A stretch of DNA of 28,131 nucleotides from NCBI GenBank assembly GCA_964485255.1, contig CAZAIS010000001.1, positions 1 through 28,131 of the forward strand, written 5' to 3'. Below the pieces are notes generated by a model. That model saw only the letters and a list, made by a program, of their open reading frames with translations, made no database searches and was not told where the DNA came from. Of this stretch, positions 1 through 28,131 are shown one piece after another (position 1 is the stretch's first letter; every line of letters begins with the position of its first letter). The translations under genes were made by a program, and so were the position numbers. Source of the stretch: an uncultured Acidimicrobiales bacterium (GTDB lineage Bacteria; Actinomycetota; Geothermincolia; Fen-727; Anoxymicrobiaceae).

Positions 1-53
1 GGTGTCTTCTTCGCCTTGATCTTCTCGGGGGGGAGGAGGTTGATCTTGGTCAT
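1..53 (-). CDS. pilN: Type IV pilus assembly protein PilN, N-terminal fragment (runs off window edge)
   Basis: Not in ORF track. ATG at 53-51, one base after the pilM TGA (TGAtATG), preceded by GGAGGAG. Translates MTKINLLPPEKIKAKKT, containing the INLLP PilM-binding motif typical of PilN. Confidence 0.85.
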   Translation of the reverse strand, partial: MTKINLLPPEKIKAKKT

Positions 54-54
54 A

Positions 55-1116
55 TCACTCCTCCGTTTCCCTCAGGCCGAGACCCACGCAGCAGGCGATA
101 GAGGGCTCGAGCTCCGCAAGCTCCTCCGGCGCGAACGAGAGCTTGCCGAGCTGTACGTTCTGGAGCGGGTGCCCGATCTCTATGGGTAGCCTCAGGCCCC
201 GGTTGAGCTCGAGCGGAAGGTTTATCATCTTCGACCCGCTCCCGGAGAGTACGACCTTGTTGAGGTCCCGCTCCTGGGTCTGCGAGATATAGTACTCGAG
301 GGAGCGCCTGATCTCTCCCACGAAAGCCTGTATCTCTTTCTGCAGGAGGCTGTTCGCTTCCGGGTCCGTGCTGCGGCCCCGCTTGATCTCCTCGGCCTCG
401 ATGGGGGTCAGCTTGAGCTGATCGCACAGGAGCTTTGTGAAGTAGTCGCCGCCCCGCATCAGCATTCTTACGAAGCGCGGCGTGCCTTCCTTTACCACGC
501 ATACATTACAGATGCCGGCGCCGATGTTCACCAGGCAGAGGCTCCCCGGCGACTCGGCCTCCTCCTCGAGAAACTGGTATTCCTTCTTGATCAGGGACCT
601 TACCATGGAAAACGCCTTGAGCTCGATGGACTCGGGCGTTAGCCCGGCCCCCAGGCAGGCGTCCATGAAAGCCGTTATCATCTCCCTGTGCGCCGCCGCG
701 AGGAGGATGGTCTGCATGCGCTCTTCCTCGCCGGTCATGTACTCGTCCACGACCTCGTAATCCACGATGGCGTCGTCAATCGGTATTGGAATGAACTCCT
801 GGACCTGGTACTTGACGGCGCTCTTGAGCTCTTCCTCGGGCATATACGGCAGGTCCATCGGCCGCACGATGACCTTCTGGTTGGCTATCCCGAGTATGAC
901 CTTACGCCTGCTGATGCGGTTCGTCTTCCAGAGATCCTTGAGGTAAGTGGAGACGATTTCGGCGTTGTCGATCTCTCCGTCGCGGACGGCGCCCTCGGGG
1001 AGCATGATTATCGCGAGGTTGGTGAGGATCGGCTCCTTGCGCGAGATATTAATCTCCGCCACCTTTATGGATCCGGTGCTGATGTCCAGACCTATCGACA
1101 CTCCGCCCTTAGCCAA
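55..1116 (-). CDS. pilM: Type IV pilus assembly ATPase-like protein PilM (actin/FtsA fold)
   Basis: IGLDISTGSIKV actin-like phosphate-1 motif, VVLSGSGSKM motif, NPLQNV and CVGLGLR C-terminus. TTG start with GAGGTG RBS. Followed by the INLLP gene. Confidence 0.93.
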   Translation of the reverse strand: MAKGGVSIGLDISTGSIKVAEINISRKEPILTNLAIIMLPEGAVRDGEIDNAEIVSTYLKDLWKTNRISRRKVILGIANQKVIVRPMDLPYMPEEELKSAVKYQVQEFIPIPIDDAIVDYEVVDEYMTGEEERMQTILLAAAHREMITAFMDACLGAGLTPESIELKAFSMVRSLIKKEYQFLEEEAESPGSLCLVNIGAGICNVCVVKEGTPRFVRMLMRGGDYFTKLLCDQLKLTPIEAEEIKRGRSTDPEANSLLQKEIQAFVGEIRRSLEYYISQTQERDLNKVVLSGSGSKMINLPLELNRGLRLPIEIGHPLQNVQLGKLSFAPEELAELEPSIACCVGLGLRETEE

Positions 1117-1156
1117 TCAATTCACCTCTAGGAGAGATCCGGCCGTAACTCCAACT

Positions 1157-1181
1157 CGCCCTTCGGGCGGATGGACCGCCC
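1157..1181 (-). other. Two mutually exclusive GC-rich hairpins in the HTH-pilM intergenic region
   Basis: cgccc(1157-1161)/gggcg(1165-1169) and gggcgg(1165-1170)/ccgccc(1176-1181) share the central arm. Confidence 0.4.
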
Positions 1182-1190
1182 GCCGTCAGT

Positions 1191-1361
1191 CTATTCAGAG
1201 CCCCTGTTCAGATAATTATCTACGTCGCTTTCCTTGATCCTGTAGTTTTTACCAACGCGAATGGCCGGTATCTGCTTCCCCTTTACAAGCCGGTAGACCG
1301 TCATGTTGGAAACCCGCAGGATCTTTGCTACCTCGTTGACTGTAAGGAGCTTGTTGCTCAC
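1191..1361 (-). CDS. 56-aa excisionase-like / BldC-like winged HTH DNA-binding protein (HTH_17 type)
   Basis: Below the ORF-track cutoff. GTG 1361 to TAG 1191 gives MSNKLLTVNEVAKILRVSNMTVYRLVKGKQIPAIRVGKNYRIKESDVDNYLNRGSE, matching the LTVxEVAxxLxVSxxTVYRL...IPAxRVGxxxRI pattern. Confidence 0.9.
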   Translation of the reverse strand: MSNKLLTVNEVAKILRVSNMTVYRLVKGKQIPAIRVGKNYRIKESDVDNYLNRGSE

Positions 1362-1449
1362 TTCAGTTCACTTCCGTTCTGTTGGATCACCACGTTCAAT
1401 CTTATTCACTGATTGAGACAAGTCCATTCTATCTTAACTTGAGAATCAA

Positions 1450-1479
1450 ATTATGAACCATGATAAACAATACTGTCAA
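1450..1479 (-). promoter_or_regulatory. Housekeeping sigma70-type promoter for the HTH-pilM-pilN transcript
   Basis: Minus strand TTGACA (1479-1474), 18-nt spacer, CATAAT (1455-1450), in an AT-rich intergenic region. Confidence 0.65.
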
Positions 1480-1483
1480 TACT
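1468..1483. repeat. Direct repeat CAATACT-gt-CAATACT (9-bp period) overlapping the -35 box
   Basis: Exact 7-mer at 1468-1474 and 1477-1483. Confidence 0.6.
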
Positions 1484-1628
1484 CCCTCTCGTCAACTTAA
1501 GCCACAACCTTTAGCAATATTTCTCAAAACTTAAAATTAACATCAGAATTCACAGGCAGGCAGGCAAACGCAAACTCTACGGAAAAAGCTGAACCCTGCG
1601 ATTCAAGCTGAATAGCAAAGGCTCACTC

Positions 1629-2573
1629 TTACCTTAAGAGTTTTAAATACAGGTCCGAGAGTTGCTGACCCCATATCAAGGCAATGACGGCACCTGCCGC
1701 GAGGAACGGCGCAAAAGGTATCCGGTCCCGGCGGCCGGACCTCTTCAGCAGGACAAGCGGGATTGACGTCAGCGCACCGAGCAGGAATCCGATTACCAAC
1801 TGGACAATGATCAGGTACCAGTGAAAATAGCCGAGCGCGAGTCCGCAGAAGGCTATGAGCTTGACGTCCCCCATGCCGATGCCCGTTGGGATCTCGATTA
1901 CTTCCTCGTCGTCCTCGTGACCGCCCTTCTCAGCCGCGGAGTCCTGGCGGGCTTCGTCTTCGAGGAGCCGGCTCTCACCCTCGCTACGGGGTGCTCTCCT
2001 CATGAAAAGAAACCCATACAGCAATCCAATCCCCAGCAGAAACAGGCCACCGGCGGTTCCGGCGGCCACCGCAATCCCTATGCGTCCGGGCTGGCCACGG
2101 TACAACCCGAGGGCGGTCACCAGCAGGAGCATCGCGACGAGCCCGGGGTACATAACCCTGTTGGGGACGATGCCGAACGTAAGGTCGACGGCTGAGGCAA
2201 CCAGTAGAATGCATACCAGGAGCAGCCCAATGAACAACTCGGGGGTAAAGACCTGTCCCGGCGGCAGCCCCAGGTCGGCCGGGACCGTCGCGCGGCTCCA
2301 CCAGTATACGAGCACAAAGAGCCCGGCGGTAACCGCCTCGACAAGGGGGTACATGAGAGAAATCCGCTCGCCGCAACGGCGGCATCGCGCCCGCAGTATG
2401 CAGTAACTCAGGATCGGGATGTTGTCATACCAGCGTATCACCACCCCGCAGTGCGGGCATACCGAACGTTCTCCGAGAGATAGGTCGCGCGGGAGCCTGT
2501 AGATTATGACGTTGAAAAAGCTGCCGAAAATCAGGCCGAAACCGGCGGCGGCGAAGTAGTATAACCACGTCAT
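1629..2573 (-). CDS. pilD: Prepilin peptidase / N-methyltransferase (A24 family)
   Basis: GSFFNVIIYRLP, CPHC and CRRC Zn motifs, WYDNIPILSY, AVD and GMGDVKL catalytic aspartates, IPFAPFL. Start moved from 2675 to ATG 2573 (MTWLYY). Confidence 0.95.
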   Translation of the reverse strand: MTWLYYFAAAGFGLIFGSFFNVIIYRLPRDLSLGERSVCPHCGVVIRWYDNIPILSYCILRARCRRCGERISLMYPLVEAVTAGLFVLVYWWSRATVPADLGLPPGQVFTPELFIGLLLVCILLVASAVDLTFGIVPNRVMYPGLVAMLLLVTALGLYRGQPGRIGIAVAAGTAGGLFLLGIGLLYGFLFMRRAPRSEGESRLLEDEARQDSAAEKGGHEDDEEVIEIPTGIGMGDVKLIAFCGLALGYFHWYLIIVQLVIGFLLGALTSIPLVLLKRSGRRDRIPFAPFLAAGAVIALIWGQQLSDLYLKLLR

Positions 2574-2751
2574 CTTCAGTAGGTACCCCCTGCATTCCGC
2601 CGGCATGCCCAACCGGAAGCGTCCCGCGGCGCGGTCCGGCTGGGACCATTGCTGGGATTCCTCCCGGTAGGACAACCGGTGACTCGAGCGACAACCGGCA
2701 AGAGCCCCGCGGCCCGTGGGACCCCGGCGGCCGCCCGGGCAATGCCGGCGG

Positions 2752-4290
2752 TCAACCGCCCCGATCGCGTCGCTTCACCGCCTCGTAGAGCTTCCCGCCG
2801 TCATACAGAAGCATTCCGCCCACGCGTTCGGGCTTGTCCAACTTCGAGATGTCTGACGCGAGCGCTGAATCCCGGCCGATCAATAGAACGTCCGGCCTCG
2901 TCCGGGCAACGTGTCCGAGGACGTCATCGGCGCCCACATCATCTGACAATAGTAGCACACGCTTCCCTTCACCTTCCCATGCGGCGTGTCCCTTGGGCAG
3001 CAGGGACATCTGGCCGGAGCGGTAGCAGTCCAGGTAGAACATCAATTCAGGGCTGTTATCCTTGTCCTGCAGCATGACGGTCGCGAGTGCCCCCTCGTGA
3101 GCGTTGATGTACCCGGCGACCGCCTTCGAGTTCAGCGCGCCTGTATAGAGCGCCTCGGAGCGCATGTAGGACTCGAACCCGAAGGGGACCTGCAGCGCCG
3201 CTGTCGCCGCGACGAGGACGGCGGCGGCGGCTACAGGGACGAGCCTTCCGGCCCTGGCTGACGCCAGCCCCGATATCAGTGCCGCGAACCCCCATCCGCC
3301 GATGAGGGCGAACGCGGGCAGCGAACCGTAGATCATCCAGGGTGGCTTACCGTGGGACAGCGAGAGGACCAGGTAGACGACCACGATCCATACCATGAGA
3401 AACAGCAGCATGGCCAACCCGGAGTAACCGGTCGGGCCCTCTTCCCTGACCCTCGTCCCGGCTGGACGCCACGCCAGAGCGACGGCCGCGGCGAGGACGG
3501 CCAGCAGGACGCCCCAGCCAACGTCCGCCGGAATCCTCGCCAGGTAGAAATAGAAAGGCTCGTGCCAGACCTGCGCCGAGACGTGCGTGCCCAGAAAAAA
3601 CTGCAGGAACTGCCCCTTGGTCCTGGACAACAACAGGAACCACCAGGCGCAAAGAGGAACCGCCACCAGGAAGCTTGCGCCAAGGCCTTTGATCCGGTCG
3701 GTCCTCCGGGTGATAAGCACGAAGATCAGCACCGATACCGGCAGGAAAACCGCTATCTCCTTGGTCAGAAACGCGAGCCCGAGGAACAACCCCGCCCACA
3801 GGTAGCGTTTCCGGAAGAAGAAGAAAAGGAAAAGCATTCCCAGCGCCAGGGTCATCGACTCCTGCTTTATCCAGGTGTCGTATACGCGGGCCGCCGGCAT
3901 CAACGCGAAAAGCATGGCTCCGGTGAGGCCGGCCCATTTGCCGAGCCAGTCCCGCCCGCACATGAATATCATCACGATGAGCAGGAGCGCGAAGACAATC
4001 GATACTATCTCGAGGAATATCGAAAGCCCCACCCGGCCGGAACCCGTGACTCTCGCAAACAACATGCCGAGCCCGGTGTAAGCGGGAGGGTGCCTGAAGA
4101 TATTCGGGTAGAACGTGCTCACGTCATCATGATGGCCGCTTACGGCGTCCTCTATCGAGTTGACGTTCCAGGCCTCGTCCCAGGAAAGAACGTGTCCGAC
4201 GTTCGGCAACCGGAGGCCGAGCGCCAGGACGAGAACCAGCGCGAGCAACAGAGGAACCGCTTTGTCTTTCCGCAATACACCGGTCTTCAA
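2752..4290 (-). CDS. ArnT/PMT-like (GT-C fold) multi-pass glycosyltransferase
   Basis: First-loop SWDEAWN acidic motif, HPPAY motif, GLAFLTKE, many hydrophobic helices, soluble C-terminal domain. Confidence 0.8.
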   Translation of the reverse strand: MKTGVLRKDKAVPLLLALVLVLALGLRLPNVGHVLSWDEAWNVNSIEDAVSGHHDDVSTFYPNIFRHPPAYTGLGMLFARVTGSGRVGLSIFLEIVSIVFALLLIVMIFMCGRDWLGKWAGLTGAMLFALMPAARVYDTWIKQESMTLALGMLFLFFFFRKRYLWAGLFLGLAFLTKEIAVFLPVSVLIFVLITRRTDRIKGLGASFLVAVPLCAWWFLLLSRTKGQFLQFFLGTHVSAQVWHEPFYFYLARIPADVGWGVLLAVLAAAVALAWRPAGTRVREEGPTGYSGLAMLLFLMVWIVVVYLVLSLSHGKPPWMIYGSLPAFALIGGWGFAALISGLASARAGRLVPVAAAAVLVAATAALQVPFGFESYMRSEALYTGALNSKAVAGYINAHEGALATVMLQDKDNSPELMFYLDCYRSGQMSLLPKGHAAWEGEGKRVLLLSDDVGADDVLGHVARTRPDVLLIGRDSALASDISKLDKPERVGGMLLYDGGKLYEAVKRRDRGG

Positions 4291-4475
4291 CTCTTCGTAA
4301 CCCCTGGATCAAGGCGAACAGTCACTCAATCATATTGAATCACTACGCAATAGGACATCCCACCCGCCGAAACCGCATTCGCGAGCGGGATCGAAAACCG
4401 GCCGGGGGGCCTGGAGCAGGCTCCGGGCACCCGTCAGCCCGGCCGGGCCGCCAGCGAAGCCCGCTTCCGCTGTCA

Positions 4476-4481
4476 TATAAT
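4476..4481 (+). promoter_or_regulatory. -10 box of a probable leaderless transcript
   Basis: Perfect TATAAT ending 7 nt before ATG 4488, with no SD in the 6-nt gap (tgccgc). Confidence 0.6.
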
Positions 4482-4487
4482 TGCCGC

Positions 4488-6773
4488 ATGTCGAGCAATA
4501 CTGTCCAATACGCAAACCCGCCACTCGAACGCGAGAGCAGGGACGGCAGGCCTGCCTGGTACAGCCAGGAACTCCCGGTTCTCGCGTTGATCTTCGCCTC
4601 GAGCCTCACTCTCCACGTGATGACCGCGGCAAGAACCGTGACGTTCTCCGACTCCGGCGATTTCCTGATGGCGATATCAACGGTGGGAAACTGCCACGGG
4701 CCTGGTTACCCCCTCTACCTGATGAGCGCGAAGATTTTCTCCTGGATATTCCCGGTCGGCTCCCTGGCGTTCAGGGTGAGCGTGTTCTCCGGGTTGTTCG
4801 CTTCGCTTGCCGCCTGCCTCACGTACTGGATCGTGCTTCGCATGACCAGGAGCCGGGTCGGCGGTGTCGCCGCCGCCCTCGCCCTGTCGTTCTCCTACAC
4901 CTTCTGGTACGAAACCGTCATCCCGGAAACCTACGGACTCAACACGTTCTTCCTGTCCCTGCTCCTCGTCCTCATGCTCCGGTGGGAGAGGCTGCTCAAG
5001 GAAGGCCGGCGCGGGAGCGCGCGCAACACGCTGTCCGCCTTCGCGTTCGTCTTCGGCCTGTCGATGACAAACCATTTCAGCATACTATTCTCGATCCCGG
5101 CGTTTCTCTTCTTCGCGCTGGACACCAACTCGAGAGAAGTCTTCAACGTCCGCAACCTGGTCAGGATGGCCGCGTTTTTCGCGATAGGGCTGCTTCCGTA
5201 CGTCTACGAGCCGGCCGCCGCGTTCCGGGGGCCGGCGTACAACTACGGGGACCCCTCAACGCTCGCACGATGGTTCGATCACGTGACGCTGAACTATCAA
5301 CGCGGCGGTCTTTTCACATACCCGCTGAGGTTCCTGCCGGCCAGGTTCTGGCGCTATTTCGGCACGCTCACCACCGAGTTCCCGTACTTCTTCTGGCTGG
5401 CGGCGGTGGGCCTGGTCGCCTCCTTCCTCAAGAAGAACAAGAAATACGCGCTGTTCGTCAGTCTCCTGTTCGTTTTCACCACCATCACGGTCATGTGTTA
5501 CGACCAGCTCGAATCCGTGCTCAGGGCGCACTTCTACGGGCCCAGCTACTTCGTGGTCACCCTGTGGATCGGTTTCGGCGCCGCCTGGATCGCCAACCTC
5601 GTGAAGCGCTGGTCCAGAGGCCGGGACAGAATTCTGTCAGCAGGTGCCCTGGGAATCACCGGCGCCGTTCTTGTCTTACTGTGCTGCTCTTCGATTCCCG
5701 AGCACTACAACAAGGTCGACAAGAGCAACTACCGCTACGCGCGCGACATGGCGCTGAAGATGCTGTCGAAAGCCGACCGGGAAGGCGTGATCCTGACAGA
5801 TTCGGACAACGTGATCTTTCCACTCAAGTACATGCAGTACGTCGAGGGAGTGAGCCCCGCGGCGGACGTCGTAAACCCCAAGTCGCTGGGCGTGCCGGGC
5901 TGGACCGCCACCGATCTCAACCGAGCCGTTCTGCCACCCGGTGAAGAGCTCAAGCCCGCAGAAGGCGATTACGCGAGGGTGACAAAGCAGAAGTACCATA
6001 GCGTCCCCGTGTTCTCGAGCGGCCTGACCTTCTCGTTCTTCGGATGGAGCCAGGAATGGGAAGGCCTGCTGCTGCGCATCTACCCACCGGGAGCGCAACG
6101 CAAAGCCGCCAGCCCCGTGGTCCTCGCGCAGGGGGGCGAACCGCTGGCCGACCTGGACAGCGACGCCCGCGAGGCAATAGTCCTGTCCGACCTGATGGCT
6201 GTATACAACAAGATACACTCCGGCGAAACGGAAGAGGCCGCGCGCCTCTGCGAAAAGGTCACGCAATACGCCGGCAGAGATCTGTACGTCCCGACGTTGT
6301 ACGGTTGCGAGACCATATCGAATACGTACGACGTATGGGGGCAGCTCCTCAGCCAGCAAGGCAAGTACAAGAAGGTGGTCAGGGAGTTGCCCAAGGCCCG
6401 CCTGTTCAACCCGGACTTCGTGTCCCTGTCGCTCGCCGAGGCCTACATGAGAACCGGAAACGACTCGACGGCGGAGGATGAACTCTCCAAGTTTCTCGTG
6501 ATACACCCGAACAGCGCGGCGGCTTACGAAAAGTTGGGCGAGCTGCAGCTCGTGAGGGGCGATTTCAAGGACGCGGCGTCCTCACTCCGCGAGGCCGTGC
6601 GTCTCGACCCCGGCGTGGCGAAATCCCACTATCAACTCGGCACTGCCTTGCTGCACTTGAACGACAAGAACGGAGCGGTCGAGCAGTTCAACGAAGCGAT
6701 CGCCAGAGGCTCCGGCACTGAATGGGAACAACTGGCCCGTAGCGCCCTCGCGCCTCTCCTCGAGAAGGAATAG
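4488..6773 (+). CDS. DUF2723 / TMEM260-like GT-C membrane glycosyltransferase with C-terminal TPR repeats
   Basis: DSGDF...GNCHGPGYPLY matches the DUF2723 motif. Also ETYGLN, TNHFS, YGDPST, multiple TM helices, and TPR-like helices (AAAYEKLGELQL, AKSHYQLGTALL). Start moved from 4335 to ATG 4488. Confidence 0.82.
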   Translation: MSSNTVQYANPPLERESRDGRPAWYSQELPVLALIFASSLTLHVMTAARTVTFSDSGDFLMAISTVGNCHGPGYPLYLMSAKIFSWIFPVGSLAFRVSVFSGLFASLAACLTYWIVLRMTRSRVGGVAAALALSFSYTFWYETVIPETYGLNTFFLSLLLVLMLRWERLLKEGRRGSARNTLSAFAFVFGLSMTNHFSILFSIPAFLFFALDTNSREVFNVRNLVRMAAFFAIGLLPYVYEPAAAFRGPAYNYGDPSTLARWFDHVTLNYQRGGLFTYPLRFLPARFWRYFGTLTTEFPYFFWLAAVGLVASFLKKNKKYALFVSLLFVFTTITVMCYDQLESVLRAHFYGPSYFVVTLWIGFGAAWIANLVKRWSRGRDRILSAGALGITGAVLVLLCCSSIPEHYNKVDKSNYRYARDMALKMLSKADREGVILTDSDNVIFPLKYMQYVEGVSPAADVVNPKSLGVPGWTATDLNRAVLPPGEELKPAEGDYARVTKQKYHSVPVFSSGLTFSFFGWSQEWEGLLLRIYPPGAQRKAASPVVLAQGGEPLADLDSDAREAIVLSDLMAVYNKIHSGETEEAARLCEKVTQYAGRDLYVPTLYGCETISNTYDVWGQLLSQQGKYKKVVRELPKARLFNPDFVSLSLAEAYMRTGNDSTAEDELSKFLVIHPNSAAAYEKLGELQLVRGDFKDAASSLREAVRLDPGVAKSHYQLGTALLHLNDKNGAVEQFNEAIARGSGTEWEQLARSALAPLLEKE

Positions 6774-6791
6774 CCCAAAGCGCCCGCCTTC

Positions 6792-9029
6792 TCAACGGAC
6801 CAGCTCGATATCGAGGTCGCCGATGAGCACACCCGCCTGAACCTCTGTCGCCCCGGGGATCTCGGGGACCGGCGAGGGCTCGGATTTCGACCGGATAGTC
6901 ATCAGGTTGCTGCCGGGGTTGAGCTTGACCGAGCTGATCTTGAACTCCGTTCTCCATACCGGCAATATATTTCTACCCGTTGCCGCGCCACCAGCCACGA
7001 ACTCGATGGTTCCCTCTTTCTCTGTCGCGGAGGCCTCGATCGTGACGTCGGCGACAACGCTCGTCTGAAGCTCCGATCTTATGTCCACGACCATCTCCTC
7101 CATCCCGGGGTGCCATGCCTTGCCGTCGGCCGAGACGACCGCCTGCGAGCTGCCGGTCATGAAAAGGGGGTAGACTCTCGCCGGCTCGGCAACGACCTCG
7201 TAAATGACACAGTCCTCGAACTCGCTGACTTTCCTGAACCCATCGGGCACCCTGGAGTCCTCGAAGGAAACCGGGTCAACGTAATTGACGTGATTGCCTT
7301 CCAGGTAAAGGCTCGGTATGGCCAGGACGTACTTCACCCCCAACCTCTTCAGGATGCCAGGCGTTGACTCCTCGTAAAGGCTCAAGGCCGTCTGCCTGAT
7401 ATTGTCAGCCTCTGATTCCGGCTCGCCGTTGTTGACGAGTGGCTTCCGGTGGTGACGTTGATCCAGGAGATAGCGGTAGTTGCCGAAGTCGTCGGCGTAG
7501 AAGAACGGGTATACTGCGGCGATTGAACCTTCCTTCGCGTTCCTCAGCCAACGGTAATAGTCCTTAACCGACCCCGTGTCGAGCGAATAGAACGGCGGCA
7601 CTATCGAGTACTCCACCACGATCACGAGGCAGGTCACCGCCACGACGAACAGCCGTGCGCGCTTCCCGCCCGATTTGCGTAGCAGCGCCGCCGCCCCGTA
7701 GGACGCGACGACCGCGACGCAGAACATCACCCCTATGCCGAACCTCGCGTAAGCGCGCACCTCGGGCACCACGAAGTGCAGCAGGTAGCTGGGCATGTAC
7801 AACTTGAGCCCCAGGACGCCAAACGTCGGCGGCATCGAAAACAGGAAGCAGACAGCCGCGGTGAACCCCAGAGAGCACGCCACCCTGAAATCGCCGGACC
7901 ACCCGGCACGTTCCCGCGCCGGTCCGTCTCCACCGTCGTCGACGCACCCCGACCCTCCCTCCGGGCATCGGATCCGGCGGTTCCGCGCGAGTGTGTACGT
8001 ACCGAATGCCGCGAGGCCGAGGGGGACGTAGCCCAGGAAAAGGCTGCTCTCCGACAGGAACCCACCGTGCAGGTGCGACAGAATATATCCCCTTGAGATC
8101 CACCCGAAAGCAGCGGCGTCGGCGTGAGGGAGGATATAGTCCCACGGCCGCGCCGAGTAGAGATACAGTGCCTGCAACCCGCCCGCCGAACCCCTTCGCG
8201 CGAAATAGAAGACGGCTAACCCGATAATACCCGCGGCAATCAACCCCACCGCCACGAGATTGCCGGCGGCGCGGAGCTTGCTCCAGGGTTTCCCGGTAAG
8301 CCACATCACCAGCAGGAACGCGACGGCCATTACCCCACAGATCAGGCCGTAGTGGAAGTTGAACAACGCAGTAAGCGTGAAAGCCCCGACGCAGCACAGC
8401 GCCGGCACGAGGCCCTTCTCGCGCCACCACCTTATCAGGAAATAGAAGAAGAGCGGTATCCATCCTACGGTGAGCAACCCGATATGCTCCTTGCCCTGCA
8501 GGAGCATGTACGGGCATATGCCGAACGCGATGCCGGCGACGGCTGCCGCCCCCCTGCTCTTCGTAAGATATTTGGCCAGGACGAACATGCATACGGCGGC
8601 AAACAAATACGACCCGATAAGGAAGACGTTGTAGGCGACGGTTTCGCCGGTAAGCCTGGTCAGCAGCTTCAGTGTGAGAACAGACAGCGGGTCCCTCGAT
8701 AGAACATTCATGTTCCTGCCAAACGGCACGGCGACCATGGAAACCGGGTTGACCGCGAGGCCCCTGGCCGAAGCGTACCTGGTCCACCAGAGCCACCAAA
8801 TCATCCCCATGGAATCCCCACGCTGCGCGTAGGTACGCGACGTGAGCGTTATCGCGGGATACGTCATGAACGCCACGATAGCGGCGTACAAGGAAAAGAC
8901 CGCCGCACCCCGGCTCAATATAACCCCGCGCAACCGTCGAGGTCTATCTGGCTTCAGCTCATTCACTAAAAGGATCTTCCCACCCCGCCGTTCAACGCTG
9001 ACGCGGGATGAGGCCCCGCTGAAATCCAA
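6792..9029 (-). CDS. Large multi-pass membrane protein, predicted GT-C / YfhO-like glycosyltransferase (paralog A)
   Basis: RGDSMGMIWWLWW loop, many TM helices, soluble C-terminal domains, collinear with 14231-16552. Start uncertain (TTG 9029 or GTG 8966). Confidence 0.65.
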   Translation of the reverse strand: MDFSGASSRVSVERRGGKILLVNELKPDRPRRLRGVILSRGAAVFSLYAAIVAFMTYPAITLTSRTYAQRGDSMGMIWWLWWTRYASARGLAVNPVSMVAVPFGRNMNVLSRDPLSVLTLKLLTRLTGETVAYNVFLIGSYLFAAVCMFVLAKYLTKSRGAAAVAGIAFGICPYMLLQGKEHIGLLTVGWIPLFFYFLIRWWREKGLVPALCCVGAFTLTALFNFHYGLICGVMAVAFLLVMWLTGKPWSKLRAAGNLVAVGLIAAGIIGLAVFYFARRGSAGGLQALYLYSARPWDYILPHADAAAFGWISRGYILSHLHGGFLSESSLFLGYVPLGLAAFGTYTLARNRRIRCPEGGSGCVDDGGDGPARERAGWSGDFRVACSLGFTAAVCFLFSMPPTFGVLGLKLYMPSYLLHFVVPEVRAYARFGIGVMFCVAVVASYGAAALLRKSGGKRARLFVVAVTCLVIVVEYSIVPPFYSLDTGSVKDYYRWLRNAKEGSIAAVYPFFYADDFGNYRYLLDQRHHRKPLVNNGEPESEADNIRQTALSLYEESTPGILKRLGVKYVLAIPSLYLEGNHVNYVDPVSFEDSRVPDGFRKVSEFEDCVIYEVVAEPARVYPLFMTGSSQAVVSADGKAWHPGMEEMVVDIRSELQTSVVADVTIEASATEKEGTIEFVAGGAATGRNILPVWRTEFKISSVKLNPGSNLMTIRSKSEPSPVPEIPGATEVQAGVLIGDLDIELVR

Positions 9030-9046
9030 GCATCGAAGGATTCACC

Positions 9047-9751
9047 TCATCTGTCGGCTTTGCGGCCGAGCACGCAGAGGCTCACAAAACCGCTTACGGC
9101 CGCTCGGCGGACGTAAGACCTGCGGTAGCTCTCCGAGCCGGGCATCGGCCTGTGCGCAAGATATTTCCACAAATAGAGAGCCATGTAGTCCGCCACCACC
9201 AACCAGCCCCCGCATACCCGTGCTTCCGTGACAACGAAGCCCGCTTCCTCCATCATCGCGCTCACGTCGCGCAAACGGTAGTGCCTGTGTCCCGCGATCA
9301 GCCACGCCGGGTCCATGATGCAGGAGCGGACGTTCTTGCTCGGCGTTCCCAAGGCCAGGCAGCCTCCAGGTCTCGTGACCCTCGAAATCTCCCTCAGGGC
9401 GCGCGCCTCCGAGTCGACGGGCAGGTGCTCGAGCACGTCGAAAAACGTCACCACGTCGAATATCGCCTCCTCGAAAGGAAGGTCGAGGACGGAGCCTTCG
9501 ACGAAGGATGCCCGGGGTACTTTCCCGCGAGCGACCTCCAGGGCCCGCGGTTCTATGTCCAACCCCGTTACGCTGCGCGCGCGCGAAGCTGCCAGGGAAG
9601 CGAAGTCGCCGGTCCAGCACCCGACATCCAGCAAGTCGGCAGAGTTCACCACGTCGCCCACGAAGGCGGCCTTGGCCTCCTGCCGGTAGGCCTCTTTGCC
9701 GCCATCGGCGATCTCGTCGAATCTCATCTTCTTCGGTTCACGCGTTTTCAT
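9047..9751 (-). CDS. Class I SAM-dependent methyltransferase
   Basis: LLDVGCWTG motif I, GLDI, FDVVTFFDVLEHL, RVTRPGG. ATG overlaps the upstream TGA (TGATG). Confidence 0.9.
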   Translation of the reverse strand: MKTREPKKMRFDEIADGGKEAYRQEAKAAFVGDVVNSADLLDVGCWTGDFASLAASRARSVTGLDIEPRALEVARGKVPRASFVEGSVLDLPFEEAIFDVVTFFDVLEHLPVDSEARALREISRVTRPGGCLALGTPSKNVRSCIMDPAWLIAGHRHYRLRDVSAMMEEAGFVVTEARVCGGWLVVADYMALYLWKYLAHRPMPGSESYRRSYVRRAAVSGFVSLCVLGRKADR

Positions 9752-10581
9752 CAGCCGACCCCCGGGTGCCCTTTTTGAAAAACGAGGGCCATGTGGTGCG
9801 CGTACTTCTTCAAGGGACTCCTCAACAGCAGCCGATCGAGCGACGTCAACAGCGGAGACAGGAGATTGTAGAAACGCATTCCCTTAGGTGGGAACGAAGG
9901 GACCATGTCGGTGACTCCTTCACGCACGAGCGCGAGGCCGTGTCTCGCTGCGTCCTTTTCGACCTGCCGCTCCGACAAGACCAGCTCGTGGACGGGAAGG
10001 CCCAGCCTCGCCGCCAGTCTCTCCAGGTAAGCCCCCTGTCTGGGAGTCCTGAAGACAAAGAACCAGCCGCCGTCCCGCGTTACGCGTGATATCTCCGCGA
10101 GGAGCTCGCCCAGCCAATCCGGGTTCACGTGCTCGATGACCGCGTGCGCCACCACCGCATCGAACGCGCCGTCGCCGAACGGCAGGCTCCTGCCGTCGAA
10201 GCCGGTCAGGCTTATCCCGAACACCTTTCGTATCTCTTCCCAGCTCTCCGTCAGCAAGGTCGGGCGCTCCCTCTCCGCGCCGCAAGACCCCCACTCCGCC
10301 CCGTACGCCCGCTCCCTCCCGCAACCGCCGCCCGCGTCGATGTCCACGCCGCGCACATCGTGGCCATACCCCTTGAGCAATACCGCCATCAGGCCCATGC
10401 CGCATCCGACGTCGAGCACCCGGGCCGCGCCGGGCAGCCTGGCATCGGCAATCCGCGCGCACTCCCACATCCCGTTCACGTATACGTCGGACCGCCAGTC
10501 CATCCAGGCGTCCCCCAGGTCCAGTCCCTCCATGGTCCTGCGATACTCCCGTATGAGTTCCGAATAAGCGGTCTTGTCCAT
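9751..10581 (-). CDS. Class I SAM-dependent methyltransferase
   Basis: VLDVGCGMG, GVDI, FDAVVAHAVIEHV, RVTRDGG. Start moved from 10794 to ATG 10581 (MDKTAY, preceded by GGAG). Confidence 0.88.
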   Translation of the reverse strand: MDKTAYSELIREYRRTMEGLDLGDAWMDWRSDVYVNGMWECARIADARLPGAARVLDVGCGMGLMAVLLKGYGHDVRGVDIDAGGGCGRERAYGAEWGSCGAERERPTLLTESWEEIRKVFGISLTGFDGRSLPFGDGAFDAVVAHAVIEHVNPDWLGELLAEISRVTRDGGWFFVFRTPRQGAYLERLAARLGLPVHELVLSERQVEKDAARHGLALVREGVTDMVPSFPPKGMRFYNLLSPLLTSLDRLLLRSPLKKYAHHMALVFQKGHPGVG

Positions 10582-10787
10582 CTCCAGCCTCGCTCTCGCG
10601 CGGCTCCGTCGAAAGGCGAACCGCTCCCTACCGGCACCGTAGCACCGGACGTCGCCTGACCTGTTGAAAACCGCGGTCATTAAACTGTTAGCCGCGAGTC
10701 GCGCTCGAACCTTGCGCGGCCCTGCCCCCGCGGCGCAACCGCGACCCGCGGCCGCGGGTGAACGGCGTGGACGGCTTCCTGTATCAT

Positions 10788-12383
10788 ATGGCAAGAGCCA
10801 CCTGCGCTACCGGCTTGGAGTGGAACATTCGAATACAACTGATAAACCCCACGGTCACGATCTCGAAGGCCGATTACTACCAGGGCATAAGCTTCATGCC
10901 TCCGCTGGGCCTGGCGTACCTAGCGTCCGTCCTGTGCGAGGCCGGTCACGAGGTTTCTATCATCGACCGGTTAGGGGCACACCCGATGCCCGTGGAGCGA
11001 ACGGGCGACCTCTTGAGGTGTGGGATAGACGAGAGCACGGTGCTTGAGCGAATGGAGAGCTTCGCCCCCGAGCTCATAGGCATTACCTGCCCGTACACGG
11101 CAAACGCGCGCGACGCTGTCGATACGGCAAGACTTGTGAAAAGAGCGTCGCCCGGGATTCCCGTCCTTATGGGAGGGGCGCACGCTTCCGTGTGCCCGGA
11201 GGAGCTGCTCGCTGAAGAAAGCGTGGATTATGTCATCGCTGGAGAAGGCGAGGACGTAACGAAGTCCCTGGTCGCCGCCCTCGAATCGGGGGCCGAAACG
11301 TCCGCCATCGACGGACTGATGCGCATGAATGCCGACGGCGTTATATCGGGCAGCCCCGCCCACGAGCGGATCAAGGATCTGGATTCGATCCCGTTTCCCC
11401 GCAGGGACCTGCTACCCATGGAGCAGTACTTCAAGGCCCAGCAATCAGGACTCGAGAGAATAAACAACATCAGGTGGCCCAAGACTACGATGATCACATC
11501 GCGCGGATGCCCCGAGAACTGCGTGTTCTGCGCGATAAGATGCACGTGGGGCAGAAAATGGAAGGGCCGCTCTCCCGGGAACGTCGTAAACGAGATAGAG
11601 GGTCTCGTCAGGGATTTCGGCGTGAGGGAGATAGACTTCCTCGATGACAGCCTCTCTGTTTCCAGGAGCCGGCTCGAGGCGATATGCAACCTCATTATCG
11701 AGCGCGAGATAGACATCAAGTGGACTACGCCGAACGGGATCGCGATATGGTCGCTGGACGAGGATCTGCTGAAGCTGATGAAAAGGTCCGGCTGCTACCG
11801 CCTGACTTTCGGCCTGGAGTCAGGGGACAGCGACACCATTGACTTCATCCGGAAGCGCTACACTCGCGATTACGCTCAAAAGCTCATCGGATACGCGAAC
11901 CGGATCGGTCTGTGGACCATCGGCACATTCATACTCGGTTTTCCCTACGAGACGAGAGCGCAGATGGAACACACGATCCGCTTCGCGATCGATTCCGGCC
12001 TGGACCTCGCGGTGTTCTACTGCGCGGCCGCATTCCCCGGAACGGACCTTTACAAAGTGTGCGCGAGCGAGGGAATAGAGGTACCGAGGTCGGCTTCCCT
12101 GATGCTCAGCGCAATCGACTCGACCACCATGACCGCCGAGCAAATAGCCCGCGTACGCGAGGACGCCAACGGCAGGTTCGCCCGGAACCTGAGGCGACGG
12201 CCCTGGAAAGTCCTGGAGAAGATCAAGAACGTCGAGGACTGCCGGTACGCCGCCCGCGTCAGCCGCTACGCCCTCCGCCTCTCGCGGAGGTCCGCCGCCA
12301 CGCGCAGCACGACCGCGTTCCTGTATTCCGGCGATGGGGGACGGCGGGGACGCCGTTCTCGACAGCAGCGTCGGAGGGGTTGA
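10788..12383 (+). CDS. B12-binding domain radical SAM protein (class B methyltransferase-like)
   Basis: PPLGLAYLAS, MGGAHAS and GEGE in the cobalamin domain; TSRGCPENCVFC (CxxxCxxC); FGLESG; FILGFPYET. Start uncertain (ATG 10788 or slightly downstream). Confidence 0.9.
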   Translation: MARATCATGLEWNIRIQLINPTVTISKADYYQGISFMPPLGLAYLASVLCEAGHEVSIIDRLGAHPMPVERTGDLLRCGIDESTVLERMESFAPELIGITCPYTANARDAVDTARLVKRASPGIPVLMGGAHASVCPEELLAEESVDYVIAGEGEDVTKSLVAALESGAETSAIDGLMRMNADGVISGSPAHERIKDLDSIPFPRRDLLPMEQYFKAQQSGLERINNIRWPKTTMITSRGCPENCVFCAIRCTWGRKWKGRSPGNVVNEIEGLVRDFGVREIDFLDDSLSVSRSRLEAICNLIIEREIDIKWTTPNGIAIWSLDEDLLKLMKRSGCYRLTFGLESGDSDTIDFIRKRYTRDYAQKLIGYANRIGLWTIGTFILGFPYETRAQMEHTIRFAIDSGLDLAVFYCAAAFPGTDLYKVCASEGIEVPRSASLMLSAIDSTTMTAEQIARVREDANGRFARNLRRRPWKVLEKIKNVEDCRYAARVSRYALRLSRRSAATRSTTAFLYSGDGGRRGRRSRQQRRRG

Positions 12384-12434
12384 GGAAACCGGCCACGCGA
12401 TCGGGGATGGAAGGAGCGCGCCGGGAGCGGCGCG

Positions 12435-13148
12435 TCACCTGCGGGCCTTTACCGCTATGAACGCCGAGTGTCGGGGGTCCAGTTCACTCAACAGCTCCGC
12501 TATCCGGCCGCCGAGGGGAAAATAACCGTAACCCTTCAGAACTTCGACCTTGAAACCGTGGGCCTCGAGCAGGTCCACCAGGCCCCTGGGCGCGAAGATC
12601 CGCCTGTGCTGTAGCGGCAGGGCATTGCCGGCCTCCCCCCGGTGCAGTGCAAGGGGGTTGCCGAGCCCCGCGACCTTGCCGCTGATATTGCCGAGCGAGA
12701 ACGGCTGCCAGCCCATCGCTATCGCCGCCACGTTGTACCAGGCCGATATGTTCTCGGTGGATATCGCGAAAACTCCCCCGGGCTTCAGCAACCTGTACGC
12801 CTCGGCCACGAGATTGTCCGTATCATACAGGTGCTCTATGACCTGGTTCGCGATCGCGCAGTCGGCCCTTCCTTCCGGCAGGTCGATCGGCCGGTTCAGA
12901 TCGGAGACGGTCACCTTCACCCCGATGGCGCCGGCGGCGTTCGCGGCCTCCTGTTCGATCTCTATGCCGATTGCCTCAGCCGCGTGAATCGCGCCCGCCA
13001 CCCGCATGGTGTAGACGCCGTCGGCGCAGCCGAAATCCAGCAGCGTCCCGGCGCCGCTCCCCGCCAGGAACTCGATGAGCCCCAGGCGGTTGCGGTCCTG
13101 CGCTTCGATCCAGGTCCTGTGCATGTACTCCCGCAACCCTTCTCTCAC
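12435..13148 (-). CDS. Class I SAM-dependent methyltransferase
   Basis: LLDFGCADG, GIEI, ANQVIEHL, RLLKPGG. GTG start with GGAGG RBS. Confidence 0.9.
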   Translation of the reverse strand: MREGLREYMHRTWIEAQDRNRLGLIEFLAGSGAGTLLDFGCADGVYTMRVAGAIHAAEAIGIEIEQEAANAAGAIGVKVTVSDLNRPIDLPEGRADCAIANQVIEHLYDTDNLVAEAYRLLKPGGVFAISTENISAWYNVAAIAMGWQPFSLGNISGKVAGLGNPLALHRGEAGNALPLQHRRIFAPRGLVDLLEAHGFKVEVLKGYGYFPLGGRIAELLSELDPRHSAFIAVKARR

Positions 13149-13178
13149 GGCAAGTCCTCCATTCCGCCGCGCCGCACT

Positions 13179-14228
13179 TCACTGACTCCAGTTATCCCGC
13201 TCCTGCTCGCGCGGCCTGATTCGGGCTTCCACCACTCCCCAGGCGTACACAACCAGCGTAACAAGGCACGCCGGAACGTGCAGAATCCATGCTATGTCCG
13301 GCCTCCTTGTGTATCCTCTGACCGCCTGCGCGACGAGAGGGACCACCAGGAGGCAGTACGCGATGAACTTCAGGATGCCGCGGGTGCGCCCGCGGTTCGG
13401 GGCGCTCTCCCTCATTCCGCGCGCGCTGTAGTAGCTGAAATCCCGCACCCTCCTGAGTTGCTTTCGCCCGAAGACGCGCAAGCCCGTCCCGTAGAGGTGC
13501 ACTATCCCGGTCTTCACCTTCGCGAAGCGGTCGTAACCCAACGCCACCAGCCCGCTGACTACATCGACGTCGAAGAGATACTCCCCTACGTCCAGAAGCT
13601 CGAGGAGTCCCCGCCGGACCATGAAACCGTTCGCGCCCATCGTTGGAATACGGCCTGTCTGGAGCTTGACCTCCAGGTAATCGCCCCGGTCGCGCTCGTC
13701 CACCTTCAGCCCCGTCCACTTCCCCGAAAGCGCGCTCACGCGGTCGTAGCTGCCCATGAAGTAGACCAGAGGGTCGTTCATTCCCAGCAACGCGCAATAC
13801 CTCGTCAGCATGGGATCGTCCCGCCGGTACGTATACTCCAGCGGCTCCGACGCGGCGATCCCGGGGTCCGCGAAAGGCGCCGTCATGCGTCTCATCCACG
13901 ATCCGTCGGGCAGGATGTTGTCGCTGTCGATCAGGGCTACGACGTCCCGGGTGGCGGCTTTCAGCCCTGCCGCTTTTCCCGCCTCGCCGGTCTTCTTTTC
14001 GTTTTCGACGACCAGGCAGCCGTACTCTTCGGCGATCCGCAACGTCCCGTCCGTCGAGCCCCCATCCGCCACTATTATCTCGAGCGGCCCGTCGAATTCC
14101 TGCAGCCTGATGCTCTCCAGGCACGAGGATAGAACGCTCTGCGCGTTGAGAGTCGGGATTATTACGCTCACCCCGACGGGTTCAACGCCCCGGGACGAGT
14201 CTCGCTTTTTCTCCACCTCACCCGTCAT
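13179..14228 (-). CDS. GT2 family glycosyltransferase with C-terminal membrane helices
   Basis: SVIIPTLN, IIVADGGSTDGT, IDSD (DxD), GANGF, two hydrophobic C-terminal segments. Confidence 0.9.
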   Translation of the reverse strand: MTGEVEKKRDSSRGVEPVGVSVIIPTLNAQSVLSSCLESIRLQEFDGPLEIIVADGGSTDGTLRIAEEYGCLVVENEKKTGEAGKAAGLKAATRDVVALIDSDNILPDGSWMRRMTAPFADPGIAASEPLEYTYRRDDPMLTRYCALLGMNDPLVYFMGSYDRVSALSGKWTGLKVDERDRGDYLEVKLQTGRIPTMGANGFMVRRGLLELLDVGEYLFDVDVVSGLVALGYDRFAKVKTGIVHLYGTGLRVFGRKQLRRVRDFSYYSARGMRESAPNRGRTRGILKFIAYCLLVVPLVAQAVRGYTRRPDIAWILHVPACLVTLVVYAWGVVEARIRPREQERDNWSQ

Positions 14229-14230
14229 TG

Positions 14231-16552
14231 CTACCGCTCCACAATCTCGACGTTGTCTATCTGCAGCAACGCGTTTCTCATCGCGAATATCGCGAGCTCG
14301 TTGTTGCTCAACCGTGTAGCGGGGCCGCTCTTGGTGATATTCAGCTCCAGCCCGCCGGACGGCACCCTGAGGTTGCCGATCTCCACCATGGCCTCCTGGC
14401 CTTGATCCATGAGGCCGGTTGCCAGCTCTTCCCCGCTTTTCGCGCTTATCGTGACCTTGCCCCTGGAGTATGGATTCCTCAACGGTACCTTCAGTGTAAT
14501 CACTCGGTCTTCACCCGTGTAATTCTCAAGCCTGATCGTTCCCAGGCCGTCGAGCACGCGCATGGTTTCTCCTTCCCTGGCCATTATCGGCACGGATATG
14601 TTCCCAAGGTACAGGGGCAGGATGTCGGCCGGTCTTCCCTTGACCTCGTAGATGCGCGCCTGTCCGAACGGACCGTCCTCGTTGAACCTGGCGACTTCCC
14701 GGAAGCCCTCCGGAAGCCGTGACGGGTCCAGCGGCCAGCCCGCGTTCTCCTCGATCTCTCCGACGAAAACCACCGCGTGGGTCATGCCTAGCCTCTTGAG
14801 GTACGAGGGCGTCGCCGGGTCGTAAGGGTTGTAGACTGTTCGACGGGCAGCCTCACCATCGGAGTTCGCGGTCGCTCCGTTGAGCATCGGCTTCTTGAAG
14901 ACCCGCTGGTAGAACAAGAGCTGGCTGGCTAAAAACGGACCGTTCTCGTGGATCGGGTAGAACACGAGCACGGGGTCCCCCTTCATCTTATCTACCGCGG
15001 AGAAGACGCCAGGCGTATCGCTGAAGTCGAAATTCTTGAAAGGCGGAACGGGCACCATCTCTACCAGCAGAAGCGCGACGAAAAGGGTGACAACGATTAT
15101 CGAGCGGGGGCGGAAGCGGTGCGCGAGGAGGACCAGGCCGGCAGCCGCGATCACGATCAAGCAGAGCCCTACGACGACCGACCACCTGTTGTACCAGCGA
15201 AACCAGGGCGCGATCAGCGTCATGATCCTGGACGGGAGCGGGATTTCGGCCGACCCGATGGAAAAGCCCGGCTTGAGCGAAAATACGAAAGCCGAAAGGC
15301 CCGCCGCCGCGAAACCCCACATGGCCGGCGCGGCGCCGCCGCCTCCATGAGGGGCCCGGTGTTCATCCCGCGCCTCGCGAAGCTTTCTTTTCCTGCTCCG
15401 CCATTTAGAGAGAGTCAGTACCAGGCAGATGGTGGCGAGCAGGAAAACCGTCCAACCGATGTATACCGAATCGACGTAAAGAGCCTGGGTCACCTTGTGA
15501 AGCCTCCTCTGCAGCGGAGCCAGCAGAGAGTTCTTGAAGTTCGGCCTCAGGTATTGTGCCGGAGACGCGGACGCGCCGTACAAGTATTCGTCTATGCGAA
15601 GTTCGGCCGGCGTGGGGCTGGTAGGCCACCTGCCGGGAGGATTGTAGTCACTCGCGTACAGGACGAAGAACGGCAGTACCGCGATCACGAAGACGAGCAG
15701 GGCGCAAAGAGACAGCAGGGCGGTCCTCCTGTTCACCGAAAGGTGATCCCGGATCGAACGGCGCAGGCCGCCCCCCGAAGCGTCCCTCACCACGAGGTAG
15801 ACCCATCGACCGATCAGGAAGGCCGGTGTGAACACTCCCATGAAAAGCCCGAAATGCAGTGAGGTGTTGGCCACCAGTATCGCGCTCAGGGAGACGCCTA
15901 ACGCCGTCTTCCATCCGGGCTTCTCGATGAAAAGGATCAGGCAGAGGATGTAGAGAGGCATCCACTGCGTTGCGGCCAGCCCCGAGCCTATAAACATAGA
16001 ATAGTTGACGTGGAACGCGGACAGCATGAACGCTATTCCCGCGAAAAACGCTACCCGCCGGTCGTGCAGCAGATGTCGCACCAGGTAATACATCGTAACG
16101 CCCGAGAGCGCGTATCCCAGGAGCACGTCTATGTTCCATGCAACCACCTCGTTGGTGAACAGGAGGAGGAACCTCCACTCCAGGTACCCGAGAGGTTGCA
16201 CCGGAAACCCGAGCGAGCTTCCGAAGGGAGCGCCGATCAGTGGACAGAACGTCACGCTTCCGCCGTATGCGCCGGCATTCTTGTACCACCAGTTCAACCA
16301 TATCGTCCCGAGGTTGTCTCCCGGGACACCGTATATGGAACTGCTGAAGCGCGTTATGAGAGGCCAGGTCAGATAGAGTGTGAACAAAACGTAAAAAAGG
16401 ATTATCCAGAACTCGGGCCTTACGCGGGATATGCTCGCCGCCATACGACCGGCCACACCGGAGAAAGGCCTCCGGGCGCCAGCGACGGAGGCAGCCTCAG
16501 CGGCGCCGTCCGCGGCCGTGTCTTTTGCTCCAGTGTCATTCATCGCCAGCAA
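14231..16552 (-). CDS. Large multi-pass membrane protein, predicted GT-C / YfhO-like glycosyltransferase (paralog B)
   Basis: PGDNLGTIWLNWW loop, many TM helices, collinear with 6792-9029. Start TTG 16552 or ATG 16543. Confidence 0.65.
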   Translation of the reverse strand: MLAMNDTGAKDTAADGAAEAASVAGARRPFSGVAGRMAASISRVRPEFWIILFYVLFTLYLTWPLITRFSSSIYGVPGDNLGTIWLNWWYKNAGAYGGSVTFCPLIGAPFGSSLGFPVQPLGYLEWRFLLLFTNEVVAWNIDVLLGYALSGVTMYYLVRHLLHDRRVAFFAGIAFMLSAFHVNYSMFIGSGLAATQWMPLYILCLILFIEKPGWKTALGVSLSAILVANTSLHFGLFMGVFTPAFLIGRWVYLVVRDASGGGLRRSIRDHLSVNRRTALLSLCALLVFVIAVLPFFVLYASDYNPPGRWPTSPTPAELRIDEYLYGASASPAQYLRPNFKNSLLAPLQRRLHKVTQALYVDSVYIGWTVFLLATICLVLTLSKWRSRKRKLREARDEHRAPHGGGGAAPAMWGFAAAGLSAFVFSLKPGFSIGSAEIPLPSRIMTLIAPWFRWYNRWSVVVGLCLIVIAAAGLVLLAHRFRPRSIIVVTLFVALLLVEMVPVPPFKNFDFSDTPGVFSAVDKMKGDPVLVFYPIHENGPFLASQLLFYQRVFKKPMLNGATANSDGEAARRTVYNPYDPATPSYLKRLGMTHAVVFVGEIEENAGWPLDPSRLPEGFREVARFNEDGPFGQARIYEVKGRPADILPLYLGNISVPIMAREGETMRVLDGLGTIRLENYTGEDRVITLKVPLRNPYSRGKVTISAKSGEELATGLMDQGQEAMVEIGNLRVPSGGLELNITKSGPATRLSNNELAIFAMRNALLQIDNVEIVER

Positions 16553-16645
16553 AGTACCGTCTATTCTACAGTAAGCGGACCTGGCACCGTCAGCGCGCTG
16601 TCGGCGCTATCGTGCGATTTAACGGACCGGCAATCCCCTGAAAGC

Positions 16646-16684
16646 AAGAAAAGCCAGCCTTTTCAAAAGCTGGCTTTTCTTTCT
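16646..16684 (-). terminator. Intrinsic (probably bidirectional) terminator downstream of pilA
   Basis: 13-bp perfect inverted repeat aagaaaagccagc (16646-16658) / gctggcttttctt (16669-16681) with T-rich tails on both strands, just past the pilA stop. Confidence 0.85.
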
Positions 16685-16696
16685 GAACGAACCGAT

Positions 16697-17077
16697 CTAG
16701 ATCGAATGACCGCTGACACTGCCCGGGCAACTGACCGTCGGCGGGTTCGAACCTCCTGCACCCACCAACGTATAAGTATTACCCGAGTTGGTCGCTGACG
16801 AGGCCGGGCATGTGGGGAGCTTCTTGATGTACGTCGCTACAAAAACAGACTGTACCGACGCGGCACCAGGATACGCGCCATCCTCCCTATCGGCGATGTA
16901 CGTGTTGATCGCCCCGTCAATGGTCCTCAGGTTCGCCTGGCAGGTTCTCCTCTGAGCATTCGATCTCGCCGACAGGAATACCGGTACGGCGATAGCAACA
17001 AGGATTGCGATGATTAGAATGACTATCATCAGCTCGATCAGAGTGAAACCTTCATGCCTTCCAAGCATGCGCCTCAT
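16697..17077 (-). CDS. pilA: Type IVa pilin, probable major pilin
   Basis: Class III signal MRRMLGRHEG|FTLIELMIVILIIAILVAIAVP with E5. GAGGGGGTG RBS supports ATG 17077. Has its own promoter-like region and terminator. Confidence 0.92.
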   Translation of the reverse strand: MRRMLGRHEGFTLIELMIVILIIAILVAIAVPVFLSARSNAQRRTCQANLRTIDGAINTYIADREDGAYPGAASVQSVFVATYIKKLPTCPASSATNSGNTYTLVGAGGSNPPTVSCPGSVSGHSI

Positions 17078-17117
17078 GTGATTCACCCCCTCTCGGCAAC
17101 TCTCATCTCTATTTATA

Positions 17118-17147
17118 TGCATCGGTCTTAGCGACTGTCTCCTTTAG
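17118..17147 (-). promoter_or_regulatory. Possible sigma28 (FliA/WhiG/SigD)-type promoter of pilA
   Basis: CTAAA (17147-17143), 17 nt, CCGAT (17125-17121). An overlapping TATAAA offers an alternative sigma70 -10. Confidence 0.4.
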
Positions 17148-17166
17148 CGGTTCCTCGTCCACGAAC

Positions 17167-18384
17167 TCACTTGATCATGGTGATAACCCGGAATATCGGC
17201 AGGTAGAGCGCGATGACAATCATGCCTACGGATACACCCAGGAACATCATGAGCAGCGGCTCCAGGGTGGACGTCAGGCTGTCGACCCCCGCGTTCACCT
17301 CCGAGTCGTAGAACTCGCTGACCTTACCGAGCATCACGTCAAGGGCGCCGGTCTCCTCGCCGATCGCTATCATCTGGGTGATCATCGGGGGGAATACCTC
17401 AGCGTCCTGCAGCGGCCTGGCTATCGTTTCACCCTCCTTGACGCTCGCCCTTACCCTGTCGAGCTCACGCGTCACAACCATGTTGCCTGTAGTCTCCCCG
17501 GTGATCTCCAGCGCGCCGAGGATCGGCACCCCGGAAGAAATCAAGGTGCCCAGGCTTCTCGAGAACTTCGACATCGCGGTCTTGTGAAACAGGTTTCCCA
17601 CGTAAGGCATCTTCAACTTCATCTTGTCGATGGCGTACCGGCCCTGGTCCGTTGCCTTTACCCGCCTCCATACAATCACCAGGCCTACGATGACGGCTAT
17701 TATAACCAGCCCGCCCCATCCGCCGATGAAGTGGCTGATGCCGACCAGCACCTTGGTGAAGGTGGGGAGTTCCCCTCCCATGGACTTGAACATGCTCGCG
17801 AACTTGGGAACGATGAACACGATCATGGCCGCCAGCAGGACAAGTGAGAGGCCGAGAATCGCGATCGGGTAAGTCATGGCGGACTTGACCTTCCGCCTGA
17901 TCTCGAACTCGCGCTCGAGCTGGTCGGCCACTCGCAGGAGGACATCGTCGAGCATACCGCCGAGCTCACCGGCCCTCACCATGCTCACGTAGAGGTTACC
18001 GAACGCCTCCGGGTGCTTGGATAACGCCTCGGAGAGGGAGCGGCCCGCCTCCACCTCGCGCTGGCAGTCAGTGATAATGCTCGCGAGGGAAGCGGATTCC
18101 GTCTGTTGCGCAAGGATGCTCAGGCACTTTATAAGCGGCAGGCCCGCGTTGATCATGGTGGCGAACTGGCGCGTGAAGATATTGATGTCTTCTTGCTTGA
18201 CCTTGGTACCGAATATGTGGATTTCTTTTTTACCGATGGCCTGCTTTACCTCGTCGACGCTGACGACGTAATAGCCCATCTGGCGCAGCTTCCCCGCGAG
18301 CACGTCGGCGTTATCCGCCTCGAGAGAACCCGTTATTTCGCGCCCCGTCTTGTCCCTGACCGTGTAATTAAACTGGGTAGCCAA
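17167..18384 (-). CDS. pilC: Type IV pilus inner-membrane platform protein PilC (T2SSF family)
   Basis: FTRQFATMINAGLP, YVSMVRAGELGGML, SAMTYP, IAIGEETGALD. GGAGGT spacing favours the second TTG (18384, MATQFNY). Confidence 0.95.
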   Translation of the reverse strand: MATQFNYTVRDKTGREITGSLEADNADVLAGKLRQMGYYVVSVDEVKQAIGKKEIHIFGTKVKQEDINIFTRQFATMINAGLPLIKCLSILAQQTESASLASIITDCQREVEAGRSLSEALSKHPEAFGNLYVSMVRAGELGGMLDDVLLRVADQLEREFEIRRKVKSAMTYPIAILGLSLVLLAAMIVFIVPKFASMFKSMGGELPTFTKVLVGISHFIGGWGGLVIIAVIVGLVIVWRRVKATDQGRYAIDKMKLKMPYVGNLFHKTAMSKFSRSLGTLISSGVPILGALEITGETTGNMVVTRELDRVRASVKEGETIARPLQDAEVFPPMITQMIAIGEETGALDVMLGKVSEFYDSEVNAGVDSLTSTLEPLLMMFLGVSVGMIVIALYLPIFRVITMIK

Positions 18385-18447
18385 TGTCAAACCTCCCCGA
18401 CGCGACCCGCCGGTCGCCTCGAACGGCCCTTTTATCCACTGTTCCCA

Positions 18448-18476
18448 ATGATAACACCAACTTCCAACTCTTTAAA
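18448..18476 (-). promoter_or_regulatory. Possible sigma70 promoter for pilC
   Basis: TTTAAA (18476-18471), 17 nt, TATCAT (18453-18448). Confidence 0.5.
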
Positions 18477-18514
18477 CGACGGTAAGCGAGCAACTGGTTA
18501 CCACCGGCATCATT

Positions 18515-19591
18515 CTACCTGCCCACGAGTCGCCTGAAGTCGTCCTTGTTGTGAGAGCGCGCCAGCCCGGTTTCGTAGGTGATCTGGCCCGCCCTGTAAA
18601 GCGCCGCGAGGGAGGCATCCATGGTCTGCATCCTGAGCTGCCCGCCCGACTGCATCGCCGAATAGATCTGGTGCACTCGCGCGTCGCGTATCATGTTGCG
18701 GATAGCCGAGGTCGCGATCATCACCTCCACCGCCGGGACCCTCGAGCGCCTGTCCTTGGTGGGCACGAGCTGCTGGGTTACGATAGCCTGCAACGTCGAG
18801 GCCAACTGGAGGCGCACCTGCGCCTGCTGGAACGTCGGGAAGACGTCGATGATCCTGTCGATGCTCTGCGGGGCGTCCTGCGTGTGGAGGGTGGCGAATA
18901 CCAGGTGGCCGGTTTCCGCGGCGGTCAGTGCCGTCTGGATGGTCTCGAGGTCTCTCATCTCGCCGACCAGTATGATGTCGGGGTCCTGGCGCAACGCGTA
19001 CTTGAGGGCGTTCGCAAAAGAGTGTGTGTCCGAGCCCACCTCGCGCTGGTTGACGATGCACTTCTTGTGCAGGTGCAGGAACTCGATCGGGTCCTCGATG
19101 GTGATGATATGCTCCTCGCGGCTGGAGTTGATGAGGTCCATGATGGCCGCCAGGGTGGTTGATTTGCCCTGCCCGGTGGGACCGGTCACCAATATGAAAC
19201 CCCTGGGCAGGCGCGCGAACTCCTTCACCACCATCGGGAGCATCAATTCCTCGACCGTCTTGATCCGGTAGGGAATTATCCGGAAGGCCGCGCCGACGCT
19301 GTTCCTCTGGAAGTAGGCGTTCACTCGGAAGCGGGCGCTGCCGGGCACCGAGTACGACAGGTCGAACTCGAGGTTAGTCTCCAGGGTCTCGCGCTGGCGG
19401 GCCGTCAGGATGCTGTAGACCATTTCGCGCGTGTCGTTGCTGGTGAGCCTGGGTAGGTCCATCCGCTGAAGCACGCCGTTGATGCGGAGCACCGGGGGTA
19501 CTCCAACCGTAATGTGCAGGTCAGACGCCCCCCTCTTGATGACTTCCTCCAGCATCTCATTTATATCGAGCCTCAAACTCTGCTGTGCCAC
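18515..19591 (-). CDS. pilT: Type IV pilus retraction ATPase PilT
   Basis: ASDLHITVG, GPTGQGKSTT, ITIEDPIE, ALRQDPDIILVGEMRD, AETGHLVFATLH, AIRNMIR motif. Confidence 0.96.
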   Translation of the reverse strand: MAQQSLRLDINEMLEEVIKRGASDLHITVGVPPVLRINGVLQRMDLPRLTSNDTREMVYSILTARQRETLETNLEFDLSYSVPGSARFRVNAYFQRNSVGAAFRIIPYRIKTVEELMLPMVVKEFARLPRGFILVTGPTGQGKSTTLAAIMDLINSSREEHIITIEDPIEFLHLHKKCIVNQREVGSDTHSFANALKYALRQDPDIILVGEMRDLETIQTALTAAETGHLVFATLHTQDAPQSIDRIIDVFPTFQQAQVRLQLASTLQAIVTQQLVPTKDRRSRVPAVEVMIATSAIRNMIRDARVHQIYSAMQSGGQLRMQTMDASLAALYRAGQITYETGLARSHNKDDFRRLVGR

Positions 19592-19618
19592 GACACACCT
19601 CCGGGTGTTACACCTTGC

Positions 19619-21310
19619 CTACATCACGACCCTGAGCACTTCCTCGATAGAGGTTATGCCTCGCTTTACCTTGAGCCAACCGTCATCGCGCAGGCTGGCC
19701 ATGCCCCTTTCGCGGGCGAGTCTGCCTATCTCCCTCGCGGTGGCCATGTTTACCACCGCTTTCTCAACCTCCTCGTCCACCAGCAACACCTCATAGAGCC
19801 CTATCCTGCCCCTGAACCCCGTCTGGTTGCAGAAGGGGCAGCCGTTCGAGCTGGCCTTGTACACGGTCACGGTCTCGCCGTCCTCTACCGGGAAACCGAT
19901 CTTCTCGAGGTACTCCGCCGGGTACGTCGTTTCCTCTCGGCAACGGGTGCAGAGCCGCCTGGCCAATCTCTGGCTCACCACGCTGTCCACCGCCGACGCT
20001 ATCAGGAACGGCTCGACGCCCATCTCGGTCATTCGGGTCATCGCCGATGGCGCGTCGTTGGTGTGGAGAGTACAGAGAACGAGGTGCCCGGTGAGGGCGG
20101 ACTCGATGGCCATCTTCGCGGATTCCGAGTCGCGGATCTCGCCGATCATCACGATATCGGGGTCGCACCTGAGTATGGACCTCAGGCTCGCCGCGAACGT
20201 AAGGCCGACCTTGGTATTCACCTGTACCTGGTTTGTGCCCGCGAGCTGATATTCGACCGGGTCCTCCACGGTGATGACGTTCACCTCGCGCTTGTTCAAC
20301 TCGGTCAGGGCGGCGTAGAGGGTGGTCGTCTTCCCCGAGCCTGTCGGGCCCGTAACGATGCACGTCCCGTACGGCTTCTTGAAGGATACCTCGAACTGCT
20401 TCAAAGGCTCAGGCGAAATGCCGAGTTCCGTCAGGCTCAAAAGGATACTGCTGCTGTCGAGGATTCTGAGGACTATCTTCTCGCCGTGCACGGTCGGCAC
20501 TGAAGCGACGCGGAGATCGATATGCTTGCCCGAGGCTTCCATGGCGAATCGCCCGTCCTGCGGCACCCGCCGCTCGGCGATGTTCATGTTGCCTAGGATC
20601 TTGAGCCTGGATACGATCCCCGGATGTATGCGTCTCGGTGAGCGGCGCGTCTCGCGCAGCACGCCGTCTATCCTGTAACGGATGCGAACGTCCTTCTCCC
20701 CCGGCTCTATGTGGATATCGCTGGCCCCCTCGTGGACGGCCTCTCCGATGATGAGGTTCACGTACTTGACAATAGGAGCGTCTTCCCCCGCCTCCTTGAG
20801 CACCTGCTCGTCCTCGACCTCCTCTTCGTCCTCCAGGGAGGGCAGATCCTCCAGGGCGTCGTCCATGTCCGCGGACACGTGCAGGTAACGCCCGATCGCC
20901 CCCAGGATATCGTCCTTGGTCGTCACGACCGGGATTATCTCCATCCCCGTCATGATGCGAAGGTCGTCGAGGGCGAAAACGTTGGTGGGGTCGGCCATGG
21001 CGCAGACGAGCTTGCTGTCCTGGTAGTCGATCGGGATCACCGCGTACCTCTTGGCGAGGTTCGAGTCTATCAGCGTCGCCGCGCCCGGATCGATCGCGTA
21101 GTTTGAGAGATCGACGTAACTGATGCCGATCTGCTCGGCCAGCACGGACGTAAGCTGACCTTCCGTCAACACGCCCCTGTCGATCAACACCCTGCCGAGC
21201 GATTTGCCCGTCGTAGAATGCTCCTGGAGCGCTTCGTCCAACTGCTCCTCATTGATTAGATTGTTCTGGAGCAAGAGCCGCCCCAGGCGGTCCTGCCTGG
21301 GTTTCTCCAT
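19619..21310 (-). CDS. pilB: Type IV pilus extension ATPase PilB with N-terminal MshEN-like domain
   Basis: ASDIHIEP, GPTGSGKTTT, TVEDPVEY, LRCDPDIVMIGEIRD, TLHTNDA, CTRC/CPFC Zn motif, GFRGR. Confidence 0.95.
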   Translation of the reverse strand: MEKPRQDRLGRLLLQNNLINEEQLDEALQEHSTTGKSLGRVLIDRGVLTEGQLTSVLAEQIGISYVDLSNYAIDPGAATLIDSNLAKRYAVIPIDYQDSKLVCAMADPTNVFALDDLRIMTGMEIIPVVTTKDDILGAIGRYLHVSADMDDALEDLPSLEDEEEVEDEQVLKEAGEDAPIVKYVNLIIGEAVHEGASDIHIEPGEKDVRIRYRIDGVLRETRRSPRRIHPGIVSRLKILGNMNIAERRVPQDGRFAMEASGKHIDLRVASVPTVHGEKIVLRILDSSSILLSLTELGISPEPLKQFEVSFKKPYGTCIVTGPTGSGKTTTLYAALTELNKREVNVITVEDPVEYQLAGTNQVQVNTKVGLTFAASLRSILRCDPDIVMIGEIRDSESAKMAIESALTGHLVLCTLHTNDAPSAMTRMTEMGVEPFLIASAVDSVVSQRLARRLCTRCREETTYPAEYLEKIGFPVEDGETVTVYKASSNGCPFCNQTGFRGRIGLYEVLLVDEEVEKAVVNMATAREIGRLARERGMASLRDDGWLKVKRGITSIEEVLRVVM

Positions 21311-21375
21311 CCTCGTAACACCTCTCCGGTCGAATGCGCATGCGCGAGCCGGGCCGGGACCGTTAACTCACGGTA

Positions 21376-22239
21376 TCAAATATAAGCTTCCTCAAGCGCC
21401 TTGAGAAGGGCAACCCTCATAACCTCCACCGGGGCCTCGAGCCCAGTCCATATCTCGAACGCCGCGGCGGCCTGGTAGAGCAGCATGCCTTTGCCGTCCA
21501 TCACAAGGGCCCCGCGGGCCTCGGCCTCCTGGAGCAGCGGGGGCTGATAGAGCGAGTAATTGAGATCGCAGACGAGGTGGTTCTTGTTCAGAAGTGACAC
21601 CGGGACCCTCAGCGAGCCGTTGAAGGTAGTCAGGGGAGTCGCGTTGATGATGAGGTCTGATTCAGCGACCACAATATCGTAGTTGTCGTCGGGAGACAGC
21701 CAGTTCACGTCGATGTCTGGGGCGCTCCGCCGGATTATCTCCGCCAGTTGCTCGCTGCGGTCGGGCGACCTGTTTACTATGACTATCGAGGCGCAGCCCG
21801 CCAGGGCCAGCGAAACGGTGACGCTCCTCGAAGCGCCGCCCGCGCCCAGCACCAGCACCCGTTTGCCCTTTACGTCGTACCCAAGGTCCCTCGTGAGGGC
21901 CGTATAGAAGCCCCGTCCGTCCGTGTTGTAGCCGATGAGCTTGCCCTTGTCAACGAGTATGGTATTCACCGCGCCTACCGATTCAGCGAACATGGCGACT
22001 TCGTCGAGCAGCGGCAGCACGTCCGTCTTGAATGGCATGGTCACGTTGACCCCGGCGAACCTCAAGGCCTTGATGCCCGCCACCGCGGTGCCGAGGCGGC
22101 CTTCCTCCACGGGCAGGGGCACGTAACACCAGTTCAGCCCGAGGTAGTCGAATGCCGCGTTGTGAACGGCGGGAGAAAGCGAACGATCTATCGGGCTTCC
22201 AATGATTCCCACCAGCCGCGTTGTTCCGTCCAGTTGCAT
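21376..22239 (-). CDS. aroE: Shikimate dehydrogenase
   Basis: SLSPAVHN, GVNVTMPFK, GAVNT, GYNTDG, LGAGGAS, NRS, INATP, GKGMLLYQA. Confidence 0.93.
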   Translation of the reverse strand: MQLDGTTRLVGIIGSPIDRSLSPAVHNAAFDYLGLNWCYVPLPVEEGRLGTAVAGIKALRFAGVNVTMPFKTDVLPLLDEVAMFAESVGAVNTILVDKGKLIGYNTDGRGFYTALTRDLGYDVKGKRVLVLGAGGASRSVTVSLALAGCASIVIVNRSPDRSEQLAEIIRRSAPDIDVNWLSPDDNYDIVVAESDLIINATPLTTFNGSLRVPVSLLNKNHLVCDLNYSLYQPPLLQEAEARGALVMDGKGMLLYQAAAAFEIWTGLEAPVEVMRVALLKALEEAYI

Positions 22240-22296
22240 CCTTTACTCCTCCGGGCGGCCAGGCTCCGGCACGACAATCGAGCGCTACCGGGGCTC

Positions 22297-22839
22297 TCAG
22301 CCGGCCCGCTCGAGGGCCTCCGCCCTCTCCATGACCAGCTCGAGCAATGCCAGCAGGACATCTTTGACGTCGGTCGGTTTCCTCGCGTCACACCTTACAA
22401 CCGCCGCGTTCCCGAGCTTCGCGATCCTATCCCGGGCGTCCTCGGCGCTCAGGCAGTCCTTCCTGTCCGCCCTGGTGAGGCCGATAACGCAGGGCCTGTC
22501 GGACATGCCCCGGAACGCCTCCAATATGCCCGCCGCCTCGTAGAACGAATCAGGCTTGCTGCCGTCCGCCAGGACTACGTAGCCCAGCATGCCCTCGGAG
22601 AGTATCTCCCACATGAAGTCGAACCGCTCCTGCCCGGGAGTCCCGTATAGATGGAGAACATAACCGTCGGGAAAGGTGATACGCCCGAAGTCCATGGCGA
22701 CAGTGGTATCGCACTTCTTTCCGCCCTTCCTCGTCTTCCTTTCGGTGGCGACCACTTCGATCTCGCTGATAGCGCTGATGAACGTGGTCTTTCCGGAGTT
22801 GAAAGGCCCGGTTACCACTATCTTGAAGACTCCGTCCAA
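22297..22839 (-). CDS. MglA/CvnD-type small Ras-like GTPase
   Basis: KIVVTGPFNSGKTTF P-loop, TTVAMDFG switch I, LYGTPGQERFDFMW switch II. TTG start with GGAGGG RBS. Confidence 0.9.
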   Translation of the reverse strand: MDGVFKIVVTGPFNSGKTTFISAISEIEVVATERKTRKGGKKCDTTVAMDFGRITFPDGYVLHLYGTPGQERFDFMWEILSEGMLGYVVLADGSKPDSFYEAAGILEAFRGMSDRPCVIGLTRADRKDCLSAEDARDRIAKLGNAAVVRCDARKPTDVKDVLLALLELVMERAEALERAG

Positions 22840-22856
22840 ACAATCCCTCCCCGCCG

Positions 22857-25208
22857 TTACATCTTCTTCAGGTCATCAATAATCTTCTTAACCGACCCCT
22901 TGTCCACCTCTTTTGACCTCCTGGCGCGGCCTTTCTTGTCTTTGGCGTCCTTCGCCCTGGTCGCCTCCCGGTCTTTCTCTGTTATATGCCGCCTTTTCTC
23001 CTTCACGCCTCCCGCGAGCTCCAGCAGTTCCTGCTCGAGCTCAAACGTCTCGAGGTCGACCAGGCTGGTCCCGGCGCCGCGCTTGCCGCGTACCTGCAAA
23101 CCGAAATCCTCTTCATCCTCGCTCGAGGCCTCGGCCCCGGTCTCGGACTCCTCCTCGGCGAGGACTGTTTCTTCTTCGACGCCGGGCCGGGAGGATATTG
23201 CGAAATCGTCCTCGAAGACCGGCTCCCGCCGGGGCGCGGCGGATTCCTCCGGCTCGCGCGGCTTTTCCTCCTTCGCGGTCTTGCCACCCGTAATCTCGCG
23301 AAGCGTATCCATCTCGTCGAAGTACGCGTCGGCGGCCTGCTTGCCGGCGGCCGGCGTCATCTCCGGATCCAGGAAGGCCGCGGCGGGCTTCTCCTGCCGC
23401 GCCGGAGCGTCCTCCAGAGCCACCTGCCCGGGCTCCTCCGAGACCGGTTCGGCTTCGAAGGTGACAGTCTCGGCCTCGTCCGGAGCCTCGACGGTGAAGG
23501 CGGCGGGCCCGTCATCCAGGACAACCGCCCCGGCGTCGGCGCCGATCGACTCCTCCTCCACCTGCGCTTCAGCGGTCTCGCCGAACACGACCTCTTCGCC
23601 TGCCTCTTCCTCCAGCTCGATCCCGGCAGTCAGCTCATCTTCCTCGACCCGCAACTCGGCCGGCTCCCGGGTCAGCTCCTCGATCGTGTCGATCTCTTCC
23701 ATTTCCTCGAACCGGGCAGGCTCTCCGGCTGACCGGGCAGCTTCCTCCTCGTCGGCATCCTCCGTTTCCCGAGCCGCCTCCACGGGCTCTTCGCCCTCGA
23801 AGGCGGCCGGCTGCCTGCGTTCGTCGATGGGGATTACCTCGGCCTCCTCGACGTCGGTTGCGGAAATCTCCAGTTCCTCCGATTCCTCTATCGCAAGCGG
23901 CGGGACGCCTTCATCCCTCGCGACGGCCGCATCCTCGAGCTGAAAGACCTCCGCCTGCTCTCCACCGAAGGCCGTCTCCCCCGCATCCCGGGAAGCCACG
24001 GGCTCGGGCTCAGCCGCCTGTTCGACGAGCTCGGGCTCCGCTCGAGCGGCCTCCGCGACAGGAGGCTCGGCCTCGATCTCGGACCCTGCATCAATCGCGA
24101 TATCCTCGGCGGTTACAACCTCCTCGGTCTCGCCGAGCTCGACAACGGGAGTCCCCTCTTCGAGGTCCACATCCTGGAGCGCGTCAGGTCCCGACTTGAA
24201 CTGGATGACACGGCCCGTGGAACCCTGAGCCCCGGCGGGCTCGTCCTCGACGTGCGCCTCTTGAGGCTCCACGATTGGATACGTCGGCTGATCGAAGGCG
24301 AGCAACTCCTCCCTGCTCAGATCGCGGGATTTAGGGGTGACCTGCAGGAGTTGCTCTATCTCTTCTTCCGTGGGTATGCGCCCCTGGTCCCCGGAATCGT
24401 CCAACAGGGGTATCTCCCCGGCGTCCGGCACCTGATCGAGCCCGGCTTCAGACCCCTGAGGCTCCATCTCCTCCAGGCCCGAGAGCGCGATCTCTCTGGG
24501 GCTTCCGGCATCCTCGTCGACAGCCGGTTCCCCGGCGTACGCCTGCGCTTCGACTTCCTGCTCCATCGTAACGTAGTTGGCGGCGGCCGGTGGAACATCG
24601 TCCAATCCCACCGTGGCCGCTTCCTCCGAAACGGAGGCCTCCGGGTCCCCCTCATAGCCGCCTTCAGCCTCGGCGGCCTCCGGCTCCAGATCCAACTGTA
24701 CACTCTCCGCCGTCGCTTCGTCCCTCGCGTCGGCTTCTTCCGCGACCATGGGGGAGAGTTCCTCCAGGATGAATGAATCCTCCGCCGCCACTTCCTCTTC
24801 TGTCCCCGGCTCCGCCTCGAGCCGGCCGGTTTCACTGGCGACCGCTTCGGCTGCGGCCGGTTCCTCCCCGGACTCTTGAATCTCCCGCTCGCCGGGCTCC
24901 GCCTCCTCCTCGTCCGGATGATCGGCAGCGCCCTTGTGTGACAGCCTCCTGCCGCCCCCGCGCAGTCTCGTCAGGTGGCCGGCCCACTCGAGAGGAATGT
25001 CATCGGGTTCCTCGTACCCGGCAGCCTCATCGAGCGTCTCTTCGGCCGCCTCGTCAGGCGACGCTTCGGATTCATGCTCTTGAACGAACTCGACCTTCTT
25101 TTTGTCCTCGGTCTCCTTGAAGGCCAGCAGGCGGTCGTTGTCGGACGCTTCCTTGAGCGCCAGGGACTTGTAATAGTCAACCAGGCTCTGTCCAGGCGCG
25201 GGTTCCTC
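22857..25208 (-). CDS. Acidic low-complexity region in frame with the upstream DUF4388 gene, probably its C-terminal part beyond an internal TAG
   Basis: No stop from 25208 to 22860 and same frame as 25209-26474. The first canonical start is only at 24791 with a poor RBS. E/A/D/P-rich, ending in an amphipathic helix (SVKKIIDDLKKM). Confidence 0.7.
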   Translation of the reverse strand, partial: EEPAPGQSLVDYYKSLALKEASDNDRLLAFKETEDKKKVEFVQEHESEASPDEAAEETLDEAAGYEEPDDIPLEWAGHLTRLRGGGRRLSHKGAADHPDEEEAEPGEREIQESGEEPAAAEAVASETGRLEAEPGTEEEVAAEDSFILEELSPMVAEEADARDEATAESVQLDLEPEAAEAEGGYEGDPEASVSEEAATVGLDDVPPAAANYVTMEQEVEAQAYAGEPAVDEDAGSPREIALSGLEEMEPQGSEAGLDQVPDAGEIPLLDDSGDQGRIPTEEEIEQLLQVTPKSRDLSREELLAFDQPTYPIVEPQEAHVEDEPAGAQGSTGRVIQFKSGPDALQDVDLEEGTPVVELGETEEVVTAEDIAIDAGSEIEAEPPVAEAARAEPELVEQAAEPEPVASRDAGETAFGGEQAEVFQLEDAAVARDEGVPPLAIEESEELEISATDVEEAEVIPIDERRQPAAFEGEEPVEAARETEDADEEEAARSAGEPARFEEMEEIDTIEELTREPAELRVEEDELTAGIELEEEAGEEVVFGETAEAQVEEESIGADAGAVVLDDGPAAFTVEAPDEAETVTFEAEPVSEEPGQVALEDAPARQEKPAAAFLDPEMTPAAGKQAADAYFDEMDTLREITGGKTAKEEKPREPEESAAPRREPVFEDDFAISSRPGVEEETVLAEEESETGAEASSEDEEDFGLQVRGKRGAGTSLVDLETFELEQELLELAGGVKEKRRHITEKDREATRAKDAKDKKGRARRSKEVDKGSVKKIIDDLKKM

Positions 25209-26474
25209 CTACTTGGCCCGCACCTCCGGCTCGAGGTCCTGGTCATGAATAATGAGACTTTCCTCTTCCCTTACCTCCGGCTCCGGCTCGTCCGCCGGCT
25301 CGCGCTTCTCCTCCGCTTCGGTAGACGCCTCTTCATCCAGTCGCTCCTTCCGCGCGGCGGACGTGTGAATCGACTTCCTGGTCTTGCGCCTGGACTTCTT
25401 GCGCTTGCGGCCGCCGTCGTCGAGGTCAACCTCGTCGCCGGTGACCTCCTCCACCAATACCTCTTCATCCGCTTCGCCGAGGGTTATCTCTTCCACGGGC
25501 TTCTTCCTGCCGGCCGTGGACTTGCGCCTGGACTTCGGGGCCTTGGCCTCCTCCACCTCCGGTTCGGGAGCCGCGGCGGCGTCCCGCCCGACGGGAGCTT
25601 CCGCCCCCGCGGGCTCGGCCTCCGCGGGCTCCGCCACCGTGGCATCCACTGGCTCCAGGGGAGCTTCGCTCGCGCCCGGGGCGCCGGCGGGCTCCTCTTC
25701 CTCCATCTTCTCGATCTCTTCCTCCAGAACGCCGGGAACGGTGTCCGCGGCCCGGGCCTCCTCCTCGGTCAGGACCACGAGACCGGCGGTCACAAGCCCG
25801 TACAGCGCTTTGCATGTCACCAGCGCGCTCTGTCCGCTCTTCTCTATGATGTCGCGAACGCCGCTGCTTCCGTCCACGTGGTAGAGGACCAGCCATTCCT
25901 CGCTGGTAAGGTTGATGTCCGTGGCGTCCTTTCCGGGGATCTTTGTCATCTTGAAGACCGAGTCGAGCGACGGCACCTTCTTCTCGATCTGGTACCACTC
26001 GTCTAGCCTCCGGCTGCCTTCCATGATGAGGTCCTCGGTGGTCATCGAGAGGCCAATGTCCTCCTCGGGAAAGATCTGGTTGGGGTCGAAATCGAACTCC
26101 CCCTCGGTCCAGCGCAACAGGTGGAAGACGGCATCCCTTATCTGTTCCTCGACGAAGACCTCGAGTGATTCTCGGCTCAGGTAACCCATCTCGACGAGGA
26201 TGTTGCCGAGCCTCTGTCCTTTCCGGGTCGTCTTCTGCAGATCGAGCGCCTCGTCGATCTGCTCCTCTGAAACCATGCCTGATTCCGTGAGCCTGCGGCC
26301 GAGTGGAGGCCTCTTCCAGTTATGTGTCGCAAAGAAGACGTTGCCGTTTCTGAAGCAGACGTAGCCCTTCGCGTCTCCATTGGTGATGTTGAGAGTTCCG
26401 TTCTTCTTCCCGAAATGGATCAACTGAAACAAATCTGGAAGGCTGAAATCCCGGAGGCTTCCTTTAAGAGGCAT
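25209..26474 (-). CDS. DUF4388 (PATAN) domain protein with embedded MshEN-like motif and acidic tail
   Basis: [49 protein letters not shown] are typical of DUF4388. Ends at TAG 25211-25209. Confidence 0.85.
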
Positions 26475-26489
26475 TGCGTCCCTGCCAGT

Positions 26490-26888
26490 CTATTCGTACT
26501 CCACCTGGAGGTGTGATTCTATGATGGCGGCAATCGCCTTGGCCGCGTTTCGAATGTCGTACAGGACGAGGCCGAGCTTGCTTCCCCGCCTTACTATAGC
26601 GTTCAGAACCGCGTCCTCCCCCGCGGAGAGCAGAAACACGTAACCGTCGGTGCCCTCGACGAAGACCTGCGCCAGATCGCCGCGTCCCAGCTCCTGGGCC
26701 GTCCTTTCCCCCAGGCTCAGAAGGGCCGCCGACATCGCCCCCAGGCGGTCCTCCTCGTAACCGCCCGGAAGGACGGAGGCCATGACGAATCCGTCCATGC
26801 TCACGACAGCGGCCGCGTCAATCTCCTGTGTTTTCTCCAATAAGCCCCTAAGGGCATCCTGGAGCTCGTTCTGCTGGGCACCGTCCAA
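26490..26888 (-). CDS. Roadblock/LC7 domain protein (MglB-like)
   Basis: AAVVSMDGFVMAS, DRLGAMSAALLSLGERTAQELGRG, VFVEGTDGYV, KLGLV. GGGAGGT RBS supports TTG 26888. Confidence 0.9.
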   Translation of the reverse strand: MDGAQQNELQDALRGLLEKTQEIDAAAVVSMDGFVMASVLPGGYEEDRLGAMSAALLSLGERTAQELGRGDLAQVFVEGTDGYVFLLSAGEDAVLNAIVRRGSKLGLVLYDIRNAAKAIAAIIESHLQVEYE

Positions 26889-27008
26889 GCGTTTTACCTC
26901 CCTGCCCGGTTTTTCGCAGGCGAAGGTGCAAGAGGGCTTCGAAAACACGACGCGGCCATACCACGCGTGAAAAAAGCCCGCCCTCCGTGATTGCGTCTCT
27001 AGGAGTTA

Positions 27009-27017
27009 ATTCTATCA
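27009..27017 (-). promoter_or_regulatory. Extended -10 promoter (TGnTAGAAT) upstream of the second Roadblock gene
   Basis: Minus strand TGaTAGAAT in a short AT-rich patch of the intergenic region. Confidence 0.5.
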
Positions 27018-27120
27018 TAGCGCGGGCTCCGTCTCGCGCCGTTGCTCCCGGGGTCGTAAGGCTCTCGGGCCCAACATCGGCCGCGACGCGGCGCGTAGAG
27101 CCTTCCACCGGTATGCCGTC

Positions 27121-27153
27121 CGCTCACGCCCGCCCTGAAGCCCCGCGTGAGCG
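27121..27153. other. GC-rich stem-loop downstream of the first Roadblock gene
   Basis: 9-bp perfect inverted repeat cgctcacgc / gcgtgagcg with no U-tract. Confidence 0.45.
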
Positions 27154-27179
27154 ACCGTCAAGCGCCCGGAGGTCGTCTG

Positions 27180-27551
27180 CTAGATAACCTCGGCCAGCTT
27201 CTGCGCGCAACGGTTTACCTCCAGGAGCGTCATTCCCATCTTCGCCTGGTGGTCCACCGTGCAGGCCAGAAGAGCATCTTCGTTGACCTTGACGACCACC
27301 AGGTCGCCCGAGTCTCCCCTGAGATACACCTGGTCGATGGTACCCCTGGAGAGCTCCCGCGCCACCCTCTCGCCCGACGCTATGAGCGCCGAAGCCGTCG
27401 CGCTGAGCAACTCCTCCTCCATGCCTTCAGGCATGTCGGATGCCAGGGGCATCGCGTCCGAACTGATGAGCACCACGGCCTCGACGCCGTCGCCCTCAGA
27501 CCTCAACTCCTTGAGCATATCCATCATCTGCTGTTCGCGAACTCCCGCCAC
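27180..27551 (-). CDS. Second, more divergent Roadblock/LC7 domain protein
   Basis: AVVLISSDAMPLAS, ATASALIASGERVARELSRG, VYLRGDSG, KMGM. Start probably GTG 27551 or ATG 27528. Confidence 0.85.
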   Translation of the reverse strand: MAGVREQQMMDMLKELRSEGDGVEAVVLISSDAMPLASDMPEGMEEELLSATASALIASGERVARELSRGTIDQVYLRGDSGDLVVVKVNEDALLACTVDHQAKMGMTLLEVNRCAQKLAEVI

Positions 27552-27596
27552 AATCCCCCCTGACTCGCCGGGAACGCCGGTTCTCCTTTTCTCGTG

Positions 27597-27604
27597 ATAT
27601 CGGA
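27597..27604 (-). promoter_or_regulatory. Possible sigma28-type -10 element upstream of the first Roadblock gene
   Basis: TCCGATAT (7/8 match to GCCGATAT); the -35 is weak. Confidence 0.3.
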
Positions 27605-27634
27605 CTGACAACCCGGGCGTACTAACAGGATCGC

Positions 27635-27901
27635 CTATATTATGCGGCTAGTCGGCCTCGTTGGATAGAGGCCTTCCAGGACGCGGGGCGCCGGAGAGGA
27701 GTCCGAGATGACGATGGCGGCCGCCCGGCAGGACTCTACGCAGGTGAAGCATCCCATGCACCCCTCGACGTTCACCACAAAGACGGCGCCGCCTTCGGCG
27801 GCAAGAACAGGGTCGGCCACTCCGTCGCCGCTCTGGGGACAGAGTAGCACGCAATCGCCGCAGTCAACGCACCGCTCGCTCAATATCTTGATGTCGGGCA
27901 T
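27635..27901 (-). CDS. 2[4Fe-4S] dicluster ferredoxin
   Basis: CVDCGDCVLLCP and CMGCFTCVESCR. AGGAGG RBS supports ATG 27901. Confidence 0.9.
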   Translation of the reverse strand: MPDIKILSERCVDCGDCVLLCPQSGDGVADPVLAAEGGAVFVVNVEGCMGCFTCVESCRAAAIVISDSSPAPRVLEGLYPTRPTSRII

Positions 27902-27912
27902 CTCGATTCCTC

Positions 27913-28131
27913 CTAGTGCGCTCCACATGGAACGCAAGGGTTGAACGACCTGACCGCCAGTTGAAGCCTCGCCGCCGTGGCGTCATCGACCTCGATGCCG
28001 CGCACTATCCTCGACGCTACTTCGGTGAGGTGCGCGTTCATGAGCCTGTAGCAGAACTGGAGCGGGCTCATCACGCGGTATTCCACCATCCTGCACGTAT
28101 CGTCTATCGACCGCGCGTGGGCGAGTATCCC
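27913..28131 (-). CDS. C-terminal fragment of a [NiFe]-hydrogenase large-subunit-like protein
   Basis: Not in ORF track. Open frame from the window end: GILAHARSIDD...GIEVDDATAARLQLAVRSFNPCVPCGAH*, resembling the group 3 (HoxH/MvhA) C-terminus with an L2-like RxFxPCxxCxxH. Confidence 0.78.
   Translation of the reverse strand, partial: GILAHARSIDDTCRMVEYRVMSPLQFCYRLMNAHLTEVASRIVRGIEVDDATAARLQLAVRSFNPCVPCGAH

What the first reader, a model, noticed from the sequence alone, without database searches (positions are those of the whole stretch)
2752..16552. pilA-linked 14-kb island of four GT-C-type enzymes, a GT2 and four methylating enzymes: candidate new pilin glyco-methylation system
Seen: nine genes sit exactly between pilA and pilD (ArnT-like, DUF2723+TPR, two paralogous large membrane proteins, GT2, three SAM methyltransferases, B12 radical SAM). 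There is no recognisable flippase, Wzy/Wzz or nucleotide-sugar enzyme. Established: Pseudomonas places tfpO or the GT-C tfpW immediately after pilA to glycosylate pilin, which blocks pilus-specific phages; GT-C enzymes use polyprenol-phosphate sugars. Inference: sugars are added stepwise outside the membrane from lipid-monosaccharide donors, then O- and possibly C-methylated.
Basis: partly seen in the sequence, partly recalled or inferred. Interest (0 to 1): 0.85.

Follow-up and report, generated by a model that had tools for sequence, protein, structure and literature searches.

The report
Glycosylation island inside a pilus operon
An uncultured actinobacterium carries nine sugar-transfer and sugar-tailoring genes wedged between its type IV pilin gene and the pilin-processing peptidase gene. 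They most likely decorate the pilus with modified sugars, a new version of a known trick, but this is predicted from sequence only.

Summary
Nine genes (2752-16552) lie between pilA and pilD in a pilB-pilT-pilC-pilA…pilD-pilM operon of an uncultured Geothermincolia/Anoxymicrobiaceae-like actinobacterium.

- **Gene content.** There are four GT-C enzymes: PMT_2, TMEM260-like+TPR, and two paralogs of an unnamed family. The paralog beside pilA gives a confident model that matches AglB, STT3, DPY19 and Emb. The other five genes are a membrane-anchored GT2, three soluble SAM methyltransferases and a B12/radical-SAM enzyme.
- **For a pilin target.** In 10 of 11 close relatives, the first gene after the last pilin gene is a GT-C. 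The minimal forms are pilA-GT-C-PMT_2-pilD and pilA-TMEM260/TPR-pilD. The gene content varies between relatives. Three more distant contigs (two of them identical) carry a Wzy_C+TPR gene in the same slot, the family of the known pilin O-oligosaccharyltransferases.
- **Against a pilin target.** The GT-C family is very large and mostly unlinked to pili. Near-identical cassettes lie between efp and pepQ or after aroQ in relatives.
- **Correction.** The methyltransferases and the radical-SAM enzyme are cytoplasmic, so tailoring must happen before the sugar is flipped across the membrane, not after transfer. The radical-SAM enzyme need not be a methylase.

Verdict: probably a pilin O-glycosylation island (about 0.55), a new variant of a known kind.

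The parts
55..1116 (-). pilM (T4P assembly ATPase-like protein)
   Evidence: PilM_2 9.9e-47. 81-91% identical in relatives L004 and L168.
1191..1361 (-). 56-aa HTH_17 DNA-binding protein between pilD and pilM
   Evidence: ORF found. The same small HTH_17 gene is called in L004 and L168. The best sigma70-like site of the region (11/12) is at 1479-1450.
1629..2675 (-). pilD prepilin peptidase (true start probably near 2573)
   Evidence: A24_N_bact 1.4e-31 and Peptidase_A24 2e-10.
2752..4290 (-). G1: GT-C glycosyltransferase, PMT_2/ArnT-like, 512 aa
   Evidence: PMT_2 41.6 bits, above the gathering score of 26.1. D38-E39 in loop 1 ('SWDEAW') is invariant in 25 homologs. The ortholog (52% identity) lies directly before pilD in L004.
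4335..6773 (+). G2: GT-C, TMEM260-like/DUF2723 with C-terminal TPR domain (probable start about 4488)
   Evidence: TMEM260-like 3.5e-30 plus TPR families. The 'TFSDSGDF' loop-1 motif is invariant in the orthologs. The ortholog in L097 is the only gene between pilA and pilD.
6792..9029 (-). G3: GT-C of the G3/G9 family (DUF6541/DUF6311-like), 745 aa
   Evidence: Paralog of G9, E=4e-52. Its L008 ortholog passes the Pfam DUF6541 threshold. The 41%-identical homolog in L087 is called DUF6311.
9047..9751 (-). G4: soluble class-I SAM methyltransferase
   Evidence: Methyltransf_11 9.6e-23. No transmembrane segment.
9751..10794 (-). G5: soluble class-I SAM methyltransferase (probable start about 10581)
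   Evidence: Methyltransf_11 2.2e-15. No transmembrane segment.
10758..12383 (+). G6: B12-binding radical SAM enzyme (class B), chemistry undetermined
   Evidence: B12-binding 2.3e-24 and Radical_SAM 1e-20. The CPENCVFC cluster motif is visible in the translation. The best NCBIfam hit scores 220 bits against a cut-off of 575. The best solved relative is AprD4.
12435..13148 (-). G7: soluble class-I SAM methyltransferase, conserved partner of G8
   Evidence: Methyltransf_23 1.1e-16. The G8->G7 adjacency recurs at 50-67% identity in L016/L087, L015, L168/L169 and L170; L019 has a 30%-identical MT in the same position.
13179..14228 (-). G8: membrane-anchored GT2 with two C-terminal transmembrane helices
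   Evidence: Glycos_transf_2 1.2e-21. Transmembrane helices at 285-303 and 315-333. The model has pLDDT 92, and its fold matches PcManGT, BcsA, ArnC and DPMS.
14231..16552 (-). G9: GT-C with an OST-like architecture (transmembrane module, alpha/beta domain and CBM-like beta-sandwich), directly downstream of pilA
   Evidence: AF2 model with pLDDT 87. Foldseek hits are AglB, STT3, DPY19, Emb, PglB and AftA. D79 in loop 1 is invariant. Orthologs follow pilA in L001/7, L004, L008, L009, L012, L026, L094 and the P0004 locus.
16697..17122 (-). pilA major pilin (leader cleaved at G|FTLIELM; mature protein 116 aa)
   Evidence: N_methyl 9.3e-8. The mature sequence is 19% Ser+Thr, has three Cys and no N-x-S/T sequon.
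17167..21310 (-). pilC (17167-18390), pilT (18515-19591), pilB (19619-21310)
   Evidence: T2SSF 1.1e-61; T2SSE 3.4e-49 and 6.2e-136.

Best explanation
This is a variable protein-glycosylation island occupying the 'accessory slot' between the major pilin gene and the prepilin peptidase gene of a type IVa-like pilus operon. The host is an uncultured monoderm actinobacterium of the class Geothermincolia.

Proposed mechanism:
1. **Shown:** gene content, protein folds, membrane topology and synteny.
2. **Inferred:** at the cytoplasmic face, the membrane-anchored GT2 (G8) puts a sugar on, or extends a sugar on, a polyprenyl-phosphate carrier.
3. **Inferred:** the soluble SAM methyltransferases (G7, the conserved partner of G8, plus G4 and G5) and the B12/radical-SAM enzyme (G6) tailor the sugar while it is still cytoplasmic. 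The chemistry could be O-methylation and a radical C-methylation or deoxygenation.
4. **Inferred:** the lipid-linked sugar(s) are flipped by an enzyme not encoded in the island.
5. **Inferred:** outside the membrane, the GT-C enzymes use these lipid-linked donors. One of them initiates O-glycosylation of Ser/Thr on the pilin, either before or during assembly. The best candidates are G9, which sits beside pilA and has an oligosaccharyltransferase-like architecture, and the TPR-bearing TMEM260-like G2. The other GT-Cs (G1, G3) extend or branch the glycan.
6. **Inferred:** the rapid turnover of gene content between relatives suggests diversifying selection on a surface-exposed glycan, for example from pilus-binding phages.
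For: **Operon structure**
- pilA-G9 (144-bp gap) and G1-pilD (76-bp gap) are each co-directional.
- In L004 the whole interval is pilA-G9-G1-pilD on one strand.

**Slot occupancy**
- In 10 of 11 close-clade loci where sequence after pilA is visible, the first gene after the last pilin gene is a GT-C.
- Eight are G9-type, one is PMT_2 (L091) and one is TMEM260+TPR (L097).
- More distant operons of the same type go straight from pilA to pilD: 10 loci.
- In three contigs (L117/L118, which are identical, and L120), Wzy_C+TPR sits between pilA and pilD. This is the domain family of TfpO and PglL.

**Enzyme families**
- G9 has a GT-C fold closest to the protein-modifying OSTs and DPY19.
- TMEM260 is a protein-specific O-mannosyltransferase (PMC10214176).
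- The loop-1 acidic residues are invariant in G1, G2 and the G3/G9 family.

**Content turnover**
- Methylation/radical-SAM genes here; aminosugar genes at the P0004 locus; GT4 plus a methyltransferase in L009 and L012; a 2xGT2 fusion in L008.

**Precedent**
- tfpO and the GT-C+TPR gene tfpW lie directly 3' of pilA in Pseudomonas (bioRxiv 10.1101/2020.04.19.049825).

**Cytoplasmic tailoring**
- G4, G5, G6 and G7 have no transmembrane segments.
- G8 has the two C-terminal helices and the GT2 fold of ArnC, DPMS and PcManGT.
Against: - No glycopeptide or mass data exist, and the organism is uncultured.
- The G3/G9 family is very large: 11,854 representatives at E<=1e-3. Outside one clade it is never beside pilins.
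- Sister lineages carry G9-like, 2xGT2, radical-SAM, methyltransferase and G8-G7 cassettes between efp and pepQ.
- The L004 genome has both a pil-linked copy and a pepQ-linked copy of the G9 type.
- In the closest relative seen (L168, PilM 91% identical), the G8-G7 pair sits after aroQ rather than inside the slot.
- The pil-linked G9 copies are only weakly monophyletic: 12 of 50 NJ bootstraps.
- G1 homologs at about 40% identity sit in unrelated housekeeping contexts.
- The pilin is only moderately rich in Ser/Thr (19%) and has no obvious glycosylation tail.
- Four GT-Cs and nine genes are more than simple pilin decoration needs.
Confidence: 0.55

Rival explanations
1. This is a general cell-envelope glycan island. 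The genes would build or decorate a wall or surface glycoconjugate with methylated sugars, such as a secondary cell-wall polymer, a lipoglycan or an S-layer glycoprotein. The glycan would be assembled outside the membrane by GT-C enzymes, in the manner of Emb/Aft. On this view the pilA-pilD position is just a permissive insertion site within a conserved pil-aro-pepQ-efp neighbourhood.
For: - Homologous cassettes lie between efp and pepQ with no pil gene found within the up to 10 kb fetched on each side (L010, L011, L013-L016, L019, L087).
- G8 is at least 50% identical across phyla, and even in Methanosarcinaceae.
- The G3/G9 family is widespread in Omnitrophota, Planctomycetota and Chloroflexota. 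There it often sits next to methyltransferase, radical-SAM or GT2 genes and never next to pilins.
- The Foldseek hits include EmbA/B and AftA.
- G1 gives an NCBIfam hit to a 'cell surface glycopolymer formation protein'.
- Four GT-Cs fit stepwise polymer assembly.
Against: - It does not explain why unrelated glycosyltransferase families each occupy exactly the pilA-pilD slot in different lineages. Three of the four (Wzy_C+TPR, TMEM260+TPR, PMT_2) have characterised protein-modifying members; the fourth is the OST-like G9 type.
- It does not explain why the minimal loci keep only GT-Cs there (L004, L097).
- pilD, which is essential for piliation, is left downstream of the island and co-directional with G1.
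Confidence: 0.27
2. This is a broad-spectrum protein O-glycosylation system. The GT-Cs would glycosylate many secreted or membrane proteins, the pilin being just one client. The parallels are Neisseria PglL, actinobacterial Pmt and streptococcal GtrB/PgtC2.
For: - PMT_2 and TMEM260-like enzymes are protein O-glycosyltransferase families.
- GtrB plus a GT-C glycosylates Ser/Thr-rich regions of many streptococcal membrane proteins (PMC12041528).
- G1 paralogs occur elsewhere in the same genomes, for example L085 and L008.
Against: - Tight and recurrent placement next to pilA suggests a dedicated client.
- The TPR domain of G2 suggests selective substrate recruitment, as in TMEM260.
- No proteome-level evidence is available either way.
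Confidence: 0.13
3. The large membrane proteins are not transferases. Instead they would be structural or assembly factors of the pilus machine in a thick-walled monoderm, and the tailoring genes would be unrelated passengers.
For: There is no biochemical evidence of activity. G9 and G1 are the conserved core beside pilA and pilD.
Against: - The loop-1 Asp/Glu positions typical of catalytic GT-C residues are invariant.
- G9 has a complete GT-C fold with a carbohydrate-binding-module-like domain.
- These genes co-occur with GT2, methyltransferase and sugar-modifying genes in every variant island.
Confidence: 0.03

Closest known systems
Pseudomonas aeruginosa group IV pilin glycosylation (tfpW, with the D-Araf genes)
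   Same: - A GT-C enzyme is encoded immediately 3' of pilA.
- It uses polyprenyl-phosphate monosaccharide donors outside the membrane.
- It O-glycosylates several pilin Ser/Thr residues.
- TfpW pairs a GT-C module with a C-terminal TPR domain, as G2 does here and as the sole slot gene does in L097.
   Different: - G9, the gene next to pilA here, ends in an alpha/beta domain plus a beta-sandwich, not TPRs. Its loop-1 motif is PGDN, not DDX.
- There are no DprE1/DprE2 or other D-Araf genes.
- The island carries four GT-Cs plus methylation and radical-SAM tailoring.
- The host is a monoderm actinobacterium.
- Sequence homology to TfpW could not be tested, because no TfpW sequence was available to these tools.
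TfpO/PilO and PglL pilin O-oligosaccharyltransferases (Wzy_C family)
   Same: - The genomic logic matches: tfpO lies directly after pilA.
- The enzyme borrows a lipid-linked glycan made by a general pathway. This resembles the L004 genome, where the pil slot holds only GT-Cs and the sugar genes lie elsewhere.
- A Wzy_C+TPR gene occupies the same pilA-pilD slot in L117/L118 and L120.
   Different: No Wzy_C domain is found anywhere in this window. The candidate transferases are GT-C enzymes, which normally use polyprenyl-monophosphate sugars rather than Und-PP-oligosaccharides.
Three-component extracytoplasmic glycosylation systems (GtrA/GtrB/GtrC; CsbB/GtcA/YfhO; streptococcal GtrB/PgtC2)
   Same: A GT2 with C-terminal membrane helices (G8) is paired with GT-C transferases acting outside the membrane. 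The ortholog of the L008 pilD-adjacent GT-C in L168 gives a weak YfhO hit (PMC11127046 and PMC12041528).
   Different: - No GtrA-like flippase is encoded.
- G8's fold is as close to the PcManGT/cellulose-synthase-like class as to ArnC or DPMS, so its product is unresolved.
- Cytoplasmic methyltransferases and a radical-SAM enzyme are added.
STT3/AglB/PglB oligosaccharyltransferases
   Same: These are the best structural matches to the G9 model (E 7e-8 to 1e-6). They share the overall architecture of a 13-helix GT-C module followed by a C-terminal globular domain with a beta-sandwich.
   Different: - TM-scores are only 0.37-0.5.
- The family profile finds no PDB sequence at E<=1.
- G9 has no WWDYG motif.
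- The pilin has no N-x-S/T sequon.
- G9 is not a member of this family.
TMEM260 / DUF2723 protein-specific O-mannosyltransferase
   Same: G2 matches the family model at 3.5e-30 and shares the GT-C plus luminal TPR layout. It also has a conserved Asp in loop 1.
   Different: Only the human enzyme has been characterised, and no bacterial member has a known substrate. G2 is encoded on the opposite strand, 10 kb from pilA.

Membership tests
GT-C glycosyltransferase superfamily (G9, and G3 by paralogy) | Multi-helix membrane module with the GT-C fold | tested here: met
   AF2 model with pLDDT 87 and pTM 0.87. The top 19 Foldseek PDB hits are all GT-C enzymes at probability 0.98-1.0. G3 and G9 match at E=4e-52. 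The L008 G3 ortholog passes the Pfam DUF6541 threshold.
GT-C glycosyltransferase superfamily (G1, G2, G3, G9) | Conserved acidic residue in the first extracytoplasmic loop | tested here: met
   D79 is invariant in 37 G9/G3 sequences. D38-E39 is invariant in 25 G1 homologs. D106 and D109 are invariant in three G2 orthologs.
GT-C glycosyltransferase superfamily | Uses a polyprenyl-phosphate-linked sugar donor | not testable with these tools
   This needs biochemistry.
STT3/AglB/PglB oligosaccharyltransferases (G9) | WWDYG motif and detectable sequence homology | tested here: not met
   There is no WWD motif in the G9 translation. The family profile finds nothing in PDB sequences at E<=1. NCBIfam and Pfam give no hit.
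TfpW-type pilin glycosyltransferase | GT-C gene immediately 3' of the major pilin gene | tested here: met
   G9 starts 144 bp after pilA on the same strand. This is conserved in eight related loci.
TfpW-type pilin glycosylation system (defined from tfpW plus its D-Araf genes) | C-terminal TPR domain, DDX motif in loop 1, and linked D-Araf (DprE1/E2) genes | tested here: not met
   G9 ends in a beta-sandwich and has PGDN in loop 1. G2 has TPRs but is not adjacent to pilA. No DprE-like gene appears in the Pfam scans.
TfpW-type pilin glycosyltransferase | Sequence homology to TfpW | not tested
   No TfpW sequence was reachable with the tools.
TfpO/PglL O-oligosaccharyltransferases | Wzy_C (O-antigen ligase) domain | tested here: not met
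   No Wzy_C hit was found in any scanned window protein. The domain is present only in the equivalent slot of L117 and L120.
Three-component GtrA/GtrB/GtrC-like system | GT2 with a C-terminal membrane anchor, plus a GT-C transferase | tested here: met
   G8 has transmembrane helices at 285-303 and 315-333. Its fold hits include ArnC and DPMS. Four GT-Cs are present.
Three-component GtrA/GtrB/GtrC-like system | Small GtrA-family flippase | tested here: not met
   There is no such ORF and no free coding space in 2752-16552.
TMEM260-like/DUF2723 (G2) | Match to the family model above threshold, with C-terminal TPRs | tested here: met
   105.5 bits against a gathering score of 24.2; TPR_2 at 5.2e-14.
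GT39 protein O-mannosyltransferase proper (G1) | PMT domain with MIR motifs in the large outer loop | tested here: not met
   Only the PMT_2 model (ArnT/PMT-like) and a weak GT87 hit were found, with no PMT or MIR hit. G1 is a PMT_2-class GT-C, not a canonical GT39 Pmt.
Class B (cobalamin) radical SAM methylase (G6) | B12-binding domain, radical SAM domain and CxxxCxxC motif | tested here: met
   Both domains are found. CPENCVFC is visible in the translation.
Class B (cobalamin) radical SAM methylase (G6) | Methyl transfer, as opposed to other radical chemistry | tested here: inconclusive
   The best NCBIfam hit (Sden_1168 P-methyltransferase) scores 220 bits against a cut-off of 575. The best solved relative is the dehydratase AprD4, followed by TsrM and TokK.

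The most novel reading that the evidence does not exclude
The G9-type protein would found a third, previously unrecognised class of dedicated pilin glycosyltransferase. It is an OST-like GT-C from a large unnamed family (DUF6541/DUF6311-like, about 12,000 cluster representatives). It would stand beside the Wzy_C type (TfpO/PglL) and the TfpW type. On this reading it attaches to type IV pilins of monoderm Actinomycetota a glycan that has been O-methylated and radical-SAM-modified while still on its lipid carrier. The pilA-pilD slot would then be a hypervariable 'pilus serotype' locus.
Probability: 0.35. Interest if true: 0.7.

Novelty: new variant of a known kind. Interest (0 to 1): 0.55.

Why it matters
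Pilin-linked glycosylation genes are well known in Pseudomonas and Neisseria, where they change pilus antigenicity and block pilus-specific phages. If the inference holds, three things follow.

- **Reach of the strategy.** It would extend this strategy to deep-branching, uncultured, monoderm Actinomycetota.
- **A testable client for unnamed enzymes.** It would give a first testable protein substrate to a very large uncharacterised GT-C family and to bacterial TMEM260/DUF2723 homologs.
- **A compact study system.** It would offer a small system for studying how cytoplasmic methyl and radical-SAM tailoring is combined with extracytoplasmic GT-C transfer.

The comparative result stands even without biochemistry and is useful for annotation. 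The pilA-pilD slot is filled in different lineages by Wzy_C+TPR, TMEM260+TPR, PMT_2 or OST-like GT-C genes.

Tried and rejected
- **Sequence annotation of G3 and G9.** Pfam and NCBIfam gave nothing. A family profile against PDB sequences also gave nothing. Only structure prediction resolved them.
- **N-glycosylation by an OST-like G9.** Rejected. G9 has no WWDYG motif, and the window pilin has no N-x-S/T sequon.
- **Horizontally acquired island detectable by composition.** No G+C or skew anomaly was seen.
- **Clean split between pil-linked and efp/pepQ-linked G9 copies.** The NJ tree gives only weak support (12 of 50 bootstraps), and the L086 group nests beside the pil-linked copies. Orthology cannot separate the functions.
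- **G1 as a universally pilD-linked gene.** Rejected. Homologs at about 40% identity lie in unrelated contexts.
- **G8 as a clear polyprenyl-phosphate sugar synthase.** The fold search does not discriminate ArnC/DPMS from the PcManGT, BcsA and HAS class.
- **Terminator and promoter scan.** Terminator-like sites are not above chance (15 found against 13.7 expected). Only two promoter-like sites are worth noting.
- **Literature search on Geothermincolia pili.** The query was badly posed (min_terms 1), so it returned only generic pilus papers and says nothing about the literature either way.
- **Genomic context beyond the 10-kb flanks.** The remaining sequence of the L008 contig, and of the efp-linked loci, could not be fetched, so their distance to pil genes is unknown.

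Full report
**1. What is in the window**

The 28-kb window appears to be a whole contig (the 'longest contig' for its proteins is 28131). It comes from an uncultured Actinomycetota genome. The nearest named relatives are 'Candidatus Geothermincolia' and 'Candidatus Anoxymicrobiaceae' MAGs.

On the minus strand it carries a type IV pilus operon:
- pilB, 19619-21310
- pilT, 18515-19591
- pilC, 17167-18390
- pilA, 16697-17122
- the nine island genes
- pilD, 1629-2675
- a 56-aa HTH_17 gene, 1191-1361
- pilM, 55-1116

Upstream of pilB lie aroE, an MglA-like GTPase, a PATAN/DUF4388 protein and two Roadblock proteins.

- G1: PMT_2-class GT-C.
- G2: TMEM260-like/DUF2723 plus TPR, on the + strand.
- G3 and G9: 745 and 773 aa, with no Pfam or NCBIfam hit. 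They are 27% identical over 645 aa, E=4e-52.
- G4, G5, G7: class-I SAM methyltransferases.
- G6: B12-binding radical SAM enzyme, on the + strand.
- G8: GT2.

No Wzy_C, Wzx, GtrA-like or nucleotide-sugar gene is present, and there is no room for one. Base composition is unremarkable.

**2. The unannotated membrane proteins are GT-C enzymes**

- I aligned 37 homologs and obtained an AlphaFold2 model of G9 with mean pLDDT 87 and pTM 0.87.
- Foldseek against the PDB returned only GT-C enzymes in the top 19 hits. These were AglB, human and yeast STT3, the C-mannosyltransferase DPY19, EmbA/B, PglB and AftA, at E from 7e-8 to 3e-4 and probability 0.98-1.0.
- The C-terminal beta-sandwich matched carbohydrate-binding modules.
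- An Asp (D79) at the start of the first outer-loop helix is invariant across the family, G3 included.
- The L008 ortholog of G3 passes the Pfam DUF6541 threshold and gives weak PMT_2 and PTPS_related hits. Another homolog is called DUF6311 and another YfhO (weak).
- G9 is not an STT3-family member. A profile search of PDB sequences finds nothing, and there is no WWDYG motif.
- The family is very large: 11,854 50%-identity cluster representatives at E<=1e-3, and 6,271 at E<=1e-10.
- G1 keeps an invariant D38-E39 in loop 1. G2 keeps 'TFSDSGDF'.

All four GT-Cs therefore look catalytically competent.

**3. The cytoplasmic enzymes**

- G8 has a GT-A domain followed by two C-terminal transmembrane helices.
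- Its model (pLDDT 92) best matches the archaeal membrane mannosyltransferase PcManGT. The next matches are BcsA, ArnC, hyaluronan synthases and DPMS.
- It is therefore a membrane-bound GT2 acting on a lipid or lipid-linked acceptor at the cytoplasmic face. Whether it makes a polyprenyl-phosphate monosaccharide or extends a lipid-linked glycan is unresolved.
- G8 is unusually conserved. It is at least 50% identical in several phyla and in Methanosarcinaceae, with 2,460 hits at E<=1e-10.
- In several islands G8 is immediately followed by a G7-type methyltransferase. This suggests that G7 methylates the product of G8.
- G4, G5, G6 and G7 have no transmembrane segment, and all need SAM.
- Tailoring must therefore precede flipping.
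- G6 has the CxxxCxxC motif and a B12 domain. Even so, all NCBIfam hits are far below cut-off. Its closest solved relative is the diol-dehydratase AprD4, ahead of the methylases TsrM and TokK. 'C-methylation' is only one option.

**4. Is the island tied to the pilus?**

*G9-centred view.* G9 homologs were followed into 76 genome loci plus several metagenome contigs.
- Homologs at 37-50% identity lie directly after pilA in the same synteny of PATAN-MglA-aroE-pilBTC-pilA. These are L001/7, L004, L008, L009, L012, L026, L094 and the P0004 locus.
- Other homologs at 36-41% identity instead lie next to efp. They are followed by a 2xGT2 fusion, one to three B12/radical-SAM genes, methyltransferases, a GT4 and a G8-G7 pair. 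Where it can be seen, the island ends at pepQ (L014, L019, L016+L087).
- Homologs at 30% identity or less, in other phyla, never have pilins nearby.
- The L004 genome has both arrangements. It carries pilA-G9-G1-pilD, and about 10-25 kb away a pepQ-linked island with epimerases, GT2, GT4, two methyltransferases, a G8-like gene and a second G9-type gene.
- In L168, the closest relative by PilM (91% identical), the G8-G7 pair sits just after aroQ.
- An NJ tree groups the pil-linked copies only loosely: 12 of 50 bootstraps.

*Pilus-centred view.* Eighty metagenome loci were retrieved with PilC.
- In more distant operons of the same type, pilA is followed directly by pilD (10 loci).
- In three contigs (L117/L118, which are identical, and L120), pilA is followed by a Wzy_C+TPR protein. 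This is the domain family of the characterised pilin O-oligosaccharyltransferases TfpO and PglL.
- Within the window's clade, the slot holds a TMEM260+TPR gene alone (L097), a PMT_2 GT-C (L091), G9+G1 (L004), G9+G9' (L012/L094), or larger mixed sets. The P0004 locus carries aminosugar genes. L008 carries a 2xGT2 fusion and three GT-Cs.
- Only L095, where the operon is broken after pilA, has nothing.
- So 10 of 11 informative close-clade loci have a GT-C as the first gene after the pilin gene(s).

*Assessment.* Four different families occupy the same slot in different lineages: three with characterised protein-modifying members, plus the OST-like G9 type. This is the strongest argument that the pilin is the client. 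It mirrors the tfpO/tfpW alternation after pilA in Pseudomonas. The counter-argument is that the same enzymes and cassettes also function away from pilA. At least part of the chemistry is therefore shared with another, unknown acceptor.

**5. The pilin**

- The mature pilin is 116 aa, with the usual hydrophobic N-terminus and three Cys.
- It is 19% Ser+Thr overall. These residues are concentrated in the variable C-terminal third, '…CPASSATNSGNTYTLVGAGGSNPPTVSCPGSVSGHSI'.
- It has no N-x-S/T sequon. If it is modified, O-linkage is expected.

**6. Most likely mechanism**

The numbered steps, with shown and inferred parts marked, are given under Best explanation. In brief:
- A membrane GT2 and cytoplasmic tailoring enzymes prepare lipid-linked, partly methylated sugar donor(s).
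- An unlinked flippase exports them.
- The GT-Cs then transfer them to pilin Ser/Thr and extend the glycan.

The L004 arrangement suggests a TfpO-like logic. In that logic, slot-encoded transferases borrow donors made by a neighbouring general island. In the window, both parts have been merged into the slot.

My estimates:
- About 0.9 that this is an extracytoplasmic GT-C glycosylation island.
- About 0.55 that it is dedicated to the pilin.
- About 0.13 more that the pilin is one client among several.

**7. Comparison and novelty**

The closest known systems are:
- P. aeruginosa tfpW (a GT-C plus TPR after pilA)
- TfpO/PglL
- the three-component GtrB/GT-C systems
- TMEM260

The differences are set out in Closest known systems and Membership tests. 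In short:
- a different GT-C family sits next to pilA;
- there are four GT-Cs;
- there is no flippase and no D-Araf pathway;
- methylation and radical-SAM tailoring are added;
- the host is a monoderm.

This makes it a new variant of a known kind, predicted but untested. Interest is moderate at 0.55. A specialist would not be astonished by pilin glycosylation genes next to pilA. However, the slot's family-swapping, the new OST-like GT-C family and the radical-SAM tailoring are good leads.

Noticed in passing
window 22857-26474 (-): The PATAN/DUF4388 gene (421 aa, 25209-26474) and the acidic 644-aa ORF (22857-24791) are in the same reading frame. A single TAG at 25209-25211 separates them. Relatives encode one protein of 1100-1258 aa here. 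This could be a nonsense mutation, a sequencing error or a genuinely split gene.
   Followed up: partly
window 22297-22839, 25209-26474, 26490-26948, 27180-27611 (all -): An MglA-like small GTPase, a PATAN-domain protein and two Roadblock/LC7 (MglB-like) proteins are conserved just upstream of aroE-pilB in all close relatives. This looks like a Myxococcus-style polarity/motility switch beside a T4P operon in an actinobacterium.
   Followed up: no
window 1191-1361 (-), promoter-like site 1479-1450: A 56-aa HTH_17 DNA-binding gene lies between pilD and pilM. It is conserved in L004 and L168. It is preceded by the best sigma70-like match in the region (11 of 12), so it may be a dedicated regulator or the start of a separate pilMNO transcription unit.
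   Followed up: partly
window 12435-14228 (-); L168 10001-11721; L087 10001-11759; L170 5499-7301: The GT2 G8 is very highly conserved: at least 50% identical across several bacterial phyla and in Methanosarcinaceae. It forms a mobile gene pair with the methyltransferase G7. The pair is found inside the pilA-pilD slot, just after aroQ, or beside pepQ, depending on the genome.
   Followed up: partly
L117 11905-14581; L120 11960-14609: In more distant operons of the same type, the pilA-pilD slot holds a Wzy_C+TPR protein followed by a small TPR protein. These are candidate PglL/TfpO-like pilin O-oligosaccharyltransferases, in organisms that were not identified.
   Followed up: partly
L086 14447-21032; L087 1-4885: Beyond pepQ, next to the non-pil glycan islands, lie large proteins with no Pfam hit. 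Their N-termini resemble TadE/TadG or pseudopilin leaders, for example 'ERGTSVVEMLTAVILL'. This hints at a second pilus-like gene set adjoining the glycan genes.
   Followed up: no
L012 4570-6713: The second tandem G9-type gene after pilA is split into ORFs of 485 and 166 aa. This may be a frameshift or a pseudogene. The equivalent region in L094 (a G9-type tblastn match) was not examined at ORF level.
   Followed up: no

Follow-up and report, generated by a model that had tools for sequence, protein, structure and literature searches.

A TMEM260-like glycosyltransferase gene in an actinobacterial type IV pilus cluster: a candidate initiator of pilin O-glycosylation

Pilus genes and glycosylation island

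The stretch of DNA analysed here (the window, 28,131 nucleotides) is from an uncultured Actinomycetota metagenome genome, Geothermincolia/Anoxymicrobiaceae-like, and holds a type IV pilus gene cluster. The slot between pilD and the pilin gene is occupied by a gene for a TMEM260-like protein, together with an island encoding three further GT-C-like proteins, a GT2 enzyme, three methyltransferases and a B12-radical SAM enzyme. The features in map order, with the evidence for each in brackets, are:

55..1116, minus strand: pilM (Pfam PilM_2)
1191..1361, minus strand: small HTH_17-like gene (an ORF here; HTH_17 genes are called in locus L001 and in the locus of protein P0003)
1629..2675, minus strand: PilD prepilin peptidase (Pfam A24_N_bact, Peptidase_A24)
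2752..4290, minus strand: PMT_2/GT87-type GT-C membrane glycosyltransferase, 512 aa (Pfam PMT_2, E 1.9e-10)
4291..4487, no strand: divergent intergenic region of 197 bp, between PMT_2-pilD (minus) and the TMEM260-like gene (plus) (gene coordinates)
4488..6773, plus strand: TMEM260-like GT-C glycosyltransferase, 761 aa (Pfam, match to PDB 9rql, AlphaFold2 model)
6792..9029, minus strand: 745-aa multi-TM protein, probable GT-C, YfhO/DUF6311-like (alignment A3, hhalign)
9047..9751, minus strand: SAM-dependent methyltransferase (Pfam Methyltransf_11/25/23, jointly with the next gene)
9751..10794, minus strand: SAM-dependent methyltransferase (Pfam, jointly with the preceding gene)
10758..12383, plus strand: B12-binding radical SAM enzyme, methyltransferase-like (Pfam B12-binding, Radical_SAM)
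12435..13148, minus strand: third SAM-dependent methyltransferase (Pfam, NCBIfam)
13179..14228, minus strand: GT2 glycosyltransferase with two C-terminal hydrophobic helices (Pfam Glycos_transf_2, translation)
14231..16552, minus strand: 773-aa multi-TM paralog of the 6792..9029 product, probable GT-C (faint YfhO match; alignment A3, hhalign)
16697..17122, minus strand: sole prepilin gene of the window (Pfam N_methyl, NCBIfam pilin families)
17167..18390, minus strand: pilC (Pfam T2SSF, T2SSE and MshEN for 17167..21310 jointly)
18515..19591, minus strand: pilT (as for pilC)
19619..21310, minus strand: pilB (as for pilC)

The TMEM260-like gene lies 9.9 kb from the pilin gene and on the opposite strand; being opposite to every pil gene, it is not co-transcribed with the pilin. 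It diverges from the PMT_2 gene and pilD, and both promoters presumably lie within 4291..4487, a region in which a sigma-70 consensus scan found none, a result that is uninformative for an Actinomycetota genome. At the slot border, pilD encodes the other pilin-modifying enzyme, and pilC, pilT and pilB encode the type IV pilus platform and ATPases.

The true start of the prepilin is probably M16 or M19 of its ORF. The mature pilin has 116 aa, beginning FTLIELMIV and ending SCPGSVSGHSI, with 29% Ser+Thr in its C-terminal half, and a motif scan of the window found no second prepilin; we propose the product of 16697..17122 as the acceptor. The idea that this pilin is Ser/Thr-rich owing to the island was rejected, its tail at 29% S+T comparing with 17-32% in other pilins; it has no more Ser/Thr than the pilins of loci that lack an island. 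The human acceptor sequon is absent from the pilins.

In the island, the 745-aa product of 6792..9029 matched no family in Pfam or NCBIfam. The alignment of its family (A3, the 745/773-aa proteins) has an invariant Asp in the first loop, hhalign related this family to the GT-C core of the TMEM260-like family at 95% probability, and relatives of the 745-aa protein in the locus of P0003 give weak YfhO, DUF6311 and PMT_2 matches; by these sequence comparisons the products of 6792..9029 and 14231..16552 are both probable GT-C glycosyltransferases. The gene for the 773-aa protein is immediately 3' of the pilin gene and immediately 5' of the GT2 gene, read along the minus strand. We propose the GT2 enzyme (13179..14228) as the polyprenyl-phosphate-sugar synthase that makes the donor. 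In L010, L014 and L015/L030 its orthologs (57-67% identity) are direct, convergent neighbours of TMEM260-like genes, and orthologs of the PMT_2 gene at 2752..4290 adjoin TMEM260-like genes in L010 and L015. PDB sequence searches with the GT2, PMT_2 and 773-aa proteins gave generic matches or none, and no separate GtrA-like flippase was recognised in the window. The best NCBIfam match of the 10758..12383 product is the Sden_1168-family P-methyltransferase (E 3e-65, below the cut-off of that family).

Family, predicted structure and catalytic residues

The ORF 4488..6773 opens with ATG and encodes 761 aa. In the public annotation (P0001, 728 aa) the start lies 33 codons further in, which would cost the protein part of TM1; the ATG at 4488 is supported by the lengths of homologs, 743-774 aa. 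Pfam family PF11028 (TMEM260-like) matched residues 55-211 with E 3.3e-30 and 105.6 bits, against a curated cut-off of 24.2 bits, and the human TMEM260 structure (PDB 9rql/9rqm/9rqn) matched over about 485 residues (query 35-519, chain 32-524) with E 2.2e-37. Judged as sequence similarities, both matches are far beyond chance, and the product is certainly a GT-C enzyme of the TMEM260 family. Pfam also reported TPR_2, TPR_14, TPR_19, TPR_16 and TPR_1 at residues 613-746, and PMT_2 weakly (21.4 bits, under its cut-off of 26.1). The DUF2723/TMEM260-like family is very large in bacteria, with 12,970 clusters at 50% identity matching at E<=1e-3; a tblastn search of plasmids returned just two Bacteroidota DUF2723 genes and was uninformative.

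An AlphaFold2 model built on 30 homologs (pLDDT 84.8, pTM 0.84) has 11 TM helices and a first outer loop that contains two further helices, followed at 417-555 by a mixed alpha/beta domain and at 558-759 by a C-terminal domain made of helices only. Judged by how K/R are spread over the loops, the N-terminus lies inside, with the catalytic loops and the C-terminal domains exposed on the outer side. The original prediction had described a DUF2723 signature, a multi-TM core, a soluble domain and a TPR tail, and each of these was borne out by the PF11028 match, the helices and domains of the model and the TPR families; its acidic DSGD motif could be located as D55-S-G-D58 at nt 4650-4661. The parts of the gene, with domain limits for the TMEM260 alignment taken from bioRxiv 10.64898/2026.03.17.711096, are:

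4554..5687, plus strand: transmembrane GT-C core and variable module, residues 23-400, 11 TM helices; predicted to bind the polyprenyl-phosphate sugar (AlphaFold2 helices, loop charges, alignment to TMEM260 TMH1-11)
4650..4697, plus strand: first outer loop motif, D55-S-G-D58 ... H70-G-P-G-Y-P-L (pairwise alignment, translation)
5736..6152, plus strand: extracytoplasmic Rossmann-like 'palm' domain, residues 417-555 (alignment, translation, model strands)
6159..6764, plus strand: C-terminal helical/TPR 'fingers', residues 558-759, about 11 helices; predicted to bind the acceptor (Pfam TPR, AlphaFold2 helices)

By pairwise alignment D55 and H70 correspond to D52 and H67 of the human donor-sugar site, where the D52A and H67 mutants are inactive (bioRxiv 10.64898/2026.03.17.711096). 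Every sequence of the two cross-family alignments, A2 and A4, has D55, as do at least 90% of the close clade A1 (30 homologs); H70 is invariant in A1 and A4. The palm domain carries the motif L-T-D-S-D440-N-V-I-F-P-L-K-Y-M-Q-Y-V-E-G, with D440 at nt 5805-5807. In LTDSDNVIFPLKYMQYVEG, D440 aligns with D441 in GDLPGNSLRYMHYCEG of human TMEM260, the residue in the Rossmann-like domain that serves the acceptor Thr as general base (bioRxiv 10.64898/2026.03.17.711096). D440, N441, F444, P445, Y448 and Q450 are invariant in the 30 homologs; at least 90% of the A4 sequences keep D440, and most of the remote members of A2 have Asp or Glu at this position. The strands of the model in this domain are E434-436, 460-462, 508-510, 521-524 and 529-532.

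In the donor loop, 247-279, an almost invariant R272 follows Y270, the reverse of the human order R264, Y267; human R355 (TMH10) aligns with T/L, and R346 close by is invariant. With no clear counterpart for R264/Y267 or R355, the sugar may be one other than mannose. The C-terminal region matches consensus-TPR and OGT TPR structures. A Foldseek search of the PDB with the model returned STT3/PglB oligosaccharyltransferases (TM ~0.4) and TPR proteins, and 9rql/9rqm/9rqn were not among the matches (presumably missing from that library copy); for the predicted model this result confirms the GT-C fold only.

Related loci and the proposed role at the pilus

In the window and in 12 related loci (Actinomycetota/Geothermincolia MAGs) the TMEM260-like gene stands in a slot bordered by pilD, and the pilin gene forms the other border wherever the contig extends that far; pilM and the HTH_17-like gene are kept beside pilD in all related loci. 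Genomes of this kind occur in landfill, sludge or sediment samples. In eight distinct genomes it is the sole gene of the slot, and in these minimal loci it diverges from pilD across a gap of about 65 bp (L001). The remaining slot genes differ between genomes, so that the TMEM260-like gene is the constant occupant. Synteny within one lineage is nonetheless weak evidence, since shikimate genes (aroE, plus aroC/aroK/aroB beyond pilM-O) are conserved in the block as strongly as the TMEM260-like gene.

A distant clade of the family, from Burkholderiales (20-28% identity), has the gene order pilin, GT2, (YfhO-like), GT2-GtrA fusion, DUF2723, methyltransferases in 6/6 contigs. The DUF2723 gene is there 2-4 genes downstream of the major pilin gene, a position also taken by tfpW and other genes known to modify pilins. 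In one of the six contigs the pilin gene carries a frameshift. Between the 626-/784-aa proteins of the Burkholderiales island and the 745/773-aa proteins of the window, hhalign gave no signal. Across the wider family, a scan with alignment A4 found pilus genes nearby in two of 65 diverse metagenome loci (L035, L037), by a rough estimate about chance level. Other family members adjoin a giant adhesin-like protein, a GT2/LPG-synthase pair or polysaccharide ABC-transporter genes, and the L010 and L016 genomes have a second paralog outside the pilus locus.

The best-supported reading of the 4488..6773 product, one with a roughly even chance of being right, is that it initiates O-glycosylation of the pilin. 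The original prediction had it attaching the first sugar to Ser/Thr of pilus proteins, and this held up in part. On its side are the invariant D440, the constant occupancy of the pilD-pilin slot and the pilin-adjacent clade in Burkholderiales; against it, the argument is one of guilt by association, the gene is on the strand opposite to the pil genes, the synteny of the shikimate genes is as strong, a link to pili is not general in the wider family, and in this window the three other GT-C-like proteins of the island are possible alternatives.

On this reading the protein is an inverting GT-C glycosyltransferase of the TMEM260 family. The GT2 enzyme of 13179..14228 (in minimal loci, an unlinked enzyme) would make a polyprenyl-phosphate monosaccharide on the cytoplasmic face, and the donor, once flipped, would bind in the transmembrane groove. 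On the external side of the membrane the TPR domain may grip an extended segment of the membrane-anchored (pre)pilin while the Rossmann-like domain offers a Ser/Thr to D440, and one sugar would be transferred. The island GT-Cs (2752..4290, 6792..9029 and 14231..16552) might then extend the glycan outside the cell, and the methyltransferases and B12-radical SAM enzyme might decorate sugar precursors.

Four other accounts bear on the same evidence. The enzyme might glycosylate proteins with no special regard for pilin, acting on other secreted or membrane proteins (parts of the pilus machinery, adhesins, lipoproteins) and merely being housed in the pilus block, in the manner of actinobacterial Pmt. 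The conserved catalytic apparatus for a Ser/Thr acceptor fits this, as do the same-genome paralogs outside pilus loci (L010, L016), a distant member that adjoins a surface protein of >3,400 aa with Ig-like repeats, and the identical synteny of the unrelated aro genes; however, its position as sole gene between pilD and pilin in eight genomes and the independent pilin-adjacent clade of Burkholderiales speak for pilin, and the paralogs themselves suggest that labour is divided and the copy in the pilus locus works for the pilus; we rate this account as unlikely. We assign a low probability also to a non-protein acceptor, whether wall glycopolymer, lipoglycan or teichoic-acid-like polymer, with the slot being a hot spot settled by a surface-polysaccharide locus. 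The island does resemble a CsbB/YfhO-type decoration system of GT2 plus GT-C, for which teichoic acids are the target, its methyltransferases are typical of glycolipid and polysaccharide loci, some family members are in polysaccharide export loci, and lipids or polymers are the targets of most GT-C families. Yet the single characterised member is a protein O-mannosyltransferase whose D441 base and TPR domain are both kept here, and the minimal loci are without any other glycan gene.

The minimal loci also weigh against an elongating role on the pilin glycan, in which the PMT_2 protein (2752..4290) or the 773-aa protein would initiate: the other GT-C-like proteins are missing from all eight, and the human enzyme initiates and does not elongate. 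The presence of three such proteins in the window, one of them encoded immediately after the pilin and before the GT2 gene on the minus strand, gives this account its footing, and we think it very improbable. Least credible, with hardly any chance of being right, is a structural pilus-assembly factor, a TPR scaffold on a vestigial glycosyltransferase fold. Pilus assembly factors do include TPR proteins, among them PilW and PilF, and the TPR region here has a weak match to NCBIfam type_IV_pilW; but across 30 homologs of 40-66% identity H70 and D440 are invariant and D55 is kept in at least 90%, and this, together with the other invariant positions of the D440 motif, points to an enzyme that has stayed active.

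In the literature searched, the bacterial DUF2723/TMEM260-like members have no assigned substrate, in agreement with the original prediction. The position of this clade points to a single defined acceptor, a small pilin (about 110 aa) that is easy to express, and would make what the family does in bacteria directly testable. Initiation on pilin by this enzyme, if true, would add to PglL/TfpO and TfpW a third way of O-glycosylating pilins, would offer a tractable bacterial model of the enzyme mutated in human SHDRA syndrome, and would explain the hypervariable island as diversification of a surface-filament glycan, for example under phage pressure (as in Pseudomonas pilins). A broader proposal is tentative, and we regard it as doubtful: that bacterial TMEM260-family enzymes are the conserved starting point of a pilin O-glycosylation pathway that runs step by step and wholly outside the cytoplasm. 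They would put one sugar on the membrane-anchored pilin, and changeable GT-Cs would extend it using polyprenyl-phosphate monosaccharides, some of them methylated. Such a pathway would be unlike the en-bloc PglL/TfpO route, and would trace the human IPT-domain O-mannosyltransferase back to bacterial enzymes that glycosylate surface filaments.

Comparison with known systems

In CsbB/GtrB plus YfhO systems a GT2 enzyme loads a sugar onto polyprenyl phosphate and an outer-face GT-C transfers it. YfhO-like proteins in the island recall this arrangement, whose known acceptors, unlike those proposed here, are teichoic acids or O-antigens and not proteins. PglL and TfpO (PilO) act outside the cytoplasm on Ser residues of type IV pilins, and the tfpO gene adjoins pilA; they differ in transferring a preassembled oligosaccharide en bloc from undecaprenyl diphosphate and in having a Wzy_C domain, for which the TMEM260-like protein gave no Pfam match.

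The PMT/POMT enzymes (GT39, including actinobacterial Pmt) carry out Ser/Thr O-glycosylation on the far membrane side, dependent on polyprenyl- or dolichyl-phosphate-mannose. They share the first-loop Asp and the weak PMT_2 match, whereas the acceptor-binding module differs, and Pfam found no PMT or MIR domain in the TMEM260-like protein. TMTC1-4, the cadherin O-mannosyltransferases, likewise carry, after a GT-C membrane domain, a TPR domain in the lumen that is thought to choose the protein substrate. Unlike the TMEM260-like protein they are without a Rossmann-like domain bearing a catalytic Asp, and that protein has no TMTC or DUF1736 match in Pfam.

Human TMEM260 is an initiating, non-elongating protein O-mannosyltransferase (bioRxiv 10.64898/2026.03.17.711096), and the window protein has the same order of modules: 7-TM GT-C, 4-TM variable, Rossmann-like, TPR. 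As the TMEM260-like protein is bacterial, its donor would be a bacterial polyprenyl phosphate sugar and not Dol-P-Man. With about 11 helices against 5, its TPR domain has roughly double the length, the IPT-domain sequon of the human substrates is absent from the presumed bacterial substrate, and the pilus locus carries further glycan-building genes, whereas O-Man on human IPT domains is unextended.

The pilin D-arabinofuranosyltransferase TfpW of P. aeruginosa is predicted to be a GT-C with 11 TM helices and a large C-terminal TPR domain on the outside, and it has an acidic motif in its first outer loop; its gene, beside pilA, is needed for pilin O-glycosylation, and the enzyme also polymerises Araf. 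No match named TfpW (AAM52060.1) appeared in homolog searches with the TMEM260-like protein, a regex search for the TfpW motif YX6PFX7P (outer loop 4) found it neither in the window protein nor in 15 family members, and the literature searched contained no link of TfpW to DUF2723, TMEM260 or PF11028. The 4488..6773 product also has 11 TM helices and an outer C-terminal TPR domain, and its gene adjoins the pilin gene in the eight minimal loci (9.9 kb away in the window). Likened in this way by description, TfpW appears to be the best functional analogue of the TMEM260-like protein.

Family membership, domain layout and catalytic residues

The TMEM260-like gene (4488..6773, + strand) has an ATG start and encodes 761 aa. 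The public call of this ORF (P0001) has 728 aa and starts 33 codons downstream (window 4587), at a TTG within the first transmembrane helix, cutting off part of TM1; because homologs are 743-774 aa long and can be aligned from the ATG at 4488, that start makes the better gene model. Pfam search of the product matched PF11028, 'TMEM260-like' or DUF2723, at residues 55-211 (E = 3.3e-30, 105.6 bits vs. a cut-off of 24.2) and a set of TPR families at residues 613-746, with a PMT_2 match below cut-off. Without its TPR part, it matched one protein among PDB sequences, human TMEM260 (9rql/9rqm/9rqn; E = 2.2e-37, residues 35-519 on 32-524 of the chain). The ORF of the original prediction thus stands, with agreeing homolog lengths, and the two matches confirm its DUF2723 signature far beyond chance: the protein belongs to the TMEM260-like family, and the corresponding enzyme class, TMEM260-family GT-C, we consider very probable indeed. 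GT39 PMT, TMTC and PglL/TfpO-type oligosaccharyltransferase identities were excluded by the domain search.

Roles of residues were taken from a preprint of 2026 that describes the human enzyme (bioRxiv 10.64898/2026.03.17.711096): a seven-helix GT-C module with a four-helix variable module, and a lumenal part in which a Rossmann-like 'palm' is accompanied by TPR 'fingers' that bind the acceptor peptide in extended form. There, the mannose of Dol-P-Man is bound by D52 and H67 in the first loop, with further donor contacts from R264 and Y267 (donor-loading loop) and R355 (TMH10), and D441 in the Rossmann-like domain acts as general base on the acceptor Thr. HMMER alignment paired D55 of our FSDSGD motif (nt 4650-4652) with D52, H70 with H67, and D440 in LTDSDNVIFPLKYMQYVEG (nt 5805-5807) with D441 in GDLPGNSLRYMHYCEG. 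Conservation on both donor and acceptor sides is clear: among 30 homologs (40-66% identity), H70, D440, N441, F444, P445, Y448 and Q450 were invariant and D55 was present in at least 90%; with remote members (18-30% identity) added to the alignment D55 was still invariant, and most of these members had Asp or Glu at the D440 position. Apart from the donor-loop residues, all testable defining features of the family were present; those residues had no clear match, Y270 and the nearly invariant R272 standing in reversed order vs. human R264/Y267, and R355 facing a non-basic residue with an invariant R346 nearby. No donor sugar can therefore be assigned.

In an AlphaFold2 model from the 30-sequence alignment (pLDDT 84.8, pTM 0.84), 11 helices cross the membrane and two short ones lie in the first outer loop; a mixed alpha/beta domain with five strands (417-555) and about 11 helices at 558-759 follow, bearing out the multi-TM core, soluble domain and TPR tail first read from the sequence. 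Judged by loop charges, the chain starts inside and has its catalytic loops and C-terminal domains on the outside. The best membrane matches in a Foldseek search of the PDB were the protein-glycosylating GT-C enzymes STT3 and PglB (TM about 0.4); no TMEM260 entry appeared among the matches, and we assume such entries to be absent from that PDB copy.

The glycan island and its slot in related genomes

The window holds a type IV pilus cluster, on the - strand apart from two + genes of the island; the TMEM260-like gene thus lies opposite to all pil genes.

Features of the pilus cluster and island (window coordinates, strand)
55..1116, -, pilM, left side of cluster
1191..1361, -, small HTH gene, left side
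1629..2675, -, pilD, left side
pilD to prepilin gene, about 14 kb, island of glycan genes
2752..4290, -, PMT_2/GT87 GT-C, island
4488..6773, +, TMEM260-like gene, island
6792..9029, -, multi-TM protein, 745 aa, no Pfam match, paralog of the 773-aa protein, island
three SAM methyltransferases, -, island
10758..12383, +, B12-binding radical SAM enzyme, island
13179..14228, -, GT2 with two C-terminal hydrophobic helices, island
14231..16552, -, multi-TM protein, 773 aa, no Pfam match, paralog of the 745-aa protein, island
16697..17122, -, prepilin gene, right side, the only prepilin in the window
then, -, in order: pilC, pilT, pilB, aroE (21376..22239), MglA-like GTPase, DUF4388 protein, two Roadblock proteins

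The 745-aa and 773-aa proteins had no NCBIfam match either. Their family alignment has an invariant Asp in the first loop and, by hhalign (95% probability), matched the GT-C core of the TMEM260-like family; relatives gave weak YfhO, DUF6311 and PMT_2 matches; the pair probably forms an undescribed YfhO/DUF6311-like GT-C subfamily, so that the island may hold up to four GT-C-type transferases. The GT2 is its one candidate polyprenyl-phosphate-sugar synthase. The radical SAM enzyme best matched the P-methyltransferase family Sden_1168 in NCBIfam (E = 3e-65, below cut-off), a hint of an unusual sugar that is C- or P-methylated. The start of its ORF overlaps that of a divergent methyltransferase ORF (9751..10794), so one start codon was probably called too early.

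Beside the pilus genes, 22297..27611 (MglA-like GTPase, DUF4388/PatA_N protein, two Roadblock/LC7 or MglB-like proteins) forms a polarity/motility switch module, here in a genome of the Actinomycetota and conserved in related loci. The DUF4388 protein is a single ORF of ~880-1,110 aa in relatives, where its long middle part is acidic, proline-rich and of low complexity; in the window (22857..26474) it is split into 421-aa and 644-aa ORFs 417 bp apart, and the cause could be a frameshift, misassembly or a genuine split.

Close homologs (40-66% identity) all came from uncultured Actinomycetota labelled Geothermincolia or Anoxymicrobiaceae; k-mers of the window occurred in one metagenome and, in part, in others from landfill, sludge and sediment. 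The window proteins served to annotate 17 genome loci plus another contig (that of homolog P0003). Eight distinct genomes (L001=L012, L006, L008, L009, L011, L013, L017, L018) share the order pilM-HTH-pilD-[TMEM260-like, +]-pilin (1-3 copies)-pilC-pilT-pilB-aroE, with the TMEM260-like gene alone between pilD and pilin, divergent from pilD across a gap of about 65 bp. Other glycan genes join it in L003, L005, L007, L015/L030, the P0003 contig and the window, differing by genome (e.g., extra YfhO-like proteins, PMT_2, GT2, GT4, methyltransferases); one genome has aminotransferase, oxidoreductase and acetyltransferase genes, a set typical of di-N-acetylated sugars. The slot thus ranges from one gene to >14 kb (window 2752..16552 vs. 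L001, L003, L005, L007, L015 and the P0003 contig), and since its other genes differ between genomes, the slot is hypervariable and the TMEM260-like gene is the one constant in it. That constancy is our chief reason for thinking that its product acts first, the others extending or decorating. By neighbour joining, a clade of minimal loci stood apart from that holding the window. Three loci had no recognisable pilus context, namely the short contig L014, and L010 and L016, second copies in genomes that also carry a pilus-locus copy. Orthologs of the window GT2 (57-67% identity) adjoin the TMEM260-like gene convergently in L010, L014 and L015/L030, which fits a donor-synthase/transferase pair.

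Pilus linkage and the proposed mechanism

Position within one lineage proves little alone. The aro genes of the shikimate pathway are interleaved with pilus genes across the class (aroE inside the block; aroC, aroK and aroB beyond pilM-O, in flanks of L001 and the P0003 contig) and are equally conserved there, so synteny here does not in itself mean shared function; we know of no pilus role for them. Nor is the TMEM260-like family as a whole linked to pili: it is large (12,970 clusters at E<=1e-3, 633 at E<=1e-30, only three representatives >40% identical to our protein), and pilus genes lay near the family ORF in 2 of 65 diverse metagenome loci, about chance level by a rough estimate (roughly 3-4% expected). 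These were single cases, DUF2723 immediately upstream of pilB-pilT-pilC-pilS-pilR (L037, 10025..19520) and pilD-x-DUF2723 (L035, 1841..5680); a further single case was DUF2723-LolA-secretin (L021, 8001..12621). Elsewhere, family members neighbour a giant surface protein with Ig-like repeats, a GT2 paired with an LPG synthase, or genes for polysaccharide export. In L024 (724..9748) a distant DUF2723 gene adjoins a >3,400-aa surface protein with FG-GAP, fn3 and ASH Ig-like repeats, recalling the Ig-like IPT-domain substrates of human TMEM260.

Remote members named Burkholderiales in public records (~690 aa, 20-28% identity) lie in the order major pilin (PF00114), GT2, (YfhO-like), GT2-GtrA fusion, DUF2723, unknown membrane protein, methyltransferases and other sugar-modifying genes, in all six contigs looked up. 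The pilin there is of the classical IVa type, and the position downstream of it is where known pilin-modifying genes such as tfpO and tfpW lie. In L107 the pilin gene (2069..2432) is frameshifted, its N- and C-terminal halves in different frames, from either pseudogenization or sequencing error. In L020, L022, L023, L106 and L107 the pilin is closely preceded by one or two TPR-GT41 (OGT-like) genes. Since a cyanobacterial enzyme of this type (Ogt) is reported to be required for glycosylation of pilin (PMC9306852), two pilin-modifying systems may coexist at these loci.

The presumed acceptors, pilins of this bacterial class, are highly conserved and 105-116 aa when mature, with 17-32% Ser+Thr in the C-terminal half, which offers candidate glycosylation sites. 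A conserved PP-x-[IV]-[STV]-C-P motif follows a variable loop rich in Gly/Ser/Thr/Asn and precedes an H-[T/S]-I end in 11 of 14. We had considered that the window pilin might be extra Ser/Thr-rich owing to the island; it is no richer than pilins of island-free loci, and the argument was dropped.

Three lines taken jointly make the case for pilin: the gene is constant in a slot that otherwise varies, a second clade independently lies next to pilin genes, and the chemistry of the acceptor side is conserved. We give even odds to the original prediction that the enzyme initiates O-glycosylation of pilin. In such a mechanism, a GT2 would make a polyprenyl-phosphate monosaccharide that, once flipped, would bind in the transmembrane groove of the TMEM260-like enzyme; the TPR domain would hold an extended pilin segment on the membrane's outer face before assembly, and D440 would activate its Ser/Thr for transfer of a single sugar with inversion. 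Other GT-C-like proteins of the island might then lengthen the glycan, precursors being modified by the cytoplasmic methyltransferases and radical SAM enzyme.

Comparison with known systems

The searchable literature mentioned DUF2723 only in the 2023 discovery of human TMEM260, which noted 'distant homologs in bacteria', and contained no link of the family to pilins or TfpW. TfpW, the P. aeruginosa pilin D-arabinofuranosyltransferase, is the closest resemblance in working: its gene lies beside pilA, it is required for pilin O-arabinosylation, and like our protein it combines an 11-TM GT-C part with a TPR domain at the C-terminus. The YX6PFX7P motif of TfpW is absent here, and we treat TfpW as an analogue and not as family. 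The TMEM260-like protein stands for a clade, in bacteria, of a protein O-glycosyltransferase family already known; it lies within a variable glycan island, and genomic context would place it on a new acceptor class, with pilin as acceptor and an initiating role standing at an even balance.

Follow-up and report, generated by a model that had tools for sequence, protein, structure and literature searches.

A single-domain, probable major type IV pilin with a candidate PilJ-like Cys3His metal clamp in an anaerobic lineage of Actinomycetota

The window, by which we mean the whole contig of 28,131 nt that was analysed, carries a set of type IV pilus genes, all on the minus strand, that leads into a small prepilin gene at positions 16697..17077. 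In the direction of transcription the cluster consists of pilB, encoding an extension ATPase with an MshEN domain (19619..21310; PF00437, E 6e-136; PF05157, E 6e-20), pilT, encoding a 358-aa retraction ATPase (18515..19591; PF00437, E 3.4e-49), and pilC, encoding a platform protein with two T2SSF domains (17167..18390; PF00482, E 1.1e-61), which lies immediately upstream of the pilin; the pilin is the last gene of this pilB-pilT-pilC-pilin series and is followed by a terminator. Two further pilus genes are found towards the start of the window, namely pilD for the prepilin peptidase/N-methyltransferase (1629..2675, minus strand; PF06750, E 1.4e-31; PF01478, E 2e-10) and pilM (55..1116, minus strand; PF11104, E 1e-46). 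A six-frame scan of the 28 kb window revealed no second gene with a class III signal peptide.

The prepilin reading frame extends from an ATG at 17075-17077 to a TAG stop at 16697-16699 and encodes 126 aa, composed of the leader MRRMLGRHEG followed by a 116-aa mature pilin of the sequence FTLIELMIVILIIAILVAIAVPVFLSARSNAQRRTCQANLRTIDGAINTYIADREDGAYPGAASVQSVFVATYIKKLPTCPASSATNSGNTYTLVGAGGSNPPTVSCPGSVSGHSI. The leader (17048..17077, minus strand), as read from the sequence, is a textbook class III signal peptide with ten residues of basic character, Gly at -1, a cleavage site before Phe1 and Glu at position 5. In agreement with this reading, the prepilin matched PF07963 N_methyl (E 7.6e-8) and scored 31.6 bits against TIGR02532, above the cutoff of 16.3, and residues G10, F11, T12 and E15 were invariant or nearly so among prepilin homologues. 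The mature protein contains exactly three cysteines (36, 80 and 107) and a single histidine in its globular part (114), the second histidine being located in the cleaved leader; the original prediction of a 116-aa, single-domain mature pilin with C36, C80, C107 and H114 thus matched the translated reading frame exactly. A Shine–Dalgarno sequence, GAGGGGGTG (17084..17092, minus strand; read from sequence), is positioned 6 nt upstream of the ATG at 17077. A mechanical list of open reading frames also offers an upstream ATG at 17122, which would give a protein of 141 aa; this start is disfavoured by the distance of 6 nt between GAGGGGGTG and ATG 17077 and by the 126-aa database entry and all homologues, which start at the position equivalent to 17077. 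Directly 3′ of the stop codon lies a terminator-like hairpin (16646..16681, minus strand) with a 16-bp perfect stem, a tetraloop and a U-rich tail, for which RNA folding yielded -28.5 kcal/mol and a z score of -3.3, with none of 200 shuffled sequences equally stable. The hairpin, evident on direct folding, escaped a simple consensus scan for terminators. No RNA run containing the pilin gene was found.

The four candidate ligands are encoded on the minus strand at 16940..16942 (C36, on helix alpha1-C in the motif T-C-Q-A-N-L-R-T), 16808..16810 (C80, in K-x-x-P-x-C-P), 16727..16729 (C107, in V-S-C-P just past the last predicted strand) and 16706..16708 (H114, the third residue from the C-terminus, in G-H-S-I). 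A word-indexed search returned 1025 pilin homologues, and residues were counted in the best 120 of these 1025 (50–67% identical): C36 and C80 were each present in 120 of 120, C107 in 118 and H114 in 117, which bears out the expectation that the histidine would be conserved in orthologues. In an alignment of 115 homologues with a mean column identity of 41%, only 18 columns were invariant, and these include C46, C90, C117 and H124 (prepilin numbering), with the remaining invariant columns falling mostly in the N-terminal helix. Searching 1.84 billion cluster representatives exhaustively with a profile brought in 147 further, more diverse sequences; when the two independent searches were pooled, all four residues stood in register in 210 of 244 single-domain members. 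Judged from these alignments, the conservation of the three cysteines and the histidine lies far beyond chance. Among the 215 members that show the C-C-C-H order by motif, 180 have exactly three cysteines and 128 place the histidine two residues from the end; the spacing between the third cysteine and the histidine is most often 6 within a range of 0–13, and 18 members have the PilJ-like spacing of 2.

The closest homologues of the pilin come from actinobacterial metagenome bins assigned to Ca. Geothermincola, Ca. Anoxymicrobium japonicum and Ca. Aquicultor, and near-identical DNA is present in metagenomes from landfill, sludge and anaerobic digesters. We take the host lineage of the pilin to be an anaerobic, deep-branching one within the Actinomycetota. 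The Cys3His (C3H) pilin unit extends well beyond it: it also occurs in pilins named from Bacillota, in four tandem copies in one secreted protein of Ca. Riflebacteria, at the C-terminus of proteins of approximately 600 aa, and behind uncleaved membrane anchors with N-terminal zinc-ribbon motifs. The feature is consequently not the singular one that the original prediction implied, as Cys3His pilins form a very large, uncharacterised family, and roughly 50,000 pilins match the family profile at E below 1e-10. Precomputed annotation assigned Pfam PF26697 to 15 pilin homologues, so the family may already have been defined by curators. Searching the PDB by sequence revealed no solved structure of the single-domain C3H pilin family, and full-text searches of the literature revealed no description of this family or of zinc-binding major pilins.

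An AlphaFold2 (AF2) model of the pilin (pLDDT 83.8) consists of a long alpha1 helix spanning residues 13–63 and only a short beta hairpin, and a model of the head alone reached a pLDDT of 86.4. With both models, Foldseek returned only weak pilin matches, namely 8pfb (S. sanguinis) and 1oqw (P. aeruginosa), at E values of 0.08–1.4 for the full model. The predicted head has very little regular secondary structure, which may place this pilin below the sensitivity of Foldseek.

The protein was next compared with PilJ of C. difficile. We obtained the PilJ sequence by translating the pilJ PCR primers (PMC9556784) into a peptide that identified 4ixj_A; a degenerate DNA pattern then located the whole gene in C. 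difficile genomes. The only cysteines of mature PilJ are C36, C81 and C111, with a histidine at 114, so that the numbering given in the original prediction agrees with the recovered gene. Homologues of PilJ down to 27–35% identity contain no other cysteine, and in these H114 is the sole invariant histidine, H125 not being conserved. According to Piepenbrink et al. (J Biol Chem 2014), the PilJ crystal structure, PDB 4IXJ, reportedly contains a structural zinc ion with C36, C81, C111 and H114 as its ligands. Full-text searches of the literature found no statement of the PilJ zinc ligands.

Alignment of the mature pilin with mature PilJ by BLASTP (E 2e-10) paired C36 with C36 and P-T-C80 with P-K-C81, together with the T-Y that follows. 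A family profile restricted to the globular part (mature residue 26 to the end) scored 21.1 bits on the globular part of PilJ, where the best of 2000 shuffles reached 9.1 bits, and paired family positions with PilJ C36 (T-C-L-S-N), E-P-K-C81, T-Y87 and V-T-C111. Weaker support came from a comparison of two head-domain family alignments by hhalign, with E 1.5e-4 over a stretch spanning the first two ligands. Together, these comparisons support homology of the two proteins and a correspondence of the three cysteines with those of PilJ. The proposed likeness to PilJ held at the level of sequence for the three cysteines, which are aligned, and for their shared flanking motifs, and no alignment tool placed the histidine on PilJ H114: the globular-only profile put the family histidine on H125, and the correspondence with H114 accordingly rests on the C-x2-H spacing of the 18 variants noted above, judged by eye. 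The Pfam model for the PilJ pilin domain, PF22473 (PilJ_Pilin), did not match the window protein or four homologues even at E 10 and gave 166 bits with PilJ itself. PF18223 (PilJ_C) did not match the pilin either, so the dual-pilin fold known from PilJ (PMC4471445) is missing here. When PDB sequences were queried with the protein, a full-length profile, a head-only profile, a Bacillota member and the family consensus, PilJ was not reached significantly, the best score to 4ixj being E 1.3 with the family-consensus query, and Foldseek searches of the PDB with the full and head-only AF2 models did not return 4ixj.

The chemistry at the four residues can be read from the way they vary. C80 and C107 are about 27 residues apart in the C-terminal half and in this resemble the classical pilin disulfide, and in classical pilins and pseudopilins this region does owe its stability to a disulfide or to Ca2+ (PMC4376143). 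A pilin without any metal, whose C-terminal segment is stapled by a D-region-like disulfide between C80 and C107 while C36 and H114 are kept for packing, modification or the like, nevertheless seems to us very improbable. C36, which sits on the helix, is conserved to the same degree as the other two cysteines, and the dominant cysteine count is three. C80 is replaced by Glu (P-x-E-P) in 6 members and by His in 1, with C36, C107 and H114 retained; C107 is absent from 5–7 members, which carry a C-terminal H-x-H-[FY] instead; H114 is replaced by a fourth cysteine in 2 members (TCNAAGC and VCNGCG); and 2 members have lost all four residues jointly. Most of the other exceptions are truncated or frameshifted reading frames. 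Exchanges among Cys, His and Glu combined with all-or-none loss are the pattern expected of a metal site. C107 persists in members whose C80 has become Glu, His, Ala or Gly, and members that have lost C107 retain C80 and gain the HxH; because the two are lost independently of each other, a C80–C107 disulfide, for which paired loss would be expected, is not favoured. The paired loss that goes with the D-region disulfide of classical type IVa pilins was not found, and the family has three conserved cysteines, one of them on alpha1. The exceptions thus look like ligand swaps, in a pattern that fits a metal site and not a disulfide, and the original remark that an odd number of cysteines does not suit a simple disulfide is strengthened by a substitution pattern that argues against a disulfide plus a free cysteine. 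Some caution applies to the Glu variants, which could echo an older GspG motif rather than a ligand swap, since C80 occupies the position of the Asp in GspG P-x-D-P-W-G. The anoxic habitats of the host organisms likewise speak against a disulfide, as does PilJ, which has the same three cysteines and reportedly a zinc ion in its crystal structure. On this evidence, C36, C80, C107 and H114 are likely to form a metal site, and by analogy the metal is probably zinc, a point on which our confidence is somewhat lower. The Cys3His site and its Cys2His2 and Cys4 variants within the family could also bind Fe, Co, Ni, Cu(I) or Cd, the metal-rich and sulfidic conditions of landfills and digesters would limit free zinc, and the window contains B12-radical SAM and ferredoxin genes, which have no specific link to the pilin. 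A site whose physiological metal is other than zinc (Fe, Ni, Co, Cu or Cd), with a redox-active, metal-scavenging or sensing function rather than a purely structural one, is in our view improbable all the same: PilJ, the closest precedent, reportedly has zinc, Cys3His sites that brace small domains are typically structural zinc sites, and no metal chaperone or redox partner is encoded among the locus genes examined. Modification of the cysteines (thioether formation or methylation) by the nearby B12-radical SAM enzyme and methyltransferases was also considered; nothing was found that links these enzymes to the pilin, and the idea was set aside because the island that carries them is absent between the pilin and pilD in a related locus, L024, whose pilin keeps the C3H residues.

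Whether such a site would be repeated along the fibre depends on whether this protein is its main subunit. The alternative, in which the metal-site protein serves as a minor pilin or pseudopilin and most of the fibre consists of a different subunit whose gene lies beyond this 28 kb contig, draws on several observations: the window is the whole contig, so that the rest of the genome is out of view; PilJ itself is a low-abundance pilin (PMC4471445; PMC13234629); some relatives have several tandem paralogues; and the top-scoring family models are those of GspG and ComGC. For GspG (TIGR01710) the score, the best of any family model, was 47.4 bits over the helix and the alpha-beta loop, below the equivalog cutoff of 88.85, and for ComGC (NF040999) it was 47.1 bits, below the cutoff of 75, with pilT present in the locus. 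The gene environment points the other way. A place right after pilBTC, a small product, a strong Shine–Dalgarno sequence and a private terminator are typical of major pilin genes. Relatives keep the order Roadblock, PatA_N, small GTPase, aroE, pilB, pilT, pilC, pilin and a membrane protein of approximately 750 aa, with one to five tandem pilin copies at this conserved locus, and in the relatives examined the pilC-adjacent pilin genes that could be read, including some of the tandem copies, belong to the C3H family. In L024, whose PilM is 82% identical, pilC is followed by one small C3H pilin; apart from it, the pilin-like genes within 21 kb comprise at least two larger ones, with no or one cysteine, clustered after pilMNO and aro genes in the manner of minor pilins, and a third reading frame there is cut by the end of the locus. 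These larger genes sit where minor pilins are expected, which supports a major role for the C3H pilin, and the original description of an apparent major pilin is backed both by gene order and by these genes. We regard it as likely that the protein is the major pilin and as unlikely that it is a minor one. The presence of PilT and PilM further argues for a retractile pilus rather than a secretion system; a secretin and GspL/M were not seen in the window.

Taken together, the evidence leads us to favour, on balance and with less confidence than we attach to either part alone, a reading in which a retractile type IV pilus has this protein as its probable major subunit and each subunit holds one Zn2+ clamp through C36, C80, C107 and H114. 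Following membrane insertion of the prepilin, PilD would remove the 10-residue leader, and the periplasmic or extracellular part of approximately 90 residues would fold around one metal ion. The globular head past alpha1 is very small (approximately 60 residues) and would be held together by a single tetrahedral ion, most likely Zn2+, bound by C36 on alpha1-C, C80 where the alpha-beta loop ends, C107 past the last strand and H114 near the C-terminus. Such a clamp would fasten both the hairpin and the C-terminal tail onto the helix. Its role would thereby be that of the D-region disulfide in classical type IVa pilins, of Ca2+ in the GspG pseudopilins and of the zinc reported in the N-terminal domain of PilJ. 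Should the fibre be built mainly from this protein, one metal ion would sit in each of its subunits. Disulfides are unreliable in anoxic, reducing habitats, so that a redox-independent clamp would make sense in these hosts, as it would for C. difficile. A bolder version, in which the metal centre does more than brace the head, the fibre takes up or scavenges metal outside the cell, or works as a redox-active wire, in metal-rich anoxic surroundings, and the alpha1-C cysteine clamp is perhaps an ancestral stabiliser that the huge DUF1559 pilin-like families share, strikes us as a long shot; were it true, each subunit would expose a thiolate-rich metal site, at intervals of about a nanometre along the fibre.

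The zinc of PilJ has so far been regarded as a one-off curiosity of a minor pilin. What is probably new here, as far as the sequences allow us to say, is a candidate Cys3His clamp of the PilJ type in a pilin that is minimal, has a single domain, is probably the major one and belongs to a large uncharacterised family. Given the precedent of PilJ, a clamp in a major pilin would be no conceptual surprise; it is readily testable and of interest to structural biologists working on pili. If the reading with a clamp in the major subunit is correct, the Cys3His clamp would be a widespread solution for the major pilins of anaerobic lineages (Actinomycetota, Bacillota and others), entire filaments would be stoichiometric metalloprotein polymers, and piliation would depend on metal supply, which raises a question of metal economy. 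Because the family is without a PDB structure, such behaviour would also inform pilus structural biology, and the family offers a very small (approximately 90-residue) candidate metal-dependent head domain for such work. Annotation can draw on a signature made up of C36, P-x-C and, close to the C-terminus, C-x(2-8)-H, which is usable as a marker.

In known type IV filaments, the C-terminal part of the head is stabilised by a disulfide in diderm type IVa pilins, by Ca2+ in pseudopilins and by hydrogen-bond networks in C. difficile PilA1. The last of these has no cysteine and is stabilised by other means (PMC4834066). The best PDB matches to the pilin by sequence were PilE1/PilE2 of S. sanguinis (8pfb) and PilA4/PilA5 of T. 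thermophilus (6xxd, 8qqj), which are likewise small pilins found beside pilBTC-type machinery; the likeness to them is limited to helix alpha1, and PilE1, the only one compared residue by residue, has no cysteine aligned at position 36. DUF1559 proteins (PF07596; Planctomycetota, Verrucomicrobiota and Hydrogenedentes) share the alpha1-C motif [ST]-C-x-[SN]-N-x-[KR] with a cysteine at mature position 36, and this DUF1559-type motif was present in 73 of 113 matches of the PilJ search, a biased sample; their heads, however, are much larger (200–350 aa) and their cysteine counts variable. With GspG/PulG (TIGR01710, PF08334) the pilin has in common its small size, the motif Y-[IL]-[KR]-x-x-P-x-C-P-x-G-x-x-Y, which corresponds to YIRRLPQDPWGSDY of GspG, and a metal ion, a candidate one here and Ca2+ in the pseudopilins (PMC4376143), in place of a disulfide in the C-terminal region. 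The proposed ligands here are Cys and His, whereas GspG uses Asp and backbone oxygens, and the present locus, unlike that of GspG, encodes PilT and PilM. The closest parallel is with PilJ. Both proteins have a class III signal peptide with F1 and E5, both contain the motifs T-C-x-x-N, P-x-C, T-Y and V-[ST]-C, and their Cys and His residues stand at 36, 81, 111 and 114 in PilJ and at 36, 80, 107 and 114 here. PilJ differs in having 262 aa with a second, C-terminal pilin-like domain and in being a low-abundance, intercalated subunit with only 2 residues between the third cysteine and the histidine, whereas the protein described here is a single domain of 116 aa in the gene position of a major pilin, has a spacing of 6 and ends two residues past the histidine.

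The pilin gene (a 126-aa prepilin with proposed metal ligands C36, C80, C107 and H114 in mature numbering) is separated from pilD by an island of approximately 13.8 kb (window positions 2752–16552), which we consider a candidate pilin glycosylation system. The island encodes two GT-C enzymes, a PMT_2 protein and a TMEM260-like O-mannosyltransferase with TPR repeats, together with one GT2 enzyme, three SAM methyltransferases and a B12-radical SAM methyltransferase-like enzyme. Two further large proteins of 745 aa and 773 aa are without annotation; the latter appears polytopic and gave a faint match to YfhO. In L024, the locus of a relative whose single small C3H pilin follows pilC, the distance from pilin to pilD is only approximately 2.4 kb, compared with the approximately 13.8 kb occupied by the island in the window. 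Other relatives, however, keep an approximately 750-aa membrane protein immediately after the pilin.

L024 also carries three pilin-like genes (L024 positions 19394–21064) downstream of pilMNO-aroC-aroKB-aroQ. The third is truncated by the end of the locus, and the two complete genes, to which size and cysteine figures refer, encode larger proteins of 178 and 188 aa in mature form that have one cysteine or none. These genes likely encode minor pilins of the same pilus system as the C3H pilin.

Upstream of aroE-pilB lies an MglA/MglB-like module (window positions 22297–27611) composed of two Roadblock/LC7 proteins, a DUF4388/PatA_N protein and a small Ras-like GTPase, and relatives keep the same gene order for the module and aroE-pilB. 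Their PatA_N protein is a single ORF of 1212–1258 aa, whereas in the window it appears to be represented by 421 aa and 644 aa, and the alignment between the two versions is limited to the last 86 residues. A frameshift, a genuine division of the gene or sequence divergence may account for the two-ORF arrangement. A small 4Fe-4S dicluster ferredoxin ORF (27635–27937) sits at the window's right edge; a link between it and the pilus genes is not evident.

Among the 120 closest homologues of the window pilin (for example, P0030, P0056 and P0092), 15 carry the precomputed Pfam accession PF26697.1; we found no mention of PF26697 in the literature searched. Homologue searches also returned proteins other than cleavable pilins that carry the C...C...C-x(2)-H unit (P0135, P0144, P0156, P0189, P0267, P0214 and P0227). 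One Ca. Riflebacteria protein, whose signal peptide is an ordinary one, has the unit four times in tandem. In proteins of approximately 600 aa the unit stands at the C terminus, after a single membrane helix, and in further proteins it follows an uncleaved anchor and N-terminal CxxC...CxxC zinc-ribbon segments.

DUF1559 (PF07596) pilin-like proteins from Planctomycetota, Verrucomicrobiota and Hydrogenedentes (P0325–P0398) share the motif [ST]-C-x-[SN]-N-x-[KR] on alpha1-C, in which the cysteine occupies mature position 36. It was present in 73 of the 113 matches of a search with the C. difficile pilin PilJ, a sample biased by the query. Among pilin-like proteins, a cysteine in this helix may be a far more widespread trait.

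Follow-up and report, generated by a model that had tools for sequence, protein, structure and literature searches.

In a 28,131-nucleotide stretch of DNA from an uncultured actinobacterium (hereafter the window), two Roadblock/LC7 genes, a gene for a PATAN-domain (DUF4388) scaffold and a gene for a small Ras-like GTPase lie close to the genes of a type IV pilus motor. On balance, we favour the view that these four genes encode a G-protein module of MglA-family Group 5 that is dedicated to the pilus motor in this actinobacterial clade. The arrangement is far beyond chance, since it recurs in all 39 adequately flanked related loci. Most likely, the module would function as a GTPase switch docking on PilB/PilC, possibly also responsive to c-di-GMP.

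Organization of the locus

The module and the pil genes are all encoded on the minus strand, in the order two Roadblock/LC7 genes, PATAN scaffold, 180-residue Ras-like GTPase, aroE, pilB, pilT, pilC and a pilin gene. The features are as follows:

27180–27611, minus strand: Robl1, Roadblock/LC7 gene 1, the distal paralog (PF03259, E 5e-14; maximal ORF 143 aa)
26490–26948, minus strand: Robl2, Roadblock/LC7 gene 2, adjoining the PATAN gene (PF03259, E 7e-18)
25209–26474, minus strand: 5' portion of the scaffold gene with the PATAN domain, 421 aa up to an in-frame TAG (PF14332, E 2e-37, residues 4–160)
26142–26306, minus strand: MshEN-like four-helix insertion inside the PATAN domain (residues 57–111), a putative c-di-GMP site (NF053729)
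25770–25922, minus strand: winged-helix-like domain after the PATAN core (residues ~185–235; weak MarR_2 and HTH_27 matches)
25209–25211, minus strand: in-frame TAG, codon 422 of the scaffold, the sole stop in 1205 codons
22857–25208, minus strand: in-frame continuation of the scaffold after the PATAN part, a poly-acidic low-complexity tail
22297–22839, minus strand: small Ras-like GTPase, 180 aa, of the MglA-family Group 5 / CvnD-like type (PF03029, E 1e-14; Ras, E 1e-6)
21376–22239, minus strand: aroE, shikimate dehydrogenase (NF001319, 263.6 bits, cut-off 252)
19619–21310, minus strand: pilB, extension ATPase with its own MshEN domain (T2SSE, E 6e-136; MshEN, E 6e-20)
18515–19591, minus strand: pilT, retraction ATPase (TIGR01420, 491.8 bits, cut-off 319)
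17167–18390, minus strand: pilC, platform protein (T2SSF, E 1e-61; PilC models 400–418 bits, under the equivalog cut-offs)
16697–17122, minus strand: prepilin-type pilin gene (N_methyl, E 9e-8; TIGR02532, 31.3 bits, cut-off 16.3)

The motor set of a type IVa pilus (PilB, PilT, PilC and a prepilin) is complete, with PilB and PilC as strong matches that stay below the equivalog cut-offs (for PilB, 650 bits against TIGR02538, cut-off 675.65), and pilD and pilM are also encoded in the window. Intergenic gaps across the locus measure 15–124 nt, the exception being the two Roadblock ORFs, which are 231 nt apart. From Robl2 through pilT the gaps are tight (15–65 nt), the Robl2 stop lying 15 nt ahead of the PATAN start, and a consensus scan gave only weak terminator-like matches on the minus strand inside the module; both are signs of an operon. 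The original prediction had named these genes, which are present, co-oriented and essentially where it had placed them, and Pfam and NCBIfam profile matches bear out its domain calls, but the in-frame TAG in the scaffold gene had been missed.

The GTPase and its Roadblock partners

The best PDB sequence match of the GTPase is MglA (3t12, E 2e-4), and the top six Foldseek matches of its AlphaFold model (pLDDT 83.5) are MglA structures. The nucleotide-binding motifs read GPFNSGKT (G1), DTTVAMDFG (G2, without an arginine finger), GTPGQ (G3) and TRAD, within LTRADRKD (G4). The TT of G2, for which the Thermus MglA counterpart has ERTLFFDF, is conserved in 61 GTPase orthologs, and GTPGQ is invariant in the alignments. 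Guanine specificity is not assured, because G4 is degenerate among the orthologs (TRAD, ATRxxD or NKV..D). Assignment to true MglA (Group 1, MglA/SofG) was rejected, as G2 has no R-T arginine finger and G3 is GTPGQ instead of TVPGQ. Threonine in place of the arginine finger, together with GTPGQ in G3, is the signature that defines MglA-family Groups 2–5 (PMC4316618), and the GTPase is coupled to an MglB-type Roadblock with a PATAN gene in between (Robl-Robl-PATAN-GTPase), as in Group 5. Judged by motifs and gene order, it appears to fit the Group 5 neighbourhood. The resemblance to actinobacterial CvnD that had been noted before also holds, with respect to PF03029, the TT in G2 and the GTPGQ in G3.

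Robl2 is the Roadblock paralog that is kept in every gene layout (see below). Its PDB matches are 7f8m (E 4e-20), CvnB5 (3leq, E 9e-14) and, far behind, MglB (E 0.17 or worse). Besides the Roadblock/LC7 fold, it has the Asp-Gly pair of the Groups 2–5 partners and hence the features of an MglB-type Roadblock; this pair, as MDG, is found in at least 80% of 75 orthologs. Robl1, which is 32% identical to Robl2, has Asp-Ala instead, as do 32 orthologs at the same position. The best solved relatives of Robl1 are 7f8m and 9jue; CvnB5 (3leq) follows with E 1e-3 and MglB with E 0.16 or worse. By the match to 3leq, Robl2 is a CvnB-type Roadblock, and Robl1 has a weaker match of this kind. Robl1 is likely to start at a presumed GTG at 27551 (codon 21 of the ORF, judged by position), which would give a product of 123 aa, equal in length to its ortholog in locus L001. 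The name Mgl-like, used in the original prediction, is therefore apt in a broad sense only, since the arginine finger and TVPGQ of MglA are missing and the Roadblocks are nearer to CvnB than to MglB.

The PATAN scaffold and its MshEN-like insertion

The scaffold frame (22857–26474, minus strand) comprises 1205 codons with one in-frame stop. Because of this TAG, the ORF finder reports five ORFs and splits the scaffold into products of 421 and 644 aa, the latter at 22857–24791. The match to PF14332 reaches 128 bits (Pfam gathering score 25) and spreads 157 residues over 121 model positions; in the AlphaFold model of residues 1–240 (mean pLDDT 83.6), helices at 58–120 lie between strands. Such an above-gathering match with an alpha-helical insertion in the core is characteristic of PATAN domains. 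In the winged-helix region the model has helices at 191–229, the match to MarR-family structures is weak, and DUF742 (CvnC) was hit in 2 of 17 orthologs (best E 1e-3) amid generic wHTH families. The acidic tail of 964 aa (29% Asp+Glu, net charge -188) had no match in a Pfam scan, and beyond the stop there are conserved islands at residues ~425–510 (24945–25202) and in the last ~70 aa (22860–23069). The relatives examined have a single gene of 924–1437 aa in the scaffold position.

MshEN units are recognized by two tandem 24-residue motifs of the pattern RLGxxLLxxGLLxxxxLxxxLxxQ. The insertion scores 57 bits with the NCBIfam model NF053729 for the MshE-related c-di-GMP motif (cut-off 38); at the profile level it resembles PilF (6f8l, E 1e-15), PilB of Geobacter and c-di-GMP-bound MshE (5htl, E 6e-8), and Foldseek placed its model on 5htl_B over 57 columns with an rmsd of 1.3 Å. 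Half-site motif 2 (RLG..L..G..L..Q) is nearly invariant, its positions being kept in 72–82 of 82 orthologs. In half-site motif 1, Pro (P57, 54/82) takes the place of the first Arg and Q80 is found in 61/82; the spacer between the two motifs has 7 residues rather than 5. In MshE, the Arg at the first half-site position is guanine-stacking. A Pro there is admitted by the relaxed pattern alone (Wang et al.). The NF053729 cut-off is passed in three layouts (57, 53.5 and 43.4 bits). Among the sampled PATAN proteins, three from pil-linked layouts of Geothermincolia and Coriobacteriia pass it; four outgroup proteins and the pil-linked L007 type fall below it. Putative as binding is, the suggestion made earlier that c-di-GMP may gate the module thus has a basis, in a motif above the NCBIfam cut-off and a nearly invariant second half-site.

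Conservation of the linkage to pilus genes

Loci with a related PATAN gene were surveyed in Geothermincolia, Coriobacteriia and other Actinomycetota; among the 80 best, 39 were sufficiently flanked on either side. At a distance of up to 6 kb from the PATAN gene, these 39 loci have a Roadblock gene (39/39), the GTPase gene (38/39), pilB (39/39), pilC (34/39) and pilT (32/39), the surveyed GTPases being 45–78% identical to that of the window. Four gene layouts keep the pil linkage although aroE moves and PATAN identity drops to 44%. The module touches pilB directly in two of the four, and in the Coriobacteriia-type layout it is placed between two pilB paralogs. Depending on the lineage there are one to three Roadblock genes per locus, compared to two in the window. 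With the linkage conserved over four layouts, the objection foreseen in the original prediction, namely that it might not be conserved, fails.

In layouts of the Coriobacteriia and Actinomycetes types, the gene aroE stands upstream of the module; it is a member of a recurring alaS-ruvX-yceG-aroE gene run. Since its position follows this conserved run and the module abuts pilB directly in two layouts, aroE is a housekeeping bystander between module and pilB in the layout of the window.

In an outgroup sister clade (Chloroflexi-like by gene order, GTPase length and the label of the source), the PATAN-GTPase pair was found in all 49 loci with a length of 6 kb or more, placed among housekeeping genes, and none of these 49 loci has pilB or pilC within 8 kb. 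The pil linkage is therefore specific to the clade of the window, and the core pair of PATAN protein and GTPase is not intrinsically a pilus device.

Proposed function and alternatives

We propose that the scaffold uses its PATAN domain to dock on PilB and/or the cytoplasmic domain of PilC, as cyanobacterial PATAN domains do, and that the GTP-bound GTPase would bind the scaffold and license or position the extension ATPase. The Robl1/Robl2 pair could reset the switch as a hetero-dimeric GAP, and perhaps also by promoting nucleotide exchange, comparable to MglB acting on MglA and MfpD on MfpB. The MshEN-like four-helix bundle would provide a second input, probably c-di-GMP, and the poly-acidic tail of ~950 aa may serve as a disordered spacer or localisation element. 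The output would be polarity or on/off control of extension. The identities of the genes and domains, the conservation of the motifs and the conserved, operon-like linkage to pilB/pilT/pilC are observations, whereas we infer all protein-protein contacts, the GAP activity, the ligand binding and the type of output.

The linkage itself may reflect co-inheritance within the alaS-ruvX-yceG-aroE neighbourhood rather than function, which speaks against pilus dedication. Taken further, the module could be a general-purpose actinobacterial G-protein unit, a kinase-less relative of the conservons with a target other than the pilus (e.g. envelope growth, division, or transcription via the winged helix), next to pil genes through the shared alaS-ruvX-mltG-aroE neighbourhood. 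The affinity of the Roadblocks to CvnB (3leq, E 9e-14), the membership of the GTPase in PF03029 like CvnD, the faint DUF742 matches of the winged helix, the outgroup pairs amid housekeeping genes away from pil genes, and the position of the entire block inside a housekeeping gene run all fit such a unit. We nevertheless consider it quite improbable, as the linkage has persisted through rearrangement into four layouts, with the module against pilB in two and, in one of those, between two pilB paralogs; moreover, a CvnA kinase is missing, G4 is not the NxFD of conservons, PATAN domains have been tied to PilB/PilC by experiment, and the MshEN-type insertion is common to the scaffold and PilB itself. 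Alternatively, the scaffold could serve mainly as a receptor for c-di-GMP and, in the manner of PilZ or MshEN adaptors, either brake or activate PilB, with the GTPase and Roadblocks as assembly or turnover factors and with pilus number (on/off), not polarity, as the output. PilB has an MshEN motif of its own (NF053729, 64 bits, cut-off 38, residues 8–60), which makes c-di-GMP control of the pilus motor plausible, and both the above-cut-off insertion with its nearly invariant second half-site and its occurrence in three Geothermincolia/Coriobacteriia pil-linked proteins, set against its failure in L007 and the four outgroup proteins, agree with a receptor role. Yet half-site 1 lacks the Arg and is followed by a longer spacer, the pil-linked L007 type retains GTPase and Roadblock without the motif, and no partner is as conserved and constant as the GTPase (38/39 loci, 45–78% identity), which renders this alternative unlikely, though still the most credible of those considered.

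The in-frame TAG raises the question of whether the module is decaying or inactive in this strain, with the scaffold as a pseudogene. The TAG is a lone stop at a site where ~97%-identical contigs from three other metagenomes (runs X1, X3 and X4) show C where the window has A, at plus-strand position 25211, and hence read GAG (Glu); conserved tail islands lie downstream of it, and the first restart codon, at 24791, is 139 codons beyond it. Other genes of the window use TAG as a normal stop codon. Against decay, the frame stays intact for 783 more codons with no second lesion, so that the change either happened very recently or stems from an error in the assembly or consensus; the contig of the 100%-identical run X2 has a gap there, which leaves the base provisional. 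In addition, short scaffolds of 411–451 aa occur naturally in another layout, and the 421-aa product would be similar to these; the neighbouring genes are all intact. Of the alternatives, a decaying module seems to us the least probable. The reading as a pilus-dedicated Group 5 module keeps part of the original prediction, i.e. its domains, the CvnD likeness, the c-di-GMP basis and the pil linkage, and departs from it in the strict Mgl identity, the role of aroE as a bystander, the TAG, the clade-specific nature of the linkage and the earlier record of the trio.

Comparison with known systems

MglA controls type IV pili through effectors. With MglA/MglB of Myxococcus xanthus and Thermus thermophilus (Group 1), the module shares a Ras-like GTPase with Roadblock-fold regulators, and MglA structures are the nearest to the fold predicted for its GTPase. 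It differs in having TT rather than RT (no intrinsic Arg finger) and GTPGQ rather than TVPGQ, and in Roadblocks that match MglB at E 0.16 or worse; moreover, it abuts pil genes, and equivalents of RomR/RomX or SgmX were not seen. MglB has been described to have both GAP and GEF properties (PMC13408092).

The conservons and Mfp systems (CvnA-D, MglA Group 2) belong to the same phylum, and likewise have a PF03029 GTPase with GTPGQ and the Roadblocks nearest to ours, CvnB. For MfpB, the CvnB homolog MfpD acts as the GAP and MfpC (CvnC) as the GEF (PMC13343842), which provides a working analogy for the module. In contrast to conservons, no kinase domain such as that of CvnA turned up in the scanned ORFs of the window or among the genes called in relatives; in place of a separate DUF742 gene there is a PATAN scaffold with a winged helix of faint DUF742 similarity, and G4 is TRAD (ATRxxD or NKV..D in orthologs) instead of NxFD.

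With the cyanobacterial PatA-type regulators (PixE, PixG, LsiR; PATAN-REC), the module shares the PATAN domain (PF14332). In Synechocystis this is the output domain, which in PixE binds PilB1; regulators of the PatA type also bind the N-terminus of PilC, and the direction of pilus activity is set in this way (bioRxiv 10.1101/2021.06.11.447907). The scaffold described here has no receiver domain, so its input would be the GTPase and perhaps c-di-GMP rather than phosphorylation, and its order is PATAN, MshEN-like insert, winged helix and acidic tail. With the MshEN receptors (V. cholerae MshE, T. thermophilus PilF, PilB N-termini), the insertion appears to have in common two tandem 24-residue motifs, and it shares the four-helix unit and a canonical second motif, RLGxxLVxxGYLxxxxLxxxVxxQ, whereas it sits in a PATAN domain and not at an ATPase N-terminus, and has the first motif opening with Pro instead of Arg and the spacer of 7 instead of 5.

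The closest counterpart is MglA Group 5, which shares the gene order MglB>PATAN>MglA and a GTPase of ~175–195 aa whose G2 has TT and whose G3 reads GTPGQ. An association of PATAN with MglB is attributed to Makarova et al. 2006, and the trio is listed as the Group 5 neighbourhood by Wuichet & Søgaard-Andersen 2015 (PMC4316618, Table S2), contrary to the idea that it had gone unrecorded. Group 5 is listed there in Acidothermus, Aquificae and Roseiflexus, and the PATAN>MglA pair in Chloroflexi, matching our outgroup. Unlike in the catalogued Group 5, the PATAN insertion described here forms an MshEN-like unit with both hairpins in full, an acidic tail of 700–1200 aa is part of the scaffold and the number of Roadblock genes varies from one to three by lineage. 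The trio was thus already known, catalogued with no pil genes recorded and no function assigned; new is its linkage to the pilus motor genes, and its fixed place beside pilB-pilT-pilC in these lineages is the first strong clue to its role.

Gene organization of the module

The original prediction placed two Roadblock genes, a PATAN/MshEN scaffold gene, a small GTPase gene and aroE, in this order, before pilB-pilT-pilC, and ORF calling together with family scans confirmed it. The module, aroE and the pil genes, all on the minus strand, extend from 27611 to 16697, as follows.

Genes of the module and the adjoining pil genes
27180-27611, minus strand: Roadblock/LC7 gene 1 (Robl1; PF03259, E 5e-14)
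26490-26948, minus strand: Roadblock/LC7 gene 2 (Robl2; PF03259, E 7e-18)
from 26474, minus strand: PATAN/DUF4388 scaffold gene (PF14332, E 2e-37)
22297-22839, minus strand: small GTPase gene (PF03029, E 1e-14; Ras, E 1e-6)
after the GTPase gene down to 16697, minus strand: aroE, pilB, pilT, pilC and a prepilin gene, in this order (ORF list and family scans)

Intergenic gaps measure 15-124 nt, except for the 231 nt between the Robl1 and Robl2 ORFs. A consensus scan for promoters and terminators gave weak matches, none of them decisive, and the terminator-like matches inside the module on the minus strand were weak only. The pilD and pilM genes lie on the minus strand too, beyond a glycosyltransferase/methyltransferase island of about 14 kb. 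With the module, pilB/T/C, the pilin gene, the island, pilD and pilM on one strand, the window is one large pilus locus.

The island (2752-16552, between the pilin gene and pilD/pilM) encodes membrane glycosyltransferases of the PMT_2 type and of a TMEM260-like+TPR type, a GT2 enzyme, a B12-binding radical SAM enzyme, three SAM methyltransferases and, at 6792-9029 and 14231-16552, two large membrane proteins that match no Pfam family. Its content looks like that of an island for glycosylating or modifying pilins; a TMEM260-like+TPR gene adjoins pilins in relatives as well. On the other side of the module, a 4Fe-4S ferredoxin gene (27635-27937) ends 23 nt before the Robl1 ORF. In relatives, genes for the small and large subunits of a NiFe-hydrogenase precede the ferredoxin gene (loci L001:2778-5318, L003:3137-5640 and L006:3675-6129), and together these genes form an insert between yceG (mltG) and the module that is missing in locus L005.

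Conservation of the linkage to pil genes

A scan with the PATAN N-domain, using one genome per species, yielded 277 relatives. The best 80 of these 277 loci were fetched, the nearest being MAGs of Anoxymicrobiaceae and Actinomycetota, and the window proteins were mapped onto all their ORFs. Linkage was counted in the 39 loci among the best 80 of 277 that have at least 1.5 kb upstream and at least 6 kb downstream. Within 6 kb of the PATAN gene, all 39 contain a Roadblock gene and pilB, 38/39 the GTPase gene, 38/39 aroE, 34/39 pilC and 32/39 pilT. The predicted linkage to pil genes is therefore conserved in these well-flanked loci, and it occurs in four layouts.

Layouts of the module in relatives
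(a) window type: fer4-Robl-Robl-PATAN-GTPase-aroE-pilBTC
(b) Geothermincola/Solincola type: three Roadblock genes
(c) Coriobacteriia type: aroE-pilB'-Robl-PATAN-GTPase-(membrane protein)-pilB-(pilT)-pilC, with the module between two pilB paralogs
(d) Actinomycetes type: alaS-ruvX-yceG-aroE-Robl-PATAN(411-451 aa)-GTPase-(49-60-aa ORF)-pilB-pilT

The module lies directly against pilB in two of the four layouts. As aroE switches sides while the module stays by pilB, aroE is a bystander, belonging to the gene run alaS-ruvX-yceG-aroE.

In the Coriobacteriia-type loci (L046-L087) the two pilB paralogs around the module are full-length and both have MshEN domains (e.g. 7450-9168 and 13411-15090 in locus L056, from Coriobacteriaceae bacterium EMTCatB1); several of the loci lack a downstream pilT. 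The product of the gene directly after the GTPase gene (L056:12513-13343, and likewise in L066, L080, L082, L086 and L051) has no Pfam match. It has a membrane helix at its N-terminus, a linker rich in Pro and Glu, and a C-terminal block conserved as YRLVAPVELHFTxGxxRVGVRPGTRTHDEFQRLA. It may be a fifth module member serving as a membrane anchor. The 49-60-aa ORF of layout (d) occupies the same position.

An outgroup was collected by a metagenome scan starting from P0118, a GTPase homolog labelled Chloroflexota that is 52-53% identical to the GTPase of the window, which gave 80 loci. Of the outgroup loci, 49 are 6 kb or longer. In every one of these 49 the GTPase gene directly follows a short PATAN gene (about 280 aa), and none has pilB or pilC within 8 kb. 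A distant PilT-like ORF was seen in just one of them and a Roadblock gene was detectable in eight; the neighbours are ordinary metabolic genes. As the PATAN-GTPase pair thus exists without pil genes, this pair is the conserved core, and the pil linkage is a feature of the actinobacterial clade. About 3 kb downstream of the pair, one outgroup locus has a gene for a response regulator that weakly matches GGDEF (L148:11335-12231).

The GTPase and the Roadblock proteins

The GTPase has the motifs GPFNSGKT (G1), DTTVAMDFG (G2), GTPGQ (G3) and TRAD (G4), and its nearest homologs are from organisms named Candidatus Geothermincolia and Anoxymicrobium japonicum. In the MglA-family groups of Wuichet and Søgaard-Andersen, true MglA (Group 1) has an arginine finger beside the G2 threonine and a TVPGQ motif, Groups 2-5 have Thr at the arginine-finger position and GTPGQ, and the conservon proteins (Group 2) have NxFD as G4 (PMC4316618). 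The GTPase of the window agrees with Groups 2-5, and neither with Group 1 nor with the conservon G4. True MglA orthology is ruled out by the G2 and G3 motifs, and conservon membership by the missing CvnA and a G4 other than NxFD. The designation "Mgl-like" of the original prediction holds in a broad sense only. The AlphaFold model (pLDDT 83.5) finds MglA structures at Foldseek ranks 1-6, before Rab and Arf; the best PDB sequence match, Thermus MglA, reaches just E 2e-4. Since G4 varies among orthologs (TRAD, ATRxxD, NKV..D), nucleotide specificity should not be assumed. The gene order in the window is that of Group 5 neighbourhoods, listed as "MglB>PATAN>MglA" in Acidothermus (the Acel_1323 trio of A. 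cellulolyticus), Aquificae and Roseiflexus and as "PATAN>MglA" in Chloroflexi (Table S2 of PMC4316618).

The two Roadblock proteins, which are 32% identical to each other, are both much nearer to conservon-type Roadblock structures than to MglB: CvnB5 (3leq) is matched by Robl2 with E 9e-14 and by Robl1 with E 1e-3, and MglB at best with E 0.16-0.17. An Asp-Gly pair has been described in the Roadblock partners of Groups 2-5 (PMC4316618); it is kept in the PATAN-proximal Robl2, and the distal Robl1 has a conserved Asp-Ala. Depending on the lineage there are one, two or three Roadblock copies, and the Robl2 type is present in all. The constant presence of this type at variable copy number suggests a hetero-dimer in which Robl2 would be the catalytic partner.

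The PATAN scaffold and its MshEN-type insertion

In the model of scaffold residues 1-240 (pLDDT 83.6), helices at 58-120 split a β/α PATAN core, and a small helical domain comes after the core. The inserted part is a unit of the MshEN type: residues 57-111 match NCBIfam NF053729 ("cyclic di-GMP-binding domain, MshE-related") with 57 bits (cut-off 38), the insertion profile matches Thermus PilF (E 1e-15), Geobacter PilB and V. cholerae MshE (5htl, E 6e-8), and Foldseek aligns 57 columns with c-di-GMP-bound MshE at 1.3 Å. The published MshEN motif consists of two copies of RLGxxLLxxGLLxxxxLxxxLxxQ (PMC5013675). The second half-site conforms to this motif and hardly varies among 82 orthologs (R88 in 79, G90 in 81, L93 and L104 in 82, Q111 in 80). 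The first starts with Pro in 54/82, in place of the guanine-stacking Arg, a residue admitted solely by the relaxed search pattern of the motif's authors (PMC5013675), and the spacer between the half-sites has 7 residues versus 5 in the published motif. Given these two deviations, binding of c-di-GMP at this putative site is no more than plausible. Among the PATAN proteins sampled, those of layouts (a), (b) and (c) pass the NF053729 cut-off (57, 53.5 and 43.4 bits), and those of layout (d) and of the outgroup fall below it; the canonical insert is a feature of part of the actinobacterial clade.

Positions 49-74 of the Pfam PATAN model PF14332 weakly match residues 6-31 of PilB (window 19619-21310; E 0.0047), which suggests a general relationship between the α-helical insertion of PATAN domains and a single MshEN hairpin. 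In that case, c-di-GMP receptors might exist among other PATAN proteins too.

The domain after the core is winged-helix-like (MarR_2 and HTH_27 matches); its similarity to DUF742 (CvnC), found as weak matches in 2/17 orthologs, is too faint for a claim. Sequence and fold searches found no solved structure of a PATAN core, and whole-model Foldseek matches were weak (E at least 0.017). Matches to GATOR1/SEA-complex proteins apparently cover short, possibly winged-helix segments, with full-length alignments at rmsd >15 Å, and no longin or Roadblock relationship of PATAN is claimed.

An in-frame stop codon in the scaffold gene

The predicted PATAN/MshEN scaffold gene is present, but an in-frame TAG at 25209-25211 had been overlooked. 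The ORF finder cuts the gene into a 421-aa ORF (25209-26474) and a very acidic 644-aa ORF without Pfam match (22857-24791). Both are in the same frame, and translation of 22857-26474 gives 1205 codons with this single stop. Relatives that were looked up have one gene of 924-1437 aa at this position. Contigs of about 97% identity from three other metagenomes have C instead of A at plus-strand position 25211, giving GAG instead of TAG, and in the one run whose contigs are 100% identical, the TAG falls precisely in an assembly gap. Samples containing this organism come from landfill, sludge or wastewater. Recoding is ruled out because pilB, pilT, the two Roadblock genes and the pilin gene of the window terminate in TAG as well. 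The single stop and the GAG of the close contigs therefore point to a nonsense change that is private and very recent, or else to an error in the consensus.

The scaffold tail (964 aa, 29% Asp+Glu, net charge -188) contains conserved islands 3' of the stop, at residues ~425-510 and in the last ~70. In locus L015 (908-5911), from another MAG, the PATAN ORF stops about 1.9 kb before the GTPase gene; in other assemblies too, this long and repetitive acidic tail appears liable to be interrupted or misassembled.

Proposed function and relation to known systems

The module components are members of known families. The MglB-PATAN-MglA trio has been catalogued as a Group 5 neighbourhood in several phyla (PMC4316618), and the PATAN-MglB context was, according to later papers, already noted by Makarova in 2006. 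The literature search found no characterised Group 5 GTPase encoded beside PATAN and MglB genes, no description of operon-like coupling of the trio to pilB-pilT-pilC in Actinomycetota and, although it was not aimed at the tail, no mention of the giant acidic tail. On the MshEN-like insertion, only the remark of Han et al. was found that some PATAN proteins are annotated as GspE_N. These authors also noted MglAB homologs encoded nearby, left the general role of PATAN open, and wrote that a conserved role of PATAN in type IV pilus control "remains to be seen".

The PATAN domain of PixE binds PilB1, PatA-type regulators bind the N-terminal domain of PilC, and the PATAN domain alone reverses phototactic orientation (bioRxiv 10.1101/2021.06.11.447907). 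MglB has both GAP and GEF properties on MglA (PMC13408092), and of the regulators of MfpB, MfpD (CvnB-type) is a GAP and MfpC (CvnC-type) a GEF (PMC13343842). From the parts and their linkage, which are read directly from the sequence, we infer the following mechanism, with all its interactions and its output, be it polarity or on/off. The scaffold would dock on PilB/PilC via its PATAN domain, the state of the GTPase would gate this contact, the Robl pair would reset the GTPase, and the MshEN-like insert would provide a second-messenger input. We consider this mechanism somewhat more probable than an even chance.

A c-di-GMP adaptor with an on/off output would fit the MshEN-type unit, but is unlikely in our estimation, given the altered first half-site and the failing of layout (d) at the motif model. 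Still less probable is a conservon-like signalling unit acting on a target other than the pilus, which accords with the CvnB-type Roadblocks and the outgroup without pil genes, and is opposed by the persistence of the pil linkage through four layouts. We give the least credence to an inactivation of the module in this strain by the TAG, as the 421-aa product would hold all folded domains and would be similar to the short scaffolds (411-451 aa) of another lineage.

The position of the trio beside pilB-pilT-pilC in this clade gives the switch a concrete, testable target, so that a widespread but uncharacterised G-protein trio can now be tested as a pilus regulator. It also joins Ras-like polarity GTPases, PATAN-PilB docking and MshEN-type c-di-GMP sensing in one protein set, and could clarify how pili are steered in bacteria that lack a Frz/Rom system, or that lack PatA-type response regulators. 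A more far-reaching reading, improbable as a whole, would combine three proposals. The module would be the ancestral G-protein system of actinobacteria, and conservons would have evolved from it by losing the PATAN scaffold, the winged helix remaining as CvnC. It would act as a spatial organiser, its poly-anionic tail of about 1000 residues (net charge about -188) excluding the scaffold from the nucleoid or driving a polar condensate. GTPase state and c-di-GMP would then determine the pole at which PilB, and not PilT, engages the PilC platform, or if it does so at all. If true, this would be the first G-protein polarity switch in a Gram-positive lineage that is physically wired to a pilus motor. 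The module also suggests a relation of the conservon G-protein systems to MglAB.
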